Shown piece by piece: positions 1 to 64,000 of a stretch of 64,000 nucleotides of DNA. Origin of the DNA: Oculina patagonica. Taxonomy: Eukaryota. A program made the translations under genes and the position numbers. Numbering within the stretch: position 1 is the stretch's first letter; every line of letters starts with the position of its first letter. Where the stretch lies: positions 2,914,001-2,978,000 of the forward strand of contig NC_135771.1 of assembly GCF_052425735.1 (NCBI RefSeq), in the 5' to 3' direction. The notes under the pieces are model-generated. The model was not told where the DNA came from. It searched no databases and saw only the letters and a program-made list of their open reading frames with translations.

Positions 1-639
1 TCGGTTCATTTGACCTTTAATTCACCTGGCGTTCTATATGCAACAAAAGCGCAAAATTTCTTTCAAATAACACAGCCGCTTTTGAAACGCAAACTTTCCT
101 TCCGATACTTGCGTATAAGCTCTAAGGGTAACAAGACATCTTAGGTCTTCATCGGTTTTGAAAGTCTTAAATGCGTAAGGGCTTTATTTAACAGTTCACG
201 TATTTGCGCGTTCTACGAGAGCAAACGTCGACAAAAGATCGTTGCGAGAGATCGAAACACACAAAAGATTAATAAGCTCTAGGGGGCTTATTTCTTTTTA
301 AAACGTTTTGAGGGGCCGGGGGAGGAGTACAGGGTTGCTTGAAGTGGAGGGGGGATTAATAGATTTTTTACGGTACGTGCCCCTCCGCCCCCCCCCCCCC
401 CCTTATTTCCTTGCGCAGATGTCCTCTGAGATTGTCAGACGTTTTTCCTAAATCCTGTAAGGAAAATAGCATGGCGAGCCCAAGGTATCTCTGCTTAGGA
501 GGCCACCCTTCCCCCGATTACAAGGCTCCCTTACTCAAAAATAGCCTTAATTAAAGAAAATAAGCCAAAAGCTTATAATCAGGATTTTAAAGGAGCACGA
601 TGTGAGCGCAAATAGTAAAATATACTTTTTGCTTCATAG

Positions 640-3127
640 CATGCGGGCAGGTTGTTAATAACACCCTGACAAGTCCTGGATATCCCTACAATTACCCAAA
701 CAACATGGACTGTGTTTATTGGGTCCCTATTCCAGCTGGCAAGGCAATGAATATTTACTTCAGCGAATTTTACTTGGAGCGTTCTTCGACCTGCCGGTAA
801 GAAACGAGATAACAATCAAAATATATCCATGGAGTGAATATAAATCACTGATTAGGTCAATTCTTATTTTTTTGTTTCCACCACTTCGTTTAATGATCTA
901 AATGGATGTTTTTTCAGTGCTCAGTATATCTTACCTTTTTTCAAAACAAATTAAAATAAGCTTCAAAGTTGTAAAAACATTATGATGCAAGAAAGAGAGT
1001 ATGAAGTTGATCCCCTCTTGTGCGTAAACTAGTTTATTATTAAGCTAATGGTTCACACAAAAATTCGCTTGCCGTTGGTTGTTTTAGCGAGCATTAAAAT
1101 GATATGCAGAGAAAGATAGCACTAGGCTACCGATAGTTTGTCTTCATAATTTTGTTGTGTGCCAGGATTACTACAGTTTTGAAGGGTTAATTATCCAAAC
1201 ATTAGACTCTTTTTGTAAAATCTTCAGAAATATTTTGTCTTTCTCTTATATTACTGTTTGTTACAGCGTACAACCACCATATGCAGCAGAAAAATCTGTA
1301 AGACAGATTTTGAGCTATTTTAAAATAGGCAAAATACCACATTTTCTTATTTTGCGAAAAATTTATCTTACAGATTTGTATTTTATTTTGCATGAATGTT
1401 TAATCAGAGCCAATCTCTAATTCCTGGAATTTTGAGGTGGGGGTCATATGTTTAGATTTTGAGAAAACAGACGTCGTTCATTTTGGCTGTTTATTAGCAT
1501 TTTTATTCTTCCAATGTCGCATATGATGATTGTGCACAGTAGCAAACAGCAATAAGAGGAAGAAAAAACATTTCTGAAGATTTTACAAAAGAGTATAAAA
1601 TTGGGCTCATTTACCCCCTCAAAACCGTTATGTCTGATAGCAGAAACCGATAAGGTTTTTTGACGATATTCAACAAAGCAATCCTCATTGCTAGCCCGCA
1701 TAAATTTCTCATGGCATTGGTTCGAAGACTCTGTCAAACAATCAATTAATTTGGTGATCACCTTCTCAAATTATTATGGCTTATTTTATTCGCAGCTGGG
1801 ACTATTTGGAGATCACCAACGAAAACAATCAGACATTCGGGAAATACTGCGGCTCTAAATCTGGATTGACCGTCGTTGTAACTGGACAATACGTTGTGTT
1901 AAAGTTCCACTCTGACGGATCTTTTACCCTCAAAGGATACCGGTTAACTTTCACTGCCCTCTGTGAGTACGGTCACAGCGGATATGGTATTGACCAATTC
2001 CGAAAGTAATTTAAATTATTCACCGAAGTGGATGTGAATAATTGTTAATTCACTGACACAGAGGTGAATAATAATTGTTTAAGTATATACCACACAAGTT
2101 GAATAACTAGCGGACTAAAACACTTTCGGTAGACAAAGCGACACGGCCAGGCAGTTTGTTTCTCGTTAGCTGCTTGGAGGTGAATAGTACTTTGTAAGTC
2201 ACCTCCGAGTTTACCAAACAGCGCACGCGAAAAGCACTTTTTACTTGTGTGGTATATACTTACTACTGTTAAAGCGGTTTTAACTTGAGTGCCGAAAGTA
2301 ATTTGCGTTTGCTTTGGTTTTGCATTGCTACGCCCATTAATTGGTTTAAAAATCTCTCGCCCCTTTTCAGAAAATCAGAACCAAAACCAAAACCAATCGT
2401 GTCTCGCTCGCGCACGTTTTCCCGCGCTTCGTGCCGGCTGCATATATTGCTTCGAGTTTTGATTGGTTGACTGGATTGTCTATGTCCTTTGTGATTGGCT
2501 AGAGTGATTACTATGGTTTTGGATTTACGACACTCATTTGAAAACTGCACTAATTTTTGTCGCCCAGTTGAAACATATAGAATATATCTGTATGGAGTTT
2601 TAAAAGAAAATTAATATCATTTTGCTGTGTATAATTATGGTTTGCTGCGTTTATTATTCACTATTTTTCCGCCTTGTTTGTCTTAGCTCCAGGAAATATC
2701 AGCACATCAGCACCAAACACGACTAATCCACCATCCAGTAAGTATAGCAGGTTCGCCAGTAGACCGTGTGTGCTCAGCATTTTACCCCAAGAAAATCAAT
2801 GATTGGGTGCCCTATGATTCCATAACTAAAGAGGTAACATTTCTGGTAAATCTTTCTAAATATTTTACACGACCTCCACTCTAGCGCTCATCTTCTTCCA
2901 ACAGACACGGAACGCAGGAATTGATGTTTCTCCTAGTACTTTACCTTTGTAGAGAACTATACTGCTTTTGTTTTACGAATTGGTGTCAGTTGATCCAAAA
3001 GACTTATATCAGCTGTATAAATTTGGTTGTGTATATCTTGTCTTTTTAGTTTATTAACACTGCTATTTGATTCTTGTAGACTACACAACTAGTCCGCCTC
3101 CGCCAACTACCACCTCACCACCAAGCG
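640..3127 (+). CDS. CUB cassette unit 1 (exons A, B, linker C, linker D)
   Basis: A: CGQVVNNTLTSPGYPYNYPNNMDCVYWVPIPAGKAMNIYFSEFYLERSSTCR; B: WDYLEITNENNQTFGKYCGSKSGLTVVVTGQYVVLKFHSDGSFTLKGYRLTFTAL; C: PGNISTSAPNTTNPPS; D: YTTSPPPPTTTSPPS. Confidence 0.9.
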
Positions 3128-6100
3128 GTAAGATGGAAATTATTTTACTGACCCACGGTCGGAGCAGCTATGACTCCCACGAGGAGTTCTAAACTGGAAA
3201 CGATACAATCCATTGTTAGAAACTCACAACAACGTAAAATAATTGGTTGCTTGCTCGAACACTCGATTGTTTCGTTAAGTGGTAAGGTTACTTAGCTGTT
3301 AGCTCTGCTAAGGTTGTGAGGAGGGGGGTAGGGTTGGACGTGAAGTATTTTCTCACAGTGGTGGAGGCGAGGGTACCCTGCTGGGCTGGGTCGCTATGAT
3401 TCCTTAATTCACGTGTTGTTCTGCAACAAAAGCGCGAATTTTTTTTCAAATAACACAGGCGCTTTTGAAACGCAGACTTTCTTTCCGATGCTGTCGTATG
3501 TTCTCTTGGGGGCTTATTTCTTTTTCAGACCTTTTGAGGGGCGGGAAGGGAGGGGGGGGGACTACAGGGGTGACTAAAGAGGAGGGGGCTTAATAAGTCT
3601 TTTACGGTAAGTGCCCCTCCCTCTCCCCTAATTTCTTGCGTAGATGTCATCTGGGCTGGTCAGGCGTTTTTCCCAAATCCTGAAGGGAAAATAGCATGAC
3701 GATCCCAAAGCAACTCTGCGTAGGAGGCCACCCTTTCCCCGATTACAAGGCTCCCTCACTCAAAAAGAACCTTAATTGTAAGAAAATAAGCCCAAAGCTT
3801 ATAATCAGGATTTTAAGGGGCATGATGTGAGCGCAAATATTAAAAGATATTTTTTTGCTTTATAGTATGCGGGCAGGTTGTTAATAACACACTGACAAGT
3901 CCCGGATACCCAAACAATTACCCAAACAACATGGACTGTGTTTATAGGGTCCCTATTCCAGCTGGCAAGGCAATGAATATTTACTTCAACGAGTTTGTCG
4001 TGGAGTATCAGATATACTGCAAGTAAGGAACGAAATAACAAGCAAAATATATCCATGGAGTGAATAGAAATCACACTGATTACGTCAGTAACATTTTTAT
4101 TTTTTGTTTCCACCACTTCGTTTAATGATCTTAATGGGTTTTTCCAGTGCTCAGTATATCTTACCTTTTTTTCAAAGTGAATTAAAATAAGCTTCAAATT
4201 TGTAAAAACATTATGATGCAAGAAAGAGAGTATGACGTTGATCCCCTCTTGTGCGTAAACTAGCTCATTATTAAGCTAATGGCTCACATAAAAATTCGCT
4301 TGGCGTTGGTTGTTTTAGCGAGCATTAAAATGATATGCAGAGAAAGATAGTACTTGGCTGCCGATAGTTTGTCTTCATAATTTTGTTGTGTGGCAGGCTT
4401 ACTACAGTTTTGAGGGGTAAATTAGCCAAACATTTAAATCTTTTTGTAAAATCTTCAGAAAAATTTTGTCTTTCTCTTATTGCTGTTTGTTACAGCGTAC
4501 AGCCACCATATGCGGCAAAAAAATCTGTAAGACAGATTTTGAACTATTTTAAAATAGGCAAAACACCACATTTTCTTATTTTGCGAAAAAATTATCTTAC
4601 AGATTTGTATTTTATTTTGCATGAATGTTTAATCAGAGCCAATCTATATTTTCTGAAATTTTGAGATGGGGTCATATGTGTAGATTTTGAGAAAACCGAC
4701 ATTTAAACCGGGTACTAGTGCCCAGTCCTTTCTTAAGCACTCGGTCGTTCATTTTGGCTGTTTATTAGCATTTTTATTGTTCAAATGTCACATATGATGA
4801 CTGTGCGCAGTTACAAACAGCAATAAGAGAAAGACAAAACATTTCTAAAGATTTAACAAAAGAGTATAAAGTTGGGCTCATTTACCCCCTCAAAACCCTT
4901 ATGTCTGATAGCAGAAGCCGATAAGGTGTTTTTGCCGATATTCAACAAAGCAATCCTCAGCTCGGGAAAAACTAGAAGCATTCTATGAAGAGAAAACAAA
5001 AGGAATAATTATACGTGCACGTGCCCGATGGCACGAACATGGTGAAAAAAGTACAAAATATTTCTTGAACTTAGAGGAAAGAAATCATGTCAAGAAATGT
5101 ATACGAAAATTATACATTAATGGTGTAATTAACACAGATCCGACTTACATTTTAAGGGAACAGGAACGTTTTTATTGTGATTTATATAAAAGTGGCAATA
5201 ACGATCCAGACATTGCCCTAAAAAGGTCCACCTTTTTAGGTGATTTAAATATACCCAAACTTTCCGAGGAACAGAGAAGAGAGTGTGAGGGTAAAATCTC
5301 GCTAGAAGAATGTTCTTGTCTCCTTGATAGCTTTCGCGATAACAAAACACCAGGAAACGATGGCATTCCTATTGAATTCTATAAAAAATTCTGGCCTCTA
5401 ATTGGCGACAGTTTTATAAGATGTGCAAATGAGTGTTTTGAAAAAGGTGAGTTGTCCTGCTCCCAAAAACAAGCGGTGATCACTCTTATCGAGAAGAAAG
5501 GAAAAGATCGCTCACTCCTTGAAAATTGGCGCCCAATTTCCCTTGTTAATGTTGATACGAAAATTATGTCAAAAGTAATAGCTTCAAGAATTAAAAATGT
5601 TTTACCCGAGATTATTCATCACAACCAGACAGGATACGTCAAGGATCGCTTTATAGGCGAAACTGTTCGATCTATTTACGATGTAATGGACTACACTGTC
5701 GAAGAAAACATCCCAGGCCTCATGATTTTTATTGATTTCAAAAAAGCATTTGACAGTGTAGAGTGGGATTTTCTTTTGAAATGCCTAGAAGCTTTTAATT
5801 TTGGCCCAGACTTCATTCGCTGGGTCAAAACGTTTTATAAAAACATACAAAGCTGCACCATTAATAATGGTACTACGACCAAGTATGGACTGAAGTCTGT
5901 AAGATACTGGGCGGCGAACGCCTGGAATCAACTGCCAGACCGAGTAAGAACAATTGCTACACTACAGGCCTTTCGTAATGCTGTGCGCAGCTAGATAGTC
6001 CCTTTTTAATTTTAAAATTAATTTAATACTTATTTATTAATGAATTTTTCGTTCTGTATATATTTTTACATTTGTAATTTATTTTCTCGGCATATTAGCA

Positions 6101-9100
6101 TATGTTTTGCTAGGGGCCTAGCCAGCCCCCGTCAGCTCCGAGGGTAAATAAATTTTATTGATTGATTGATTGACTGCTTCACGATATTTTACGCTCGAGC
6201 GAGGTGTCCGGCAGGGAGATCCACTCTCCCCTTACCTTTTTATATTAGTCGTTGAAACTCTGGCAATCGCTATGCGTCAAAACAAAAGTATTAAAGGAAT
6301 AATGATCGAGAACGAGGAAACTAAGCTTTTACAATATGCAGATGATACAACTGCAGTGCTCTCAGACATTAATTCAGCAGAAACATTGTTTGAGTTATTG
6401 GATAGTTTTAAAGCGATTTCGGGACTTGAGATAAACTGTACAAAAACCGAAGGCATGTGGATTGGATCATCTAAGGAAAACAAAACGAAACCCTTCGGAA
6501 TCAAATGGCCGAATGAACCGATTAAGGCCCTTGGAGTGTATTTCACTTATGATCAGAAACTGCTTAAAGAAAAGAATTTCATTGAAAGATTGGACAGCAT
6601 CAAAAAGCTTATCAACATTTGGTCCTCAAGAGGCCTATCAATTTACGGAAAGGTGACAATTATAAAATCATTTCTAATCCCAAAATTTGTTTACACATGC
6701 TCGCTTTTGCCCACACCTAACGAATTGGTTAAACAATTGAATCAATTGCTATTTAAATTCCTGTGGAAAGGAACAGACAAAGTAACACGCTTGTCAGCAA
6801 TAAATGAATATGGGAAAGGTGGCCTAAAAATGATCGACCTAGAGAACATGGTTAAATCTTTAAGATTAGCATGGCTAAAACGAATATTTAATGGCAATGA
6901 TGGAACATGGAAGCAGTACTTAAAACACCAATTAAAATCCATTGGGGGTCTTTTCTTTTTTAATTGTAACTACGATGTTAACGATTATACAATCTCTTCC
7001 CAGTTTTATCGTGAACTGTTATTGTGGTGGTCGCAATTCCGCGAAAATTTTGCTACCGAAAGGAACTGGCAAAACATCATTTGGAATAACAAAGAAATAC
7101 GAATAGACAACAAGCCTGTTTATTACAAAAATTATGTTGAATCTGGAATCATCTGTATAAAGGATCTGCTATTCAATTTAAACAATATTGACTCCTTTGA
7201 CCGCGTTTCATATAAAATAAGTAAAACTAATTTTTTACAATGGGCAGGCCTTCGCCACTCTATACCCAACCTTTCAAAAGGTAGATATGCATGCCCGTCA
7301 CTTACATCTCCTTCATTCTTCATTGACCACAACATCTTCGACGTGAAGAAAAAGAAATCAAAAGATTATTATTCGCTTCTTGTTATGAACAAAGCACAGC
7401 CTCCTAATATTGTTCATAAATGGAAAAGCGATTTCAATATTTCGGATGATCAACTACGAGAATTTTTCACATTACCTCATTCCGTTGTACTCGAATCATA
7501 TGTAAAGGCCTTTCAGTACAAAGTACTTAACAATATTCTTTACACGAACACGAAATTACACAAAATTGGTTACAGAACAAATGATTTATGTACTTTCTGT
7601 GAGGCGGAACCAGAAACTTTGTATCACTTTTTTTACCAGTGCTCCCGCGTCAGGCAGTTTTGGAATGATTTTGAATCTTACTGGTACCTCTTATCAAATC
7701 AAGTAGTTCGTCTTACTTTGCAAAACGTTTTGTTTGGAATAATATCAAAACAATGCCCTTCACTTGATTTACTAAATTATTTTATTATTATTGGAAAATT
7801 GTTTTTGTGGGACTGCAGAAGAAACCAAACATATCCTAAAATTCAAGGTTATCAGAACAAAATACTTACTAAATATGAAACTGAAAAGAAAATTAATAAG
7901 AAAAGATATTTCGAAAAGAAGTGGATATATTCTCCCAGATAATAAGTAAGGAATTATAGTGCTAGATTCGCTTTTTTTTTTTTTTCGTGTGTTTGTTGCT
8001 TATTTCTCTTTGTTGCGTGTATTAATTTCGATTATTAAAAGTCCAAACTATTGATGTAAACTTGCTATATGGAAATTATTATCATCTGTTACTTAATTGT
8101 AAATTAACACTTGTTACTTTTTTTTATTCCAATCACCTATGTAATGCTAAGTGTGTAAATATCAATAAAGGAAAAAATTAAAAAAAAAAAAAAAAACAAA
8201 AAAAAAACAAAGCAATCCTCATTGCTAGTCCGCATAAATTTCTCATGGCATTGGTTCGAAGACTCTGTCAAGGAATCAATCAATTTGGTGATCATCTTCT
8301 AAAAATTATTATGGCTTATTTTATTCGCAGCTATGACTATTTGGAGATCACCAACGAAAACAATCAGACATTTGGGAAATACTGCGGCTCTAGATCTGGA
8401 TTGACCGTCGTTGTAACTGGGCAATACGTTGTGTTAAAGTTCCACTCTGATCGCTCTTTTACCTACAAAGGATACCGGTTAACTTTCAGTGCTTTCTGTA
8501 AGTACGGTCACATACAGCGCATATGGTATTGACCCATTCCGAAAAGAATTAACAATTATTCACCGAAGTGGACGTGAATAATTGTTAATTCACTGACACT
8601 GAGGTGAATAATAGTTGTTTAAGTAAGTCTTTAAGTATATACTACACAAGTTGAATAACTAGCGGACTAAAACACATTCGGTAAACAAAGCGACACGCCA
8701 AGGCAGTTTGTTTCTCTTTAGCTGCTCAGAGGTGAATAGTACTGAGCTAATTGCCTCCGAGTTTACCAGTTAGCGCGCGCAAAAAGCACTATTCACTTGT
8801 GCGGTATATACTAACTACTGTTAATTTTTGTCGCCCAGTTGAACCATATAGAATATATATATCTGTATCCACCACCAGTAAGTATAGTAGGTTCGCCAGT
8901 AGACCGTGTGTGCTCAGCATTTCACCCCAAGTAAAAAAAAAATGATTGGATGCCTAATGATTCCATAACTAAAAGAGGTTACATTTCTGGTAAATCTTTC
9001 TAAAAATTCTACACGACCTCCACTCTAGCGCTCATCTTCTTCCAACAGACACGAAACGCAGGAATTGATCTTTGTCTTTTCGTTTTACGAATTGGTGTCA

Positions 9101-12100
9101 GTTGATCCAAAAGACATATATTAGCTGTATAAATTTGGTTGTGTATATCTTGTCTTTTTAGTTTAATAAGACTGCTATTTGATTCTTGTAGACTACACAA
9201 CTAGTCCGCCACCGCCAACTACCACCGCACCACCAAGAGGTAAGATGGAATTTATTTTAACTTACTAACAGTTACTGACCTACGGTCGGAGCAGCTATGA
9301 CTCCACGAGGAGTTCTAAACTGGAAACGATACAATCCATCCTTAGAAACTCACAACAACGTAAAACAATTGGTCGCTTGCTCGAACACTCGTTTGTTTCG
9401 TTAAGTGGTAAGGTTACTTATCTGTTAGCTCTGCTAAGGTTATGAGGAGGGGGAAGGGTTGGGGGTGAAGTACTTTCTCACCGTGGTGGAGGCGAGGGTA
9501 CCCTGCTGGGCTGGGTCGCTATGTTTCCTTAATTCACGTGTTGTTCTGCAACAAAAGCGCGAATTTTTTTTTCAAATAACACAGGCGCTTTTGAAACGCA
9601 GACTTTCTTTCCGATGCTGCCGTATGTTCTCTTGGGGGCTTATTTCTTTTTCAGACCTTTTGAGGGGCGGGAAGGGAGGGGGGGGGGGACTACAGGGGTG
9701 ACTAAAGAGGAGGGGGCTTAATAGGTCTTTTACGGTAAGTGCCCCTCCCCTAATTTCTTGCGCATGCGCAGATGTCATCTGGGCTGGTCAGGCGTTTTTC
9801 CCAAATCCTGAAGGGGAAAATAGCATGACGATCCCAAAGCAACTCTGCGTAGGAGGCCACCCTTTCCCCGATTACAAGGCTCCCTCACTCAAAAAGAACC
9901 TTAATTGTAAGAAAATAAGCCCAAAGCCTATAATCAGGATTTTAAGGGACATGATGTGAGCGCAAATATTAAAATATATTTTTTTGCTTTATAGTATGCG
10001 GGCAGGTTGTTAATAACACACTGACAAGTCCCGGATACCCAAACAATTACCCAAACAACATGGACTGTGTTAACTGGGTCCCTATTCCAGCTGGCAAGGC
10101 AATGAATATTTACTTCGACGAGTTTGTCGTGGTGTATGGATGGAGGTGCCGGTAAGAAACGAGATAACAATCAAAATATATCCATGGAGTGAATAGAAAT
10201 CACACTGATTAAGTCAATAACATTTTTATTTTTTGTTTCCACCACTTCGTTTAATGATCTTAATGGGTTTTTCCAGTGCTCAGTATATCTTACCTTTTTT
10301 TCAAAGTGAATTAAAATAAGCTTCAAATTTGTAAAAATATTATGACGCAAGAAAGAGAGTATGAAGTTGATCCCCTCTTTTGCGTAAACTAGCTCATTAT
10401 TAAGCTTATGGTTCACATAAAGAATTCGCTTGCCGTTGGTTGTTTTAGCGAGCAAATGATATGCAAAGAAAGATAGTACTTGGCTGCCGATAGTTTGTCT
10501 TGATAATTTTGTTGTGTGGCAGGCTTACTACAGTTTTGAGGGGTAAATTAGCCAAATATCTAAATGTTTTTGTAAAATATTCAGAAATATTTTGTCTTTC
10601 TCTTATTGCTATTTTTTGAGCTATTTTAAAATAGGCAAAACACCACATTTTCCTATTTTGCGAAAAAACTGTTTTCCAGATTTGTATTTTATTTTGCATG
10701 AATGATTAATCAGAGCCAATCTCTAATTTCTGAAATTTTGAGATGTGAAATGTTTAGATTTTAAGAAAACCGACGTTAAAACTACTAGTGCCCAGTTCTC
10801 TCTTAAGCACTCGGTCGTTCATTTTGGCTGTTTACTAGCATTTTTATTGTTCAAATGTAGCGTATGATGGTTATACGCAGTAACAAACAGCAATAACAAA
10901 CAGCAAAGAAAGAGAAAACATTTCTGAAGATTTTACAAAAGAGTTTAAAGTTGGGATCATTTTCCTCCTCAAAACCCTTATGTCTGATATCAGAAGCCCA
11001 TAAACTGTTTCTGCCGATATTCAACAAAGCAATCCTCCTTGCCAGTCTTCAAAGAGTTCTCAGGTATATATAGGTATGTGCCGCTGTACATGTGAAGGGT
11101 ATGGGTTTCAAGCAGTTTAGTCTGGGATAGGGTACAGAATAAGAGAGTTTTGGTCTAGAATAGGGTATCATTTGCCGGGAAACTGATCAGTGGTATGAAG
11201 AATGAAGTCCAGAATAGGAATAAAATCTCGGAAGAGAAAGAGGCTTTCCTAAACGTAAATAAAATCATCGCGGCAACGTCGCTGACAGATGGTTTTCAAA
11301 AACACTAAATAGTGATACAGTTCTAAATTAAAAAAGCAAGTATGTGATAGGGTAGGGATTTCTGGTGTCCAGTCTGGTATAGGGTTGCAAAATCAGCTGA
11401 ACATGGTCTGGTATAGGGTAAGGGTTTCAGAGTCTTAGCGGCACACCCTCAGCCCCCCAAAAAGAATACCCCCCTCCCCGGGTGGTTCGAAGACTCTGAC
11501 AAAGAATCAATTAACTTGGTGATCATCTTCTCAAATTATTATGGCTTATTTCCTGCGTAGCTATGACTATTTGGAGATCACCAACGAAAACAATCAGACA
11601 TTCGGGAAATACTGTGGCTCTAGATCTGGATTGAACGTCGTTGTAACTGGACAATACGTGGTGATAAAGTTCCACTCTGACGCGTTTGTTACCAACAAAG
11701 GATACCGGTTAACTTTCAGTGCCTTCTGTAAGTACGGTCACAGCGCATATGGTATTGACCCATTCCGAAAAGAATTAACAATTATTCACCGAAGTGGACG
11801 TGAATAGTGGAGGATATTTACCTCGCCGCGACTGACTTGTTTTAGTACATACCACACAAGTTGAATAACTAGCGGACTAAAACACTTTCGGTAAACAAAG
11901 CGACACGCCAAGGCAGTTTGTTTCTCTTTAGCTGCTCGGAGGTGAATAGTACTTTGTTAATCACCTCCGTGGTAATCAATCAGCGCGAAAAGCACTAGTC
12001 ACTTGTGTGGTATATACTAACTACTGTTAATTTTTGTCGCCCAGTTGAAACATATAGAATATATATCTGTATCCACCATCCAGTAAGTATAGCAGGTTCG

Positions 12101-15100
12101 CCAGTAGACCGTGTGTGCTTAGCATTTCACCCCAAGAAAAACAAATGAGTGGTTGCCTAATCATTCCATAACTAAAATGGTGACATTTCCAGTAAATCTT
12201 TCTAAAAATTCTACACGACCTCCACTCTTGCGCTCATCTTCTTCCAACAGTCACGAAACGCAAGAATTGATGTTTCTCCTAGTACTTTTCCTTTGTAGAG
12301 AACTATATTGTTTTCGTTTTACGAATTGATGTCAGTTGATCCACAAGACTTATATTAGCTGTATAAATTTGGTTGTGTATATCTTGTGTTTTTAGTCTAA
12401 TAAGACTGCTGTTTGATTCTTGTAGACTACACAACTAGTCCGCCACCGCCAACTACCACCGCACCCGGTAAGATGGAATTTATTTTAACTTACTAACAGT
12501 TACTGGCCCTCGGTCCGAATCTATATTATCTTCCCACGCGGAGTTCTAAACTGGAAACGATACAATCCATTGTTAGAAACTCACAACAACGTAAAATAAT
12601 TGGTCGGGATGGTCGGGAGTTGGGGGTGAAGTATTTTCTCACAGTGGTGGAGGCGAGGGTACCCTGCTGGGCTGGGTCAGTATGATTCCTTAATTCACGT
12701 TGTGTTCTGCAACAAAAGCGCAAAATTTCTTTCAAATAACACAGCCGCTTTTGAAACGCAAATTTCTTTCCGATACTGCCATGTAAGCTCTAGGGGGCTT
12801 ATTTCTTTTTAAGACCTTTTGAGGGGCTGAGGGGGGGGGGGGGGGGGACTACAGGGGTGCTTAGAGAGGAGAGGCGCTTAATAGATCTTCTACGGTAAGT
12901 GCCCCTCCCCCTCCCCTAATTTCTTGCGCAGATGTCATCTGGGCTGGTCAGGCGTTTTTCCCAAATCCTGAAGGGAAAATAGCATGACGATCCCAAAGCA
13001 ATTCTGCGTAGGAGGCCACCCTTTCCCCGATTACAAGGCTCCCTCACTCAAAAAGAACCTTAATTGTAAGAAAATGAGCCCAAAGCTTATAATCAGGATT
13101 TTAAGGGACATGATGTGAGCGCAAATATTAAAATATATTTTTTTGCTTTATAGTATGCGGGCAGGTTGTTAATAACACACTGACAAGTCCCGGATACCCA
13201 AACAATTACCCAAACAACGCGGACTGTGTTAATTGGGTGCCTATTCCAGCTGGCAAGGCAATGAATATTTACTTCAACGAGTTTGTCATGGAGTATCACT
13301 GGAGCTGCCGGTAAGAAACAAGATGACAATCAATTGCAAAGTATATCCATGGAGTGAATAGAAATCACACTAATTACGTCAATAACATTCTTATTTTTTG
13401 TTTTCACCACTTCGTTTAATGATCTAAATGGATTTTTCACCAGTGCTCAGTATATCTTACCTTTTTTCAAAGTGGATTAAAATGAGCTTTAAATTTGTAA
13501 AAACATCATGAGGCAAGCAAGAGAGGATGAAGTTGATCCTCTTTTGTGTACGACATTAAGCGTAAACTAGCTCATTATTAAGCTAATGGTTCACATAAAG
13601 AATTCGCTTGCCGTTGGTTGTTTTAGCGAGCCAATGATATACAGAGAAAGAAAGTACTAGGCTGCCGATTGTTTGTCTTATATTTTTTTGTGTGGCCGGC
13701 TTACTACAGTTTTGAGGGGTAAATTAACCAAACATTTAACTCTTTTTGTAAAATTTTCAAAAATATTTTGTCTCTCTCTTTCTCTCTTACAGCATTCAAA
13801 CACCATATGCAGCAAAAAATCTGTAAAGGCCGATTTACACGGTACGATTTTGTCGAATGCGATATGCTTGCAACATGTTTACGACAGGCCTACGACACGA
13901 ATTGTGACGTGTAAATCAAACCTACAACTCGCTTACGACTGTCGCAGGCGTGTCGTAAGCTTCTCGCATGCGACAAAATCGTACCGTAAAAGATAAGATA
14001 AGATAAGAAACTTTATTTAAGTGTCAAAGCCTTATAGCCTGGAAAATAAAACCATACTAATTAAGGGACACTGCTAAAAACTAAAAGCTACACTAATACT
14101 AAATATAAATACAATAAAAATATATATAAGTCATATAAAAAATGTTATTATAATCTATGGTGTAAAAAATGTTAAAATCTTATAATAATGTTTTGACTTG
14201 AGAGGCACTAAGTGCAGCATAGGATGCATCCCTTACAGCCGCTGTCCATTAAGGGAGTTATATCTTTTTTGCGAATACGGTTTGTGAAAGCCTGCAGAGT
14301 CTTGGCTGATCTGTCAGCCGTAGAAAGTTTTCCCCATAGTTTGGGTCCTACATAACGCAAAGAGTGCTTTCCATAAGTAACAGTGTTGTATCTAGGAGTA
14401 GAAAAATCTGATTGTCTCAGGTTATACGTGGAATTATGCTCGTTAAAAATGTTACAGATGCTATTTGGACATAATCTATGTTTAACTTTATACATTAAGG
14501 CCGATTTACCGTGTAAATCGGCCTTAAGACAGATTTTGAGCTATTTTAAAATAGGCAAAACACAACATTTTCTTAATTTGCGAAAAATGTATCTATCAGA
14601 TTTGTATTTTATTTTGCGTGAATGTTTAATCATAGACAACCTATAATTTCTGAAATTTTGAGATCAAATGTCCAATGTTTAGATTTTGAGAAAACCGACG
14701 TTGTTCATTTTGGCTGTTTATAAGCATTTTTATTCTTCCAATGTCGCATATGTTGATTGTGCGCAGTAACAAACGGCAATAAGAGAAAGACAAAACACTT
14801 CTGAAGATTTAACAAAAAAGTTTAAAGTTGGGATCATTTACCCCCTCAAAACCCTTATGTCTGATAGCAGAAGCCCATAAGGTGTTTCTGCCGATGTTCA
14901 ACAAAGCAATCCTTCTTGCTAGCTTGCTAGTCTGCATAAATTTCTCATGGCATTGGTTCGAAGACTCTGTCAAACAATCAATCAATTTGGTGATCACCTT
15001 CTCAAATTATTATGGCTTATTTTATTCGCAGCTGGGACTATTTGGAGATCACCAACGAAAACTATCAGACATTCGGGAAATACTGCGGCTCTAAATCTGG

Positions 15101-18100
15101 ATTGAACGTCGTTGTAACTGGACAATACGTTGTGTTAAAGTTTTACTCTGACGGCTCTAATAGCTACAAAGGATACCGGTTAACTTTCAGTGCTTTCGGT
15201 AAGTACGGTCACAGCGCATATGGTAATGACCCATTCCGAAAATTATTAACAATTATTCACCGAAGTGGAGGTGAATAATTGTTAATTCACTGACACAGAG
15301 GTGAATAATAATTGTTTAAGTATATACCACACAAGTTGAATAACTGGCGGACTAAAACACTTTCGGTAGACAAAGCGACACGGCCAGGCAGTTTGTTTCT
15401 CTTTAGCTGCTTGGAGGTGAATAGTACTTTCTAAATCACCTCCGAGTTTACCAAACAGCGCGCGCGAAAAGCACTATTCACTTGTGTGGTATATACTTAC
15501 TACTGTTAGAGCGGTTTTAACTTGAGTGCCGAAAGTAATTTGCGTTTGCTTTGGTTTTGCATTACTACGCTCATTAATTGGTTTAAAAAACTCCCGCCCC
15601 TTTTCAGAAAATCAGAACCAAAACCAAAACCAATCGTGTCTCGCTCGCGCACGTTTTCCCGCGCTTCGTGCCGGCTGCATATATTGCTTCGAGTTTTGAT
15701 TGGTTGACTGGATTGTCTGTGTCCTTTGTGATTGGCCAGAGGGATTACTATGGTTTTGGTTTTACGACACTCATTTGAAAACTGCACTAATTTTTGTCGC
15801 CCAGTTGAAACATATAGAATATATCTGTATAAAGTTTTAAAGCTATATTTATGAAAAGTCACAACTTTGCAGTCTTTATTTTAACGGTACACTTTAAAAC
15901 TTCAGAATATCAGATTTTTTAATTTATTTTTTATTATGAAGTGATAATTTAAAAGAAAATTAATATGTTGCTGTGTATATGGTTTGCTGTGTTTATTATT
16001 CACTATTTTTCCGCCTTGTTTGTCTTAGCTCCAGGAAATATCAGCACATCAGCACCAAACACGACTAATCCACCATCCAGTAAGTATAGCAGGTTTGCCA
16101 GTAGACCGTGTGTGCTCAGCATTTCACTCCAAGAAAATAAATGATTGGGTGCCTAATGATTCCATAACTAAAGAGGTAACATTTCTGGTAAATCTTTCTA
16201 AATATTTTACACGACCTCCACTCTAGCGCTCATCTTCTTCCAACAGACACGGAACGCAGGGATTGATGTTTCTCCTAGTACTTTACCTTTGTAGAGAACT
16301 ATACTGCTTTTGTTTTACTAATTGGTGTCAGTTGATCCACAAGACTTATATCAGCTGTATAAATTTGGTTGTGTATATCTTGTCTTTTTAGTTTAATAAG
16401 ACTGCTGTTTGATTCTTGTAGACTACACAACTAGTCCGCCATGGTATACCACCGCACCACCAAGTGGTAAGATGTAATTTATTTTAACTAATACTAACAG
16501 TTACCGACCCACGGTCCGCATCTGAAAATTAACTCCTCATGAGAAGTTCTAAACTGGAAACGATACAATCCATTGTTAGAAACTCACAACAACGTACGTA
16601 AATAATTGGTCGCTTGCTCGAACACTCGTTTGTTTCGTTAAGTGGTAAGGCTACTTATCTGTTAGCTCTGCTAAGGTTGTGAGGAGGGGGGTAGGGTTGG
16701 ACGTGAAGTATTTTCTCACAGTGGTGGAGGCGAGGGTACCCTGCTGGGCTGGGTCGCTATGATTCCTGAATTCACGTGTTGTTCTGCAACAAAAGCGCGA
16801 ATTTTTTTTTTCAAATAACACAGGCGCTTTTGAAACGCAGACTTTCGTTCCGATGCTGCCGTATGTTCTCTTGGGGGCTTATTTCTTGTTCAGACCTTTT
16901 GAGGGGCGGGAAGGGAGGGGGGGACTACAGGAGTGACTAAAGAGGAGGGGGCTTAATAAGTCTTTTACGGTAAGTGCCCCTCCCTCTCCCCTAATTTCTT
17001 GCGTAGATGTCATCTGGGCTGGTCAGGCGTTTTTCCCAAATCTTGAAGGGAAAATAGCATGACGATCCCAAAGCAATTCTGCGTAGGAGGCCACCCTTTC
17101 CCCGATTACAAGGCTCCCTCACTCAAAAAGAACCTTAATTGTAAGAAAATAAGCCCAAAGCTTATAATCAGGATTTTAAGGGACATGATGTGAGCGCAAA
17201 TATTAAAATATATTTTTTTGCTTTATAGTATGCGGGCAGGTTGTTAATAACACACTGACAAGTCCCGGATACCCAAACAATTACCCAAACAACATGGACT
17301 GTGTTTATTGGGTGCCTATTGCAGGTGGCAAGGCAATGAATATTTACTTCAACGAGTTTGTCGTGGAGCATCACTGGAGCTGCCGGTAAGAAACGAGATG
17401 ACAATTAAAGTATATCCATGGAGTGAATATAAATAACACTGATTAGGCCAGTAACACCCTTTTTTTTTTGTTTCCGCCACTTCGTTTAATGACTAAATGG
17501 ATTTTTTCTCCAGTTCTCAGTATATCTTACCTTTTTTCAAAGTGCATGAATTAAAATAAGCTTCAAAGTTGTAAAAACATCATGAGGCAAGCAAGAGAGG
17601 ATGAAGTTGCTCCCCTTTTGTGTACGACATTAAGCGTTAAGTAGCTCATTATGAAGCTAATGGTTCACATAAAAATTTGCTTGGCGTTGGTTGTTTTAGC
17701 GAGCATTAAAATGATATGCAGGGAAAGATAGCACTACTAGTAGGCTGCCGATAGTTTGTCTTCATAATTTTGTTGTGTGCCAGGCTTACTACAGTTTTGA
17801 GGGGCAAATTAGCCAAACATTTAACTTTTGTTGTAGAATCTTCAGAAACATTTTGTCTTTCTCTTATATTACTGTTTGTTACAGCGTACAACCACCATAT
17901 GCAGCATAAAAATATCTGTAAGACAGATTTTGAGCTATTTTAAAATAGGCAAAATACCACATTTTCTTATTTTGCGAAAAATTTATCTTACAGATTTGTA
18001 TTTTATTTTGCACGAATGTTTAATCAGAGCCAATCTCTAATTTCTAAATTTTGAGGTGGGGGTCATATGTTTACATTTTGAGAAAATAGACGTCGTTCAT

Positions 18101-21100
18101 TTTGGCTGTTTATTAACATTTTTATTCTTCCAATGTCGCATATGATGATTGTGCACAGTAACAAACAGCAATAAGAGGAAGAAAAAACATATTCTGAAGA
18201 TTTTACAAAAGAGTATAAAATTGGGCTCATTAACCCCCTCAAAACCCTTATGTCTGATAGCAGAAGCCGATAAGGTTTTTTGACGATATTCAACAAAGCA
18301 ATCCTCATTGCTAGTCCGCATAAATTTCTCATGGCATTGGTTCGAAGACTCTGTCAAACAATCAATTAATTTGGTAACCACCTTCGCAAATTATTATGGC
18401 TGATTTTATTCGCAGCTATGACTATTTGGAGATCATCAACGAAAACAATCAGACATTTTGGAAATACTGTGGCTCTAAATCTGGATTGAACGTCGTTGTA
18501 ACTGGACAATACGTTGTGATAAAGTTCTACTCCGACGCGATTGTTACCCGCAAAGGATACCGGGTAACTTTTAGTGCTATCGGTAAGTACGGTCACATAG
18601 TCCGGCGGCTTAGCTCGAAATTTTAGTTGAATTGTGCACTTTTTGATACAAGCATGCAACTTGGCACAATGAAAGTGGTCACCAACAGAAGATTTTTCAG
18701 ATATAGTGCCAAGCCCGAAATACGCCAGTTTCCATGGAAACCGTAATTTATTAAAATCAATGGAATTTCGTGAAAGCTCGTGAAATATTTGTTTGTCCTT
18801 GTTTATAGACAAATACTTTTATGCCAGGTAGTGATACCAAGTCGCACGTACAAAATTTAGAATGAAATGCTGTAATTTAGACTGTTCACAGCCCTCTATA
18901 TTTTCCTATTTTTCTTCTGTTAGCGAGCGGCGAACGCTGGGATTGGAGAATGAATCCTGAGAGACCTGGACGCTAGCGCAAAACGAAAGACGCGAGGGGC
19001 AGAGGGCGGGGAACAAAAAATCTTTTTCCATGCAATAACTTTATAGTAAAAATTATTGGTTAAAGATGGTTAAAAAATAACAATTGTAAGCCTAATTTAA
19101 AGCATTCATATCTGTATTTTTGAAATAAAATCTACAATAAAAAGTGTATAAAAGCACAAGAAGAAGTAGTTCGTGGGGGAGGGGCCTCTTGGCTGAAAAT
19201 TTCATTGCTACTTACTAGCTGAAAATAGGAAATTAGCGTTGGCACTATATCGAGAATTGATTAGTATGTGAATGCTTGAATCCTGCAAAGTTTGGTGCTT
19301 GTATCAAAAATCGCACAATTCAGGAGCTAAGCCGCCGGACTAACAGTGCATATGGTATTGACCCATTCCGAAAATAAGTGACAATTATTCACCAACGTGG
19401 AAGTGAATAGTGGTGGGTAATTACTGACACTGAGGTGAATAATTGTTTTAGTATATACCACACAAGTTGAATAACTTGCGGACTAAAGCACTTTCGGTAA
19501 ACAAAGCGACACACCAAGGCAGTTTGTTTCTCTTTAGCTGTCCCGAGGTGAATAGTACTTTGTTAATCACCTCCGAGTTAACCAATCAGCGCGCGCGAAG
19601 AGCACTATTCACTTGTGTGGTATACACTTACTGCTGTTAATTTTTGTCGCCCAGTTGAACCATATAGAATATATATCTGTATCTACCATCCAGTAAGTAT
19701 AGTGTGTTCGCCAGTAGACCGTGTGTGCTCAGCATTTCACCCCAAGTAAAAAGATAATTGGATGCCTAATGATTCCATAATTAAAGAGGTAACATTTCTG
19801 GTAAATCTTTCTAAAAATTCTACACGACCTCCACTCTAGCGCTCATCTTCTTCCAACAGACACGAAACGCAGGGATTGATCTTTGTCCAAGTACTTTTCC
19901 TTTGTAGAGAACCATATTGTTTTCGTTTTACGAATTGGTGCCAGTTGATCCAAAAGACTTATATCAGCTGTATAAATGTTTTTGTGTAGTTATTGTCTTT
20001 TTAGTCTAATAAGACTGCTGTTTGATTCTTGTAGACTTAAACACAACTAGTCCGCCATTGCATAACACCACACAACCAAGCGGTAAGATGGAACTTATTT
20101 TAACTTACTAACAGTTACTGACCCACAGTCCGAACCTATATTATCTTCCCACGAGGAGTTCCAAACTGGAAACGATACAATCCATTCTTAGAAACTCACA
20201 ACAACGTAAAATAATTGGTCGTTTGCTCGAACACTCGTTTGTTTGATCTGGTAAATTATGAAACCGAGATCGAGGCTTCAATACGTTTTTTGGCAAGTTT
20301 GGCATGTAACCTTCATAACAAATCGGTCAGTTCTAGGTTGCTAGACGGAATTCTCAAAATTGTCAATTATGTTATTAACAATGCACAGATGACAATATCA
20401 CAGAATTGTGAAGTCACTGAAGAGCTACTAACAGGAATGATAGTGACGTCATACCACATGTGGGTTTCGTCCAATGGTCTTTTGAGCTGTGGTTGATTGA
20501 TTGTGTCACTTATTACTCACAACTGTATAGATTGCCTAGGCGATCATTCCTCAATTTACAGCATTTACTGATTTACGCCGTGACTACTTTGTGTTGTGAT
20601 AAGTTCGCTTCTGTTAAAACCCGTAAAACCGAACAGTTAACCTCCTTATTAAAGTTTTTTTCAATTTTATCCGCCCTGGTTTACTGCATCACCACCAAAC
20701 ACTAACCGCAAACTGCACCCTGTGTGATATATAGTTTCTCTTTATCTAAATAAAACCAGTCGTGTTATTTGTCCTTATTAATTAAATTAGTTTGCGTTGA
20801 AGTTTGTTTTTTATTGTGCGTGTAAGGAACTCAAACTATTCGCCCTAGTCTACCATATATATTACCACCAAAGGGCATTAAATAAAATAAAAAATTGAGA
20901 ATTTACAACGGCATCTTCCACATAGTGATTCCAGATCAGTGATTCTAAATTGGAATTTAGAAGTGTTGGTTTTTGTGGAGGGAGGAAAACCGGAGAACCC
21001 GGAGAAAAAACCTCGGAGCAAGGACGAGAACCAACAACAAACTCAACTCACACATAACGCCGGGTCTGGGGATCGAACCTGGGCCACATTGGTAGGAAGC

Positions 21101-24100
21101 GAGCGTTCTCACCACTGCGCCATCCCTTCTTCATTTTTATCTCGATTTTAACTATAGACTGCCGTATCACATCATAACAGTTCTTCTTAATAATAATTGT
21201 TTTTTTATTTTTTTATAGGCGGATGTGGATATGTGCAAAACAACACACTTACTAGTCCTGGATATCCAAACAACTATCCGAATAACATGGACTGTACTTA
21301 TTCGATCCACATCCCACACGGCAAGGCGTTAAGAATTGTTTTCGAATTTTTTAAAGTGAACGACTGCGGGTAAGTAACTACGTACGAACGCTTCATGGGA
21401 AATGACCATCAAGTTCGTTGAAATATAAAAATAACCTCTTAAAACAGTGAAAGAACATTTCAATAACACACCAAATACAAAAGAAGGTACGGATGGCCAA
21501 ATGCGACGAAGATTGAAACGGATTGCGATACTCGGGTTTTTGAAATATTGTTGGGCTAAACAGTTATCAAAAGTTAATCTTGTTTGTTTGTAAATTTAAA
21601 TTCTAACGACCGGGAGACACATTTGGTTGCAGTGAAGCAATGGTTTTGTCATTTAGATCCATAGAAGTAATTTCTTTGCAAACATAAAGTTTCATAGCGA
21701 GTATTTGGCAGAACTTAATAAAATAAACTAACTCAGCCGTGACACAGTCCCTTTATCTGATATGAACACATCACTAGCTATTGCCGCAGAGAACAGGAAA
21801 TGAGAACTTAACGTGCATTGCCTAGCTGCCATCATATCCTTAACCAGGGCCTTGCCGTCTGCCTCTTGCTAGTTACGGCCCTGCCTTAACCAAGCAGTAA
21901 GCGTGAGATTAACATGTTTCGTAATATAAATGAAGCAAATAGACCCCAACTTACACATTCCTTTTTTTAAAAACCACAGCTTTGACTATTTGAGGATCAC
22001 TAACGAGAGAAACCAGACACTTGGAGAGTTCTGTGGAAATAAATCTGGACATGATGTAACTGTGTCTGGACATTACGCCGTGATAACCTTCCATTCAGAT
22101 AGCTTTGTTACTGACCAAGGATACAAGCTGTATATCTTTTTTTCATACGGTAAATCATATTGATTTAATTCATAAGAAGAAAGCAAAACTTCTCCAGTGA
22201 AACGGGAAAAGAGAACTAAGTGTCTTGTTAAAGAAAATCGGACAAACGCAGACTAATACAAACTACTTTCTACCAACGTAAACTTATAAAAAAGGGGCAG
22301 CTTCAAGCCAAGTGGCGCATACTGCCGGAGCGGAATATTTCTACTCTCCCCTGGATGGGATGCTAGTTCGTCGCAGGGTCCCCCCCCCACCCCATAGCAT
22401 TATTTCGCCGGTCCGGCGCGCTTATTATTAGGCCACTGCGCCTCCCACTACGAAAACTTATAAACAGATGTTTCATTTGACTCTGCAAAAGATCGTGATT
22501 GCTTCTTTATGTTACTCTTTTAGGAAATTTAATAACCCAAACGGTATGAAAATAATTTCAAGTAGATTTTTTACTGATGAAAAACGGTCTAAAATACATC
22601 GGAGATGTATTTTAACAACATAAAATTTTAAGCTTGGTTCAAATGAGTATTGGAGCATTTAATATGCTTGAGTTTCATTTTTTGTCCTGTTATTTATGCA
22701 GGAAATGCCAGCACTTCTCTCCCATGGACGACTTATCCACCATACAGTGAGTGTGTTATAGTTACCAATGTCGAAAAATGAATGTTGTTGACCGCTTACG
22801 TGTAACTCCCACAAATAAACTGCATCTTTCGCTATTTTAAAGATTATACCAAAAGAATATACTGATTGGGCATTGAGGCGACAATGTCTAAAATGTTATC
22901 TAAAACAGGAGAGAAACATATTGCGGTTTTCAAAAACATGCTTACTCTGAAATTCAAGACTCAACTAACGATTGCGTTCTTCGCTGTCGTCAATCAGGCA
23001 ACGAACCTTGAAAAACAGAAACAAACAAAATAGATCGAAATCCACCAATCACAACTGACAGACATGACATTTTGAACCGGTTGAAGTGATGATTGACGGC
23101 AGCAAAAAACGTAAACCGTTGGGTATGATTTGAACTTCAGAGTTCGCATATCTTTGAATACTGCAATAAAGTTAGTTTGCGCAGTACTTGATTCATCACG
23201 AAAATTGGCATCAGTTATCTTGTGTCATGGTCTCTTGTAATATAATTATCAACAGGTTTTCAATTTTGAGACCTCTGAGAAAATACTTTGGCCCTCAATA
23301 ACTTTTTTTTTTGTAAATTTATTACATTTCTGTATTGCTGGTTTTCACTGTCACGCAATCAAAAAATAAATTCGAAACCATTCAACTACAGAAGCTATGA
23401 ATTTCAAATATTATAGATGTTAAATATATAAACACTTTCTTCAAGTTTCGGGTCTGTGCGGTGTACCGTTCGCGAGTTATTTTCCGAACTTTTCCACGTA
23501 AATTTATAAACCTTAGTATGGAGCCGCCATAACTGTGTCCTGCCGAGGGACACAGTAATGGCCGCCGTGATGTCAGAGAAACCATCTGGAACTCAATTCT
23601 GTTTACAACAGCGGCCATCCTTGGCTTAAGAGCTAGTACACTTTCACATAAACACCACTTATTATATCTGAATTGTTCATTCTGCACAAAATGGAAAGGA
23701 AAGGCCTTTTTTCAAACAAAACAGCTTTGTCACGGCACTCAGCTTGATGTCACATACGACGGAGAACTCAAATATTCAAAATGCTCTGTTTTAAAAACGA
23801 ATGACACTATCGATCTGGAAATTTGCAAAAATATATATTTTTAGTTTATCTTTCGCCTAATGACAACGAAAATTTAGCACGCGTAGTGAATTTTGATTTC
23901 AGAATTTTATGACGTAACATAAAAACCAAGAATACAGGCTAGGTCTTGGCGGATTGTGCTCCTAAACGTGGCATATTATGCTACCAGCAGCTGTGCTCCA
24001 AATTTTGCCAAACTGATTATGCCCAAATTATGCTCCTGATTTCCGAAACTATGCTCATAAAATGATGTAGATCCTGTACAAAGAGGCGCGCAATAACGGC

Positions 24101-24835
24101 ACCAAATTATGATGTTTTTCAAATAAACTGTTTTGGCAGTTTGTCTTGGCCGCCAGCTGTCCAAATTAGCTGCTCGCATCTCTGAACCGTTCGTAAAATG
24201 CCTTCAATCACTTAACAATCACTATTACTACTATAAGCGTAGCTAAAACACGTATCGCAAGAACATACTACCTAAATTTAATTTATTTCTGTAGAAAATA
24301 CACCATATTTACTAACTGTTTTATGAATTTATGCTCCAAAAAGTCCCGGCCTAATATTTGCTAATAATGCCGTAGCAGTGCTCGTTTAAAAATAGTCTTT
24401 TTGCTCCAATTATGCCAAAAATTATGCTAGCACAATCCGCCAAGACATAGTACAGGCGTAACCAGGAGGAACATGGCCAGCGGGCTTTCTTTACTTTGTG
24501 TAACAACACTGTATTATTGCACTGCCATAACACTTACTAGCAACACCCCTCCAAGGTGTTACAGGTTACGGTTTCAACTGAGAACACTAATATACTATAT
24601 AGTTTTAGGGCGGTGGTGTGAAAGACTAAAAATGACGAACATTTGTGAATTTGTAAAAACTTGTTGCATGACAAGGTTTTACTATCCAAACAGTGGCCAA
24701 AAATCGTAGATCTCATTGTAGCGTTAATTTAAATAGTAGAATTGATAACGGTCAAAATATGTCTAAACCGTTTTTTGTTGTCTCTTTAACAGCCTCGCCT
24801 ACTCCCTCATATTATCCCAGTCGAGATGCAAAGAC
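640..24835 (+). CDS. Multi-CUB-domain protein with Thr/Pro/Ser-rich linkers (5' end outside window; 3' end uncertain after ~24835)
   Basis: Spliced exons with canonical AG/GT ends: U1 640-796, 1796-1962, 2687-2737, 3080-3127; U2 3866-4022, 8331-8497, 9192-9239; U3 9995-10151, 11561-11727, 12426-12467; U4 13154-13310, 15032-15198, 16029-16079, 16422-16466; U5 17229-17385, 18416-18582, 20035-20082; U6 21219-21369, 21980-22149, 22702-22746, 24793-24835. They join in one open frame with CUB motifs CG...TSPGYP.NYPNNMDC, C.(W/Y)DYLEI, GKYCG, FHSD....KGY. Confidence 0.9.
2271..2551. mobile_element. ~280-bp MITE-like dispersed repeat (other copies 15508-15788, 52276-52560, partial reverse copy 29797-30010)
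   Basis: Termini agagcggttttca...tgaaaactgctct (best seen at 52276-52560) form inverted repeats; internal sequence shared between copies. Confidence 0.75.
3866..9239 (+). CDS. CUB cassette unit 2 (exons A, B, D; L1 in A-B intron)
   Basis: Exons 3866-4022, 8331-8497, 9192-9239; loops NEFVVEYQIYC and FHSDRSFTYKGY. Confidence 0.88.
4960..8205 (+). mobile_element. 5'-truncated L1/Tx1-clade non-LTR retrotransposon (ORF2 reverse transcriptase)
   Basis: Motifs RARWHEHGEKSTKYF, KTPGNDG, WRPISLVNVD.K, IDFKKAFD, GVRQGDPLSP, QYADD, C-terminal CxxC-H-C; AATAAA at 8164, poly(A) tail, 16-bp TSD AACAAAGCAATCCTCA at 4944-4959 and 8206-8221; site empty in the other units. Confidence 0.95.
5875..6172 (+). 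mobile_element. 3' fragment of a CR1/L2-like LINE nested in the L1 ORF
   Basis: Encodes KYGLKSVRYWAANAWNQLP...FRNAVRS* (typical CR1/L2 ORF2 C-terminus), 3' UTR, (ATTG)n tail; ACT duplicated at 5872-5874 and 6173-6175. Confidence 0.8.
9995..12467 (+). CDS. CUB cassette unit 3 (exons A, B, D)
   Basis: Exons 9995-10151, 11561-11727, 12426-12467; loops DEFVVVYGWRC and FHSDAFVTNKGY. Confidence 0.88.
11043..11482. mobile_element. Truncated non-autonomous DNA-transposon-like insertion specific to unit 3
   Basis: Absent from the other units; internal gtctgg(g/t)atagggt repeats, partial inverted match gtatgtgccgc / gcggcacac, ends in ccctccccggg; replaces ~25 bp of host intron. Confidence 0.6.
13154..16466 (+). 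CDS. CUB cassette unit 4 (exons A, B, C, D)
   Basis: Exons 13154-13310, 15032-15198, 16029-16079, 16422-16466; loops NEFVMEYHWSC and FYSDGSNSYKGY. Confidence 0.88.
13827..14524. mobile_element. PIF/Harbinger (Tourist)-type MITE interrupted by a LINE fragment
   Basis: TIR aggccgatttacacggtacgattttgtcg / cgacaaaatcgtaccgtgtaaatcggcct (right TIR split), TAA TSD at 13824-13826 and 14525-14527; empty site 'ctgtaagacag' in the other units. Confidence 0.85.
13988..14507 (-). mobile_element. 3' fragment of a CR1/L2-like LINE
   Basis: ORF 14208-14495 MYKV...YNLR..F..PR.NTVTYGKHSLRY.GPKLW is a typical ORF2 C-terminus; (TTATC)n tail; ACCGT duplicated at 13983-13987 and 14508-14512. Confidence 0.8.
17229..20082 (+). 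CDS. CUB cassette unit 5 (exons A, B, D)
   Basis: Exons 17229-17385, 18416-18582, 20035-20082; loops NEFVVEHHWSC and FYSDAIVTRKGY. Confidence 0.88.
18598..19342. mobile_element. Non-autonomous DNA transposon, Academ-like
   Basis: Perfect 19-bp TIR TAGTCCGGCGGCTTAGCTC, 3-bp TSD ACA; TAG termini with a 3-bp TSD match Academ; absent from the other units. Confidence 0.8.
20940..21128 (-). mobile_element. tRNA-derived SINE (internally deleted)
   Basis: Reverse strand begins gggatggcgcagtggtgagaacgctcgcttcctaccaatgtggcccaggttcgatcccc (A/B-box-like); related degraded copy on + at ~58845-59050. Confidence 0.6.
21219..24835 (+). CDS. Diverged terminal CUB cassette (unit 6) with unrelated introns
   Basis: 21219-21369 GCGYVQNNTLTSPGYPNNYPNNMDCTYSIHIPHGKALRIVFEFFKVNDCG; 21980-22149 FDYLRITNERNQTLGEFCGNKSG...FHSDSFVTDQGYKL; linker exons 22702-22746 and (less certain) 24793-24835. 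Confidence 0.8.
23333..23934. mobile_element. MITE-like element
   Basis: Imperfect terminal inverted repeats tattgctggttttca ... taaaaaccaagaata. Confidence 0.45.
23940..24449. mobile_element. hAT-type non-autonomous element
   Basis: TIR taggtcttggcggattgtgct / agcacaatccgccaagacata; 8-bp TSD ATACAGGC / GTACAGGC (1 mismatch); subterminal ttatgc repeats. Confidence 0.7.
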
Positions 24836-27800
24836 GTAAGTCATTTATTGTTAATTTAATATTTAGCGATTTAACCTTTCTCATCCATTTGTTAATCTTT
24901 TGTGTTCATACTAAACTGGCCGCCAAGCCTCGTTAGCATGTGCAAAGAACAACAAGACTTTGAACCGGTAGGGAGGCTTGGCGGGCAGAAAGAACACAAA
25001 AGAATACCAAATGGCTGAGAAAGGTCTAGCCAGTACGCAAGTTCAACTTGAGCATGTTTTGTATCTATTTTTTATAGTTGATGTTATGTCTTAAAGATGA
25101 ATTACAGTCCGTACTGCGCAATCTCGGCTGCAATGTTTATGTGAGCCTCACAAACAAAGCAAAACTAAAAATTACGTGACAAACTTACCTGTTTCTTCAT
25201 TATTAACGCCAGATATCCTTGCAGAACAAATAATAACAAGTAGAAGAACCTTGACGCTATTTCAAACCGACGTTTCAGCTCATCGGAAGTTCTTGAACGA
25301 AGCGAACTGTAATGGCGGACTAAAAAAACTTCATGTATGCTGTCACCGAAGTGTAACATTTCAACGAATTCAAAACAAAAACGTAAACAAACCCCGAGTC
25401 TGCGCAGTACGGACTGGAAATCAGCTTTAAACGATATTATCAACTTAATAAATGTAGATGTAGAACTTGCGACTACTGGCGTCCATTTGCGTTACCGTTT
25501 GGCCAGGGCTTTATTATATTTTCTATGATAAAAAGTGGCTTGATTTTTCCTTAAATTTCAGTAAACTGCAACACTACTTGTACACTTTGCGAGCCACACT
25601 TAATGAGGTAATGGTATACGTATACTTCACGCTGATATCGTTTTATTCATTGTTTTATTATTAAACCCTATCCAGATAGGGGGGGAGGGGGGGGGGCGGA
25701 AAGTGCTTGCGCTGACTTTTAATGCTTATTACTTTTTCAAGATTCAACCAAACGCTGCCAAACTTTACGAGTTTATCTAAAATTTATCTGGGAATTATAT
25801 TCTTGGATAGGTTGTTGTGTCGGGAATATGACGTCACCATGACAATGGCATTTTGACAGACATGTTTTCCCACATTTGTAGTTTTTGTGTTCTTATCAAT
25901 GAAAATTAATTTATAAGTACTTTTATGCAATTATGAGTACTTTTTTATCGATTTTGGGCGGTTATCTGACGTTTTGGAAAAATTTTGAAATCCAAGATGG
26001 CGGCTGTATTGACATCATGATGTAATTGTAACGTGATGTGACGTCATCATCCCACGTGACGTACATCAAAAGATAGAATTTTTGACCGTTTTGAAATATC
26101 TTTTTTAGTTTAAGAGATATTTACTTTTTTGTATTATGCAAATGAGGAAAGTAATGACGTCATTAATCGTCCCACAAAAAGATAAAACATTGAATGAAGA
26201 GTTTCTCAAGAAATATTAGAGCGGGGTTATTCAAACGTGGCACCATAAATGTACAGAACAGTTCAGTATGTTATATCGTTCCGTTATACGGTATTTCCTT
26301 TGTTCCTTTGGTATTACAGATCGTTACAAAGATCCTACGTGAAAATATGACTGATTCACTTAGTTACAATATTTCTTGTTGTCAGTTTCATATGTATCAT
26401 TAGCAACAGCGTAAAAGACTTAACTTTTCAAAGTTATGTGGTGAATTAAAGCCACTTTCTTAATCCCTCCCTTGATACCTTTAAATGGCGTTAACTGAGA
26501 GTGTTTGTTTCTCGACTACATTTCATAGATGGAAAAGATTGTGGACAACGAACTTCAATCAAAAGTCTCTGTCAGGAGCTACAAAGGTATTACTGCATTA
26601 ATCCGTCTAGACGCATTGTGCATCTTGTAGTTTATCTTTAGTATAGGAACTATTCAGTTGCGTTTTCTTGTTGTTTTGGTAAAAATTTAAAACCAAAAAA
26701 GACGCTTGAGCACTTTAGGCCCGTACCTAGCGGTTGCAGGGGGAGGGGGGGGGGGGGAGGCAGTTGCCCCCGCCAGGAAAACTAAATTTCTAACATAGCG
26801 TTTGATTTTGCTGGGCTATTTCTTGTAGCTATATTAGAGTTTGCCCCCGCAGCGGTGTAGAGTGGAGTTTGCCCCTGCAGACAAAAAATCCTAGGTACGG
26901 CCCTGCACTTTCCAGCACGCATACTTTGGTGAATCGATACTGACAATTTTCATCGGGTGATGCTACAGTAATGGTATCAAAAGAATGACCAATAATTGGC
27001 GAACAAGATATGGTCATTTGCTTGACACAACAGATTATCATAGCAATGGTATACTCTATTAACCCCCTCCCCCCCCCCCCTTAATTTCAGGTTTAAGTAC
27101 TGATAATGTGACAACAAGCTAGGAGAATCTCAGTTGCTATTACTAATTTGTGATCAGTATTTTAAAAAACAACTTTTTGCAGAGTTTTAAAACATTCTAC
27201 GGAAGGAGTTTAGAGCCACTTTAATTAATGGCCGATTTTTTCAAGTTTATCGTTCACATTACATGTACATCTTAATCTTTTTCAGTCTTAACTATACATT
27301 TCTTGTTTATTTTTCGGCTTATTAGTACTCCTTGCATTTTCCTCCCACGCACAACTATTATTTTTAGCGTTTTTATCAGTTTGATAGAAATTTTGTACAC
27401 CAGGAAATTAAGCTAAGATGCCGTGACATAAATTGAAACGACTTACAAACCGTCCTGACGAGCTTGTTGTAGCGCCAGCTTTGTCCCTAAACTCTGCTGT
27501 TAGCGATGACGTAACCGAATAGAGCTCGCCTGTTTTCCCGTCCCATGCTTTGCGCGGTCATTGAAACAAGAGAGAATGCCTGGGGACTAGGCTTGCGTGG
27601 CGCTTAAACAAAACGTTGAGTTTTCTGTATTTTAACTCATAGAACGTGTCACGAGGACCCTGTCTGATTTGCATGCCGCAATGAACAGCGGAAGTCGCCA
27701 GAAACGTGACGTCAGGAGGGCAATGGTGATTGGCCAGTTGGAAAAGAAAGCCGCTGATTTGATGAAGAAACTGAACACCAAGGAAGGTTAGTGAAGCGGA

Positions 27801-27899
27801 TAAAAGGTCTCGCAAGTATTGCTGACATCCCGGAGCTTTAAATGCTATTTTCGAAGCAACTGAATTTCTGAACGAGTTGATTTCTCAAGATTAAGCGAC

Positions 27900-28288
27900 T
27901 ACCGTAAAATCACGGTTATAAGCCCCCCTCTCCCCGGTTACAAGTCCCCTCCCCCTCTCCCCGGTTATACGCCCGTTTCTCCCTCCCTGGTTATAAGCTC
28001 CCTTGCCATCTCCCCGGTCATTTTCCCATCTCAGTGTCTGCTTACGAAAAAGGAAGGTCGTAAATTAAAGCAGTAACTGCTGAACATCGCAAGTAAAAGT
28101 ATGATCAGAGTGATATTCTTAAAATATATCTATAAATAGAGTCTGTAAGTAGTTTTTTTCCAGCTAATTTCTAAACGGTTTTTTATTCAGAAGCCTCCTC
28201 GGATATAAGCTTCCCAATCATAAGCCCTCCCAAACCCCTAACAAAGTTGATACGCCCACCGAATCCTCATAAACGGGATTTTACAGTA
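27900..28288. mobile_element. Tc1/mariner-pogo-like MITE
   Basis: ta-ccgtaaaatcacgg...cgggattttacag-ta termini, internal ccggttataagccc repeats. Confidence 0.55.
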
Positions 28289-30696
28289 TTTAATTTTGCT
28301 GCTCGAGCTTTAGGCTTTTATGGCAAAGTCAGGGCGATTTTTAAATTTAATGACTATCTAATATAATCAAGCTGCTTTTTTTTTGTCATGAAATCGCAAT
28401 ATTCACTGAAATTTGTAACTTGTTAAGCTACTTTAAGTTTTCTTTATTCAGTGCCTTTGCTCTATGATTGATTAAACATATCAAATGAACTTGATTATTT
28501 GTAGCTCAATACAAGAGGCGTGTTTTGTTGAAGAAAAAAATGGCCGAGATGGCGCCGATAAAAGTTTACTAGACCGGTAAGTACAACAATAACAGGCAAA
28601 CTATTAGCCTGAGTGCAGACGTCTCCTCTTCGTAAATATAGTATACCTGTCAACGTTTTCTGGGTCAAAGGCTTGAGAGTTTTATCCTGAGAGTGCCAGG
28701 ATTTCCGAAGACAACACGACCATTTCCGGAGACGTCCGAAGTATTCCGAAGACGTTCCGAAGGTATCCCGGTTCCAGTCCCAGGACATGTTTTGCTAAAT
28801 ACGGCCTCTTTCCCAATGCATTTCTTATCAAAACTCGGTTGAGATTTTGGGGAAAGTATCTTCCTTTATTGCATTTTATACGGAGTTTTCGTTTCTCGCT
28901 GAAGTTTGAGTTTACTTTTTTTGGAAAGTGTGCCAGTAATGACTCACATTTTTCAACTAGGCGTGAGAAATTGGTTGGTAGGCGTGAGTTGGCGTGAGAT
29001 CAAAGTTTTCAACGCGCAGGCGTAAGACTCACTTCTAAGACGGGTTTGTTGGCAGGTATAATATAAGGCACGTTCATATGCTGGCCACCGAAGCATTTAC
29101 TCAATATAGCGCGTTTTTACTCACGTGGCCAGCGTCTATGCAAATAATATTGGAACAAAAAGAAGCGTTTACATATTAACGAAAAGACTTCAAATCCCAC
29201 AGGATTGGCTTGGTACACCAGCATGGCCGCCGTTTCGTTGTTTTGAAACACTAATTATATAATATGGCCGCCGTGACGCCATTAGCCTGCGTAGCAAGCG
29301 TTCCCGTGCGAGCAAATATTCTGGCGACTCCCTTGTTTTCCCTTTTTTGCTCTCGCCTCAATTTTCGCGCGGCCAGAATCTTTCGCTCTTCGCTCGCGCG
29401 CGACACATAACAGCACTTCGCTCGCACGGGAACGCTTGCTATGCAGGCTATGACGCCATGTGAAAAGCGACTGAAAACGCTCACTCGACAACACCACTAT
29501 ATCCGAAAACGGCAATTATTTTTCTCTCTATTCTTTTTTCCGCAGATCAGATGCAGAAACGGCTTGTTATGGACTTGACAAAAAACAAACACAAAAACAA
29601 GTAGATGTTAAAGGAAAAGACGAGGCATATAAACAAGGGGAATTTGTGTTCCGACAAAAAAATAAACTCGTCATAGTGATTCAATGGGGATTTATTTCAT
29701 TTAAATGAGGGAACCTTAATAAAGGAATGAAAAGCATAACACTGGTGTATTTTCTCTCTGTTTTAATTTATACCTAATTGCAATTACGTTGTGATGGAGC
29801 AGTTTTCAATTGAGTAACTTAAAACCAAAACCAAAGTAATCACTCTGGCCAATCACAAAGGACACAGACAATCCAGTGAGCCAAGCAAAACTCGAAAGAA
29901 AATACCTGTAGCCGGCACGAAGCGCGGGAAAACGTGCGCGAGTGAGTCGCAATTGGTTTTAGTTTTACTCGTGATTGGCTGAGAAGGTGGCGAGAGTGTT
30001 TTAAACCAGTCACTATATTAAGCTCTTAGAATCGCGGTGAGAAAGGATTGCTGAAGGCCTCCTAGTGAAGACGTGAGGGCGGAGGAGTGGAGTACACGTT
30101 GCCTTCGTCCTTTCCCTTACAATTTTTTTCATTTTCTCCCTTGTTTGTCATAAATAAACTAAATTACGGAATGTAATTATTAATAAACGAAATTGTCCCC
30201 GAGAATGTTTTGAGCCAAGTTCCCGGTTTCTTAAAAAATTGCCTCAAAATAATCCAACATTAGCCCTTGTTCCTTTTAAATAAATACCCACCCTCGTTGC
30301 ATCGTTATCTAGGCGGCTTTGTTTAAAAGTTTGAAGTGAATTATACGAAATAAATTCAATTAAAAACTACTTATGAATCTATATCACGGAAAATCCACAG
30401 CAAAGCTTTTCTAAACTCAACTACTGTTTTTGGGTTAAATACCGATTTTGCACTTTCCAAGTTCTTGAATTTCCAGTCGGTTTTCAAATCCTCTTTACAA
30501 ATCCTTCTACTTTTACTAAGAATGTTCGAGATTGTTAATGTAAAATCAATCACTTATATCGTTTGTTTACTTTTGCTGTTAGTTGCTATTGTTCACTGAA
30601 GTACTCTGTGACAGTTTTCGCACGCCCTCAATCTTACGTGCTCGAAACAGCCGAAAACAAAATTGAATTTAGGTGGTGTTCTCAGAGTGCGGGAAA

Positions 30697-33603
30697 ATGC
30701 AGCCCTTGTTTATTCTGATCCTTTGCGTAGAAATTGCAGCTATAACGGCAGGAAAATCAGACAACCATGGCTCAAAGCTCAGAGTGAAGAGATTTTTGAA
30801 TAATTCCGAAGACTTTACGGGAAATACACTTCACTCTTACATGAAGCAACTTTACAACACGCGAGCGAAAGGTAATGAAAATGGCAGTTTTACAATCTCC
30901 TTGCGAGGGCAGAAGATTATTGCTACCACAATTCGTGGTTTTGGGCCGGAGAAAAGCGGTAAGAACTCTGAAGAAGTGTGCTTTATTATAAATATTGTAA
31001 GTGCAGTTACCTATAATAAAGTAGATAGTTATCAGTGAATCTGTTACAGTTGTATCAAGTATGTAAAGTAAAGTGAGTTGTTGGAAAATATGTCAATGTG
31101 CGTGTTTTTTAAAATTTATTGCAATGTAAAGTTATGTTAAGTCAATTCTATTCCTCTCCCTCGTCTTAGTTTAATTTACCTGCCATTTTTTGAAGGCAAT
31201 CTGTTTACACGTATAGTGTGTTAACAACAATGTTGACATGAAAATATGCAATTAATGAAATCTTCCAATTTTCTGTTTCCAATATGCTAGTCAGAAATTT
31301 AAAGTTTATCGTTCAACAATAAACTTTAAAACAGAAAGTTTCTGTTTTCGGCTTTATTCTACGAAACTGCACTTCTTGAAACACGAAACGGTGATTTCAA
31401 ATTAACTTGCTTTGGGTATTGCTCGCCCCGCACGGACGCATGAACGAACACAGAGAAGTCAGTTAATTTCACAGTATATACATGCTGACTGAGCTATACC
31501 TTCACTTCGAGAGCAATTCCAAGAAGTCATTTCCGCGTGTTTTTTAGACAGGACCTTTACTTATGATTACAGTACTATTGTTTAATAGCGCTACTATTAC
31601 ATTTTATCTATTGAAGCGTGTTGGGCAAAAATCACTAAATTTTAAAGCGCTCGCTAAAATTTGTCTCGGTCAATTTTTTAAAGTACCCACACCTAAAGGA
31701 AACAAAAGTTAACATTATTGACCTGAAAAATTCGTTAAAAAATAGATGCCGGTAACTTTGTTCCTTCTGGCAATGCAAATGTTCGTTCAATTTCAAGTGA
31801 GTTTGTTCTTTTACTAAACATTTAGTTTCATCTTAGTTATGTGTTCATTAAAAACTGGTCTACACGATATCACTAACTTTTTAAATTTCTCGGAAAATCA
31901 CTATATTAAAAAGTCGCTAAATCTTGCTCTGAAAAAATAGCTAAAATTAGTAGCCGCTAAAAATAGTAATCTGTGTGTTTTTTCTCAGAAAATGACAGAA
32001 TTTAAACTTGTTCTAATGCATACAAGAGCTTACAGCGACTATTATTAAACAACATTTTCTTAGGGACCACATGGAAAGGCTCGACCATCGAAATGCAGTT
32101 TCGTTTGGGAAACGCTTTCAAACAGGAAATTATAGCGGAAGCTGAACTGATTGTGACTTCTAAACAAGGAAGTCTGTGGATGAATCGCAAATACAATGCC
32201 AGTGTTTACTTTGAACAATCCATTTTGGCGCCAAATGGCACGAGCTTGTTGGATTCTCGAGCTTTCCCACGCAGAGCAAATGTTGAGTTTGGACTGAACG
32301 TGACAGGTGCTGTAAAGGCTTGGAGTCTTGCAACAACGAAGACCTACAAACTACAGGTGAAACAAAATTTCATATTTTTAGAGCAATTTTCAGTTTATTG
32401 CACAAGGTATATATCTTCCGTTTCATGCTACACAGTCGGCATGAAAGCTTTTTCTCATAAATGTTCAGGCATTTTGCATGGCACTTCTTGTTGGGAGCAC
32501 TTTTTAAAATAATTTCTGAAATTATGGTTTTTCATTTATTTATACTGTGTGTAGAAATTTTATGTTGATCACTTTTGGAGCTTAACTAAACCCCCTACCC
32601 TCTACCCCCACCACAATACTAAGAATATTTTTCAATTAAAATGCATGGCTGGCGCTATGGCAAAGGACAATTTTACAAGTATTTCTTCAAAAAAGAGAGC
32701 CGGCAACAAGAAGTACTGGGTATTACTTTACATTGTGTGGCTCCATGCATTCAAACGTTTCAAATATTTTATCAATCAGAGATTGAACCGTTCTGTCGCA
32801 TTGTAATACCTCTATCTTTTACTTCATTTTGTCAATGCCCCCTTCCTTCCTTCCTTCCTCCCTCCCTCCTTCCTTCCTTCCTTCCTCCCTCTCTCCAAAC
32901 CACCCTCCCTTCCTCCCACCCTCCCTTCCTCTCTTTCTCTCTTCTTCCCTCTCACCCTCCCCCCCCCCCAATCATCCTTTATTCATACATTTCCTTATTC
33001 TTTTAGTTAAAATTAGAAGATTTGGTTCAACCCAATGGTACCAGAGCTCCTGTGTTACATGTGTGGAGATGTATCAAGCATGGCCACATCCATGGACCCT
33101 TCCTGGTACTGTACACTCGATCCAAACACGCAAATAACAAAGATGACATCTGGAAGTTGGTGACGCTCAACTGGCTTGCACTGTCCTCCAAACCAGACAA
33201 CACCACTGTGGGCAATAACAAAGATGTCACTCCGAAAGGACTTCCTGGAGAGAATGATGGCCGAGTTCCAAGGAACCCTACCCTGACTTGCTACCAGGTG
33301 TCATTTTCCATCAAAATGCAAGACTTCTACACCAACATTATCATGCCGCAGATTGGTTACGTCAACTACTGTGATGGCTATTGTTATTTTCCAATCCAGA
33401 ATCACTTGACGCCCACCACACATGCTATTATTTGGGCAATGTGGTGGAAGAGACATAGCCCTGATACCTACACACCCAAGAGACCACAGTGTGTTCCATC
33501 TAAGCTAGGAAGTCTATCTGTGATCTTGTCGGACCCTGAAACTGGTCACCCTGTGCAGAAAGAGTGGCAGGAGTTTTCAGCCAAAGAGTGTGGCTGTCGT
33601 TAG
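30697..33603 (+). CDS. TGF-beta superfamily ligand precursor (BMP/GDF/Nodal-like, divergent), 383 aa
   Basis: Exons 30697-30958, 32064-32356, 33007-33603 join in frame (1152 nt); signal peptide MQPLFILILCVEIAAITA; prodomain motifs (YMKQLY, TTIRGF, AEL, FGLNVTGAVKAW, PFLVLY); RVPR furin site; mature domain with CDGYC, PTTHAII, CVPSKL, ECGCR*. Confidence 0.92.
32842..32970 (+). repeat. CCTT/CCT pyrimidine-rich low-complexity tract
   Basis: (cctt)n/(cctc)n directly visible in the intron before the last TGF-beta exon. Confidence 0.85.
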
Positions 33604-35674
33604 TGTTCTGTCCTTCAGTTTACCACTGACTGACATTGTGTTATCCAATGTAAAATTTACATATTTTGTTAGAAATCACTTGCAGGGGAAACGTTCCTTG
33701 AATATTGTAACCCCTTACCCCTTGTTTCAAAACGTTTTTAGGGATTTTTGTGTTTACTGCTCTGCATAGTTCTTGTTTTCCCCTGAAATAATGTCCTTGC
33801 CACAACCCCAGAGAGCTTCTGTTATTGTGTGTGGTAGTAATATTGGGTTTATTCAGTTTTAAGATCTCAACTGGAATAACGTACTTCTGTTAGGAAATAC
33901 CAGTGTATCCAAAAGTCCAAAAATGCACTTGCATCAGTTTGAAAATAATTTATAGTTTTTTTGGTTTAATACAAGGTTGAAGAAATACCTTAGATGCGTT
34001 TTTTTTATTTTTTGACAAGGAACACATACGTTGGGGGGGGGGGGGCATTTTTTGTCTGTTCCTTTGCTACATTAAGAAGTATGAGACTTGTGGGAATGTT
34101 ACAGTTTAACAATAGATACAGTCTAAATATTTCAAGAATTGAAAGTTGTAGGATTGTTTACTGCAATAAAGCACATGGCTAATGAGTTATTTAACTAATT
34201 ACTACCAAAACGTAAAGAATCGCAGAACTGATAACCAATTCATAGACCGGAAGTCGTCATAACCAGACGAAACGTTAAGAAATCAGGTGACCCCTGAAAA
34301 GCCCGGGAAAGTCACGTGGTTGTGGTTTTTCACCTGATTGGGTGAAAAATGTCATCTTTGCTATGATTGGTTAGTTTAGGTTTGACAATATAGAACACTG
34401 CAAGTGCAAAACCATTTACAGTTAACAAATGAGATTCTGCCGCGAGTCACTGGGGAGGCGAGATGAGCAAGCAAAGCTGGATTTCGTTGAATTGACTAAA
34501 CAGACTAAATAGTAACTTAACTTTGCAAGTTATTGTCTACTACAACAAATTATTGTGTTAACCAGTCAGCTACTACATAACTGTTTAATTTAGCAGTATT
34601 AGCTAGACTGTAGTGAAGAAGTGACTGTAATATTTAAACTGTACTGTCATTTGGTAAGGTGTAAAAAGTACCGATTATAATAAAATTTCGTTATTTTTTA
34701 TATCGGAAAATGAAAATCTGGCAGTCGATTAAATACAAAGGGACGACCATTAGACTGTTTGCTACAAAAAAAAAAAGAACGCCACAAGACATCAGATGGA
34801 GTCGGCTTGTGCGAAAACTGGGGCAGATTTCTAACGCAACCTTGAAAGTTTTAGACTAATTTTCTCAAGGTACGTACGACTTCAGTGACTTTGAAATTTG
34901 CATCTTTCTCAGACCAAGCTTTGTAAACTCGATTTTGCCTTACGAAAAGACGAATGGAAAAATATTGCTCCCTATTTTTGAAAGTCGCTACGGACTTTTG
35001 CTTCGTAAACGTTTTAACGTTGAATTTCGATGTAGTTCCAAAGCACAATTGCAACGAAACACGGGGAAAAATGGGAAAACGTCGCGCATTACGTTTCCCC
35101 GCGCAACAGGGCTGTTAAAAACGTTTAAGTAGGATGAAGTAAAGGCACGCCTCGCTGAAAACTAAGCTGCATTATAGTAACTAGGTTGTTAATGAGTTAC
35201 CTTAACTCTTCAAGTTCCAAGAATTTTATGATAATTTTTTAATTTATCAATACAATGTCAAGTTGACAGGCGGTGATCTTGACGTTCCACCAAACGTTTT
35301 CAGACTAACTTTAAAAGTTCTCTGGCCCTATCCCCCACCCGGGGGCAAGGAACTGCCATCCCAAATGTTTCGTTCCCCGCCCGACCGACCCGAGAAAAAA
35401 AAAAAAAAAAATTCCAGCGCAGACTCATACAGCACCGTCTGTTAACACATTGGTTGTCACCGAACACGACTGAAAGAAAACGAACGAAAGACACGTCGAG
35501 TGACTGTATCAGGCCACTACCGCCCGGCCGAACCCAGACCCTAGTGTCACGACGACCGACCGACCGACCCACCACACAAGAAACGGGGGGGGAAACGAAA
35601 CATTTTATTGGGATGGCCTAAACTAACTTTAAAAAAATACATGACAACTAAATTCATATATAGTAAAGAAGTAT

Positions 35675-38600
35675 TCATGGTTTAAGCTTTGGGCTTAAAG
35701 AGTTTATAGTAGCACCAACAATCGAGAACGCAGCCCAGTGCTGTGGACTTCGTGTGTTCTCTTTTACTTGAAGAACCTTCATGGCCCTTTGTAACGATAC
35801 CGCAGCATCACGGGAAGCCTTGTATTCGCGGTAAAATGATGTCATGAGCTCCGACGCGGATCGGTCGTCAATCTTCCACAGCGTGACAATCACGCAAGCT
35901 GCGCCAGCTGCCAGAAACGCGCGTGACAGACCTACAAGAACAGATGATGTTGATAGTACTCGTTAATGAACACGCCCATTTTAAGATGGTGGCTAGGCGA
36001 CTACATACACCACCAAGCCACTCGCTTCCCGATCCACTTACATTTAAGGTGTATATATAACGTACGTGAAATAACCCGTTTACTTATGTTTCCCAGCCCT
36101 TTATCATAACGCACTTGTAGCTCCTAGTTATTACTTGTCCCAGCTTTTACGTGCTGAACTAAACTACACCTAGAAGCCAAGGTAGATTCCAGTCATTCAC
36201 AGCTGTTTAGAAATGGCCAATTCCATAAGGTTTATTCGTCTTCACGGGAGCTATGTTTTTTTTATCGGGTTTTGGATTCTGAGTAGACCCTATATCTATT
36301 TTTCGGGGTCAGATCGAGTGCGCGATAAATCACAGTTTACACGAAGAGGTGCCAATTCACGCCCCTGCACATCGGGTGTCCTCGCGCGAGGTGATGTTTG
36401 CTCGCGCGCTCGTCCGACTTGACTAGTCCTGAGAATAAATGACGGACAGTCACGGACTACATGTAGTCTAATCGGGTTTCAACAATACTTAGAAAAGAAA
36501 AACTTACCCAGTACTCCGTCTCCTGTTACTTTACCCAGTCCAGTATCACAACAGCTCAACACCACAAGTTCAGCTTTCAGTTCCATGCCCCTCACCTCCT
36601 CCGCAGTCAGAATACCGTTACACTCGAGCCCAGACTTCGTCAGAACAATGAGCCCCTTCATGCTAAAATCACCGTGGGAGTCTGTGTCGTCAATAATCGC
36701 ATGGGTTGCAAAGTGTAGAATTTTGTACTTTGGCATGGCTGTCATCACGTCTTTCTTTTTGGCTTGTGTTCCTATAAGCACTTCTGACTTCGGCGAGTTT
36801 ATGATCTCGCTGATCATGCGCACTTCGAGCTGGGCGGAGGGAAGCTGCGGAAGCTCTTCGAAAGGCATTATGGGATTCCCGACCGCGAGGAGACTGAGTT
36901 CTAGAGACGCCGTAGCCTGTTCAGTGCTCTCACGGGAGGCGCAGGCTAGTTCAAGAAAGTGTATGGCCGGACTAGTCGAGATAACAAAGTCTTCCATCAT
37001 GTAATGATCTCTTGCGTCGCTTTGGAGAGCAGCAAAGGGAACCTTTAGCAAGAAATCCTGAGGAATAAAAGTAACCCGCGGATTTTCATCTTTGGTAGGC
37101 AGGAATTCCACAATGGGCTCAATAAGGACCTTGTGAAGTTGGCTTAGCATAGGTATCCACGGGTCCAATTCAGGATCACTCTCGTGTTCATCATGTTGGT
37201 CTTTCAAACGCGCACCTGAGGGTTCAGTCAAGACATTAAAAGGATCTGGCAGAGTTCCCACAGAAACGTCATCGCTTCCTGCAACAGAAACCAATACATC
37301 TTTAACTACTTCAGTACGATTTTCACTTTGAAGTTGAGTGCTAGATGTCTCGTTGGTTGCTGTTTCAAGCTTTGAATTTATGCCTGGGGCCTCATTCACG
37401 ACATCATTTAAAGGACCTGGCGGAGTGCCCGCAGAAACGTCATCGTTTGCTGCAACAGAAACCGTTACATCTTCATCTACTTCAGTATGACTTTCACTTT
37501 GAAGTTGAGTACTAGATGTCTCGTTCTTTGCTGTTTCAGGCTTTGAATGTGTGAATGGGGCCTCATTCACGACATCATTCAAAGCACCAGGTGGGATGCA
37601 TGGGGCCTCATTCACGACATCATTCAAAGCACTAGGTGGGATGCATGGGGCCTCATTCACGACATCATTCAAAGCACCAGGTGGGATGCATGGGGCCTCA
37701 TTCACGACATCATTCAAAGGACCAGGTGGGATGCATAGGGCCTCATTCACGACACCATTCAAAGGACCAGGTGGGATGCATGGGGCCTCATTCACGATTT
37801 TTAGGGGTGGGGGACCTCATTCAAAGGACCAGGTGGGATGCATAGGGCCTCATTCACGACACCATTCAAAGGACCAGGTGGGATGCATGGGACATCATTC
37901 ACGACATCATTCAAAGGACCAGGTGTAATGCATAGGGCCTCATTCACGACATCATTCAAAGGACCAGGTGGGATGCATAGGGCCTCATTCAAGACATCAT
38001 TCAAAGGACCAGGTGGGATGCATAGGGCCTCATTCAAGACACCATTCAAAGGACCAGGTGGGATGCATGGGACCTCATTCAAAGGACCAAGTGGGATGCA
38101 TAGGATGCATGGGACCTCATTCACGACATCATTAAAAGGACCAGGTGTAATGCATAGGGCCTCATTCACGACATCATTCAAAGGACCAGGTGGAATGCAT
38201 AGGGCCTTATTCACGACATCATTCAAAGGACCAGGTGGGATGCATAGGGCCTCATTCACGACATCATTCAAAGGACCAGGTGGGATGCATGGGACCTCAT
38301 TCACGACATCATTAAAAGGACGGTTGGGCCTCATTCACGACATCATTCAAAGGACCAGGTGGAGTGCTTTCAGGAACGTCACAATTTTTTGTAGCAGAAT
38401 CCTTCTCTTCTTTAGTATTTATTTCACAGCTCTTGCTGTTTGCAGTTTCCAACGACGTTCCAACACTTTCCAAATCTTGAGAGGTTTCTTTCTGATGTTC
38501 AAAGAGCTGTGGAGATTCGTTAGAATTAACATCAATTGTATCGAAGGCTGCAGTTTGCTCTTTTACTTCGTTTTGTTGCAGGGTTTCACAGAAGGAAGCT

Positions 38601-41600
38601 TCCGAGATATCTCCGCTCTTCGAAAAATCGTGGTATTCTGCTGTTTTAATTTGTGAAGTTTCTTTGTTATTTTCCACATAATTTACAGAAGTCTCGCCAG
38701 TTGCGCCTGGGTTTCCTGTGGTTGTTTCATTCAGTGAGCAGGTTGCTGGGTTGTCTGTTGAATCTCCAAAGGTTTTGTTTTCTTCTGAAATCGAACTCTC
38801 TTCCGCCTTTATTTGACTTGCCACGACAATATTTGCTTCAGAAAGACATATTGTTGGTGTTGATTCCTGTAGAGTTTCAGTAATCTGTAAAGCTTGTTCT
38901 GATCTACCGTGCACACTTTCTGTTTCGTGATCAGGTTCTTGACCAAGTTTCAAAGTAGCGCCTTTCATTGTGGGTAATGGAGAACACCACTGGACTTGAT
39001 CATGAGAAGTTGAAGGACATTTTACATCTTCGATTGCGGATTCTTCGGGTTCACCATTTAAACTTTTGCCAGTTTCGACTTTACTCTGGGTGTAACTTTC
39101 TGGATTATATGCGTCGCTCTGAAAATTAGGTCGATCATAAAATGCCTTATCCTTGGTTTTGTACGGTACGCTTAGACTAGAATGAATTAGTTTGTTTTTG
39201 GTATGAGTGTTACTTTTACCCAGGCCTGTTGCAAACATGAGTTGCAGTCCTTTTAGCGAGCTCAGCACGTCCTCGCTTTGAAGCGTTGCTATGTGCGCTT
39301 TTGCTTCCCTAGAAACTCTCAGGTGCTTTTCACATCTGAGAATTTTACCCATGTCCTCTATTTGAGATGGCCGACCCATGGACCGCCTAAGAGACAAGAC
39401 ATATTCATCGTTGACTTCAACCTTAGTCTCACGGATACCGTGTTGTAGACGAGATTTACTGAAATTGAGCCGGCCGGATGGATGCAGTACCCATGCAAAG
39501 ATCCAAGAAAAGAATGCTCCTGACTCGTCGAATTCTTTCACCACAGAGTAAAAGACCAACGTCGTGGAAAGCTTACGGCTGATTTCTAGCAGATTATTAA
39601 AGGATTCCGCTATAAATTCTTCATTTAAGGTGGTTGCTTCAGCTCCAGAAGACTTGTAGCCACATACCCGCTTCCTAACAATTTCGGCCAACGCTCTCCC
39701 TCGATTAGAATCTGCCAAAACTAACGCCTCTTTATACTTCATCTGAGCGACTAGTACAACTTGTAACAGATTGTACGCCTCAGCTTGGTTCTTCTCAAAA
39801 TTCGACAGCTTTGATTTGTCTTCTTCGCCAATCTGAGAGCGAATCTTTTCCAGCGTTTGAAAAGCATCAAGAATTGACCTCTCTGCTTCAGGTAGTTTTC
39901 CACAAAGGAAATAATCCATAGCTAATTGATGCTGCATGATCGCTACACCACCGATGTCCATTCGCCTTTCTGCATTGTCTCGGTAATTTATATGGCAGTC
40001 AATCGCGTCTTCGAATCTTTCTAACGCTCTGTATACAGTACCTAGATTTCCCCATGCCATTCCTTCGCCTGCAACGTTTCCCGCCCTCTGGGCCCCTTTT
40101 AAGGCGATTTGAAGCATCTTAACCGCCTCTTCGTTGTATCCTAGCTTTGTATAAAGCTTTCCAATTTTGTTGCATGCAATTCCCATGCGCGCAAAATCAC
40201 CCACCTCTTCGGAAAGCGAGTATTCGATGAACTGTAACACTACAGAGTCGTCAAATTCCTCGGGATTGTAAAATTTCAAGAAGCCGATATTACCACAGGA
40301 GATGGCTAGGCCGTGAATATCTCCTCTGCTCAAGGCGAAGTTGTGATGAACTGTGTGAAGTCTTTCTGCATCTTTGTATCTGAAACGAATCATTGACTGC
40401 GTGGGCTAAATCTTTAAAGACATCTGTTTATACGAGGAAATACAGGGGGCTCTCCGCAGTCTTAAATCTTTGAGTTTAATTACTACCTTTAAGACGAATT
40501 TCACCATTTTCACTGTAACGCACCCATTACGCCTTTTTTTGTTAAAAAGTATTAGGTATGCCAGTCTTTTTTTTTTCCTCATTCGCCTTTTCTCTTTTTC
40601 TTTGTATGATTTTTTTCATTAGAGTTATGAAACAAAGTCTTTAGAATAGTTGCTACAAAATACCCCCTTTCTATTCTCATGCCTTCGGCCCTCGTAATAT
40701 TTACTAACAGAAGAAAAAATCATGTTCATTTACCTTCCTTCCGATCTGAAAACATTGCCCAAATCTCCGCAGCAACTCGACACAAGCCCGACATCCTTCA
40801 TATCCTTGGCTAGATCCAGGGCTTCACGAAGATACTCTTTAGCTCTGCCCCAGTCTGCCGCAGATCTACATGCATTTCCATAGTGCTGTAGATAGAGGGC
40901 TCTTGTGTGCGTTCTCATGGTGGTTTTGAAAGCCATCAGAGGCTCAAAGTACGTCTCTATAGCCTCTTTTAGTTCTCCACGATCAAGCAGGCAGGTTGCA
41001 AGGTGTATCTTAGCCAAGGTTTCTTTGTCAAAATCCTGCGCAGATGCAGCAATTTCCTGAGCCCTCTTAAACAACTGTTCTGCTTCGTTTAATTCTTTGA
41101 GTAGACGATGTATCGACCCCAGATTCAGACAAGCATTAAATAACAGCAGCGATGTCACGAGAGTATCTGTTGAAAAGCATGTAACAATTGAACACACCAG
41201 ATTGTAAGAAGGAAGTTGGAATTACAATGTAGGAATTTTCTGCCAGGGAATCTCTAAACTGATGGCCGGGAATGCTTTTCATGCCTTTAAAGGGTAAAAA
41301 TTATTAGTGTGTTCAACATTTATTAACCAGCCTACCCCCCTTTTGAAGAGGGGGGGGGGGGTTAGGTGGAGAGAAAGGGAGAGAGAATTTATTTGGGAAC
41401 CCAAGATATCCAGATTCTTAAGGTAGGGGTAAGGGTAGAGCAAGATATTTAAACATCTCTGTGTCAGTTGGGTACGTTATCTGGCCATTTCCTTGGGGTA
41501 AACAGTTGTTTTATCATATTTTTAGTTTTCATCATTGACATGTAACTTTCATCACTGATTTTTATCAAAGACATAGCATCATCATCATCATCATCATCAT

Positions 41601-42404
41601 TTTCTACAAGAGTACAGCAATGGGTAATTTCTCATTACTCATACAATAAAAGGATGTATCCCACAACTGTCCTGAGCAGCTACTCCTTGGGCTCCTCAAA
41701 CAACCCACAATTCATTTGGGAGAAAAGATTGCATGATTGTGTGACAGGCAAAAGCTTAAAAGAGTTATTTTCATTTGATTCAGGTACCATTTTGAGATTC
41801 CTTTTAAAATTTCCGATATCATTTCTATATGAGAAGTACCTTCTGAAAAACAAAACAATATTTAAAAACTGAAAACGAGATTTAACGCTTCCCAGTACAA
41901 GCCCTTTGCACCGGTCACGTCACGTGCGTTGCGTGACGGTGCAAAGAAAGCGGAAGTAAATGGAATCCTTCTTATTTTCCCTAACAAGATCATGTATCCT
42001 CTTGTCTCTTATATTAATATAAAAAAATGCACAAAAAACTTCGTACCGAAATCTCCTTCACTGTCTGATGAGCACTCGGTGATAGTTTCGTTGAATAATT
42101 TCTGCGCTGTCTCTAAGGCGACTTTCCAAGGCCCAGTTGCGATTTGAACTTGAAAGAGTTGGTTCATTATAGCGAATTTCTGTTGCTTATTCTCGGCCTT
42201 GCCAAGCATATAGTTCCAAATTATTGATGCTGTTGGCAGATTTCTACTGGTGTATTCCTGTGCTATTCTGAACATTCGAGGAAATGGCAAAGCTTCCGTT
42301 TTCAGTTTCTCGAGTACATCTTCTTGAGGTAAGGGCAGCTTTTCTCGTAGTTCAGCAAGTCCCTCTATGGCAAGATCTTGGTGCTCTGGTGCTAAATACT
42401 CCAT
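35675..42404 (-). CDS. TPR + CHAT-domain protein (TTC28-like caspase/separase-fold protease); frame interrupted in exon 3
   Basis: Exons (minus strand) 42404 (or 42440)-42047, 41166-40734, 40379-36508, 35931-35675 with GT/AG ends; TPR motifs (GNLGTVYRALERFEDAI), ALVLADSNRGRAL, FIPQDFLLKVPFAAL, VGNP, LPQLPSAQLEV, ILHFATH, LVVLSCCDTGLG, GLSRAFLAAGA, TLWKIDD, HWAAFSIVG; stops in the minisatellite at 38312 and 37801. Confidence 0.85.
37555..38362 (-). repeat. 42-bp coding minisatellite (~19 units; CIPPGPLNDVVNEA)
   Basis: Unit gggcctcattcacgacatcattcaaaggaccaggtgggatgcat repeated with point variants. Confidence 0.95.
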
Positions 42405-42440
42405 TGGTGAGTTTACTGTTCGATCGCGATAATGCAGCAT

Positions 42441-42566
42441 AAAAACATTTCAGCAAAAATTGACGCGGGCAAACTCATTGCTTGTTCTTTACTTATCAAC
42501 ACAACCCAGCGGGGATTCTGGGAGAAGTAAAGCCAGGAGTCTGGAATCTACTGCAAAGAATCCAAC
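42441..42566. promoter_or_regulatory. Bidirectional promoter between TPR-CHAT gene and PRPF38A
   Basis: Divergent ATGs only 126-162 bp apart; ZNF143/Staf-like site (reverse strand TACTTCTCCCAGAATCCCC) at 42511-42529; YY1-like CAACATGGCG at the PRPF38A start. Confidence 0.7.
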
Positions 42567-45500
42567 ATGGCGAACCGCACAGTGTCAGATGCTAGAACAG
42601 TAAAAGGAACAAATCCTCAATATCTTGTGGAGAAAATCACCCGTGCTCGTATTTATGAGAATAAATACTGGAAGGAGCAATGTTTTGCGCTTTCAGGTAA
42701 GTCAAATGGTGTTTAACAACGCATTAATTCGAGACTAAAATCGGACTTCACACAAGTAATTTCACCAAGTATTTGTAGCCATTTGCTTTAGGTTTTCATC
42801 TAGCTGCAAATTAAAGCTGATTTCGCTCAAAGCCCGTTTTATGGAAATTAAACTTTCTTAAAAAATTGAAGCGTTGATTAAATTAAAGCTGGATAGGGTA
42901 CAACCGGTTATCTGTTTACCATCACTTAGCTTAGATTTCTCCACACGAGTACTGTAGTACTAGTAAAGTGACTTCGCTCCAGGTCCAGCGATATCGTAGT
43001 CTTGCTTTTGTGATCGATCGAATATTTGTTGTTTTGATGGGTGTTTACATAGCCTTTTACCTCAAAGGTTTTTGTTATGTAGTATATTTTCGGGCCTACA
43101 GAATGTACGGCTAATGCTAAACTACCAAATACAGTTTTTTTTAAGACAGCTATATTTGGTGACTCGAGCCACCAAATGGCCCAAAATTACATGTACAGCC
43201 TTCCAGTGCCGAGCCAAAGGACCAAAATAATATATAGACCACTTAGCACACAAAACAAAAATTTCTCATTCTTTACATCCACTGCCAAACTAAATATGCC
43301 AAGTGAGCCAGGCGAACCACTAAATATGCAGAACACTTTGAGCACTGACATTACAATAATTTCTCCTTCTCTTCATTCACTGATAAGCCCAACGAGCCGC
43401 CAAATATATCCGTATAGTATTCAAAACTGGTCCTATATTCTGTAGTTGCCCAAATATAGTACTTGTACATGTACAGCTGTAGGATCATAACCTGTTACCA
43501 TGCTGAGTTAAACATTGCATTTTTTTCTTTTCACAATTCAGCTGAGCTCTTGGTGGACAAAGCAATGGAACTGGATCATGTTGGTGGTACATTTGGTGGA
43601 AACATCAAACCTACACCATTCTTATGCCTGGTGCTAAAAATGTTGCAAATTCAGCCAGAGAAGGAGATTGTCGTGGAGTTCATCAAAAATGAGGATTACA
43701 AGTAGGCTCAAAGATAAAAAGACCAGATCAAATCTGAGCACTTGTGTACATGTAGTTTATCATCAACGTATAATTAACTGGCCATGATTTTGCCAATACA
43801 GTGGAACCTCGATTTAACAAACCTTTATATAAGTCCTTGGTATAACGAACGATATCCTTCAGCCCGGCCAAAGTTACAGTAAAATAAATGGAACAGAACC
43901 TCGACATAGCAAACCTCAATATGACGATTTATACCATGCCATAGAAAATACAGCCAATCAGAATACAGGATAGCCGTTGTATATTCGACGGTATTCAACC
44001 CAACCTTCCCATCATGCGCTGCGATTGTATTCTCAACGAAATTCAGTAAGCGTATTTTCTATGGCATGGTATAAAATAGTTACACAACACTTTCTCGTGG
44101 TATACTATGGAATATCCCACTTGTCACTTGTATTTTCTTGGTATACACACTTGCCTAAAGGCTCGTCTGTATACCAATAAAATACAAGTGACCCGTGGGA
44201 TATTTCATAGTATACCACTCGAAAGCGTTGAATAACTAGTATATCCTCGTTATATAACTGTAACAAACACAATCCAGAAGCCCAAACGTAAAATTTACCC
44301 TAATATAACGAGTTCTTAAGTTAACACATGACAAAAGATGAATGTAAAACAGACCAACAAGGATGAAAATACATCCGATTACTTTAATCCTGTAAGAGTA
44401 GACTGAACAACTTCAAAGATATGTCCATATTTATGTGGATATTAGACACTAAAGCCCAAATTTTATTTTGAAAGTCATTCAGATCAGTAAATGGTGGAAG
44501 GCAATACCTTGACTTAATGAACATTTCAAATCGTTGACTTAAGATTTTCGCAAATTTGTTATATTGAGGTTTTTGATATAACAAACCCTTGATATACATG
44601 TAACGAACAAATTTCCCCGGTCCTTTGGCACTTCATTAAATCAAGGTTTCACTGTAAAAGATTGTTGTTCTGACAATTTGAAGTTTAGAAATCACAGACT
44701 GACAGTTAGTGACAATAAGCAGTGTTGTTTAAAATATGGTAATGCATTACCTTGACACCTCCATGTACCCCCTTTAATTAAAATTAATCTGTACTTTTTA
44801 TATGCTCAGTTGTATTTTTTACTGTCAAATTAATCTTAGATATGTACGAGCACTGGGTGCGATCTACATGAGGCTTGTAGGGACATCAATGGATTGCTAC
44901 AACTACCTGGAGCCACTGTACAATGATTACAGAAAGATCAGAAGGAAAAATAAGATGGGAAGTAAGTTGTACAACCTTTACTGATTATTGTTAAAATTAA
45001 TTTTACAGAAAAAGAATCTGTAAGATTAGGATTCTATTAGTTAGTGTCATGTCTCAGACATGATGCAATTTGTGGGAGGCGTGGTGGCCTATTGCTTAAC
45101 CCACTGGACTCTAATTCGAGTAGTCCAGGCTTGAGTCCTTGCTGGGGTAATTGTGTTGTGTTCTTGGGCAAGACACTTAACTCTCGTAGTGCCTCTCTCC
45201 ACCCAGGGGCATAATGGGTACTGGCGAACTAAATTCTTTGTATTTTTTTTTTTTTTACTGGGACAAAACCCTGGAATGAACTAGCATGCCATCCAGGGGA
45301 GTAGAAACACTCCTAGTTGCTTCATGCTACAGAAACTGGGATAAGCTCCGGCCTGATGGGCCACTAGACTCAGTGCAGACTCAAGCTACATGTACCTACC
45401 GGTTTCTACCATATCTCTGACAGCTGCACCTTGCATTTAACATTTTCACAAGCCCAGAAGCACAAAGCTTTTAAAAAATAAAAACTGAAGAAATTGAATT

Positions 45501-48500
45501 AGTGATGTTTAGTTGAATCTTGGTAGTCTAACTATTTACATTGAATGTTGTTTTCGGAGGGAAAAATTATTTGTGTTTCAAAGCTATGAATTTGCAACAC
45601 TGTCTACAAACTTGTGTACAAATGCAAATCACTAAAATAAATGAGGTTATAATTATTTTTGTGTGTAAAGAAATGGAACTTTCTCACATGGATGAGTTCA
45701 TTGATGAGCTGCTGAGAGAGGAGAGAGCCTGTGATGTTATTTTGCCTCGCATTCAGGTGAGACTGCCTCTTAGTCAATACAGTGTACCTTATCATTGATA
45801 GAAAATTAACGATACATCAGAAACCCATATAAGGGTTGAAACGTGTAACGCGCGTGCACAGCATTTGAATATTCATTTTGCCAAGTACCATATTTGGAAA
45901 CACGAAGAATTTGTAAGCGAATGCTTAATACAGGTTATGACACACGCAGCATAATTTTTGGTTTTGTGGTAAGTTGCTTGAATTTCGACCAAAACGCGGT
46001 AAATTTCTTACAGAAACTAAAGAAATACATTAATAAGTGTATCGAAGCGAAGTTCTCCAGACTACTCAAGTAGATAAAACAGGAGAAATTAACCAAATTT
46101 AGTTTTATTCAACCAAGCTTGTTCAAAAACAAGATTACGCCATCGAGCGCGAGCTAGCGCGCGCTGTGAATTTAATCCAAATATAGTAATTTTGATTGGT
46201 TAAATGGTTCTCCTAATTTTCCAAATATGGTACTTAGTGTAAATGAATGTGCAAACGCTTTGTACAATGCGAAGCATAGGGAGTTACAAGTTTCAACCCT
46301 TATGGGTTTATGCGATACATGTAATTAACGTGAATTTCACAAATTCGCGTTAATTTCATGTACCTTAATTTACGTCATTGTTAATTTAAATCACACTATT
46401 ATCCAACATTGTAATTAAGACACCTACATCTACTTCTCCGTCAAAGCTGCAGGAATAACAGAGGCAGTGGAAAGCAATTTTTCCATTTGATCTGTTTAAA
46501 TACCTTTGTCGTGTATATGGTTTATCAGAATTAAACCTCAAGTTCTGTTATTGGACATTGTTGTTTTGTATGTATTTTAAAAGGCGTAGGTTGCTATAAA
46601 AATTACTATGCATCAAATTCGCTTTGATTAACTGCATGTACTGTAAGCACACACCACACAAGAATTTGTGTTAATTAAATGCATATTAACATAAATTTTT
46701 GACAATTCGCGTTAATTTTATTACGCCTACATTTTGTTTGTGTATTTACATGTAAAATGCTTTGTTATATTCCTATATTAAGGTATACCGGTAACTACGA
46801 TTTAGGCTAGGTTTACCCAGGACCAGTTGCAAATAGATCTAGTTTGAAAATCAGACTCAATAGGCCTTCTGTTTATTTTGGACCATTCTTGAACCATCTG
46901 CAACAGATCCAAACAGTTCCAAAACTAGACCTGCTGCTTGGCAGGTTCAGTTTGGATCACTACTGGATCGGACTGGACCACAAAAAATAATTATCAATAA
47001 TTTTTACACTTTATCCACCTTTATCCAGTGTCATTGTTCTAATTTTCTAACATTTAATTAATGTGTTTATTGTCATTCTTCTTTTGGATCAAGGGGAGTG
47101 ACTGTCCCTCCTGGATCCGTCCCTGGTCACACTGTAAATTGTACATGTACATGTATCCCTGTTGTTCCCTAAGTTGCTATTGTTCTATTTTCTCATCATA
47201 TAATCTGGTGTTGCTTATTAGGTTTCTAACCGTTATAGTTTTAGACTAACAGAATATTGTTTTCATTTTCAGAAGCGACACGTGTTAGAAAGCACCAATC
47301 AACTTGAACCAAGGGTAAGAAAAAATGAAAAAAAAAAGAAGTCCTTTGCCCTGATGTCTGTCAAATTCTTCTTAGTTTATCATTATTTTTTTAATGCCAT
47401 CTATAAAAATCACATTTTCCACCACTATTTTTTTTGTTTGCAGAAATCCTAGTCTCATTTCCATTTTCTAGCCCCACTGACCAAAATCCCATTTTTCCAG
47501 TGAAAAATAGGCGAATCACAGTTCCCATTATTTTTTCTCTTCAGGCCCCTCTGTACAGTTGTTGCTATTGTTTTTTCCCACAAGTACAATAATATTTAGT
47601 TTATTTTACCACCGGTTCTGTTGCAACAAGTTTTCTAATCAGTCAGTTTGATCTCTGGGATTTTCTCTTGATTTACAGAGAAGTCTTCTCGATGACGATT
47701 TAGAAGACATGGACTCTGAGTCAGAGGAAGAAGAAGAAAAACAAGTATGTTAGAATGTGCATCAGCTTATACAAGATCACTGGAGCACAGTTCTGTAGTA
47801 CTTTCCAGGGGCCTACTCTTTTTTCCCCTCCAGTTTCTTTCCTCTGAGTCGTCTTGCTACATTATTCCCTGACTCCCAGGGAGGGTCCTCAGGATTTCAA
47901 GTGACAGGGATGATCGAATGTGGGCGAAAATGCAGACCCCCAAAAAAATCCCTAGGGTTTTCAACACAACCCCAAAAATCCATAGACCAAAAATTAACCC
48001 TCCAAAAATCAGCAGCAATACATGTTTATCTGTACTTTATTCACAAAACTATGCAGCCAAGACACTACCACAGATCTTTATATTGTTTTTAATACCCAAA
48101 AAAATCCTTCGATCAATCCCATCACTTGAAATCCTGAGTACCCCCCCTGGGCCCGACTTACTAAGTTTTTGTTGGAAAATGGCTGGACACATGCCATGAC
48201 GGGCACCACACTTTTGGCAGGAAAATACTGTTGCACACTACTTGTGGGATACAACTTAAAATATGTTAAGTATTTGCAGGTTTCTGAATGGTCAGTGCCA
48301 TAGCATAGGGTGGGGAAACCCCGGGGCCAGATCCCCCAAAACATTTGGCTAACACATAATAAAAATATTCAAAGGTAGAACAGTAATACAGTAATGTTAA
48401 GATACTGTTGGATTCTTTTTTAGGGTAATTTGTGTTTTCCCTGTGCTATCTTTTATAGCTGGAAAATGCTAGTTTAGAGACCCAGGATTTGAAAATCTCC

Positions 48501-50402
48501 CAAGGGAGTATGCCCCCAGACCCCCTTAGAAACTCACACCAATGCCACTCGTGATGTGCCCCTCCCCCAATACATTAATTTAAGCCTGCTAAAGCACTGT
48601 TGGTTGCATTGTGCACGGCACAAGACACAATGGTTTTGCTGATTTCCGTTGTTTTCTTGTTAGTCTCCGCGTCGTCGAAGCAGAAGTCGGAGTCATTCGC
48701 CTAGACGTTCACATCGTGACCACGACAGGACCCGAAAACGCAGTCGTTCACCAGGACATCATAGGTGGATATACCTTTCATTTCAATGTTTGTGTACAGT
48801 GGTGTGATCCGTCTACAATGTAAATTTGAGTAAAATGCAAACAGATTGTACTTGTATTTCTAGAGTTTGGTTGATGCACCAGAAAGATTGACCATTTGTT
48901 GCTAATAGAACTGTTTACAATCATTAGATAATGCTTTTTTGTATGTACTAAAACTGTGGATAACGTTTTTGGCGTGCGCTGATTGGTCACACAAACTTCA
49001 AATATCCTTTGCTATTTACCTCTGAGCAATGCGCGTGAGAAAATTATAGCCTTTGAATGTAATAAACTGGTGAAAAATCATCCTTTCGGGTTAAATTATC
49101 TCACTGTTTTAGTATATACCGTACTTATTCGATCATGCGCCCAACCTCGAATAAGTGCCCACCCTGTATGTAGGAAAAGTTAATAAGCGCCCAGCCTCGA
49201 ATAAGCGCCCCTATGATGAGGGCACAAGAGGAATTTGATTATTGTTGAAGTTGAAATTAAAATTGACTAAGTACTACTAAGAGACTATCGCGAAGACCGA
49301 GGTTTTTTTAGTTTTTTTTTTTACTGAAACTTTCAACGAACATTTAAAATTCAGCTTTCGTACATCTTCACGTTTAGTTATTTTACATCGTTTTCTTGCA
49401 AAAATAAACGTACTACTTGCTAAAACTTGTGAAAATTTAATAAGCGCCCAGCCTCGAATAAGCACCCAAGGTCCAAAAATTTAATAAGCGCCCAGGGCGC
49501 TTACTCGAAAAAATACGGTACTACTGTAAAACAACTATTCACCCCAATGTTGGTCGCTAGGTGGTGGATATCCACCACTAGCCACCTTCACTTTGGTGAA
49601 TAGTCAGTTGTTAACTTGCCACCTTCACTTCGGAAAATAGTTGTGAAATGTTTGGCAGGATAATGTAATATAAAGCGGAAACTATCTTGAGTACTAACCA
49701 GTTATGTGTAGAGGTTGTAAAGAGTTAGACTCGTGCCAATGTTGTGTTGCCATGTCTTAAAATGTCTTCCCTCCCTTCTTCCCTCCCTCCCTTCCTCTCC
49801 CAACTTTAGCATATAATGCGCCTACTAAGAAATGTTTTTGTTTATTTTCCACCAGACGCAGCCGTTCAAGATCTCCCCGTCGTCGACGACGCAGGTAAGC
49901 TGATGTTAACGTGATATCCAATTGCCGTTGACCGACACTTATTTGCAGCCCTGGTGTGGATTTCAAGCTTTTTTTCATAGGGAATACGGGAATTGAGACA
50001 AAGGCTTAGTTAGGCGGTGTGTGTGTTTTGTGACTGGGGCTACGTGAAAGTTATTGGCTGTATAAACTAATCAAAATTATTTTTGTGTTTCTTTTGCCTA
50101 GTGCCTCCCCACATAGAAGACGCGGACACAGAAGCCGAAGTCGTTCGCCTCATCGTCGCCATTCGAGGTCGCGCTCTCGGTCGCGATCGCCCCATCGTCG
50201 GCGTCACCGATCCAAGTCGAAGTCTCGGTCGAAGTCGCCGGAGAAATCGTCGAAAAAGTCAAAGAAATCCGACAAATCTGATAAATCAGACAAGAGGAAG
50301 GAAAAGGAAAGCGAGAGCGGAGGGTTGAGCAAAGAAGAGCTGGAAATTAAAGAAGCAAACGAACTCAGAGCTAAGCTCGGACTCAAGCCACTTAAACCTT
50401 GA
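42567..50402 (+). CDS. PRPF38A: Pre-mRNA splicing factor 38A
   Basis: Exons 42567-42696, 43542-43701, 44840-44961, 45671-45756, 47273-47314, 47679-47744, 48664-48764, 49856-49894, 50102-50402; MANRTV...GTNPQYLVEKI, GGNIKPTPFLCLVLKMLQIQPEK, YVRALGAIYMRL, RS-rich tail, EANELRAKLGLKPL. Confidence 0.96.
43798..44656. mobile_element. pogo/Tigger-like MITE with a nested repeat (~43928-44240)
   Basis: ta-cagtggaacctcgatttaa ... ttaaatcaaggtttcactg-ta TIRs with TA TSD. Confidence 0.7.
45073..45382 (+). mobile_element. tRNA-derived SINE
   Basis: gggaggcgtggtggcc...tgtgttgtgttcttgggcaagacacttaactctc...gcctctctccacccagg; reverse-strand copies at 59419-59707 and partial at 22308-22447 and ~61967-62050. 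Confidence 0.75.
49117..49520. mobile_element. Tc1/mariner-type MITE
   Basis: ta-ccgtacttattcga ... tcgaaaaaatacgg-ta; internal aataagcgccc repeats. Confidence 0.65.
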
Positions 50403-51049
50403 TAAGCTCAGACGTTAACTAATGACTTGTTAAAATCCTCCCTCGCGAAAACTTTTATTAGCTTAGGCATGATACTATGCATAAGACCCTGTGGATATTA
50501 GACCAACCAGCATCACAAATTCCATTGCCATCTCCGGCGGAATTCAACGTTGACGAAATCTGGGAATGTGCTTTTAGTGATACATCGTGTATTTATTTCT
50601 TTAGTTTGTGTTGTCAGCTGTCGTTCATTAAAAAAAAAAAAACAGAACAAGCGTAAAGAAAGTTATTCGTCTTAACAGGAAAATTATCTCCAGTCCTTTA
50701 AGCTCTTCTTTACCCGTTAGAATCATTGAATACATACATGTACATCATTTGCACTCCAGCTTGGAGTATAAAGGGCAGTCCCTTTTTATATTGTCAGAAC
50801 TGTTTTTCCGGCACTGATAACGGAACATAAGGATATTTGGTACGTGCTGTTTTTCCCAAGCATTCTCATGTTAGTGCGAAAGTAAAAGAACCGTTTTTTT
50901 CTTCAAATAACTAGTGTATCCTATGTTTGAACCGTTTTTGTCACACGACAAAAGTTGCGGGAAACTTGTAGTGTCCTCGTTAGAAAAAAATGGCTAAGTA
51001 TTTCAAGATGCGTCGCCACGACTAAATTTTCTTTAGGGGGGATTATACC

Positions 51050-51603
51050 TAGGGTTTTCCACAAGTTGCTCGGCAACTTTTCATATTTGGAGCAATTGTT
51101 TCCCCTTCGAGCAACTTTTTCCCTCTCGAGCAACTTGTTGCATTTTGAGCAATTTCCAGACCGAAGATCTCCGAAGATTATCCAAGTGTTGTTCAAAGGC
51201 CATACGAATGTTTCCGAAAATTTACGAAGTTTGCCGAAGATTTTCGAGGAACATCTGAAGACGTTTCAACTTTCGGCTCATTCTGCATTAAAACAGTACA
51301 AAACTCGTCAGGAAACATGACGTCATCGACATCTTCACGATTTTTTTTAGTTAAAGAAAAACCTTATTTAGATACTTCTTTTGCTGTAAAATTGCAGAAA
51401 ACTGCTTAGAAATCTAACCCTTAAAGGTAAAGTAGCATATATTTAGAGAAATTCTCTTGATTAGGAGAAGCGTTTTGAATTTTTTGGAGCAACTTTTATT
51501 ATCAGAAGCAACTTTTTGGATTTTTGCAGCAACTTTTGAGCAACTATTTGAGAAATTACAGGCAACTTTTTTGGAAATCTCGAGCAACTTGTGGAAAGCC
51601 CTA
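51050..51603. mobile_element. hAT-type non-autonomous element
   Basis: TIR tagggttttccacaagttgctcg / cgagcaacttgtggaaagcccta; perfect 8-bp TSD ATTATACC at 51042-51049 and 51604-51611; gagcaact subterminal repeats. Confidence 0.88.
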
Positions 51604-51807
51604 ATTATACCTGAAGGTGGTTTTTATGGGTTAAACGGAAATTTCACGTTCGCGTTTCAAGGAATCCAAAACGTTTTTATTATCTCATATATCTATGTTT
51701 CACGGTGCCTTGTAAATTTTTAATGATTGTGGGGGATGATATGCTGGGAGAGGATTTTTTTATTCAAAGGTTAAGTAAAATTTAAAGAAATAGAAATATT
51801 GGGGATT

Positions 51808-51968
51808 AATAGCCCAATTTCGATATTTTAAAATTCGGCCTAAAACAATAGACATCACTACGAGGCTCCGGGGAATTAACCCCACAAACTCTATAGTTTA
51901 GTCCCCAGAGCCTCGTCTCGAGGTCTATTGTTTTAGGCTGAATTTTAATATATCGAAATTGGGCTATT
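51808..51968. mobile_element. Palindromic MITE
   Basis: aatagcccaatttcgatat...atatcgaaattgggctatt, near-complete ~75-bp arms. Confidence 0.8.
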
Positions 51969-52894
51969 GTGATACACAAGACAGTCCCCTGACAACCTGG
52001 AGTGCCCTTGCGTTAGGTTCAACGGCCTGGTGGTGTTTCAAGAAATTTTGTCTTTCTTCAATCCCTTTTTTAGCCTCTTAAAATTTTATTCAAATTAAGG
52101 TATAATGCCCCTTCAAGTGATGTACATGGCATGGACGTAAAGGGATTGGGACGACCCACCTCGTCTCGCAGATCTCTTACCGGAGAGAAAGTGACCGAGT
52201 TGTGTTAGAAAAGGTTACCCAGTTTAGGAAAGAAGCTTGAAGTAAAACGTCTTTCGCAAAATTTTTCGTCGCTTTAGAGCGGTTTTCACTTGAGTGTCGA
52301 AAGTAAATTGCCGTTTGCTTTGGTTTTGCATTGCTACGCTTAGTGATTGGCTTAAAAATCTCGCGGCACTTTATTAGCCAATCAGAAGTAAAACCAATAC
52401 CAATCGTGACTCGCTCGCGCACGTTTTCCCGCGCTTCGTGCCGGCTACATGTATTTGCTTCAAGTTTTGATTGGTTCACTAGATTGTCTGTGTCCTTTGT
52501 GATTGGCCAGAGTAATTACTTTGGTTTTGGTTTTACGACACTCAATTTGAAAACTGCTCTAATCTTTTCCACGATACGTTGCAGCAAGGATCTAGGTTCC
52601 TTGCGTGACACTTCTAGAGTAACACTTGTCGTGTTTCGTGCAATAAAGTCTCATAAAAGCGCAACAGAATTACGGGACAAGAATATGTTACATAAATGGT
52701 GTGTTATTTTTTTCACCTTAACGTTATCAGCGTTATGCAAGAATTTTGTCCACTCTTAGATGTTTCCCTCATACCCAGCCTCGTACTCAGTCGTCCCCGG
52801 CGAATTTGGATGTGACGTCACCCGCCAAGCTAGCGCGGTATGGCCTGGGGACGAGGCTGCCTCATACCCCCCTTTTTCCCCGGGAGCAGCAAAG

Positions 52895-53045
52895 CAGGCC
52901 CCAGTTGTTCGAAGGGTGGATAGCGCTATCCACCGGATAAATCACTATCCGGTGGATAGCGTAGTTTGTTTTGTTAAGACTTATCCACTGGATAGCGGTT
53001 TATCCGGTGGATAGTGTTATCCACCCTTTGAACAACTGGGCCCAG
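52895..53045. mobile_element. Palindromic MITE
   Basis: ggccccagttgttcgaagggtggata ... tatccaccctttgaacaactgggccc. Confidence 0.8.
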
Positions 53046-53056
53046 AACATTAAGAA

Positions 53057-53812
53057 AAAGGGACACTGTCACCAGTGTCACTTCAAAATCTTCGACAAGA
53101 GCCTAAAGACATATTGAAACTACGAATAATGATCCAATTTTGTTTAAAATCACCATGCGTGTACTGAAGCGACAAAAAGTGCTATTATTGTGATGCCATC
53201 AGGAACTTTAGATCTCAACTTGAAAAAGTCAGGCTGATTTTTTTCAAGTTTTGTTCTTTGGACTGAACAAACACCAAAAAAATTATTATGACTCCCTTCT
53301 TCCTTCAACAACAATTTACTTAATATCTTCATATTATTGTACTAGGTGCATGTGCCAGAAGAGCTATTCGCCAATTTTAGTGCTCTTTACTAAAAATCAT
53401 TTAAGACGGATTCCGCTAAAAGTTCGAGCAATGAGTGCAAAAATTAAGTACCAAAAATCTGCTCACAGCACGGCAACATTTTGTATACTATTTAAAAGAT
53501 CCTACCGAAGTTTATTTGTCTTAGTGACCCCGTAATCACATTCTAAAGCATTGTCGAGAAAATTAAAGTCAATCCTCGTAAAAATGTTCGAAACGCTCGC
53601 CATTTTGTTTTGAACTGGCATGAAATGTCCGTTTTAACTAAAATATAGATGATTTCAAATCCATTTTTCTCTCGCGGGGTCAGCTTGAGTGCTTAAGTTT
53701 TGGCAGGTTTTTGTTACCATGTTATGAGGTCTCTGTGGTAACTTTATTTTTGCCTGTATTGCTCATATGTTGGACGGAAACCATCTTAAATCCCCGTTAC
53801 AGTGTCCCTTTA
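53057..53812. mobile_element. Non-autonomous DNA transposon (Kolobok-like termini)
   Basis: aaagggacactgt ... acagtgtcccttt inverted termini; TTAA at the right end. Confidence 0.55.
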
Positions 53813-54422
53813 ACGACTTAGTATATAAAGACCCTAAAGAAGAAAGCCATATTTTGCTTCTGAGACCGTTAAATAATTAAGTTTTAAGGTCAGCCGGGAG
53901 CCTGGCCATTACCCGGAGCGTGCAACTTCCATATATTTTTGCAATGGGATTTTCACAAGTAAAGTTATTTTTAGCCAAGCCTTTCCCGCGAAAATTACTG
54001 TTTCCGATGAAGTAAGCTGCTGATTTGCGAGGAAATACATAAATCCTTGCTTGAAATGCTGTCAGAACACTCCACAAAAGATTCCTCGCATGTGTCCGCC
54101 ATGTTAACTCCACTTGTGGCTATCTGAAACGGGAAAATCGTATCTAAAAATAACTTAACTTGTGAAAACGCCGTTTCACAGACGAAAAGGAAGTTGCTCG
54201 CTCCGGGTAATGGGTTCCTGGTCACGTTTTACGCTTTTTTTTTGGTTTCTTGTTTTTACACTTTAAAAGCGGCCTCCTCCCATGTTCGCCGTCGTCTTTA
54301 CCTGTGAAACCCTTTCAAAGGAATGTTGCATCTATCTGTGTAAATGGTATGAAGCTTACTTTTGCCTTTGACGCCGGGGAATCACGCCACCGAAGTTCGA
54401 GCGCAAGGAGATTGGGCGCGAA

Positions 54423-54470
54423 TGACGTCACTAGGGTTGCTGTGACGTGAGGATGCAAACAAAATGGCGG
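54423..54470 (+). promoter_or_regulatory. STK11 proximal promoter (CRE, half-CRE, YY1-like)
   Basis: TGACGTCA 54423-54430, TGACGTGA 54443-54450, AAAATGGCGG 54461-54470, ~100 bp upstream of the coding start. Confidence 0.55.
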
Positions 54471-54569
54471 ACGTTAGTGTGTACAGAAGTGTGCCGAGAT
54501 TCAATGGAATAATACAATGAACATCTATTGATAATTGCTTCATTTGATCCTGGAGATCAATGCCTTCAA

Positions 54570-62482
<7,913 letters not shown>

Positions 62483-62520
62483 GTAGGGAAATAACTTTCA
62501 TGTGTATTAAATATTTGTGA

Positions 62521-64000
62521 CCCTCCATATGAAAAGGGGGCTTAACGTAATTTCTCTCAAACGCGTTTAAACGCAGCGTTTGAAACGCATTTGAAACGGG
62601 TTTCAAACAGTTTCAAACAGATTTCAAACGCGTTTCAAACACCTTTTGAATTTAGAGCGTTTCAAATGCAGAAAACGCATTTTATAGGGTTTGAAACGCC
62701 AAATTATTTGAGCATAATTATTACTGAACGTAGGAGGTAGACAGCATTGTTTATGACAGTTTCCCAGTAGTAATTTTTGGAACGGTTTCACAGAACATCC
62801 CGGTAACAAATCGAAACAAAATATGACGTCTACCCGTGTTGGAAGCTCGGCGAAAAGTTTGTTTTTGACTGGACTGGAAGCCTTTCTGCGGCCCTTTTGC
62901 TTTCAAATGGCAGACATTCTGCAGAATTTAGCGAAAGCTGTAGATTAGCTCCAATTTAACTGCACAAAATAATTTTCCGCGGCAGCCATTTGGCAGTTAT
63001 TTAGCAGCGCTCATTTTACTGAGCGCTGCTAAATAACATAACATAGCAGCGTTCATTTTACTGAACACTAGCGCAGAAGTTTTGATAAGATGTCTTAATT
63101 TTCGAACTGTTAACTGCAGAATCGCTGTGTGATAAAGCCAGCTGGTTGGTATTACTTCTCACTAACAAGAGTATAAAATTAAATCAATATTGCCGCTCGA
63201 GTACTCAGCGGCGACTGTATTTTCATTTGAAGGAATGAGACTCACCGAAAACGTGCATCCGGCATCCCAAAGTAAATTTTTCATCGATCAATCGATACAA
63301 TTTCTAATATTTATATTGCAGTGTGTTTACAGGGAACATAAATTTGCAGTTTTCTTTTCTCCTGTGTGCGTTAATGCCATTCTCCATTCATGAAACCTCG
63401 GAAACTTCAAATGATCGCTGTTGAACGTACAAAGCGCCCCGCTTGTGGTTTGAAGCATCAGGTTACACGAGTTCGCACGTGATTAATTGTGGAATTTATT
63501 CAACTTTACACGCAACAGTTTCAAATGTAACTAAACTGTTCATACATAAGTTTTTCGTTTTACAATCTACAGTTTAGTGAAATATATCGCTTATTTGCCG
63601 AAATTATCTCGATAAAATGTGATATTTCAAGTCTTCAGAAAACAACCTGATGTGTGAGACGTGACAATGCACACGATCTGTATAAAACCTGATACTTTGT
63701 TTACTTTATTTGGCGGTCATGATTTGAAAGTTAAAATGATCGGTTAACCGAACGGACAGTTTAAATGTGTTGTTCAGTTTGGTTTTTCAAGTTACAAGGG
63801 AATTAACAAGCGACAAGATGGTCCAAAAGCAAGAAACACGCTTCAGGATATGCGGTGATATAGTTTGCGTGCAGCGAATGTGTTTGTTTACCGTACGCGT
63901 TACATATTTTCAACATGTGGATTAAACATACGATGTAAGTATATTTTATAGACTGTACAACTGTACACAATGCAATATTCACAGACAAGCTCTTGCAATT
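62521..64000. mobile_element. Probable DNA-transposon-derived sequence in an STK11 intron (left part only)
   Basis: Subterminal-like arrays of tttcaaacg/tttgaaacg inverted motifs at 62555-62700; no coding capacity; right end not seen. Confidence 0.35.

Follow-up and report, generated by a model that had tools for sequence, protein, structure and literature searches.

A cubilin-like gene of the coral Oculina patagonica carries tandem CUB cassettes whose variation is concentrated in two putative Ca2+-site loops

Five tandem CUB cassettes in a "cubilin-like" gene of the coral Oculina patagonica were found to differ most in two short loops, L5 and L9, that align with the Ca2+-ligand loops of known CUB domains. 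With moderate confidence, we interpret the product as a cubilin-like secreted CUB array whose putative binding loops are held or driven apart by selection and which acts as a multivalent binder. Such loop-focused variation is the pattern that would be expected of a protein recognizing varied partners. The window analyzed here is the whole stretch of 64,000 nts (NC_135771.1:2914001-2978000); it contains the 3' two-thirds of this annotated and expressed gene, the 5' part of which lies beyond the window.

Gene organization, product, and transcription

When 22 exons of the window were spliced in silico, the translation matched exactly residues 742-1507 of the RefSeq protein named "cubilin-like isoform X1" (XP_078353379.1). 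Positions 640-22149 contain six CUBs, namely five type-1 cassettes of two exons each and a diverged type-2 CUB, with short Thr/Pro exons as linkers. Each CUB is split between two exons, A and B, with loop L5 at the end of A and loop L9 within B; phase is 1-1 for every A+B pair as well as for the S1 and S2 linker exons, and exon phases are compatible throughout the array. A preliminary description had treated 640-22149 as one array of tandem CUB cassettes. The five type-1 cassettes do align with one another, and all ten loop peptides quoted there are present on the plus strand where it had placed them, but the sixth CUB (21219-22149) is of a different type with conserved loops.

All exons described below are located on the plus strand. 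Exon A of cassette 1 (CUB N-half, 640..796) has an intact frame, with AG as acceptor and GTAAG as donor; its L5 (FYLERSSTC) comprises codons 44-52 at 771-796, with codon 53 in exon B. None of the 19 RefSeq isoforms examined includes this exon, and cassette 1 as a whole is likewise missing from them; among the contigs of RNA run X19, however, one has a near-identical loop. Exon B (CUB C-half, 1796..1962) is 167 nt long, ends in phase 1, and carries L9 codons 93-97 at 1917-1931. Between cassettes 1 and 2 lie the linker exons S1 (SPGNISTSAPNTTNPPS; 2687..2737, phase 1-1) and S2 (YTTSPPPPTTTSPPS; 3080..3127), the latter being the first window exon used by isoform X1. Cassette 2 (exon A, 3866..4022, L5 FVVEYQIYC at 3997-4022; exon B, 8331..8497, L9 RSFTY at 8452-8466) and the S2 exon between cassettes 2 and 3 (9192..9239) are part of the isoform X1 match. 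The intron between the two halves of cassette 2 holds a degenerate LINE-type retrotransposon (4912..7939, plus strand) with its reverse-transcriptase frame split in two (Pfam RVT_1 at E=8e-22 and 9e-13, plus a zf-RVT match); this sequence is missing from the other cassettes in the cassette alignment.

Cassette 3 consists of exon A at 9995..10151 (L5 FVVVYGWRC at 10126-10151, with Val in place of the Ca2+-ligand Glu) and exon B at 11561..11727 (L9 AFVTN at 11682-11696), followed by an S2 exon with a 6-nt in-frame deletion (12426..12467). Cassette 4 comprises exon A at 13154..13310 (L5 FVMEYHWSC at 13285-13310) and exon B at 15032..15198 (L9 GSNSY at 15153-15167) and is separated from cassette 5 by an S1 exon matching isoform X1 (16029..16079) and an S2 exon with a 3-nt in-frame deletion (16422..16466). 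Cassette 5 comprises exon A at 17229..17385 (L5 FVVEHHWSC at 17360-17385) and exon B at 18416..18582 (L9 AIVTR at 18537-18551), with an S2 exon before CUB6 that also matches isoform X1 (20035..20082). The type-2 CUB6 has a short conserved L5 (FKVNDCG; exon A, 21219..21369) and a conserved L9 (HSDSFVTDQG; exon B, 21980..22149), and an S1-type linker exon beyond it (22702..22746) belongs to the isoform X1 match as well. Five C-terminal exons (24793-24835, 25562-25607, 26529-26586, 27643-27786, and 28505-28572, with the stop in the last) code for a tail that is basic and helical and contains a furin-type site, RQKR, and their spliced translation is identical to the tail of the RefSeq product. An interspersed repeat in a B-to-S1 intron (15506..15795, no strand assigned) lies outside the gene product and has further copies at 2269-2558, 52274-52567, and 29797-30015 (minus strand); its RNA word depth is very high (23,000-135,000), and Rfam and tRNA searches gave no match.

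In isoform X1, a signal peptide and a short propeptide precede 10 CUBs, which are joined by Thr/Pro linkers and followed by a basic tail. Scanned in 19-residue windows, the RefSeq product is hydrophobic solely within the signal peptide (residues 1-26); a search of this product for a membrane segment or GPI signal found none beyond it, and the C-terminus is Lys/Arg-rich. The product is predicted to be secreted because, apart from the signal peptide, it lacks hydrophobic segments, and its C-terminal tail is basic and carries the RQKR site, although membrane tethering via a partner protein may occur. The earlier term "receptor" is therefore not retained. The product also contains 33 N-glycosylation sequons and both RPRR and RQKR sites. 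Judged by its sequence, it is a signal-peptide-bearing, heavily N-glycosylatable protein with approximately 10 CUBs on short Thr/Ser/Pro linkers and a basic helical tail with RQKR. What had been described as mucin-like stalks are in fact these short linkers, which are 15-33 residues long in the window and up to 46 across the whole protein.

Both half-domains match the Pfam CUB profile (PF00431), with exon A covering profile positions 9-54 and exon B 57-110, each above the gathering score. In the AlphaFold model (pLDDT 97.4), the variable segments form loops at residues 45-54 and 91-98. Foldseek comparison with CUBs of neuropilin, TSG-6, MASP, C1s, and PCPE gave TM values of 0.79-0.87 and rmsd values of 1.4-2.0 Å; among PDB matches, cubilin was the best (3kq4, E=2e-47), and MASP, C1s, and neuropilin were also found. 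The variable segments align with the Ca2+-ligand loops of cubilin and MASP CUB domains, in agreement with their previous assignment as L5 and L9 with putative Glu/Asp/Asp Ca2+ ligands; E46, D54, D92, and S94 correspond to Glu216, Asp226, Asp263, and Ser265 of MASP-1 (PMC5300068). This Ca2+-binding-type motif (L5 Glu, YDY Asp, L9 SD Asp, and Ser/Asn at +2) is present as E46/D54/D92/S94 in CUB1, CUB2, and CUB4, and CUB5 has I94 in place of Ser. CUB3 has V46 and F94, i.e., the Ca2+-ligand Glu and Ser are lost, and canonical Ca2+ binding is probably absent from it. The variable residues are interleaved with the putative Glu/Asp/Asp/Ser calcium ligands.

The exons are transcribed, as RNA contigs from three organisms carry them with GT..AG joints: the joint between exon B3 and S2 (11727->12426) is present in three RNA runs, the joint between A4 and B4 (13309->15031) in RNA run X26, and the S2-to-A4 joint is also present among RNA contigs. 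RNA coverage is seen in exon bins and also in intron stretches that bear repeats, whereas most unique intron stretches have close to none; for instance, exon A of cassette 3 has RNA depth and the neighbouring intron almost none. Splice sites are canonical and frames open in all exons. An additional L5 variant, YLEYASNC, was seen in an RNA contig from another organism than the reference and is a hint at polymorphism only.

Divergence, recombination, and selection among the cassettes

The five cassettes (approximately 3.1-4.1 kb each) can be aligned, introns included, at 80-93% identity. In 23 long cassette-to-cassette alignments taken together, the mismatch rate was 0.080 in introns (n=21,304; approximately 92% identity on average, with 1-15% divergence by segment), 0.058 in framework exons, 0.106 in linker exons, 0.316 in L5 codons 44-53, and 0.347 in L9 codons 93-97. 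Minimum substitution steps per site amounted to 0.207 in introns, 0.13-0.14 in the framework, 0.92 in L5 (24 steps, 26 nt), and 0.93 in L9 (14 steps, 15 nt), so that substitution density is approximately 4-4.5 times higher in the loops than in introns (Poisson P=3e-9 for L5 and 5e-6 for L9). The L5 count was matched by 0 of 249 ungapped L5-sized intron windows and the L9 count by 5 of 409. The preliminary description had called the cassettes nearly identical in introns and framework codons, which is too strong for the introns (~8% different; framework codons, ~6%); its claim of loop changes denser than those in introns (4.5-fold by steps) is borne out. Loop differences are clustered and multi-nucleotide, all linker indels among the cassettes are in frame, and L5 and L9 are 1.0-4.3 kb apart in DNA. 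As an internal control, six type-2 CUBs at the same locus have nearly invariant L5 and L9.

The nearest cassette switches between upstream intron, L5, mid intron, L9, and downstream intron. For example, cassettes 2 and 5 are close in the upstream intron (1.7% divergence) but far apart in L5 (30%), with an intermediate value in the downstream intron (11.8%), and CUB5 has an L5 resembling that of CUB4 and an L9 resembling that of CUB3. On sequence comparison, such apparent mosaics show recombination or gene conversion, in line with the proposal that exchange homogenizes the array; recombination in the long mid-domain intron may have re-paired L5 and L9 types. The window's five type-1 cassettes arose by recent duplication and continue to exchange sequence.

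The type-1 framework is under purifying selection (dN/dS 0.39). In the 22 loop codons, 10-18 nonsynonymous and 1.5-4 synonymous differences were counted per pair, i.e., the changes are almost all non-synonymous, as previously stated, and loop pN, at 0.277, exceeds framework pS 2.5-fold. When dS is taken from the loops themselves, where synonymous sites are few, loop dN/dS is 1.29; loop pS is also raised (0.216 vs 0.112). Comparisons of M1a with M2a and M7 with M8 gave 2dlnL of 13.7-16.6 on three topologies (p ~1e-3 to 2e-4), with a positively selected class comprising 12-14% of sites at omega 4.5-5.6, and the codons with posterior >0.8 (47, 48, 49, 50, 53, 95, and 97) are all in L5/L9. These models cover just five mutually recombining sequences, and recombination inflates site-model tests. 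Examined per exon, L5 was significant (p=0.0145) and L9 alone was not (p=0.17). Codon site models favour omega >1 at loop sites, and the diversifying selection proposed earlier is supported by the M7 vs M8 comparison and by L5, but not by L9 on its own. Mapped on the AlphaFold model, variable sites are concentrated rather than scattered (13/18 in the model-defined L5 and L9 vs 6/36 in other loops; Fisher P=1.4e-4).

In the mechanism that we propose, selection would maintain or push apart the loop surfaces of type-1 CUBs, and one secreted molecule would present several distinct putative Ca2+-dependent sites on flexible glycosylated linkers, the CUB3 site being probably Ca2+-independent. From selection for distinct binding surfaces, we infer that the product may serve as a multivalent binder of varied or fast-evolving extracellular ligands. 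Candidate partners would be a microbe, a symbiont, a gamete, or matrix; the immune, allorecognition, gamete, or symbiont-recognition role put forward in the preliminary description is hypothetical and gains no support from the present analysis.

Alternative explanations and splicing

It is possible, though we hold the idea only tentatively, that the protein is instead a component of the extracellular or skeletal organic matrix, or an adhesive, with its CUBs sub-functionalised for different fixed partners, so that the loop pattern would serve matrix building and not the recognition of non-self or mates. Among reviewed proteins, the nearest are the CUB and peptidase domain-containing proteins 1 and 2 of Acropora millepora (B8V7S0 and B8VIV4; 45-46% identity, TM 0.98, rmsd 0.5-0.6 Å), which we take to be skeletal-matrix proteins, and 'exoskeleton protein RP43-like' is among the automatic names of Acropora homologues. 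Moreover, Acropora skeletal proteomes include secreted CUB proteins that have coral-specific Thr-rich sequence and show lineage-specific expansion (PMC4890752). However, faster-than-neutral substitution in recent duplicates would be unexpected with fixed partners, a search turned up no member of this exact family, defined by the conserved C-terminal tail, under the name of a skeletal protein, and CUB or cubilin proteins go unmentioned in the text of the skeletal proteome paper on O. patagonica.

An unlikely alternative is that the cassettes are old, conversion having homogenised introns and framework while the loops retained ancient differences, with no selection for novelty. Sequence exchange is demonstrated by the mosaic relationships, and synonymous divergence in loop codons is approximately twice that of the framework; because loop dN/dS is 1.29 with few synonymous sites and raised loop pS, accelerated change and old divergence spared by conversion cannot be separated on these figures. 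The invariant codons embedded in the loops (E42, S91, and D92) point the same way, with 3 synonymous steps against approximately 1 expected, but not significantly. On the other hand, replacement changes far exceed silent ones, and in all five cassettes both loops escape tracts that homogenise within 100-150 nt on either side, so selection must remove converted loops, which would therefore still be selection for distinct binding sites.

A mutational hotspot, or templated micro-conversion from diverged paralogues, striking both segments is very unlikely. The changes are indeed clustered and multi-nucleotide, and the RNA contig variant YLEYASNC is similar to LEYASSC, which belongs to a paralogue on a different chromosome, but the window yielded no donor sequences, and two segments so far apart in DNA adjoin one Ca2+ site by homology with Ca2+-binding CUB structures, which argues for selection on the protein rather than a DNA-level cause. 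Finally, unconstrained surface loops in redundant recent duplicates, or decaying cassettes, are scarcely credible: L5 and L9 vary across CUB domains generally and CUB3 has lost its ligand Glu and Ser, but neutral sites cannot outpace introns 4-4.5-fold, type-2 CUBs at the same locus hold these loops constant, and open exons, canonical splice sites, in-frame linker indels, a constrained framework, and exons spliced into RNA are at odds with decay.

Besides germline variation of the proposed multivalent binder, splicing was considered. Single cassettes are skipped in RefSeq isoforms, which suggests that the displayed domain set can vary among transcripts. In RefSeq isoforms X14, X19, and X22, an exon A is modelled as spliced to the exon B of a cassette further downstream, although isoform models of repeat arrays can be mapping artefacts. 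RNA contigs from three runs join an A4-type loop to a non-B4 start, a joint for which an assembly chimera or allele could account. A-to-later-B splicing would be feasible since phases are compatible and the two loops, L5 and L9, are encoded by exons A and B, respectively. It is doubtful that the locus is a splicing-based repertoire generator, in which A/B exon mixing and cassette skipping would yield new two-loop putative binding sites and domain sets; if true, it would be akin to a small combinatorial 'CDR' system atop germline recombination and positive selection.

Comparison with known systems

Cubilin is a multi-ligand Ca2+-dependent CUB receptor with 27 CUBs, 8 EGF repeats, and an N-terminal coiled-coil/amnionless-binding region. 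Like cubilin (CUBN, 3KQ4), the coral gene has tandem Ca2+-binding-type CUBs, the L5/L9 Glu/Asp/Asp motif, and no transmembrane segment of its own, whereas it has approximately 10 CUBs, no EGF repeats, no N-terminal amnionless-binding region, Thr/Pro linkers, and a coral-specific basic RQKR tail. A cubilin orthologue was rejected on the different architecture of isoform X1, the 'cubilin-like' name being automatic. MASP-1/-2 and C1r/C1s share the Ca2+ site, the ligands of which form a partner-lysine site in these proteins, but they contain single-copy conserved protease-associated domains, and their loops are not diversified in a tandem array. B8V7S0 and B8VIV4 are likewise coral-specific and secreted, but their name indicates a peptidase domain in addition, and the O. 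patagonica protein consists of CUB repeats, linkers, and a tail only; to our knowledge, neither a tandem type-1 array nor loop hypervariability has been described for them.

Other corals have homologues in Montipora ('cubilin-like', XP_068727412), Acropora ('exoskeleton protein RP43-like / cubilin-like / tolloid-like 2'), and Pocillopora ('DMBT1-like') with CUB repeats, Thr/Pro linkers, a conserved C-terminal tail with RQKR or QQKR, and many predicted isoforms; however, CUB copy number and types vary by genus. Full-length Montipora and Pocillopora models open with a hydrophobic signal-like segment. The 13 Montipora repeats are most variable in L5 and L9 in a protein comparison, and the Acropora muricata homologue has three identical repeats without the Ca2+ motif.

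We regard oyster sperm bindin as the closest working analogue. In Crassostrea gigas, bindin has 1-5 tandem F-lectin repeats with positively selected sites at the binding pocket (Moy et al. 2008, reviewed in PMC5712786); a variable-size mid-domain intron lets recombination form new domain combinations, splicing sets repeat number, some repeats are without canonical binding residues, and the gene contains a retroposon (PMC5712786). Sperm location and intraspecific polymorphism are experimentally shown for bindin (PMC5712786), whereas the coral array is known from sequence and RNA; the two also differ in fold (F-type lectin vs CUB), phylum, and ligand chemistry. Tandem recognition-type domains, selection on a binding-type surface, a mid-domain intron, lost ligand residues, and a retroposon are common to both genes. 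As in bindin, positive selection on the loop surface of tandem repeats was found in the coral array (in five recombining sequences, with L9 alone at p=0.17), together with recombination that re-pairs domain halves.

Array architecture and predicted gene product

Self-comparison of the window showed that the five type-1 CUB cassettes (640-18582) measure about 3.1-4.1 kb each, except for one of 6.1 kb owing to a LINE insertion, and share 80-93% identity across introns and exons. All ten loop peptides quoted in the preliminary description were found on the plus strand where it had placed them. Each cassette consists of exon A (157 nt, starting in phase 1 and ending in phase 2, with a final C directly before GTAAG), which ends in loop L5, and exon B (167 nt, ending in phase 1), which carries loop L9; the pair encodes a single CUB domain, with Pfam CUB positions 9-54 matching exon A and 57-110 matching exon B. 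One or two small linker exons in phase 1-1 lie between cassettes: the YTTSPPPPTTTSPPS-like S2 is present in five of five linkers, its copies differing by in-frame 3- or 6-nt indels only, and S1 (SPGNISTSAPNTTNPPS) follows cassettes 1 and 4, with a diverged copy after CUB6. The latter (21219-22149) is of the other type (type 2) with a short L5, and the C-terminal tail comprises five further exons through the stop codon at 28570-28572. The LINE-type retrotransposon occupies 4912-7939 in the A2-B2 intron (that of cassette 2), with its reverse-transcriptase frame split into two ORFs; a GenBank model whose protein start falls within this frame (KAL9950436.1, P0178) was set aside as a mis-annotation. 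In addition, a minisatellite with a 45-nt period, about 18 copies and higher-order periods of 107-267 nt was detected at 37234-38362.

The top matches of a half-domain search among 1.8 billion representative proteins were coral multi-CUB proteins, and a second search revealed that RefSeq 'cubilin-like' isoforms of Oculina patagonica hold the cassettes verbatim. When 22 window exons were joined, their translation matched residues 742-1507 of isoform X1 (XP_078353379.1, P0174) without a single difference. Thus, our exon model and that of RefSeq are in exact agreement, and the gene is already annotated. Isoform X1 starts with a signal peptide, followed by a short propeptide bearing RPRR and KR sites. 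DNA upstream of the window encodes one type-1 and four type-2 CUBs, the window itself adds the type-1 cassettes 2-5 and the type-2 CUB6, and the protein closes with a Lys/Arg-rich helical C-terminal tail with an RQKR site, for which searches of Pfam and the protein atlas gave noise only. It has 33 N-glycosylation sequons, and its linkers (15-46 residues) are 50-73% Ser/Thr/Pro. No hydrophobic segment besides the signal peptide was found in the full isoform X1 product, so the product is predicted to be secreted rather than to act as a membrane receptor by itself, and the term 'receptor' used in the preliminary description is not supported by these features. Cassette 1 (640-1962) and its S1 exon (2687-2737) are intact: their frames are open and their splice sites canonical. 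They occur in none of the 19 RefSeq isoforms examined, which go from an upstream exon directly to S2 at 3080.

Another GenBank protein, KAL9950434.1 (P0002), has a sixth type-2 CUB at its end, followed by a C-terminal tail of its own. This tail is a paralogue of the window tail, with about 90% identity in the best-conserved exon. Both this CUB and this tail lie upstream of the window and are known from proteins P0002 and P0174 only; it therefore seems from these sequences that the locus holds two tandem 3' ends, the first being spliced across by the RefSeq models. Exact look-ups of proteins P0151 and P0002 returned no DNA record, and the type-2 cassettes were hence compared as protein only.

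Concentration of divergence in L5 and L9

In 23 long pairwise cassette alignments, the mismatch rate was 0.316 in L5 (codons 44-53) and 0.347 in L9 (codons 93-97), versus 0.080 in introns (21,304 sites) and 0.058 in the framework; linker exons gave 0.106. The claim that variation is focused on the two loops is thus upheld, and the proposed comparison of introns with exons places the loops more than fourfold above the intron rate, which rules out neutral relaxation. In five-way alignments, the minimum number of substitution steps per site was 0.207 for introns, 0.13-0.14 for framework, 0.92 for L5 and 0.93 for L9 (Poisson P against the intron rate, 3e-9 for L5 and 5e-6 for L9). The step count of L5 was matched by 0 of 249 intron windows of the same size, and that of L9 by 5 of 409. 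Moreover, L5 and L9 are almost invariant in six type-2 CUBs from this locus, so free variation is not an inherent property of these loops in this protein family. A metagenome scan for exon A yielded 80 loci, which are older paralogues of other corals (55-67% identical); they lack near-identical introns and were unusable for the intron-versus-loop test. The observation itself is real and statistically strong.

Codon-model maximum likelihood was run with our own script on the three best of 15 possible topologies. Comparisons of M1a with M2a and of M7 with M8 (2dlnL 13.7-16.6, p=1e-3 to 2e-4) favoured omega above 1, with values of 4.5-5.6 for 12-14% of sites and posteriors >0.8 at codons 47, 48, 49, 50, 53, 95 and 97. 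When single exons were analyzed, the suggested site-model check held for L5 (p=0.0145) and did not reach significance for L9 (p=0.17). By Nei-Gojobori counting, pS and pN were 0.112 and 0.043 in the framework (ratio 0.39) and 0.216 and 0.277 in 22 loop codons. Faster replacement cannot be separated from old divergence protected against conversion, since loop pS is raised as well. Either of them requires selection for distinct binding sites, by which those of the type-1 domains would be forced apart or maintained as different.

The AlphaFold model of the CUB domain is confident (pLDDT 97.4), has the loops at residues 45-54 and 91-98, and superimposes on Ca2+-binding CUBs, the best solved-structure match being cubilin CUB5-8. 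With loop boundaries taken independently from this model's secondary structure, 13 of 18 residues in L5 and L9 are variable versus 6 of 36 in all other loops (P=1.4e-4). Residues E46, D54, D92 and S94 align to Glu216, Asp226, Asp263 and Ser265 of MASP-1 CUB2, which are Ca2+ ligands, three of them holding the lysine of the partner (PMC5300068). Hypervariable residues 47-50 and 93-97 are interleaved in sequence with these putative ligands, in agreement with the earlier assignment of the variable segments to the Ca2+-ligand loops; E46 and S94 are lost in CUB3. L5 would adjoin L9, since both share one Ca2+ ion in homologous structures.

Nearest-neighbour relations among the cassettes switch over short distances. 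Between cassettes 2 and 5, divergence is 1.7% over the 350 nt preceding exon A, 30% within L5 and 11.8% immediately downstream. The closest pair after exon A is cassettes 2 and 3 (3.8%), as it is after exon B (1.6%); before exon B it is cassettes 1 and 4 (1.1%). In L5, cassette 4 pairs with 5, and in L9, cassette 3 pairs with 5 and 1 with 2. Cassettes thus exchange sequence by recombination, gene conversion or unequal crossing-over, and the long mid-domain intron (1.0-4.3 kb) would be the place where L5 and L9 types get re-paired. The reading of homogenisation plus diversification is supported, and so is the structural mapping.

Transcription and splicing of the cassettes

RNA contigs from four runs (three coded organisms) were aligned to 9900-15899. 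Exon bins are covered by RNA and most unique intron stretches are near zero; repeat-bearing intron stretches are covered too. GT..AG joints were observed from B3 to S2 (three runs), A4 to B4 and S2 to A4 (exons named by cassette number). RNA contigs also contain two loop variants absent from the window, the cassette-1-like YLERSSTC and a new YLEYASNC, whose differences fall precisely on the hypervariable positions; a near-identical cassette-1 loop was found in a contig of RNA run X19. A further joint in this run, at 13284 to 9996, connects an exon A with the cassette-1-type loop (YLERSSTC) to the start of an exon A of cassette-1 type (CATGCGGGCAGG); it would shift the frame and could represent mis-splicing or a back-spliced (circular) single-exon RNA.

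Single cassettes are skipped in RefSeq isoforms, and in isoforms X14, X19 and X22 exon A of one cassette is joined to exon B of a later one. In RNA contigs of three runs, an A4-type loop is joined to a non-B4 exon B start (B3-like, going back), for which assembly chimera or allelic difference could account. These joints were dropped as proof of hybrid splicing: B5 lies outside 9900-15899, only 2 nt distinguish the A4 loop from that of A5, so that assembly bubbles can yield chimeric A x B joints, and the runs may derive from other individuals or species. Combinatorial A x B splicing is plausible but unproven. Many cassette-skipping isoforms are predicted in two distant genera, in Acropora digitifera (P0165-P0169) and O. 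patagonica (at least 28 isoforms), which is either typical of the family or a systematic artefact of annotating repeat arrays.

An interspersed repeat of about 290 nt lies in the intron that follows exon B in cassettes 1 and 4 (2269-2558 and 15506-15795), with other copies at 52274-52567 and, on the minus strand, 29797-30015. Its summed RNA word depth is 23,000-135,000 versus 70-400 for CUB exons. It has no Rfam family or tRNA match and is an abundant transcribed repeat.

Probable nature of the molecule and known systems

The product is most likely a secreted, glycosylated, multivalent Ca2+-dependent binder, as predicted from its features. To our knowledge, corals have no adaptive immunity, and we know of few candidate variable recognition molecules in them, although they must sort symbionts, microbes, neighbours and gametes. 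A homogenised framework, hypervariable binding loops, intra-domain recombination and modular transcripts form a signature usual in gamete-recognition and immune lectins, and here it appears in the Ca2+-dependent CUB domain, a widespread binding module. The array provides a concrete candidate recognition molecule whose gene is annotated and expressed, in a facultatively symbiotic coral species suited to laboratory culture.

A function in matrix or adhesion must be taken seriously as an alternative to immune, symbiont or gamete recognition. The nearest reviewed proteins (45-46% identity) are Acropora 'CUB and peptidase domain-containing' proteins, which we take to be skeletal-matrix proteins. 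Acropora skeletons hold secreted CUB proteins with Thr-rich sequence (PMC4890752). A literature search found no paper tying Oculina to this gene and no account of hypervariable CUB loops in corals; in the literature searched, no tandem CUB array with loop-focused diversification has been described.

The array protein lacks the EGF repeats and amnionless-binding region of cubilin and is therefore not its orthologue. Homologues carrying the same tail are present in Montipora, Acropora and Pocillopora, and the analysis is transferable to the related arrays of these genera. The Montipora homologue has 13 repeats with variation likewise greatest in L5 and L9, and A. digitifera resembles Oculina in its many predicted isoforms. 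In its way of working, the array most resembles oyster sperm bindin, which has tandem F-lectin domains, a binding pocket under positive selection, a mid-domain intron where recombination takes place, repeat number set by alternative splicing, and some repeats that have lost canonical binding residues (PMC5712786).

Follow-up and report, generated by a model that had tools for sequence, protein, structure and literature searches.

A duplicated CUB exon array in Oculina patagonica, with a probably collinear default transcript and models suggesting occasional joining of half-domains from different repeats

Introduction

In Drosophila, Dscam1 carries tandem arrays of similar exons, each of which encodes half of an extracellular binding domain. 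The gene described here, from the coral Oculina patagonica, resembles it in having similar half-domain exons in tandem, whose exchange could in principle change a binding surface, but Dscam1 takes exactly one exon per cluster whereas here the default transcript contains all cassettes in series with the variants being skips.

DMBT1 (gp340, salivary agglutinin) is, like the product of this gene, a secreted glycoprotein built of tandem near-identical cassettes with Pro/Thr/Ser-rich spacer exons, and both contain CUB domains. Variants of DMBT1 differ in repeat number through both genetic polymorphism and alternative splicing (PMC3100851). Similar repeat behaviour was found here, with symmetric cassettes, near-identical introns and isoforms that differ by whole repeat units. 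The DMBT1 repeat is however a single-exon SRCR domain with no re-pairing of half-domains, whereas the CUB here is encoded by two exons and neither SRCR nor ZP is present; the likeness is functional and the gene is not a family member.

The vertebrate multi-CUB genes, cubilin (CUBN) and SCUBE1-3, share the CUB fold, and putative acidic Ca2+-site residues are found in most units here. In SCUBE genes the coding sequence of the CUB is divided between two exons (PMC10214685), a likeness that concerns the spread of the domain over two exons. In contrast to these vertebrate genes, neither EGF repeats, which in cubilin lie N-terminal to the CUBs, nor a 27-CUB array is present here, and mucin-like linkers separate the CUBs; on these grounds, together with the differing linkers and tail, a cubilin orthologue was ruled out. 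The charged C-terminal tail was found solely in coral proteins. For the coral gene it is considered probable that the default mRNA is collinear and that re-paired halves are a by-product of skipping and/or recombination in a duplicated, ordinary CUB array.

The Locus and Its Gene Product

The window, meaning the whole stretch of 64,000 nucleotides that was analysed, carries a six-CUB array at 640-22149 on the + strand of O. patagonica chromosome C14, with all features below lying on this strand and numbered within the window. Two paralogous multi-CUB genes stand here in tandem, of which the array gene is the second, and both encode secreted proteins with a signal peptide, CUB domains with glycosylated Pro/Thr/Ser linkers between them and a charged C-terminal tail. 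RefSeq isoform X1 has 10 CUB stretches (Pfam PF00431, E 5e-213), and six CUBs are encoded within the window. Pfam found no domains other than CUB in the gene product, with no EGF, SRCR or ZP domain. The 20 kb that lie directly upstream were found to contain no additional CUB, and a lone CUB 53 kb upstream is part of the upstream paralogue, in which the type II CUBs have the same two-exon split.

The isoforms of the gene are named 'cubilin-like' in RefSeq, an automatic label that does not imply orthology with cubilin. In the literature on coral 'cubilin-like' proteins this gene was not found, the only trace being a passing mention of such proteins in one skeletal proteome preprint.

The RefSeq models merge the two tandem paralogues by read-through, and the 5′ exons of the second gene, though intact, are absent from all retrieved RefSeq models. 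The start of GenBank model KAL9950436 was ruled out as the start of the gene, its first 116 residues deriving from a LINE ORF at 6272-6619. LINE-type reverse-transcriptase ORFs occupy 5065..7942 as an insertion in the A2-B2 intron and are outside the gene product. The practical value of the analysis lies in this corrected picture of the locus, with its merged paralogues, unused intact 5′ exons and a GenBank model starting in a retrotransposon.

Exon Structure and Cassette Duplication

Each CUB is encoded by an exon A and an exon B. Exon A1 (640..796), which encodes the first half of CUB 1 with loop L5 at its end and is in none of the retrieved RefSeq models, is 157 nt long with phase 1 to 2, as are A2 (3866..4022), A3 (9995..10151), A4 (13154..13310) and A5 (17229..17385). 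Exon B1 (1796..1962), encoding the second half of CUB 1 with loop L9, is 167 nt long with phase 2 to 1, as are B2 (8331..8497), B3 (11561..11727), B4 (15032..15198) and B5 (18416..18582). Unit 6 encodes a divergent 'type II' CUB, with A6 (21219..21369) of 151 nt having an L5 shorter by two codons and B6 (21980..22149) being 170 nt, both with the phases of their counterparts in units 1-5. All exons are bounded by an AG acceptor and a GT donor, and the coordinates, lengths, phases and splice sites agree with those of an earlier sequence-only reading of this DNA.

The linker exons are all phase 1-1, 42-51 nt long and encode Pro/Thr/Ser. They comprise C1 (2687..2737, 51 nt), which is Pro/Thr/Ser-rich with N-glycosylation motifs; D1 (3080..3127, 48 nt), the first exon in the window of the RefSeq read-through models; D2 (9192..9239, 48 nt); D3 (12426..12467, 42 nt); C4 (16029..16079, 51 nt); D4 (16422..16466, 45 nt); D5 (20035..20082, 48 nt) and, beyond the range of that reading, C6 (22702..22746, 45 nt) after B6. 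The symmetry ascribed to the C and D linkers of units 1-5 was borne out in phase and length, but an intact C exon is restricted to units 1, 4 and 6, with only the last ~12 nt and the donor remaining in units 2, 3 and 5. Five tail exons at 24793..28572 (24793-24835, 25562-25607, 26529-26586, about 27643-27786 and 28505-28572, stop included) encode the charged C-terminal tail of ~125 aa, in which there is no Pfam domain.

Any A can join any downstream B in frame, as had been proposed, with 36/36 A x B joins having an open frame, including the 21 pairs in which j>=i. The introns between units are 90-99% identical, some being 98-99% identical over hundreds of bases, and together with the repeat families this identity makes the array a set of tandem copies of one ~3.2-4 kb cassette. 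Judged from these similarities, the array has grown through recent cassette duplication. Inheritance by duplication is a full explanation of the equal phases, which are not independent observations, and chance is not a valid null for units that were all copied from a single cassette. As such the permissiveness of A-B joining, while true, follows from duplication and is trivial for any tandemly duplicated cassette. Likewise the architecture is ordinary for CUB genes, the two-exon split being their usual structure and not a special design; an unrelated CUB gene on C10 of the same genome matches the genome in half-domain pieces of ~57-60 aa.

These observations bear on the proposal of a dedicated combinatorial system, in which regulated A/B choice would re-pair L5 and L9 to give many specificities per individual in the manner of Dscam or V-J pairing. 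The open frame of every A x B join would suit such a system, but ordinary CUB genes share the architecture. A selector or docking element could not be inferred, because introns that are recent copies with 90-99% identity make conservation uninformative on such elements. All told, a dedicated system is considered very unlikely.

Domain Halves and Loop Variability

When compared with the Pfam CUB profile (PF00431), the A peptides cover positions 9-54 and the B peptides positions 57-110, both over the gathering score. Exon A reaches through L5 and the third cysteine, while exon B encodes the remainder including the fourth cysteine and L9. Of the four cysteines in each unit, the first two lie near the start of A, the third in L5 where A ends, and the fourth in B within a 'YCG' motif. 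The second disulfide of CUB domains joins L5 to L7 (PMC8051872), and the cysteines of these units would presumably pair as in published CUBs. By alignment, the best match among solved structures is cubilin CUB5-8 (3kq4), which like the Pfam profile confirms the two CUB halves. In CUB domains L5 and L9 jointly carry the site for Ca2+ and ligand (PMC8051872). Alignment to 3kq4 and among the units places putative Ca2+-site Glu/Asp/Asp residues in units 1, 2, 4 and 5, with the putative Glu replaced by Val in L5 of unit 3 (exon A3) and apparently by Lys in unit 6.

The placing of L5 at the A/B junction and of L9 in B was confirmed, with variable sites concentrating in L5, formed by the last ~37 nt of A and the first codon of B, and in L9 inside B. 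Variable sites make up 40% of L5 compared to 10-16% of the flanking intron. For L9 the comparator was the rest of exon B, as unit-specific insertions spoil the alignment of the B-adjacent introns and make them unusable. The pN/pS ratio was 1.44 for loop codons and 0.34 for the remaining codons. A loop ratio above 1, an L5 far more variable than the flanking introns and a ligand site formed by L5 and L9 together would all favour a dedicated combinatorial system, but five similar units would yield a tiny repertoire.

A different proposal is that diversifying selection acts on the loops of an array that is young and unstable, and that skipping and/or unequal crossover within the A-B intron brings them into new pairs. 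Sets of Ca2+-dependent sites varying between colonies or cells would result, and the gene pair would serve the coral in recognising microbes, symbionts or non-self tissue through half-domain shuffling. This is regarded as unlikely. If re-paired CUBs were real and used, they would provide simple binding-site variation in an animal without adaptive immunity, in which an L5-bearing exon is swapped against an L9-bearing exon, the loops already varying far more than the introns.

RefSeq Isoforms

The isoform set comprised 19 retrieved RefSeq models, which are automatic annotations. Isoform X1 is the longest and is collinear with the cassettes in order, and A2-B2 through A6-B6 appear in series in X1 and most other isoforms. 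Re-paired CUBs occur in 3/19 models, X14 (A2-B3), X22 (A2-B4) and X19 (A4-B5), while seven further models (X10, X13, X18, X21, X23, X25 and X28) have at least one repeat unit missing or a jump to the tail. Single-linker skips of a 42-48-nt exon are annotated as B3-A4, C4-A5 and B5-A6, and jumps to the tail as B4-T1 and B5-T1. Every retrieved isoform other than X1 equals X1 minus one in-frame skip, which falls either within the window or within the upstream paralogue.

The three annotated chimeric isoforms would be expected of a dedicated combinatorial system, but they are few among the models and each amounts to one event. The Dscam-like or V-J-like choice that had been suggested is unsupported, with no sign of regulation and with cassettes included in series. 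Inclusion is not mutually exclusive as in Dscam, the RefSeq models being serial and the RNA contigs joining successive cassettes; the collinearity of the longest model and of the RNA joints indicates that inclusion is additive.

The probable course of events begins with cassette duplication, by which every copy has inherited its phases such that any A fits any B. From a default mRNA that includes the cassettes in order, sporadic exon skipping would give rise to in-frame variants since all exon sets are symmetric, as would non-allelic recombination among introns that are 90-99% identical. The resulting variants would lack linkers or whole repeat units, and in some the A half of one unit would be followed by the B half of a later unit, pairing L5 with a foreign L9. 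In keeping with such skipping, all of the retrieved variants lie one in-frame skip from X1.

A rival to this account holds that splicing is collinear only and that the odd forms are germline differences in the array between colonies, produced by unequal crossover or gene conversion within A-B introns of near-identical sequence, together with mis-assignment; RNA from other genotypes mapped to one reference would then mimic exon skipping. Introns with 98-99% identity over hundreds of bases would be ideal for non-allelic recombination, and the two paralogues have expanded different CUB types, which points to an unstable array. Among near-identical exons, one or two bases decide where a spliced read with a short overhang is placed, as with the Trp/Tyr codon that opens B, and therefore the chimeric introns may be mis-assignments or alleles. 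However, the single-linker skips and tail jumps resemble ordinary skipping and not recombinants, and the single-skip relation of all variants to X1 fits sporadic skipping. That germline differences and mis-assignment account for everything is possible, though on balance rather unlikely. More generally, splicing, alleles and mapping ambiguity can be conflated when isoforms are catalogued for arrays of near-identical exons.

RNA Contigs

The public RNA evidence consists of assembled contigs, which are unable to reveal rare forms or levels. Collinear GT..AG joints were present in the contigs for B4-C4, D4-A5 and A5-B5, and other contigs read as D3-A4 and as B5-D5, the latter without a C5 between, with the partner exon beyond the examined stretch. 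One contig has a linker-to-linker (D-D) skip consistent with D1-D3-A4. The sequence-only reading had also held that whole cassettes can be skipped, for which this contig and the seven RefSeq models speak, but germline variants of the array fit too. In RNA run X3, which bears the label of another organism, a depth of 90.7 is shared by the D-to-D skip and the D3-A4 joint, as if from one molecule, which would favour germline differences.

In RNA run X1, one contig passes across GT..AG from an L5 of A4 type to a B exon that is not B4 and starts like B5, B2 or B3. It is the only RNA contig that departs from collinearity in the A-B junctions; the A5-B5 joint is collinear. The chimeric contig has five mismatches to A4 and a depth of 227, compared to 150-380 for neighbouring exons of the run, and no A4-B4 contig is among the contigs listed for RNA run X1. 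Taken together, depth, mismatches and the missing A4-B4 contig are better matched by a different germline array than by a minor splice form. At several sites diagnostic of A4 and A5 the RNA contigs also depart from the reference, and other alleles of the array are therefore present in the sampled colonies. Within the first 41 nt of B, a single base separates B5 from B2/B3 and four bases separate it from B4, and this closeness to B2/B3 likewise favours the germline account with its mis-assignment. For the chimeric contig a recombinant or allelic array, or mis-assignment, fits as well as splicing.

As such the RefSeq models and one RNA contig suggest that halves of different repeats are sometimes joined. 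Splicing within one genome may be what joins them, and the products may have a functional use. Re-pairing by splicing or crossover thus finds a trace in X14, X19, X22 and the chimeric contig, which accommodate splicing, alleles and mis-assignment alike, and the support for an unequal crossover within the A-B intron is at least as good as that for splicing. A 70-aa junction-spanning query (P0261:1021-1090) against a large protein collection returned one unrelated match and gave no count of A(i)-B(j) joints.

An RNA gene at 15200-16000 was ruled out, the Rfam search being empty. This very deeply covered stretch is an interspersed repeat of ~285 bp, of which there are candidate copies in the thousands.

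Exon organization and origin of the CUB array

Cassettes of ~3.2-4 kb, detected as repeat families and arrayed in tandem on the + strand, occupy the window's first 23 kb, and tblastn with the unit-1 peptides located six A-type and six B-type pieces, the two exons of each split CUB domain, with no further coding pieces of either type elsewhere in the window. With boundaries taken directly from the sequence, exon A is found at 640-796 (A1), 3866-4022 (A2), 9995-10151 (A3), 13154-13310 (A4) and 17229-17385 (A5), each of 157 nt, and at 21219-21369 (A6, 151 nt), and exon B at 1796-1962 (B1), 8331-8497 (B2), 11561-11727 (B3), 15032-15198 (B4) and 18416-18582 (B5), each of 167 nt, and at 21980-22149 (B6, 170 nt). 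The + strand linker exons, rich in Pro/Thr/Ser with N-x-S/T motifs, are C1 (2687-2737, 51 nt), D1 (3080-3127, 48 nt), D2 (9192-9239, 48 nt), D3 (12426-12467, 42 nt), C4 (16029-16079, 51 nt), D4 (16422-16466, 45 nt) and D5 (20035-20082, 48 nt), all of phase 1-1, with C6 (22702-22746, 45 nt) following B6. In units 2, 3 and 5, the C exon is reduced to its last dozen bases and the donor. An AG acceptor and a GT donor border every exon, A exons run from phase 1 to 2 and B exons from 2 to 1, exons A and B correspond to positions 9-54 and 57-110 of the Pfam CUB profile and the frame stays open in all 36 A x B joins, such that the sequence-only reading was accurate in its exon lengths, phases and splice compatibility.

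Exons and introns alike, the units are duplicates of each other (pairwise identity averages about 0.90-0.95 over the cassette and reaches 98-99% in the 150 nt preceding exons A2-A5), so the equal lengths and phases are inherited and do not amount to six independent facts. Compatibility of every A with every B is a property shared by all tandemly duplicated multi-exon cassettes. Nor is the split peculiar to this gene: the upstream paralogue (see below) has its type-II CUBs divided at the same place, and an unrelated CUB gene on O. patagonica chromosome C10 gives genome matches in consecutive ~57-60-residue pieces, that is half-CUBs. This is an ordinary architecture that is permissive as a by-product of duplication. 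An interspersed repeat of ~285 bp, represented by over 2,800 candidate copies across the genome (90-92% identical), occupies the B-C intron only in units 1 and 4 (about 2263-2563 and 15500-15800), the same two units with an intact C exon, suggesting that the array grew through duplication of a multi-unit block. The A2-B2 intron carries an insertion at 5065-7942 with LINE-type reverse-transcriptase ORFs of 309 and 590 aa.

Two tandem paralogous genes

A profile-free search with exon B4 returned multi-CUB coral proteins, the source of the matches being O. patagonica chromosome C14, and, when placed on a 132-kb region surrounding the window, the proteins revealed two tandem paralogues extending from chromosome position 2,859,402 to window position 28572. 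Gene 1 (chromosome 2,859,402 to about 2,897,900; GenBank KAL9950434) encodes a signal peptide, one type-I CUB, five type-II CUBs and its own tail, whereas gene 2, the window gene, comprises five type-I CUBs beginning with A1 at 640, one type-II CUB (unit 6), C6 and a tail of five exons, the last ending at 28572, in which no Pfam domain was found. Expansion of the two CUB types was therefore reciprocal between the two genes.

Intact 5′ exons of gene 2 with proper splice sites lie about 2-4 kb upstream of the window, in the stretch L001: a start-codon exon (L001:5955-5984), a signal-peptide exon (L001:6459-6512; 83% identical to that of gene 1) and a third exon ending in phase 1 (L001:7923-7991), together spanning chromosome 2,909,955-2,911,991 and 70-83% identical to their gene 1 counterparts. 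They are absent from every RefSeq and GenBank model retrieved, and RefSeq fuses both paralogues into one read-through locus. The N-terminus of KAL9950436 was rejected as the gene start, its first 116 residues being an annotation artefact derived from the LINE-type insertion in the A2-B2 intron (6272-6619). In tail exon T4 (27643-27786), an R-Q-K-R motif that may be a furin-type cleavage site sits within a charged, probably helical segment kept in both paralogues; related proteins from Montipora and other corals have tails with a similar segment centred on Q-Q/R-K-R.

Variable loops and the Ca2+ site

The Ca2+ site and ligand site of CUB domains are carried by the long loops L5 and L9, with a conserved disulfide joining L5 and L7 (PMC8051872); judged from the exon boundaries, that disulfide would span the A/B junction in the window units. 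The claim of one variable loop per exon holds, with variability clustering in L5 (from ~8 codons before the end of A, through the split codon, to codon 1 of B) and in L9 (about 6 codons in B). In units 2-5, 40% of L5 sites are variable against 10% across 300 nt of the intron preceding A (Fisher p = 7e-6) and 16% in the intron after A (Fisher p = 1e-3), with 52% in L9 against 11-17% in the remainder of B, and summed pairwise pN/pS is 1.44 for loop codons and 0.34 for other codons, statistics that rest on five related sequences and are indicative only. Among solved structures, cubilin CUB5-8 (3kq4) is the closest to a unit. Units 1, 2, 4 and 5 retain the acidic Glu/Asp/Asp positions, with the Glu replaced in units 3 and 6, by Val in L5 of A3 (10120-10151) and apparently by Lys in A6 (21340-21369), and CUBs 3 and 6 may be without canonical Ca2+ or ligand binding.

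Re-pairing in annotated isoforms

At least 28 RefSeq 'cubilin-like' isoforms exist at the locus, of which 19, all of them automatic models, were retrieved and analysed. All 19 begin with the gene 1 signal peptide, continue through its first five CUBs and enter the window at D1, omitting the last CUB and tail of gene 1 together with the 5′ exons, A1, B1 and C1 of gene 2. Isoform X1 is collinear (D1, A2-B2, D2, A3-B3, D3, A4-B4, C4, D4, A5-B5, D5, A6-B6, C6, tail) and every other retrieved isoform is X1 minus one in-frame skip, either inside the window or within the upstream paralogue. Within the window the skips omit a single linker exon (B3-A4, C4-A5, B5-A6) or one to two repeat units (D1-D2, D1-D3, B2-C4, B3-C4, C4-A6, D4-A6), or jump into the tail (B4-T1, B5-T1). 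Chimeric CUBs are present in X14 (A2-B3), X22 (A2-B4) and X19 (A4-B5), indicating that the annotation pipeline found support for the type of join that had been predicted; re-pairing of A and B halves has some support from these models, but the default product is collinear.

The earlier likening to Dscam did not survive, since the mutually exclusive exon choice characteristic of Dscam was sought among the isoforms and does not occur, X1 holding cassettes A2-B2 to A6-B6 in series; a dedicated combinatorial system is very improbable. The closest behavioural analogue, though not a relative, is DMBT1, in which tandem SRCR cassettes differ in number via polymorphism and alternative splicing (PMC3100851).

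Possible re-pairing in RNA contigs

Assembled contigs from four public runs were aligned to 13000-18999, frequencies and rare forms being beyond the reach of contigs. Spliced contigs with GT..AG joints identify all four runs as RNA. Collinear joints were found for B4-C4, D4-A5 and A5-B5, with D3-A4, B5-D5 and D1-A2, whose partner exons lie outside 13000-18999, identified by the extra letters of the contigs. In RNA run X3 (runs are numbered independently of the isoforms) a D1-like exon is joined straight to a D exon at a depth of 90.7, as is D3 to A4; given this equal depth, the two joints probably belong to a single D1-D3-A4 contig, matching the skip of RefSeq isoform X21.

RNA run X1 contains a 170-nt contig (depth 227) that covers 13181-13309, crosses 13310->18416 and continues for 41 nt in B. 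In its A portion there are five mismatches to reference A4, the four listed all being consensus bases of other units. The contig was placed on A4, whereas contigs of runs X2 and X3 sharing those upstream bases went to A5, indicating by mismatch counting that its L5 region is A4-type. Its B start carries the Tyr-type bases common to B2, B3 and B5 and not the Trp-type of B4, a single base in the 41 nt separating B5 from B2/B3 and contig-end differences going unlisted. The sample thus has an A4-type L5 followed by a B exon unlike reference B4, a solid observation that may reflect splicing of A4 to B5, a genomic unit recombinant between A4 and B5 or an allelic B4. For this contig we lean towards a germline difference, as its depth matches that of the adjoining exons, no A4-B4 contig is listed for run X1 and further diagnostic sites distinguish the RNA colonies from the reference, for example in A5 (C, C, C at 17314, 17321 and 17325). 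These same observations favour a reading of all the variants as purely germline or mapping effects, which we nevertheless regard as rather unlikely. The annotation and, to some extent, the RNA contain in-frame variants, some of them pairing L5 with a foreign L9; sporadic skipping is the variants' probable source, with recombination probably contributing.

RNA contigs of other samples carry consensus bases at 17314, 17321 and 17325 in A5 and at 13219, 13220, 13231 and 13239 in A4, such that the reference residues 'IAGG' (A5) and 'NNADCVN' (A4) look private or allelic, which indicates allelic diversity or gene conversion in the array. The ~285-bp repeat of the B4-C4 intron yields abundant contigs at enormous depth in all four RNA runs.

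Follow-up and report, generated by a model that had tools for sequence, protein, structure and literature searches.

The ligands most similar to the one described here, BMP5-8 (BMP6/7), GDF5-7 and BMP2/4, are made as precursors in which a prodomain and an RxxR site precede a mature domain that contains the CxGxC and CxC motifs of the cystine knot, a wrist helix and a C-terminal CGCR sequence. The canonical seven-cysteine BMPs additionally possess the inter-chain cysteine as well as the WxxW and I-A-P motifs of finger 1. Corals and sea anemones depend on BMP signaling to set their second body axis, and a role for BMP2/4 in coral calcification has been put forward; studies in cnidarians have centered on a few ligands that are shared with bilaterians. 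GDF9 and BMP15, two vertebrate oocyte factors, dimerize non-covalently with themselves and with each other, keep the tryptophan residues of finger 1 and, although the inter-chain cysteine is absent, are agonists. Lefty1/2, the deuterostome Nodal antagonists, whose precursors contain more than one RxxR site, have no long wrist helix and carry a C-terminal extension after the last cysteine. According to the S5 legend of PMC4564238, the dimerization cysteine is likewise absent from Lefty, and the loss of this residue among vertebrates is limited to a few ligands.

The gene analyzed here occupies positions 30697-33603 on the plus strand of a 64,000-nucleotide stretch of the genome of the stony coral Oculina patagonica (contig NC_135771.1; hereinafter, the window). 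It consists of three exons separated by GT-AG introns and encodes a protein of 383 amino acids with no internal stops. We consider it probable, with moderate confidence, that this is a functional gene for a secreted BMP/GDF-type ligand belonging to an orphan clade that has been retained throughout the stony corals, the product of which would act as a non-covalent dimer. A literature search in a partial library, including a 2024 review (PMC11226491), yielded no description of such a coral ligand.

Exon 1 (30697-30958) contains the start codon, a predicted signal peptide with the hydrophobic sequence MQPLFILILCVEIAAITAG (30697-30753) and the N-terminal part of the prodomain, and ends in phase 1 at a GT donor; exon 2 (32064-32356) encodes the prodomain core (TTWKG...YKLQ) with N-glycosylation sequons, and exon 3 (33007-33603) runs from the last part of the prodomain through the cleavage site and the mature domain to the stop codon. 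Intron 1 (30959-32063) harbors a very high-copy interspersed repeat at approximately 31600-32040, and intron 2 (32357-33006) a CT-rich simple repeat at 32834-32973. Both introns are bridged by contigs from two runs of two studies: across intron 1, a contig from run X2 connects 30957 to 32063, and across intron 2, contigs from X1 and X2 connect 32354 to 33005; an X1 contig begins at 30681. In the RNA-like runs, intron depth is nil except over the repeat in intron 1. With a contig depth of about 5, the RNA support is thin, and the poly(A) raw-read run X19 contains a single read for the gene, so that neither the 3' end nor the expression level can be read from that run. The 3' UTR is given as 33604-33830, its extent being the reach of the RNA-like contigs (ends at 33816 and 33830), and contains no canonical AATAAA. 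The gene is present in one copy in the Oculina genome.

The mature cystine-knot domain comprises 109 amino acids (33274-33600) and was identified as such by Pfam, HMMER, AF2 and Foldseek; the match to Pfam TGF_beta (PF00019) scores 52.9 bits against a cut-off of 27 (E = 6.9e-14) and covers positions 2-104 of the 104 in the profile. The domain has five residues ahead of its first cysteine, lacks N-glycosylation sequons and contains six cysteines, C280, C307, C311, C347, C380 and C382, and no others; by homology to BMP2, these would form the disulfide pairs C280-C347, C307-C380 and C311-C382. The knot spacings C-x-G-x-C and C-x-C are present as CDGYC and CGC, and the protein ends with CGCR followed by the stop codon. 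The codons CAG TGT at 33487-33492 encode Q346 and C347, and in the HMMER alignment to BMP6 the coral 'rpqC' lies opposite 'kpCC', i.e., Q346 (CAG at 33487-33489) replaces the first cysteine of the CC pair, the one that links the two chains. The gene model and this alignment both confirm the original prediction of a six-cysteine mature domain that reads QC in place of CC. GDF9 and BMP15 show the same six-cysteine pattern with the inter-chain cysteine replaced and are functionally the closest parallel for a dimer held together non-covalently; the comparison is one of analogy. These vertebrate factors have no specific sequence affinity to the coral clade, which appears to have arisen separately among the BMP-like ligands of cnidarians.

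In addition to the inter-chain cysteine, the coral ligand lacks other hallmarks of the canonical BMPs. The finger-1 segment DFYTNIIMP (33322-33348) replaces the canonical GWxDWIIAP: both tryptophans are gone and the W-x-x-W motif with them, the finger is two residues shorter (DFY--TNII vs. GWQDWII; BMPs read LGWQDWIIAP), and the alanine of I-A-P is changed to methionine (I-M-P). The wrist helix, THAIIWAMWWKRH (33418-33456), is predicted to be helical, reads WAMWW and is kept as WA[LMI][WLI]W throughout the clade, a tryptophan cluster that sets it apart from the canonical BMPs. The replacement of the finger-1 tryptophans and the tryptophan-rich helix had both been anticipated and are borne out; the 2-residue deletion comes on top of them.

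The AF2 model of the mature domain (pLDDT 84) places strands at residues 7-14, 27-34, 73-86 and 93-108, with residues 49-61 forming a helix, and in a Foldseek search matches GDF5, BMP6 and BMP2 with probability 1.00 and TM scores of 0.62-0.68. The domain has a BMP-like cystine-knot fold in which both fingers and the wrist helix are present. The homodimer model reaches an ipSAE of 0.65, compared to 0.00 for the best control, with pLDDT of 85-86 and agreement between runs of at least 90%, although it may echo remembered solved dimers; in the calibration of the tool, 21 of 30 solved homodimers but none of 23 solved monomers reached the mark (for eukaryotes, 17 of 29 and none of 30, respectively). 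In this model, residue 72 (Q346) contacts residue 72 of the partner, and the helix residues I53, W54, M56 and W57 contact I13, F18, V30 and Y32 of the partner; the two tryptophans, W328 and W331 in the numbering of the precursor, pack against the partner chain. Because the tool, by its own warning, may merely be repeating TGF-beta dimers that have already been solved, the model is taken to indicate likeness rather than binding.

According to the reading that we favor, the precursor would enter the secretory pathway, a cut at R-x-P-R would free the 109-aa mature domain, and this domain would assemble into the usual butterfly dimer without the disulfide, pairing with a second copy of itself or with a different BMP. 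Because the altered residues of finger 1 and the tryptophans of the helix share one surface, where the dimer interface coincides with the type I receptor 'wrist', the dimer contact has probably been rebuilt and the type I receptor preference altered. A rather improbable variant is that the protein is an obligate heterodimer subunit, inert alone and dependent for its activity on co-translation with a canonical BMP, onto whose tryptophan-bearing fingers the tryptophan-rich helix would dock. Nodal-Vg1/GDF1 and GDF9-BMP15 are precedents for such pairs, and the missing covalent lock, the location of the helix tryptophans inside the modeled inter-chain contact and the many candidate partners in the Oculina genome (53 TGF_beta matches in a profile search) all fit this variant, whereas the high confidence of the modeled homodimer argues against it.

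As originally predicted, the precursor contains two RXXR motifs, RVKR and RVPR, but only the second one is a general feature of the orthologues. RVKR (30781-30792), a dibasic, furin-type motif 10 residues past the predicted signal cleavage, is not conserved: among the orthologues, three have RVKR, RAKR or RTER here and one has RVGS, the segment is deleted from the Pocillopora-type genes, and one run carries an R29K variant (30782 G>A). RVPR (33262-33273), a proprotein-convertase-type R-x-P-R site with proline at P2, immediately precedes the mature domain and is retained as R-x-P-R in 16 of 17 orthologue sequences, the exception being L045/P0180, which reads RSAH. Proprotein processing is not assured, given that a P2 proline is atypical for furin and that one orthologue lacks the motif. 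The N-terminus is hydrophobic in every orthologue, and a propeptide domain (PF00688, TGFb_propeptide) is recognized in the Pocillopora and Stylophora orthologues, as a weak match in the profile search and also in precomputed annotation.

The inter-chain cysteine is missing from all 17 coral orthologue sequences found, a set that takes in Pocillopora and Stylophora; its position is occupied by Q, H, L, V or M, and the flanking motifs are invariant. All six knot cysteines are invariant in the alignment, and each of seven orthologues has six cysteines. The three-exon structure is intact at six orthologous loci (L041-L046), one of which encodes Pocillopora verrucosa XP_058943257.2, and seven genomes have an uninterrupted open reading frame with functional-looking splice sites; a downstream minus-strand TPR-CHAT gene is common to the Oculina window and four of these loci (L043-L046). 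The NG86 dN/dS values of 0.08-0.23 for the mature domain and 0.15-0.41 for the prodomain show purifying selection, strongest in the mature domain. Conservation across Scleractinia is deduced from Pocillopora, Stylophora and the Oculina gene and from a sequence divergence that reaches dS values above 2. Judging by these sequences, the loss of the inter-chain cysteine in the coral clade is fixed and old.

The low expression in the examined runs, down to the one poly(A) read, would fit an error of assembly or sequencing, a mutation private to this genome or a decaying copy without expression, an explanation with a vanishingly small probability. The codon CAG for Q346 is the same in runs X1, X2 and X11, which carry three organism labels, and neither the reads nor the orthologues show a CC pair; the contigs are spliced, the seven genomes retain an intact gene, and dN/dS lies well under 1. 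The conditions that had originally been named as refuting the observation thus turned out in its favor: what is present is a spliced, expressed gene, not an error or a copy in decay. Pseudogene and error were considered and are ruled out by the orthologues, the reads, the intact loci and dN/dS.

Searches with the Pocillopora orthologue, whether with the whole sequence or with the mature region only, returned just two Stylophora sequences, P0172, which is labeled 'Growth/differentiation factor 2', and P0173; none of the orthologues named by these searches came from Acropora, Porites or sea anemones. In an exhaustive search of representatives, the orthologue cluster scored 273 bits and generic BMP matches at most 76, the space between them being occupied only by a 66-aa orthologue fragment (79 bits). 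We read this as indicating that there is no close orthologue outside corals within the representative library searched, which does not prove absence elsewhere; the ligand appears to be private to stony corals. Overall, the findings support the proposed lineage-specific and probably non-covalent ligand of a cnidarian, here specified as a stony coral.

The best matches of the sequence in PDB are BMP6 (3e-14), GDF5 (3e-13) and BMP2 (4e-11), with activin and AMH far behind. Despite this affinity, identity to BMP5-8, GDF5-7 and BMP2/4 is only about 30%, and the coral sequences form a long-stemmed clade of their own. In a first, quick LG tree, the coral clade and the P0005/P0008 family from ENA and metagenome assemblies were flagged as possibly drawn together by long-branch attraction; the tree was redone with the C20 mixture model and four long rows removed (71 sequences, 112 columns, with representatives as reference rows). 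In the C20 tree, the coral clade has support of 100/98 and a stem of 1.21 substitutions per site, compared to terminal branches of 0.035-0.16, and this combination of a very long stem and short internal branches suggests one burst of change followed by constraint. As far as 112 columns and unlabeled reference rows allow placement, the clade appears to stand apart within the BMP-like ligands and to be nested in none of the 2/4, 5-8, GDF5-7, 9/10 and ADMP groups. The original prediction had proposed that the cysteine was lost independently, and this is supported: judged against representative reference rows, the coral gene appears to have no kinship with Lefty, GDF3, GDF9 or BMP15, so that its loss would be a separate event.

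The grouping of the coral clade with P0005/P0008 held in the C20 tree (98/87), where this family is the only sister group; its prodomain is also the best match. Common to both are a finger 1 shortened by two residues, the lack of the inter-chain cysteine and a longer loop between helix and knot. They differ in that the identity is about 25-30% and that P0005/P0008 genes keep the second tryptophan (SWII), have an unsplit last exon, are multi-copy in their host and lack the TPR-CHAT neighbor; one member of the cluster reads CC. A reciprocal search of the Oculina genome with P0005/P0008 ranks the present gene first, barely (1.4e-12 vs. 2.0e-12). It is a speculative and rather doubtful proposition that the coral clade and P0005/P0008 represent an old line, cnidarian or wider, whose BMP-like ligands are obligately non-covalent and had their dimer and type I receptor 'wrist' rebuilt by an aromatic swap across the interface. 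The swap so envisaged consists of the deletion of the finger-1 tryptophan pair and the gain of a tryptophan cluster on the opposing helix.

The label 'Lefty-like' that had initially been attached to the gene is not supported: the predicted wrist helix is kept, the protein ends in CGCR, and it resembles BMP6, GDF5 and BMP2. Measured against the features of Lefty given above, PDB containing no Lefty entry and the 150 best representatives none identifiable as Lefty, the coral ligand differs in the predicted helix at 49-61, the CGCR end and the BMP-type similarity. Unlikely, but deserving consideration, is the alternative that the protein is an inhibitory ligand that, like Lefty, BMP3 or engineered monomeric TGF-beta, dampens BMP or activin signaling; type II receptors, co-receptors or other ligands would still be bound, but with neither the WxxW pocket nor the covalent dimer in place, the recruitment of type I receptors would fail. 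The alteration of both finger-1 tryptophans and of the I-A-P alanine and the lack of the inter-chain cysteine in all orthologues are compatible with such a role, and the strong conservation of the altered surface is consistent with a specific binding function; furthermore, an engineered monomer, mmTGF-b2-7m, which acts as an inhibitor, is present in PDB. Against inhibition, there is no affinity to Lefty in sequence or structure, the wrist helix is kept and the canonical dimer is confidently modeled, and GDF9 and BMP15, from which the same cysteine is absent, are agonists. Either signaling or inhibition would fit the sequence.

The coral clade is not the only place where the inter-chain cysteine is missing. 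Three other paralogues in the Oculina genome and 11 of 97 non-redundant database relatives lack it, and its presence or absence changes state at least eight times on the 71-sequence tree. Going by these sequences, the loss is recurrent and not rare in invertebrate TGF-beta ligands; the earlier claim that only a few ligands are affected stands for vertebrates and fails in general, correcting a textbook impression, as the dimerization cysteine is commonly lost outside vertebrates. What the corals provide is a conserved, strongly constrained ligand without the covalent dimer bond or the type I receptor tryptophan pocket, a natural experiment in TGF-beta dimerization and signaling, or inhibition, without these features, and a candidate modulator of coral BMP signaling. 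If the speculative proposition of an old line shared with P0005/P0008 is correct, stony corals would own a ligand with distinct partner or receptor specificity that could modulate BMP2/4-BMP5-8 signaling in axis patterning or in skeleton-forming tissue.

The nearest paralogues in the Oculina genome are short-prodomain 'BMP2-like' genes (L007/L028, of the XP_078351854 type), with 45-46% identity in the mature domain. They also lack both finger-1 tryptophans (IGYDHFMIVP) and have a tryptophan in finger 4 (DWQD), but keep the CC pair, encode far shorter precursors of 197-208 aa and form a separate clade.

The TGF-beta ligand gene of the window consists of three exons on the forward strand (30697-30958, 32064-32356 and 33007-33603) separated by two GT-AG introns, and its coding sequence of 1152 nt is translated into a protein of 383 aa. 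The Pfam TGF_beta profile is matched over its whole length within exon 3 (52.9 bits, E 6.9e-14; cut-off 27), and the protein belongs to the BMP-like half of the TGF-beta superfamily. The closest match of the 109-aa mature domain (33274-33600) is BMP6 (3.4e-14), followed by GDF5, BMP2, BMP9 and BMP10, with a much weaker likeness to activin (about 1e-6) and AMH; judged by similarity, the gene is of the BMP type and not of the activin, TGF-beta or Lefty type. Canonical BMPs possess a seventh cysteine and the WxxW motif, whereas the window ligand, with six cysteines in the mature domain, lacks both. The first cysteine of the canonical CC pair, Cys78 of BMP2, forms the inter-chain disulfide. In the HMMER alignment, 'rpqCvp' lies opposite 'kpCCap', so that Q346 (codon CAG, 33487-33489) occupies the position of this cysteine, to which the inter-chain disulfide is also assigned in the S5 legend of PMC4564238. 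Finger 1 reads DFYTNIIMP as opposed to LGWQDWIIAP, being two residues shorter, with both tryptophans gone and the alanine of I-A-P replaced by methionine, and the sequence of the wrist helix is THAIIWAMWWKRH. Every feature listed in the original prediction was found again, including the forward-strand motifs RVKR (30781-30792) and RVPR (33262-33273). The N-glycosylation sequons, of which there are seven, are confined to the prodomain.

The inter-chain cysteine is absent from all 17 orthologous sequences (59-83% identity over exon 3), in which its position is taken by Q, H, L, V or M, flanked by near-invariant blocks such as NYCDGYC.FPIQNHLTPT.HA, SDPETG..VQKEW and ECGCR. Two of the orthologues, from Pocillopora verrucosa (XP_058943257.2, 'growth/differentiation factor 6-B-like') and Stylophora pistillata ('Growth/differentiation factor 2'), had already been named by NCBI's pipeline, by similarity. 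The three-exon gene could be rebuilt in six of six orthologous loci, one of them from Pocillopora, with intact frames, GT-AG introns and homologous phases, and in four of the six it is accompanied downstream, as in the window (36482-40393), by a TPR-CHAT gene on the minus strand. The exon 1-exon 2 junction is bridged by contigs of X2 (30957|32063) and the exon 2-exon 3 junction by contigs of both X1 and X2 (32354|33005), two RNA-like runs from different studies; these junctions equal those of the model after shifting of an ambiguous G or AG, and in the RNA-like runs the introns show zero depth outside a repeat of high copy number. Positions 33487-33492 are covered by contigs of X1, X2 and the DNA-like run X11, all with the sequence of the window, and the 12 coding variants among the runs (6 silent, 6 replacements) leave the cysteine codons untouched. 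Expression looks low (contig depth ~5; a single read in a poly(A) raw-read run). Pairwise Nei-Gojobori dN/dS, in comparisons spanning dS 0.5 to more than 2, is 0.08-0.23 for the mature domain and 0.15-0.41 for the prodomain, and the gene is single-copy in its own genome. Reads, orthologues, intact gene structures, synteny, dN/dS and copy number therefore exclude a sequencing or assembly error, a private mutation and a pseudogene. The original prediction had allowed for a CC pair in orthologues or reads and for an unexpressed copy decaying at dN/dS near 1; neither was found.

Among the 53 Pfam TGF_beta matches in the Oculina genome, the window gene (54 bits) is one of the most divergent full-length genes, typical paralogues scoring 80-131 bits. 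A pair of short 'BMP2-like' genes on contig C13 is closest to it among the paralogues (45-46% identity); an exon of the paralogue L007 shows 100% identity over 108 aa with Oculina patagonica XP_078351854. A 128-row tree recovers the 14 orthologues as a monophyletic group (98 SH-aLRT) with a stem of 1.26 substitutions per site; in a 71-row tree of 112 columns (LG+C20 PMSF with ultrafast bootstrap), the coral clade has a support of 100/98, a stem length of 1.21 and terminal branches of just 0.035-0.16. Its sister group in the latter tree is a pair of database proteins, P0005 and P0008 (98/87), which is also the best match of the prodomain. This pair shares with the coral clade the two-residue deletion in finger 1, the missing inter-chain cysteine and a longer pre-knot loop but, unlike the window gene, is multi-copy and lacks the synteny. 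When 1.84 billion representatives were scanned exhaustively with phmmer, a gap separated the orthologue cluster (273 bits) from ordinary BMPs (76 bits or less), the single match in between being a 66-aa orthologue fragment (79 bits); a close non-coral orthologue was therefore not found in that library.

The missing cysteine had been considered a property of only a few ligands, which overstates its rarity. Three clustered paralogues, L005, L008 and L013 (C1:44036915-44119040), are BMP-like ligands that are ordinary in other respects (L005 matches BMP2 at ~3e-27) and have TC, LC and LC, respectively, in place of CC; the pair is kept in their sister gene L004 (C5:18035725), and these three represent a second, independent loss in this genome. 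The cysteine is also absent from 11 of 97 non-redundant database relatives, including proteins of the nematodes Ascaris suum and Soboliphyme, and its state requires at least 8 changes on the 71-row tree. Loss of the cysteine by itself is recurrent in invertebrates; special to the coral clade is its combination with the lack of WxxW, accompanied by the deletion, and a tryptophan-rich helix, which became frozen clade-wide following a burst of change. The proposed likeness to Lefty is not borne out either. Lefty is not known to have a wrist helix and carries a C-terminal extension, whereas the window ligand retains the helix, ends in CGCR and is BMP-like in similarity, the missing cysteine being the sole feature in common. 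GDF9 and BMP15, six-cysteine non-covalent ligands, are probably unrelated to it, but its presumed mode of action would be most like theirs. In the literature searched, no description of this clade was found; that it comprises a conserved, odd coral ligand is solid.

The AlphaFold2 model (32 aligned sequences; pLDDT 84) shows both fingers as well as a helix spanning residues 49-61 of the mature domain, and Foldseek matches it to GDF5, BMP6 and BMP2 (TM 0.62-0.68). The homodimer model reaches an ipSAE of 0.65, the highest-scoring of its three controls reaching 0.00 (run agreement 90-95%, pLDDT 85-86), passing a mark attained in calibration by 21 of 30 solved homodimers and 0 of 23 monomers (17/29 and 0/30 for eukaryotes), a pass that may stem from the tool's memory of solved relatives. 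In this model, Q72 (Q346) contacts Q72 of the partner at the exact position of the disulfide, and I53, W54, M56, W57 and R60 of the helix pack on I13, D17, F18, V30 and Y32 of the partner, which would place the rebuilt finger 1 and the helix tryptophans opposite each other across the dimer contact. In BMP2-BMPR-IA complexes, this surface serves as the wrist epitope for the type I receptor. The most probable reading is a homo- or heteromeric dimer that is non-covalent and whose wrist would be remodelled; it could either signal or block.

All orthologues have a hydrophobic, signal-like N-terminal segment, through which the precursor would enter secretion, probably to be cut at the R-x-P-R found directly before the mature domain in 16 of the 17 sequences (RSAH in the remaining one). 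This motif satisfies R-x-x-R, the minimal rule for convertases, but a fixed proline at P2 is atypical and, given also the RSAH orthologue, cleavage is not assured. Both predicted RXXR sites are present in the window gene, but the upstream one is not conserved: it reads RVKR, RAKR or RTER in three orthologues and RVGS in one, is deleted in Pocillopora-type genes and is not a family feature. In part of the X2 contigs, 30782 G>A (R29K) changes this first dibasic motif to KVKR.

P0005 and P0168-P0171 (ENA assembly ERZ26695794 and others) belong to one 90%-identity cluster of the sister family, with RC at the inter-chain position in four members and CC in one, a one-base difference of the CGT/TGT type; two of the copies lie on separate contigs of one assembly, each beside a DDE_1 transposase, one with a further TGF_beta ORF 9 kb downstream. 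The majority of the 53 Oculina matches lie in tandem BMP-like arrays, a large coral-specific expansion, with a last open frame of ~120-180 aa and a short or absent prodomain (L006, L010-L012, L014-L025, L027, L029, L030): 12 full and 3 partial copies within 0.42 Mb at C4:43.44-43.86 Mb, 6 copies at C4:54.07-54.12 Mb, and 4 full and 2 partial copies at C1187:0.45-0.48 Mb. The TPR and CHAT (caspase-like) neighbour downstream (36479-40393, minus strand) forms a single ORF of 850-1050 aa at four other coral loci and is split into three ORFs in the window, 38312-40393 (TPR), 37801-38334 and 36479-37795 (CHAT, E 3.5e-37). Intron 1 contains an interspersed repeat of very high copy number (31600-32040; contig depth in the tens of thousands in a DNA-like run and hundreds in RNA-like runs). 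Its variant joints are numerous, and a joint of 'opposite strands' type at 31649/31934 also occurs, a pattern suggestive of the inverted ends of a MITE-like element. In intron 2, a CT-rich simple repeat (CCTTCCTTCC...; 32834-32973) lies directly upstream of exon 3, and in P0173, a database ORF from a close relative, translation through a tract of this kind yields a spurious N-terminal sequence. Adjacent ORFs with RVT_1 (reverse-transcriptase) and zf-RVT domains at 5065-7942 (forward strand) are a remnant of a non-LTR retroelement.
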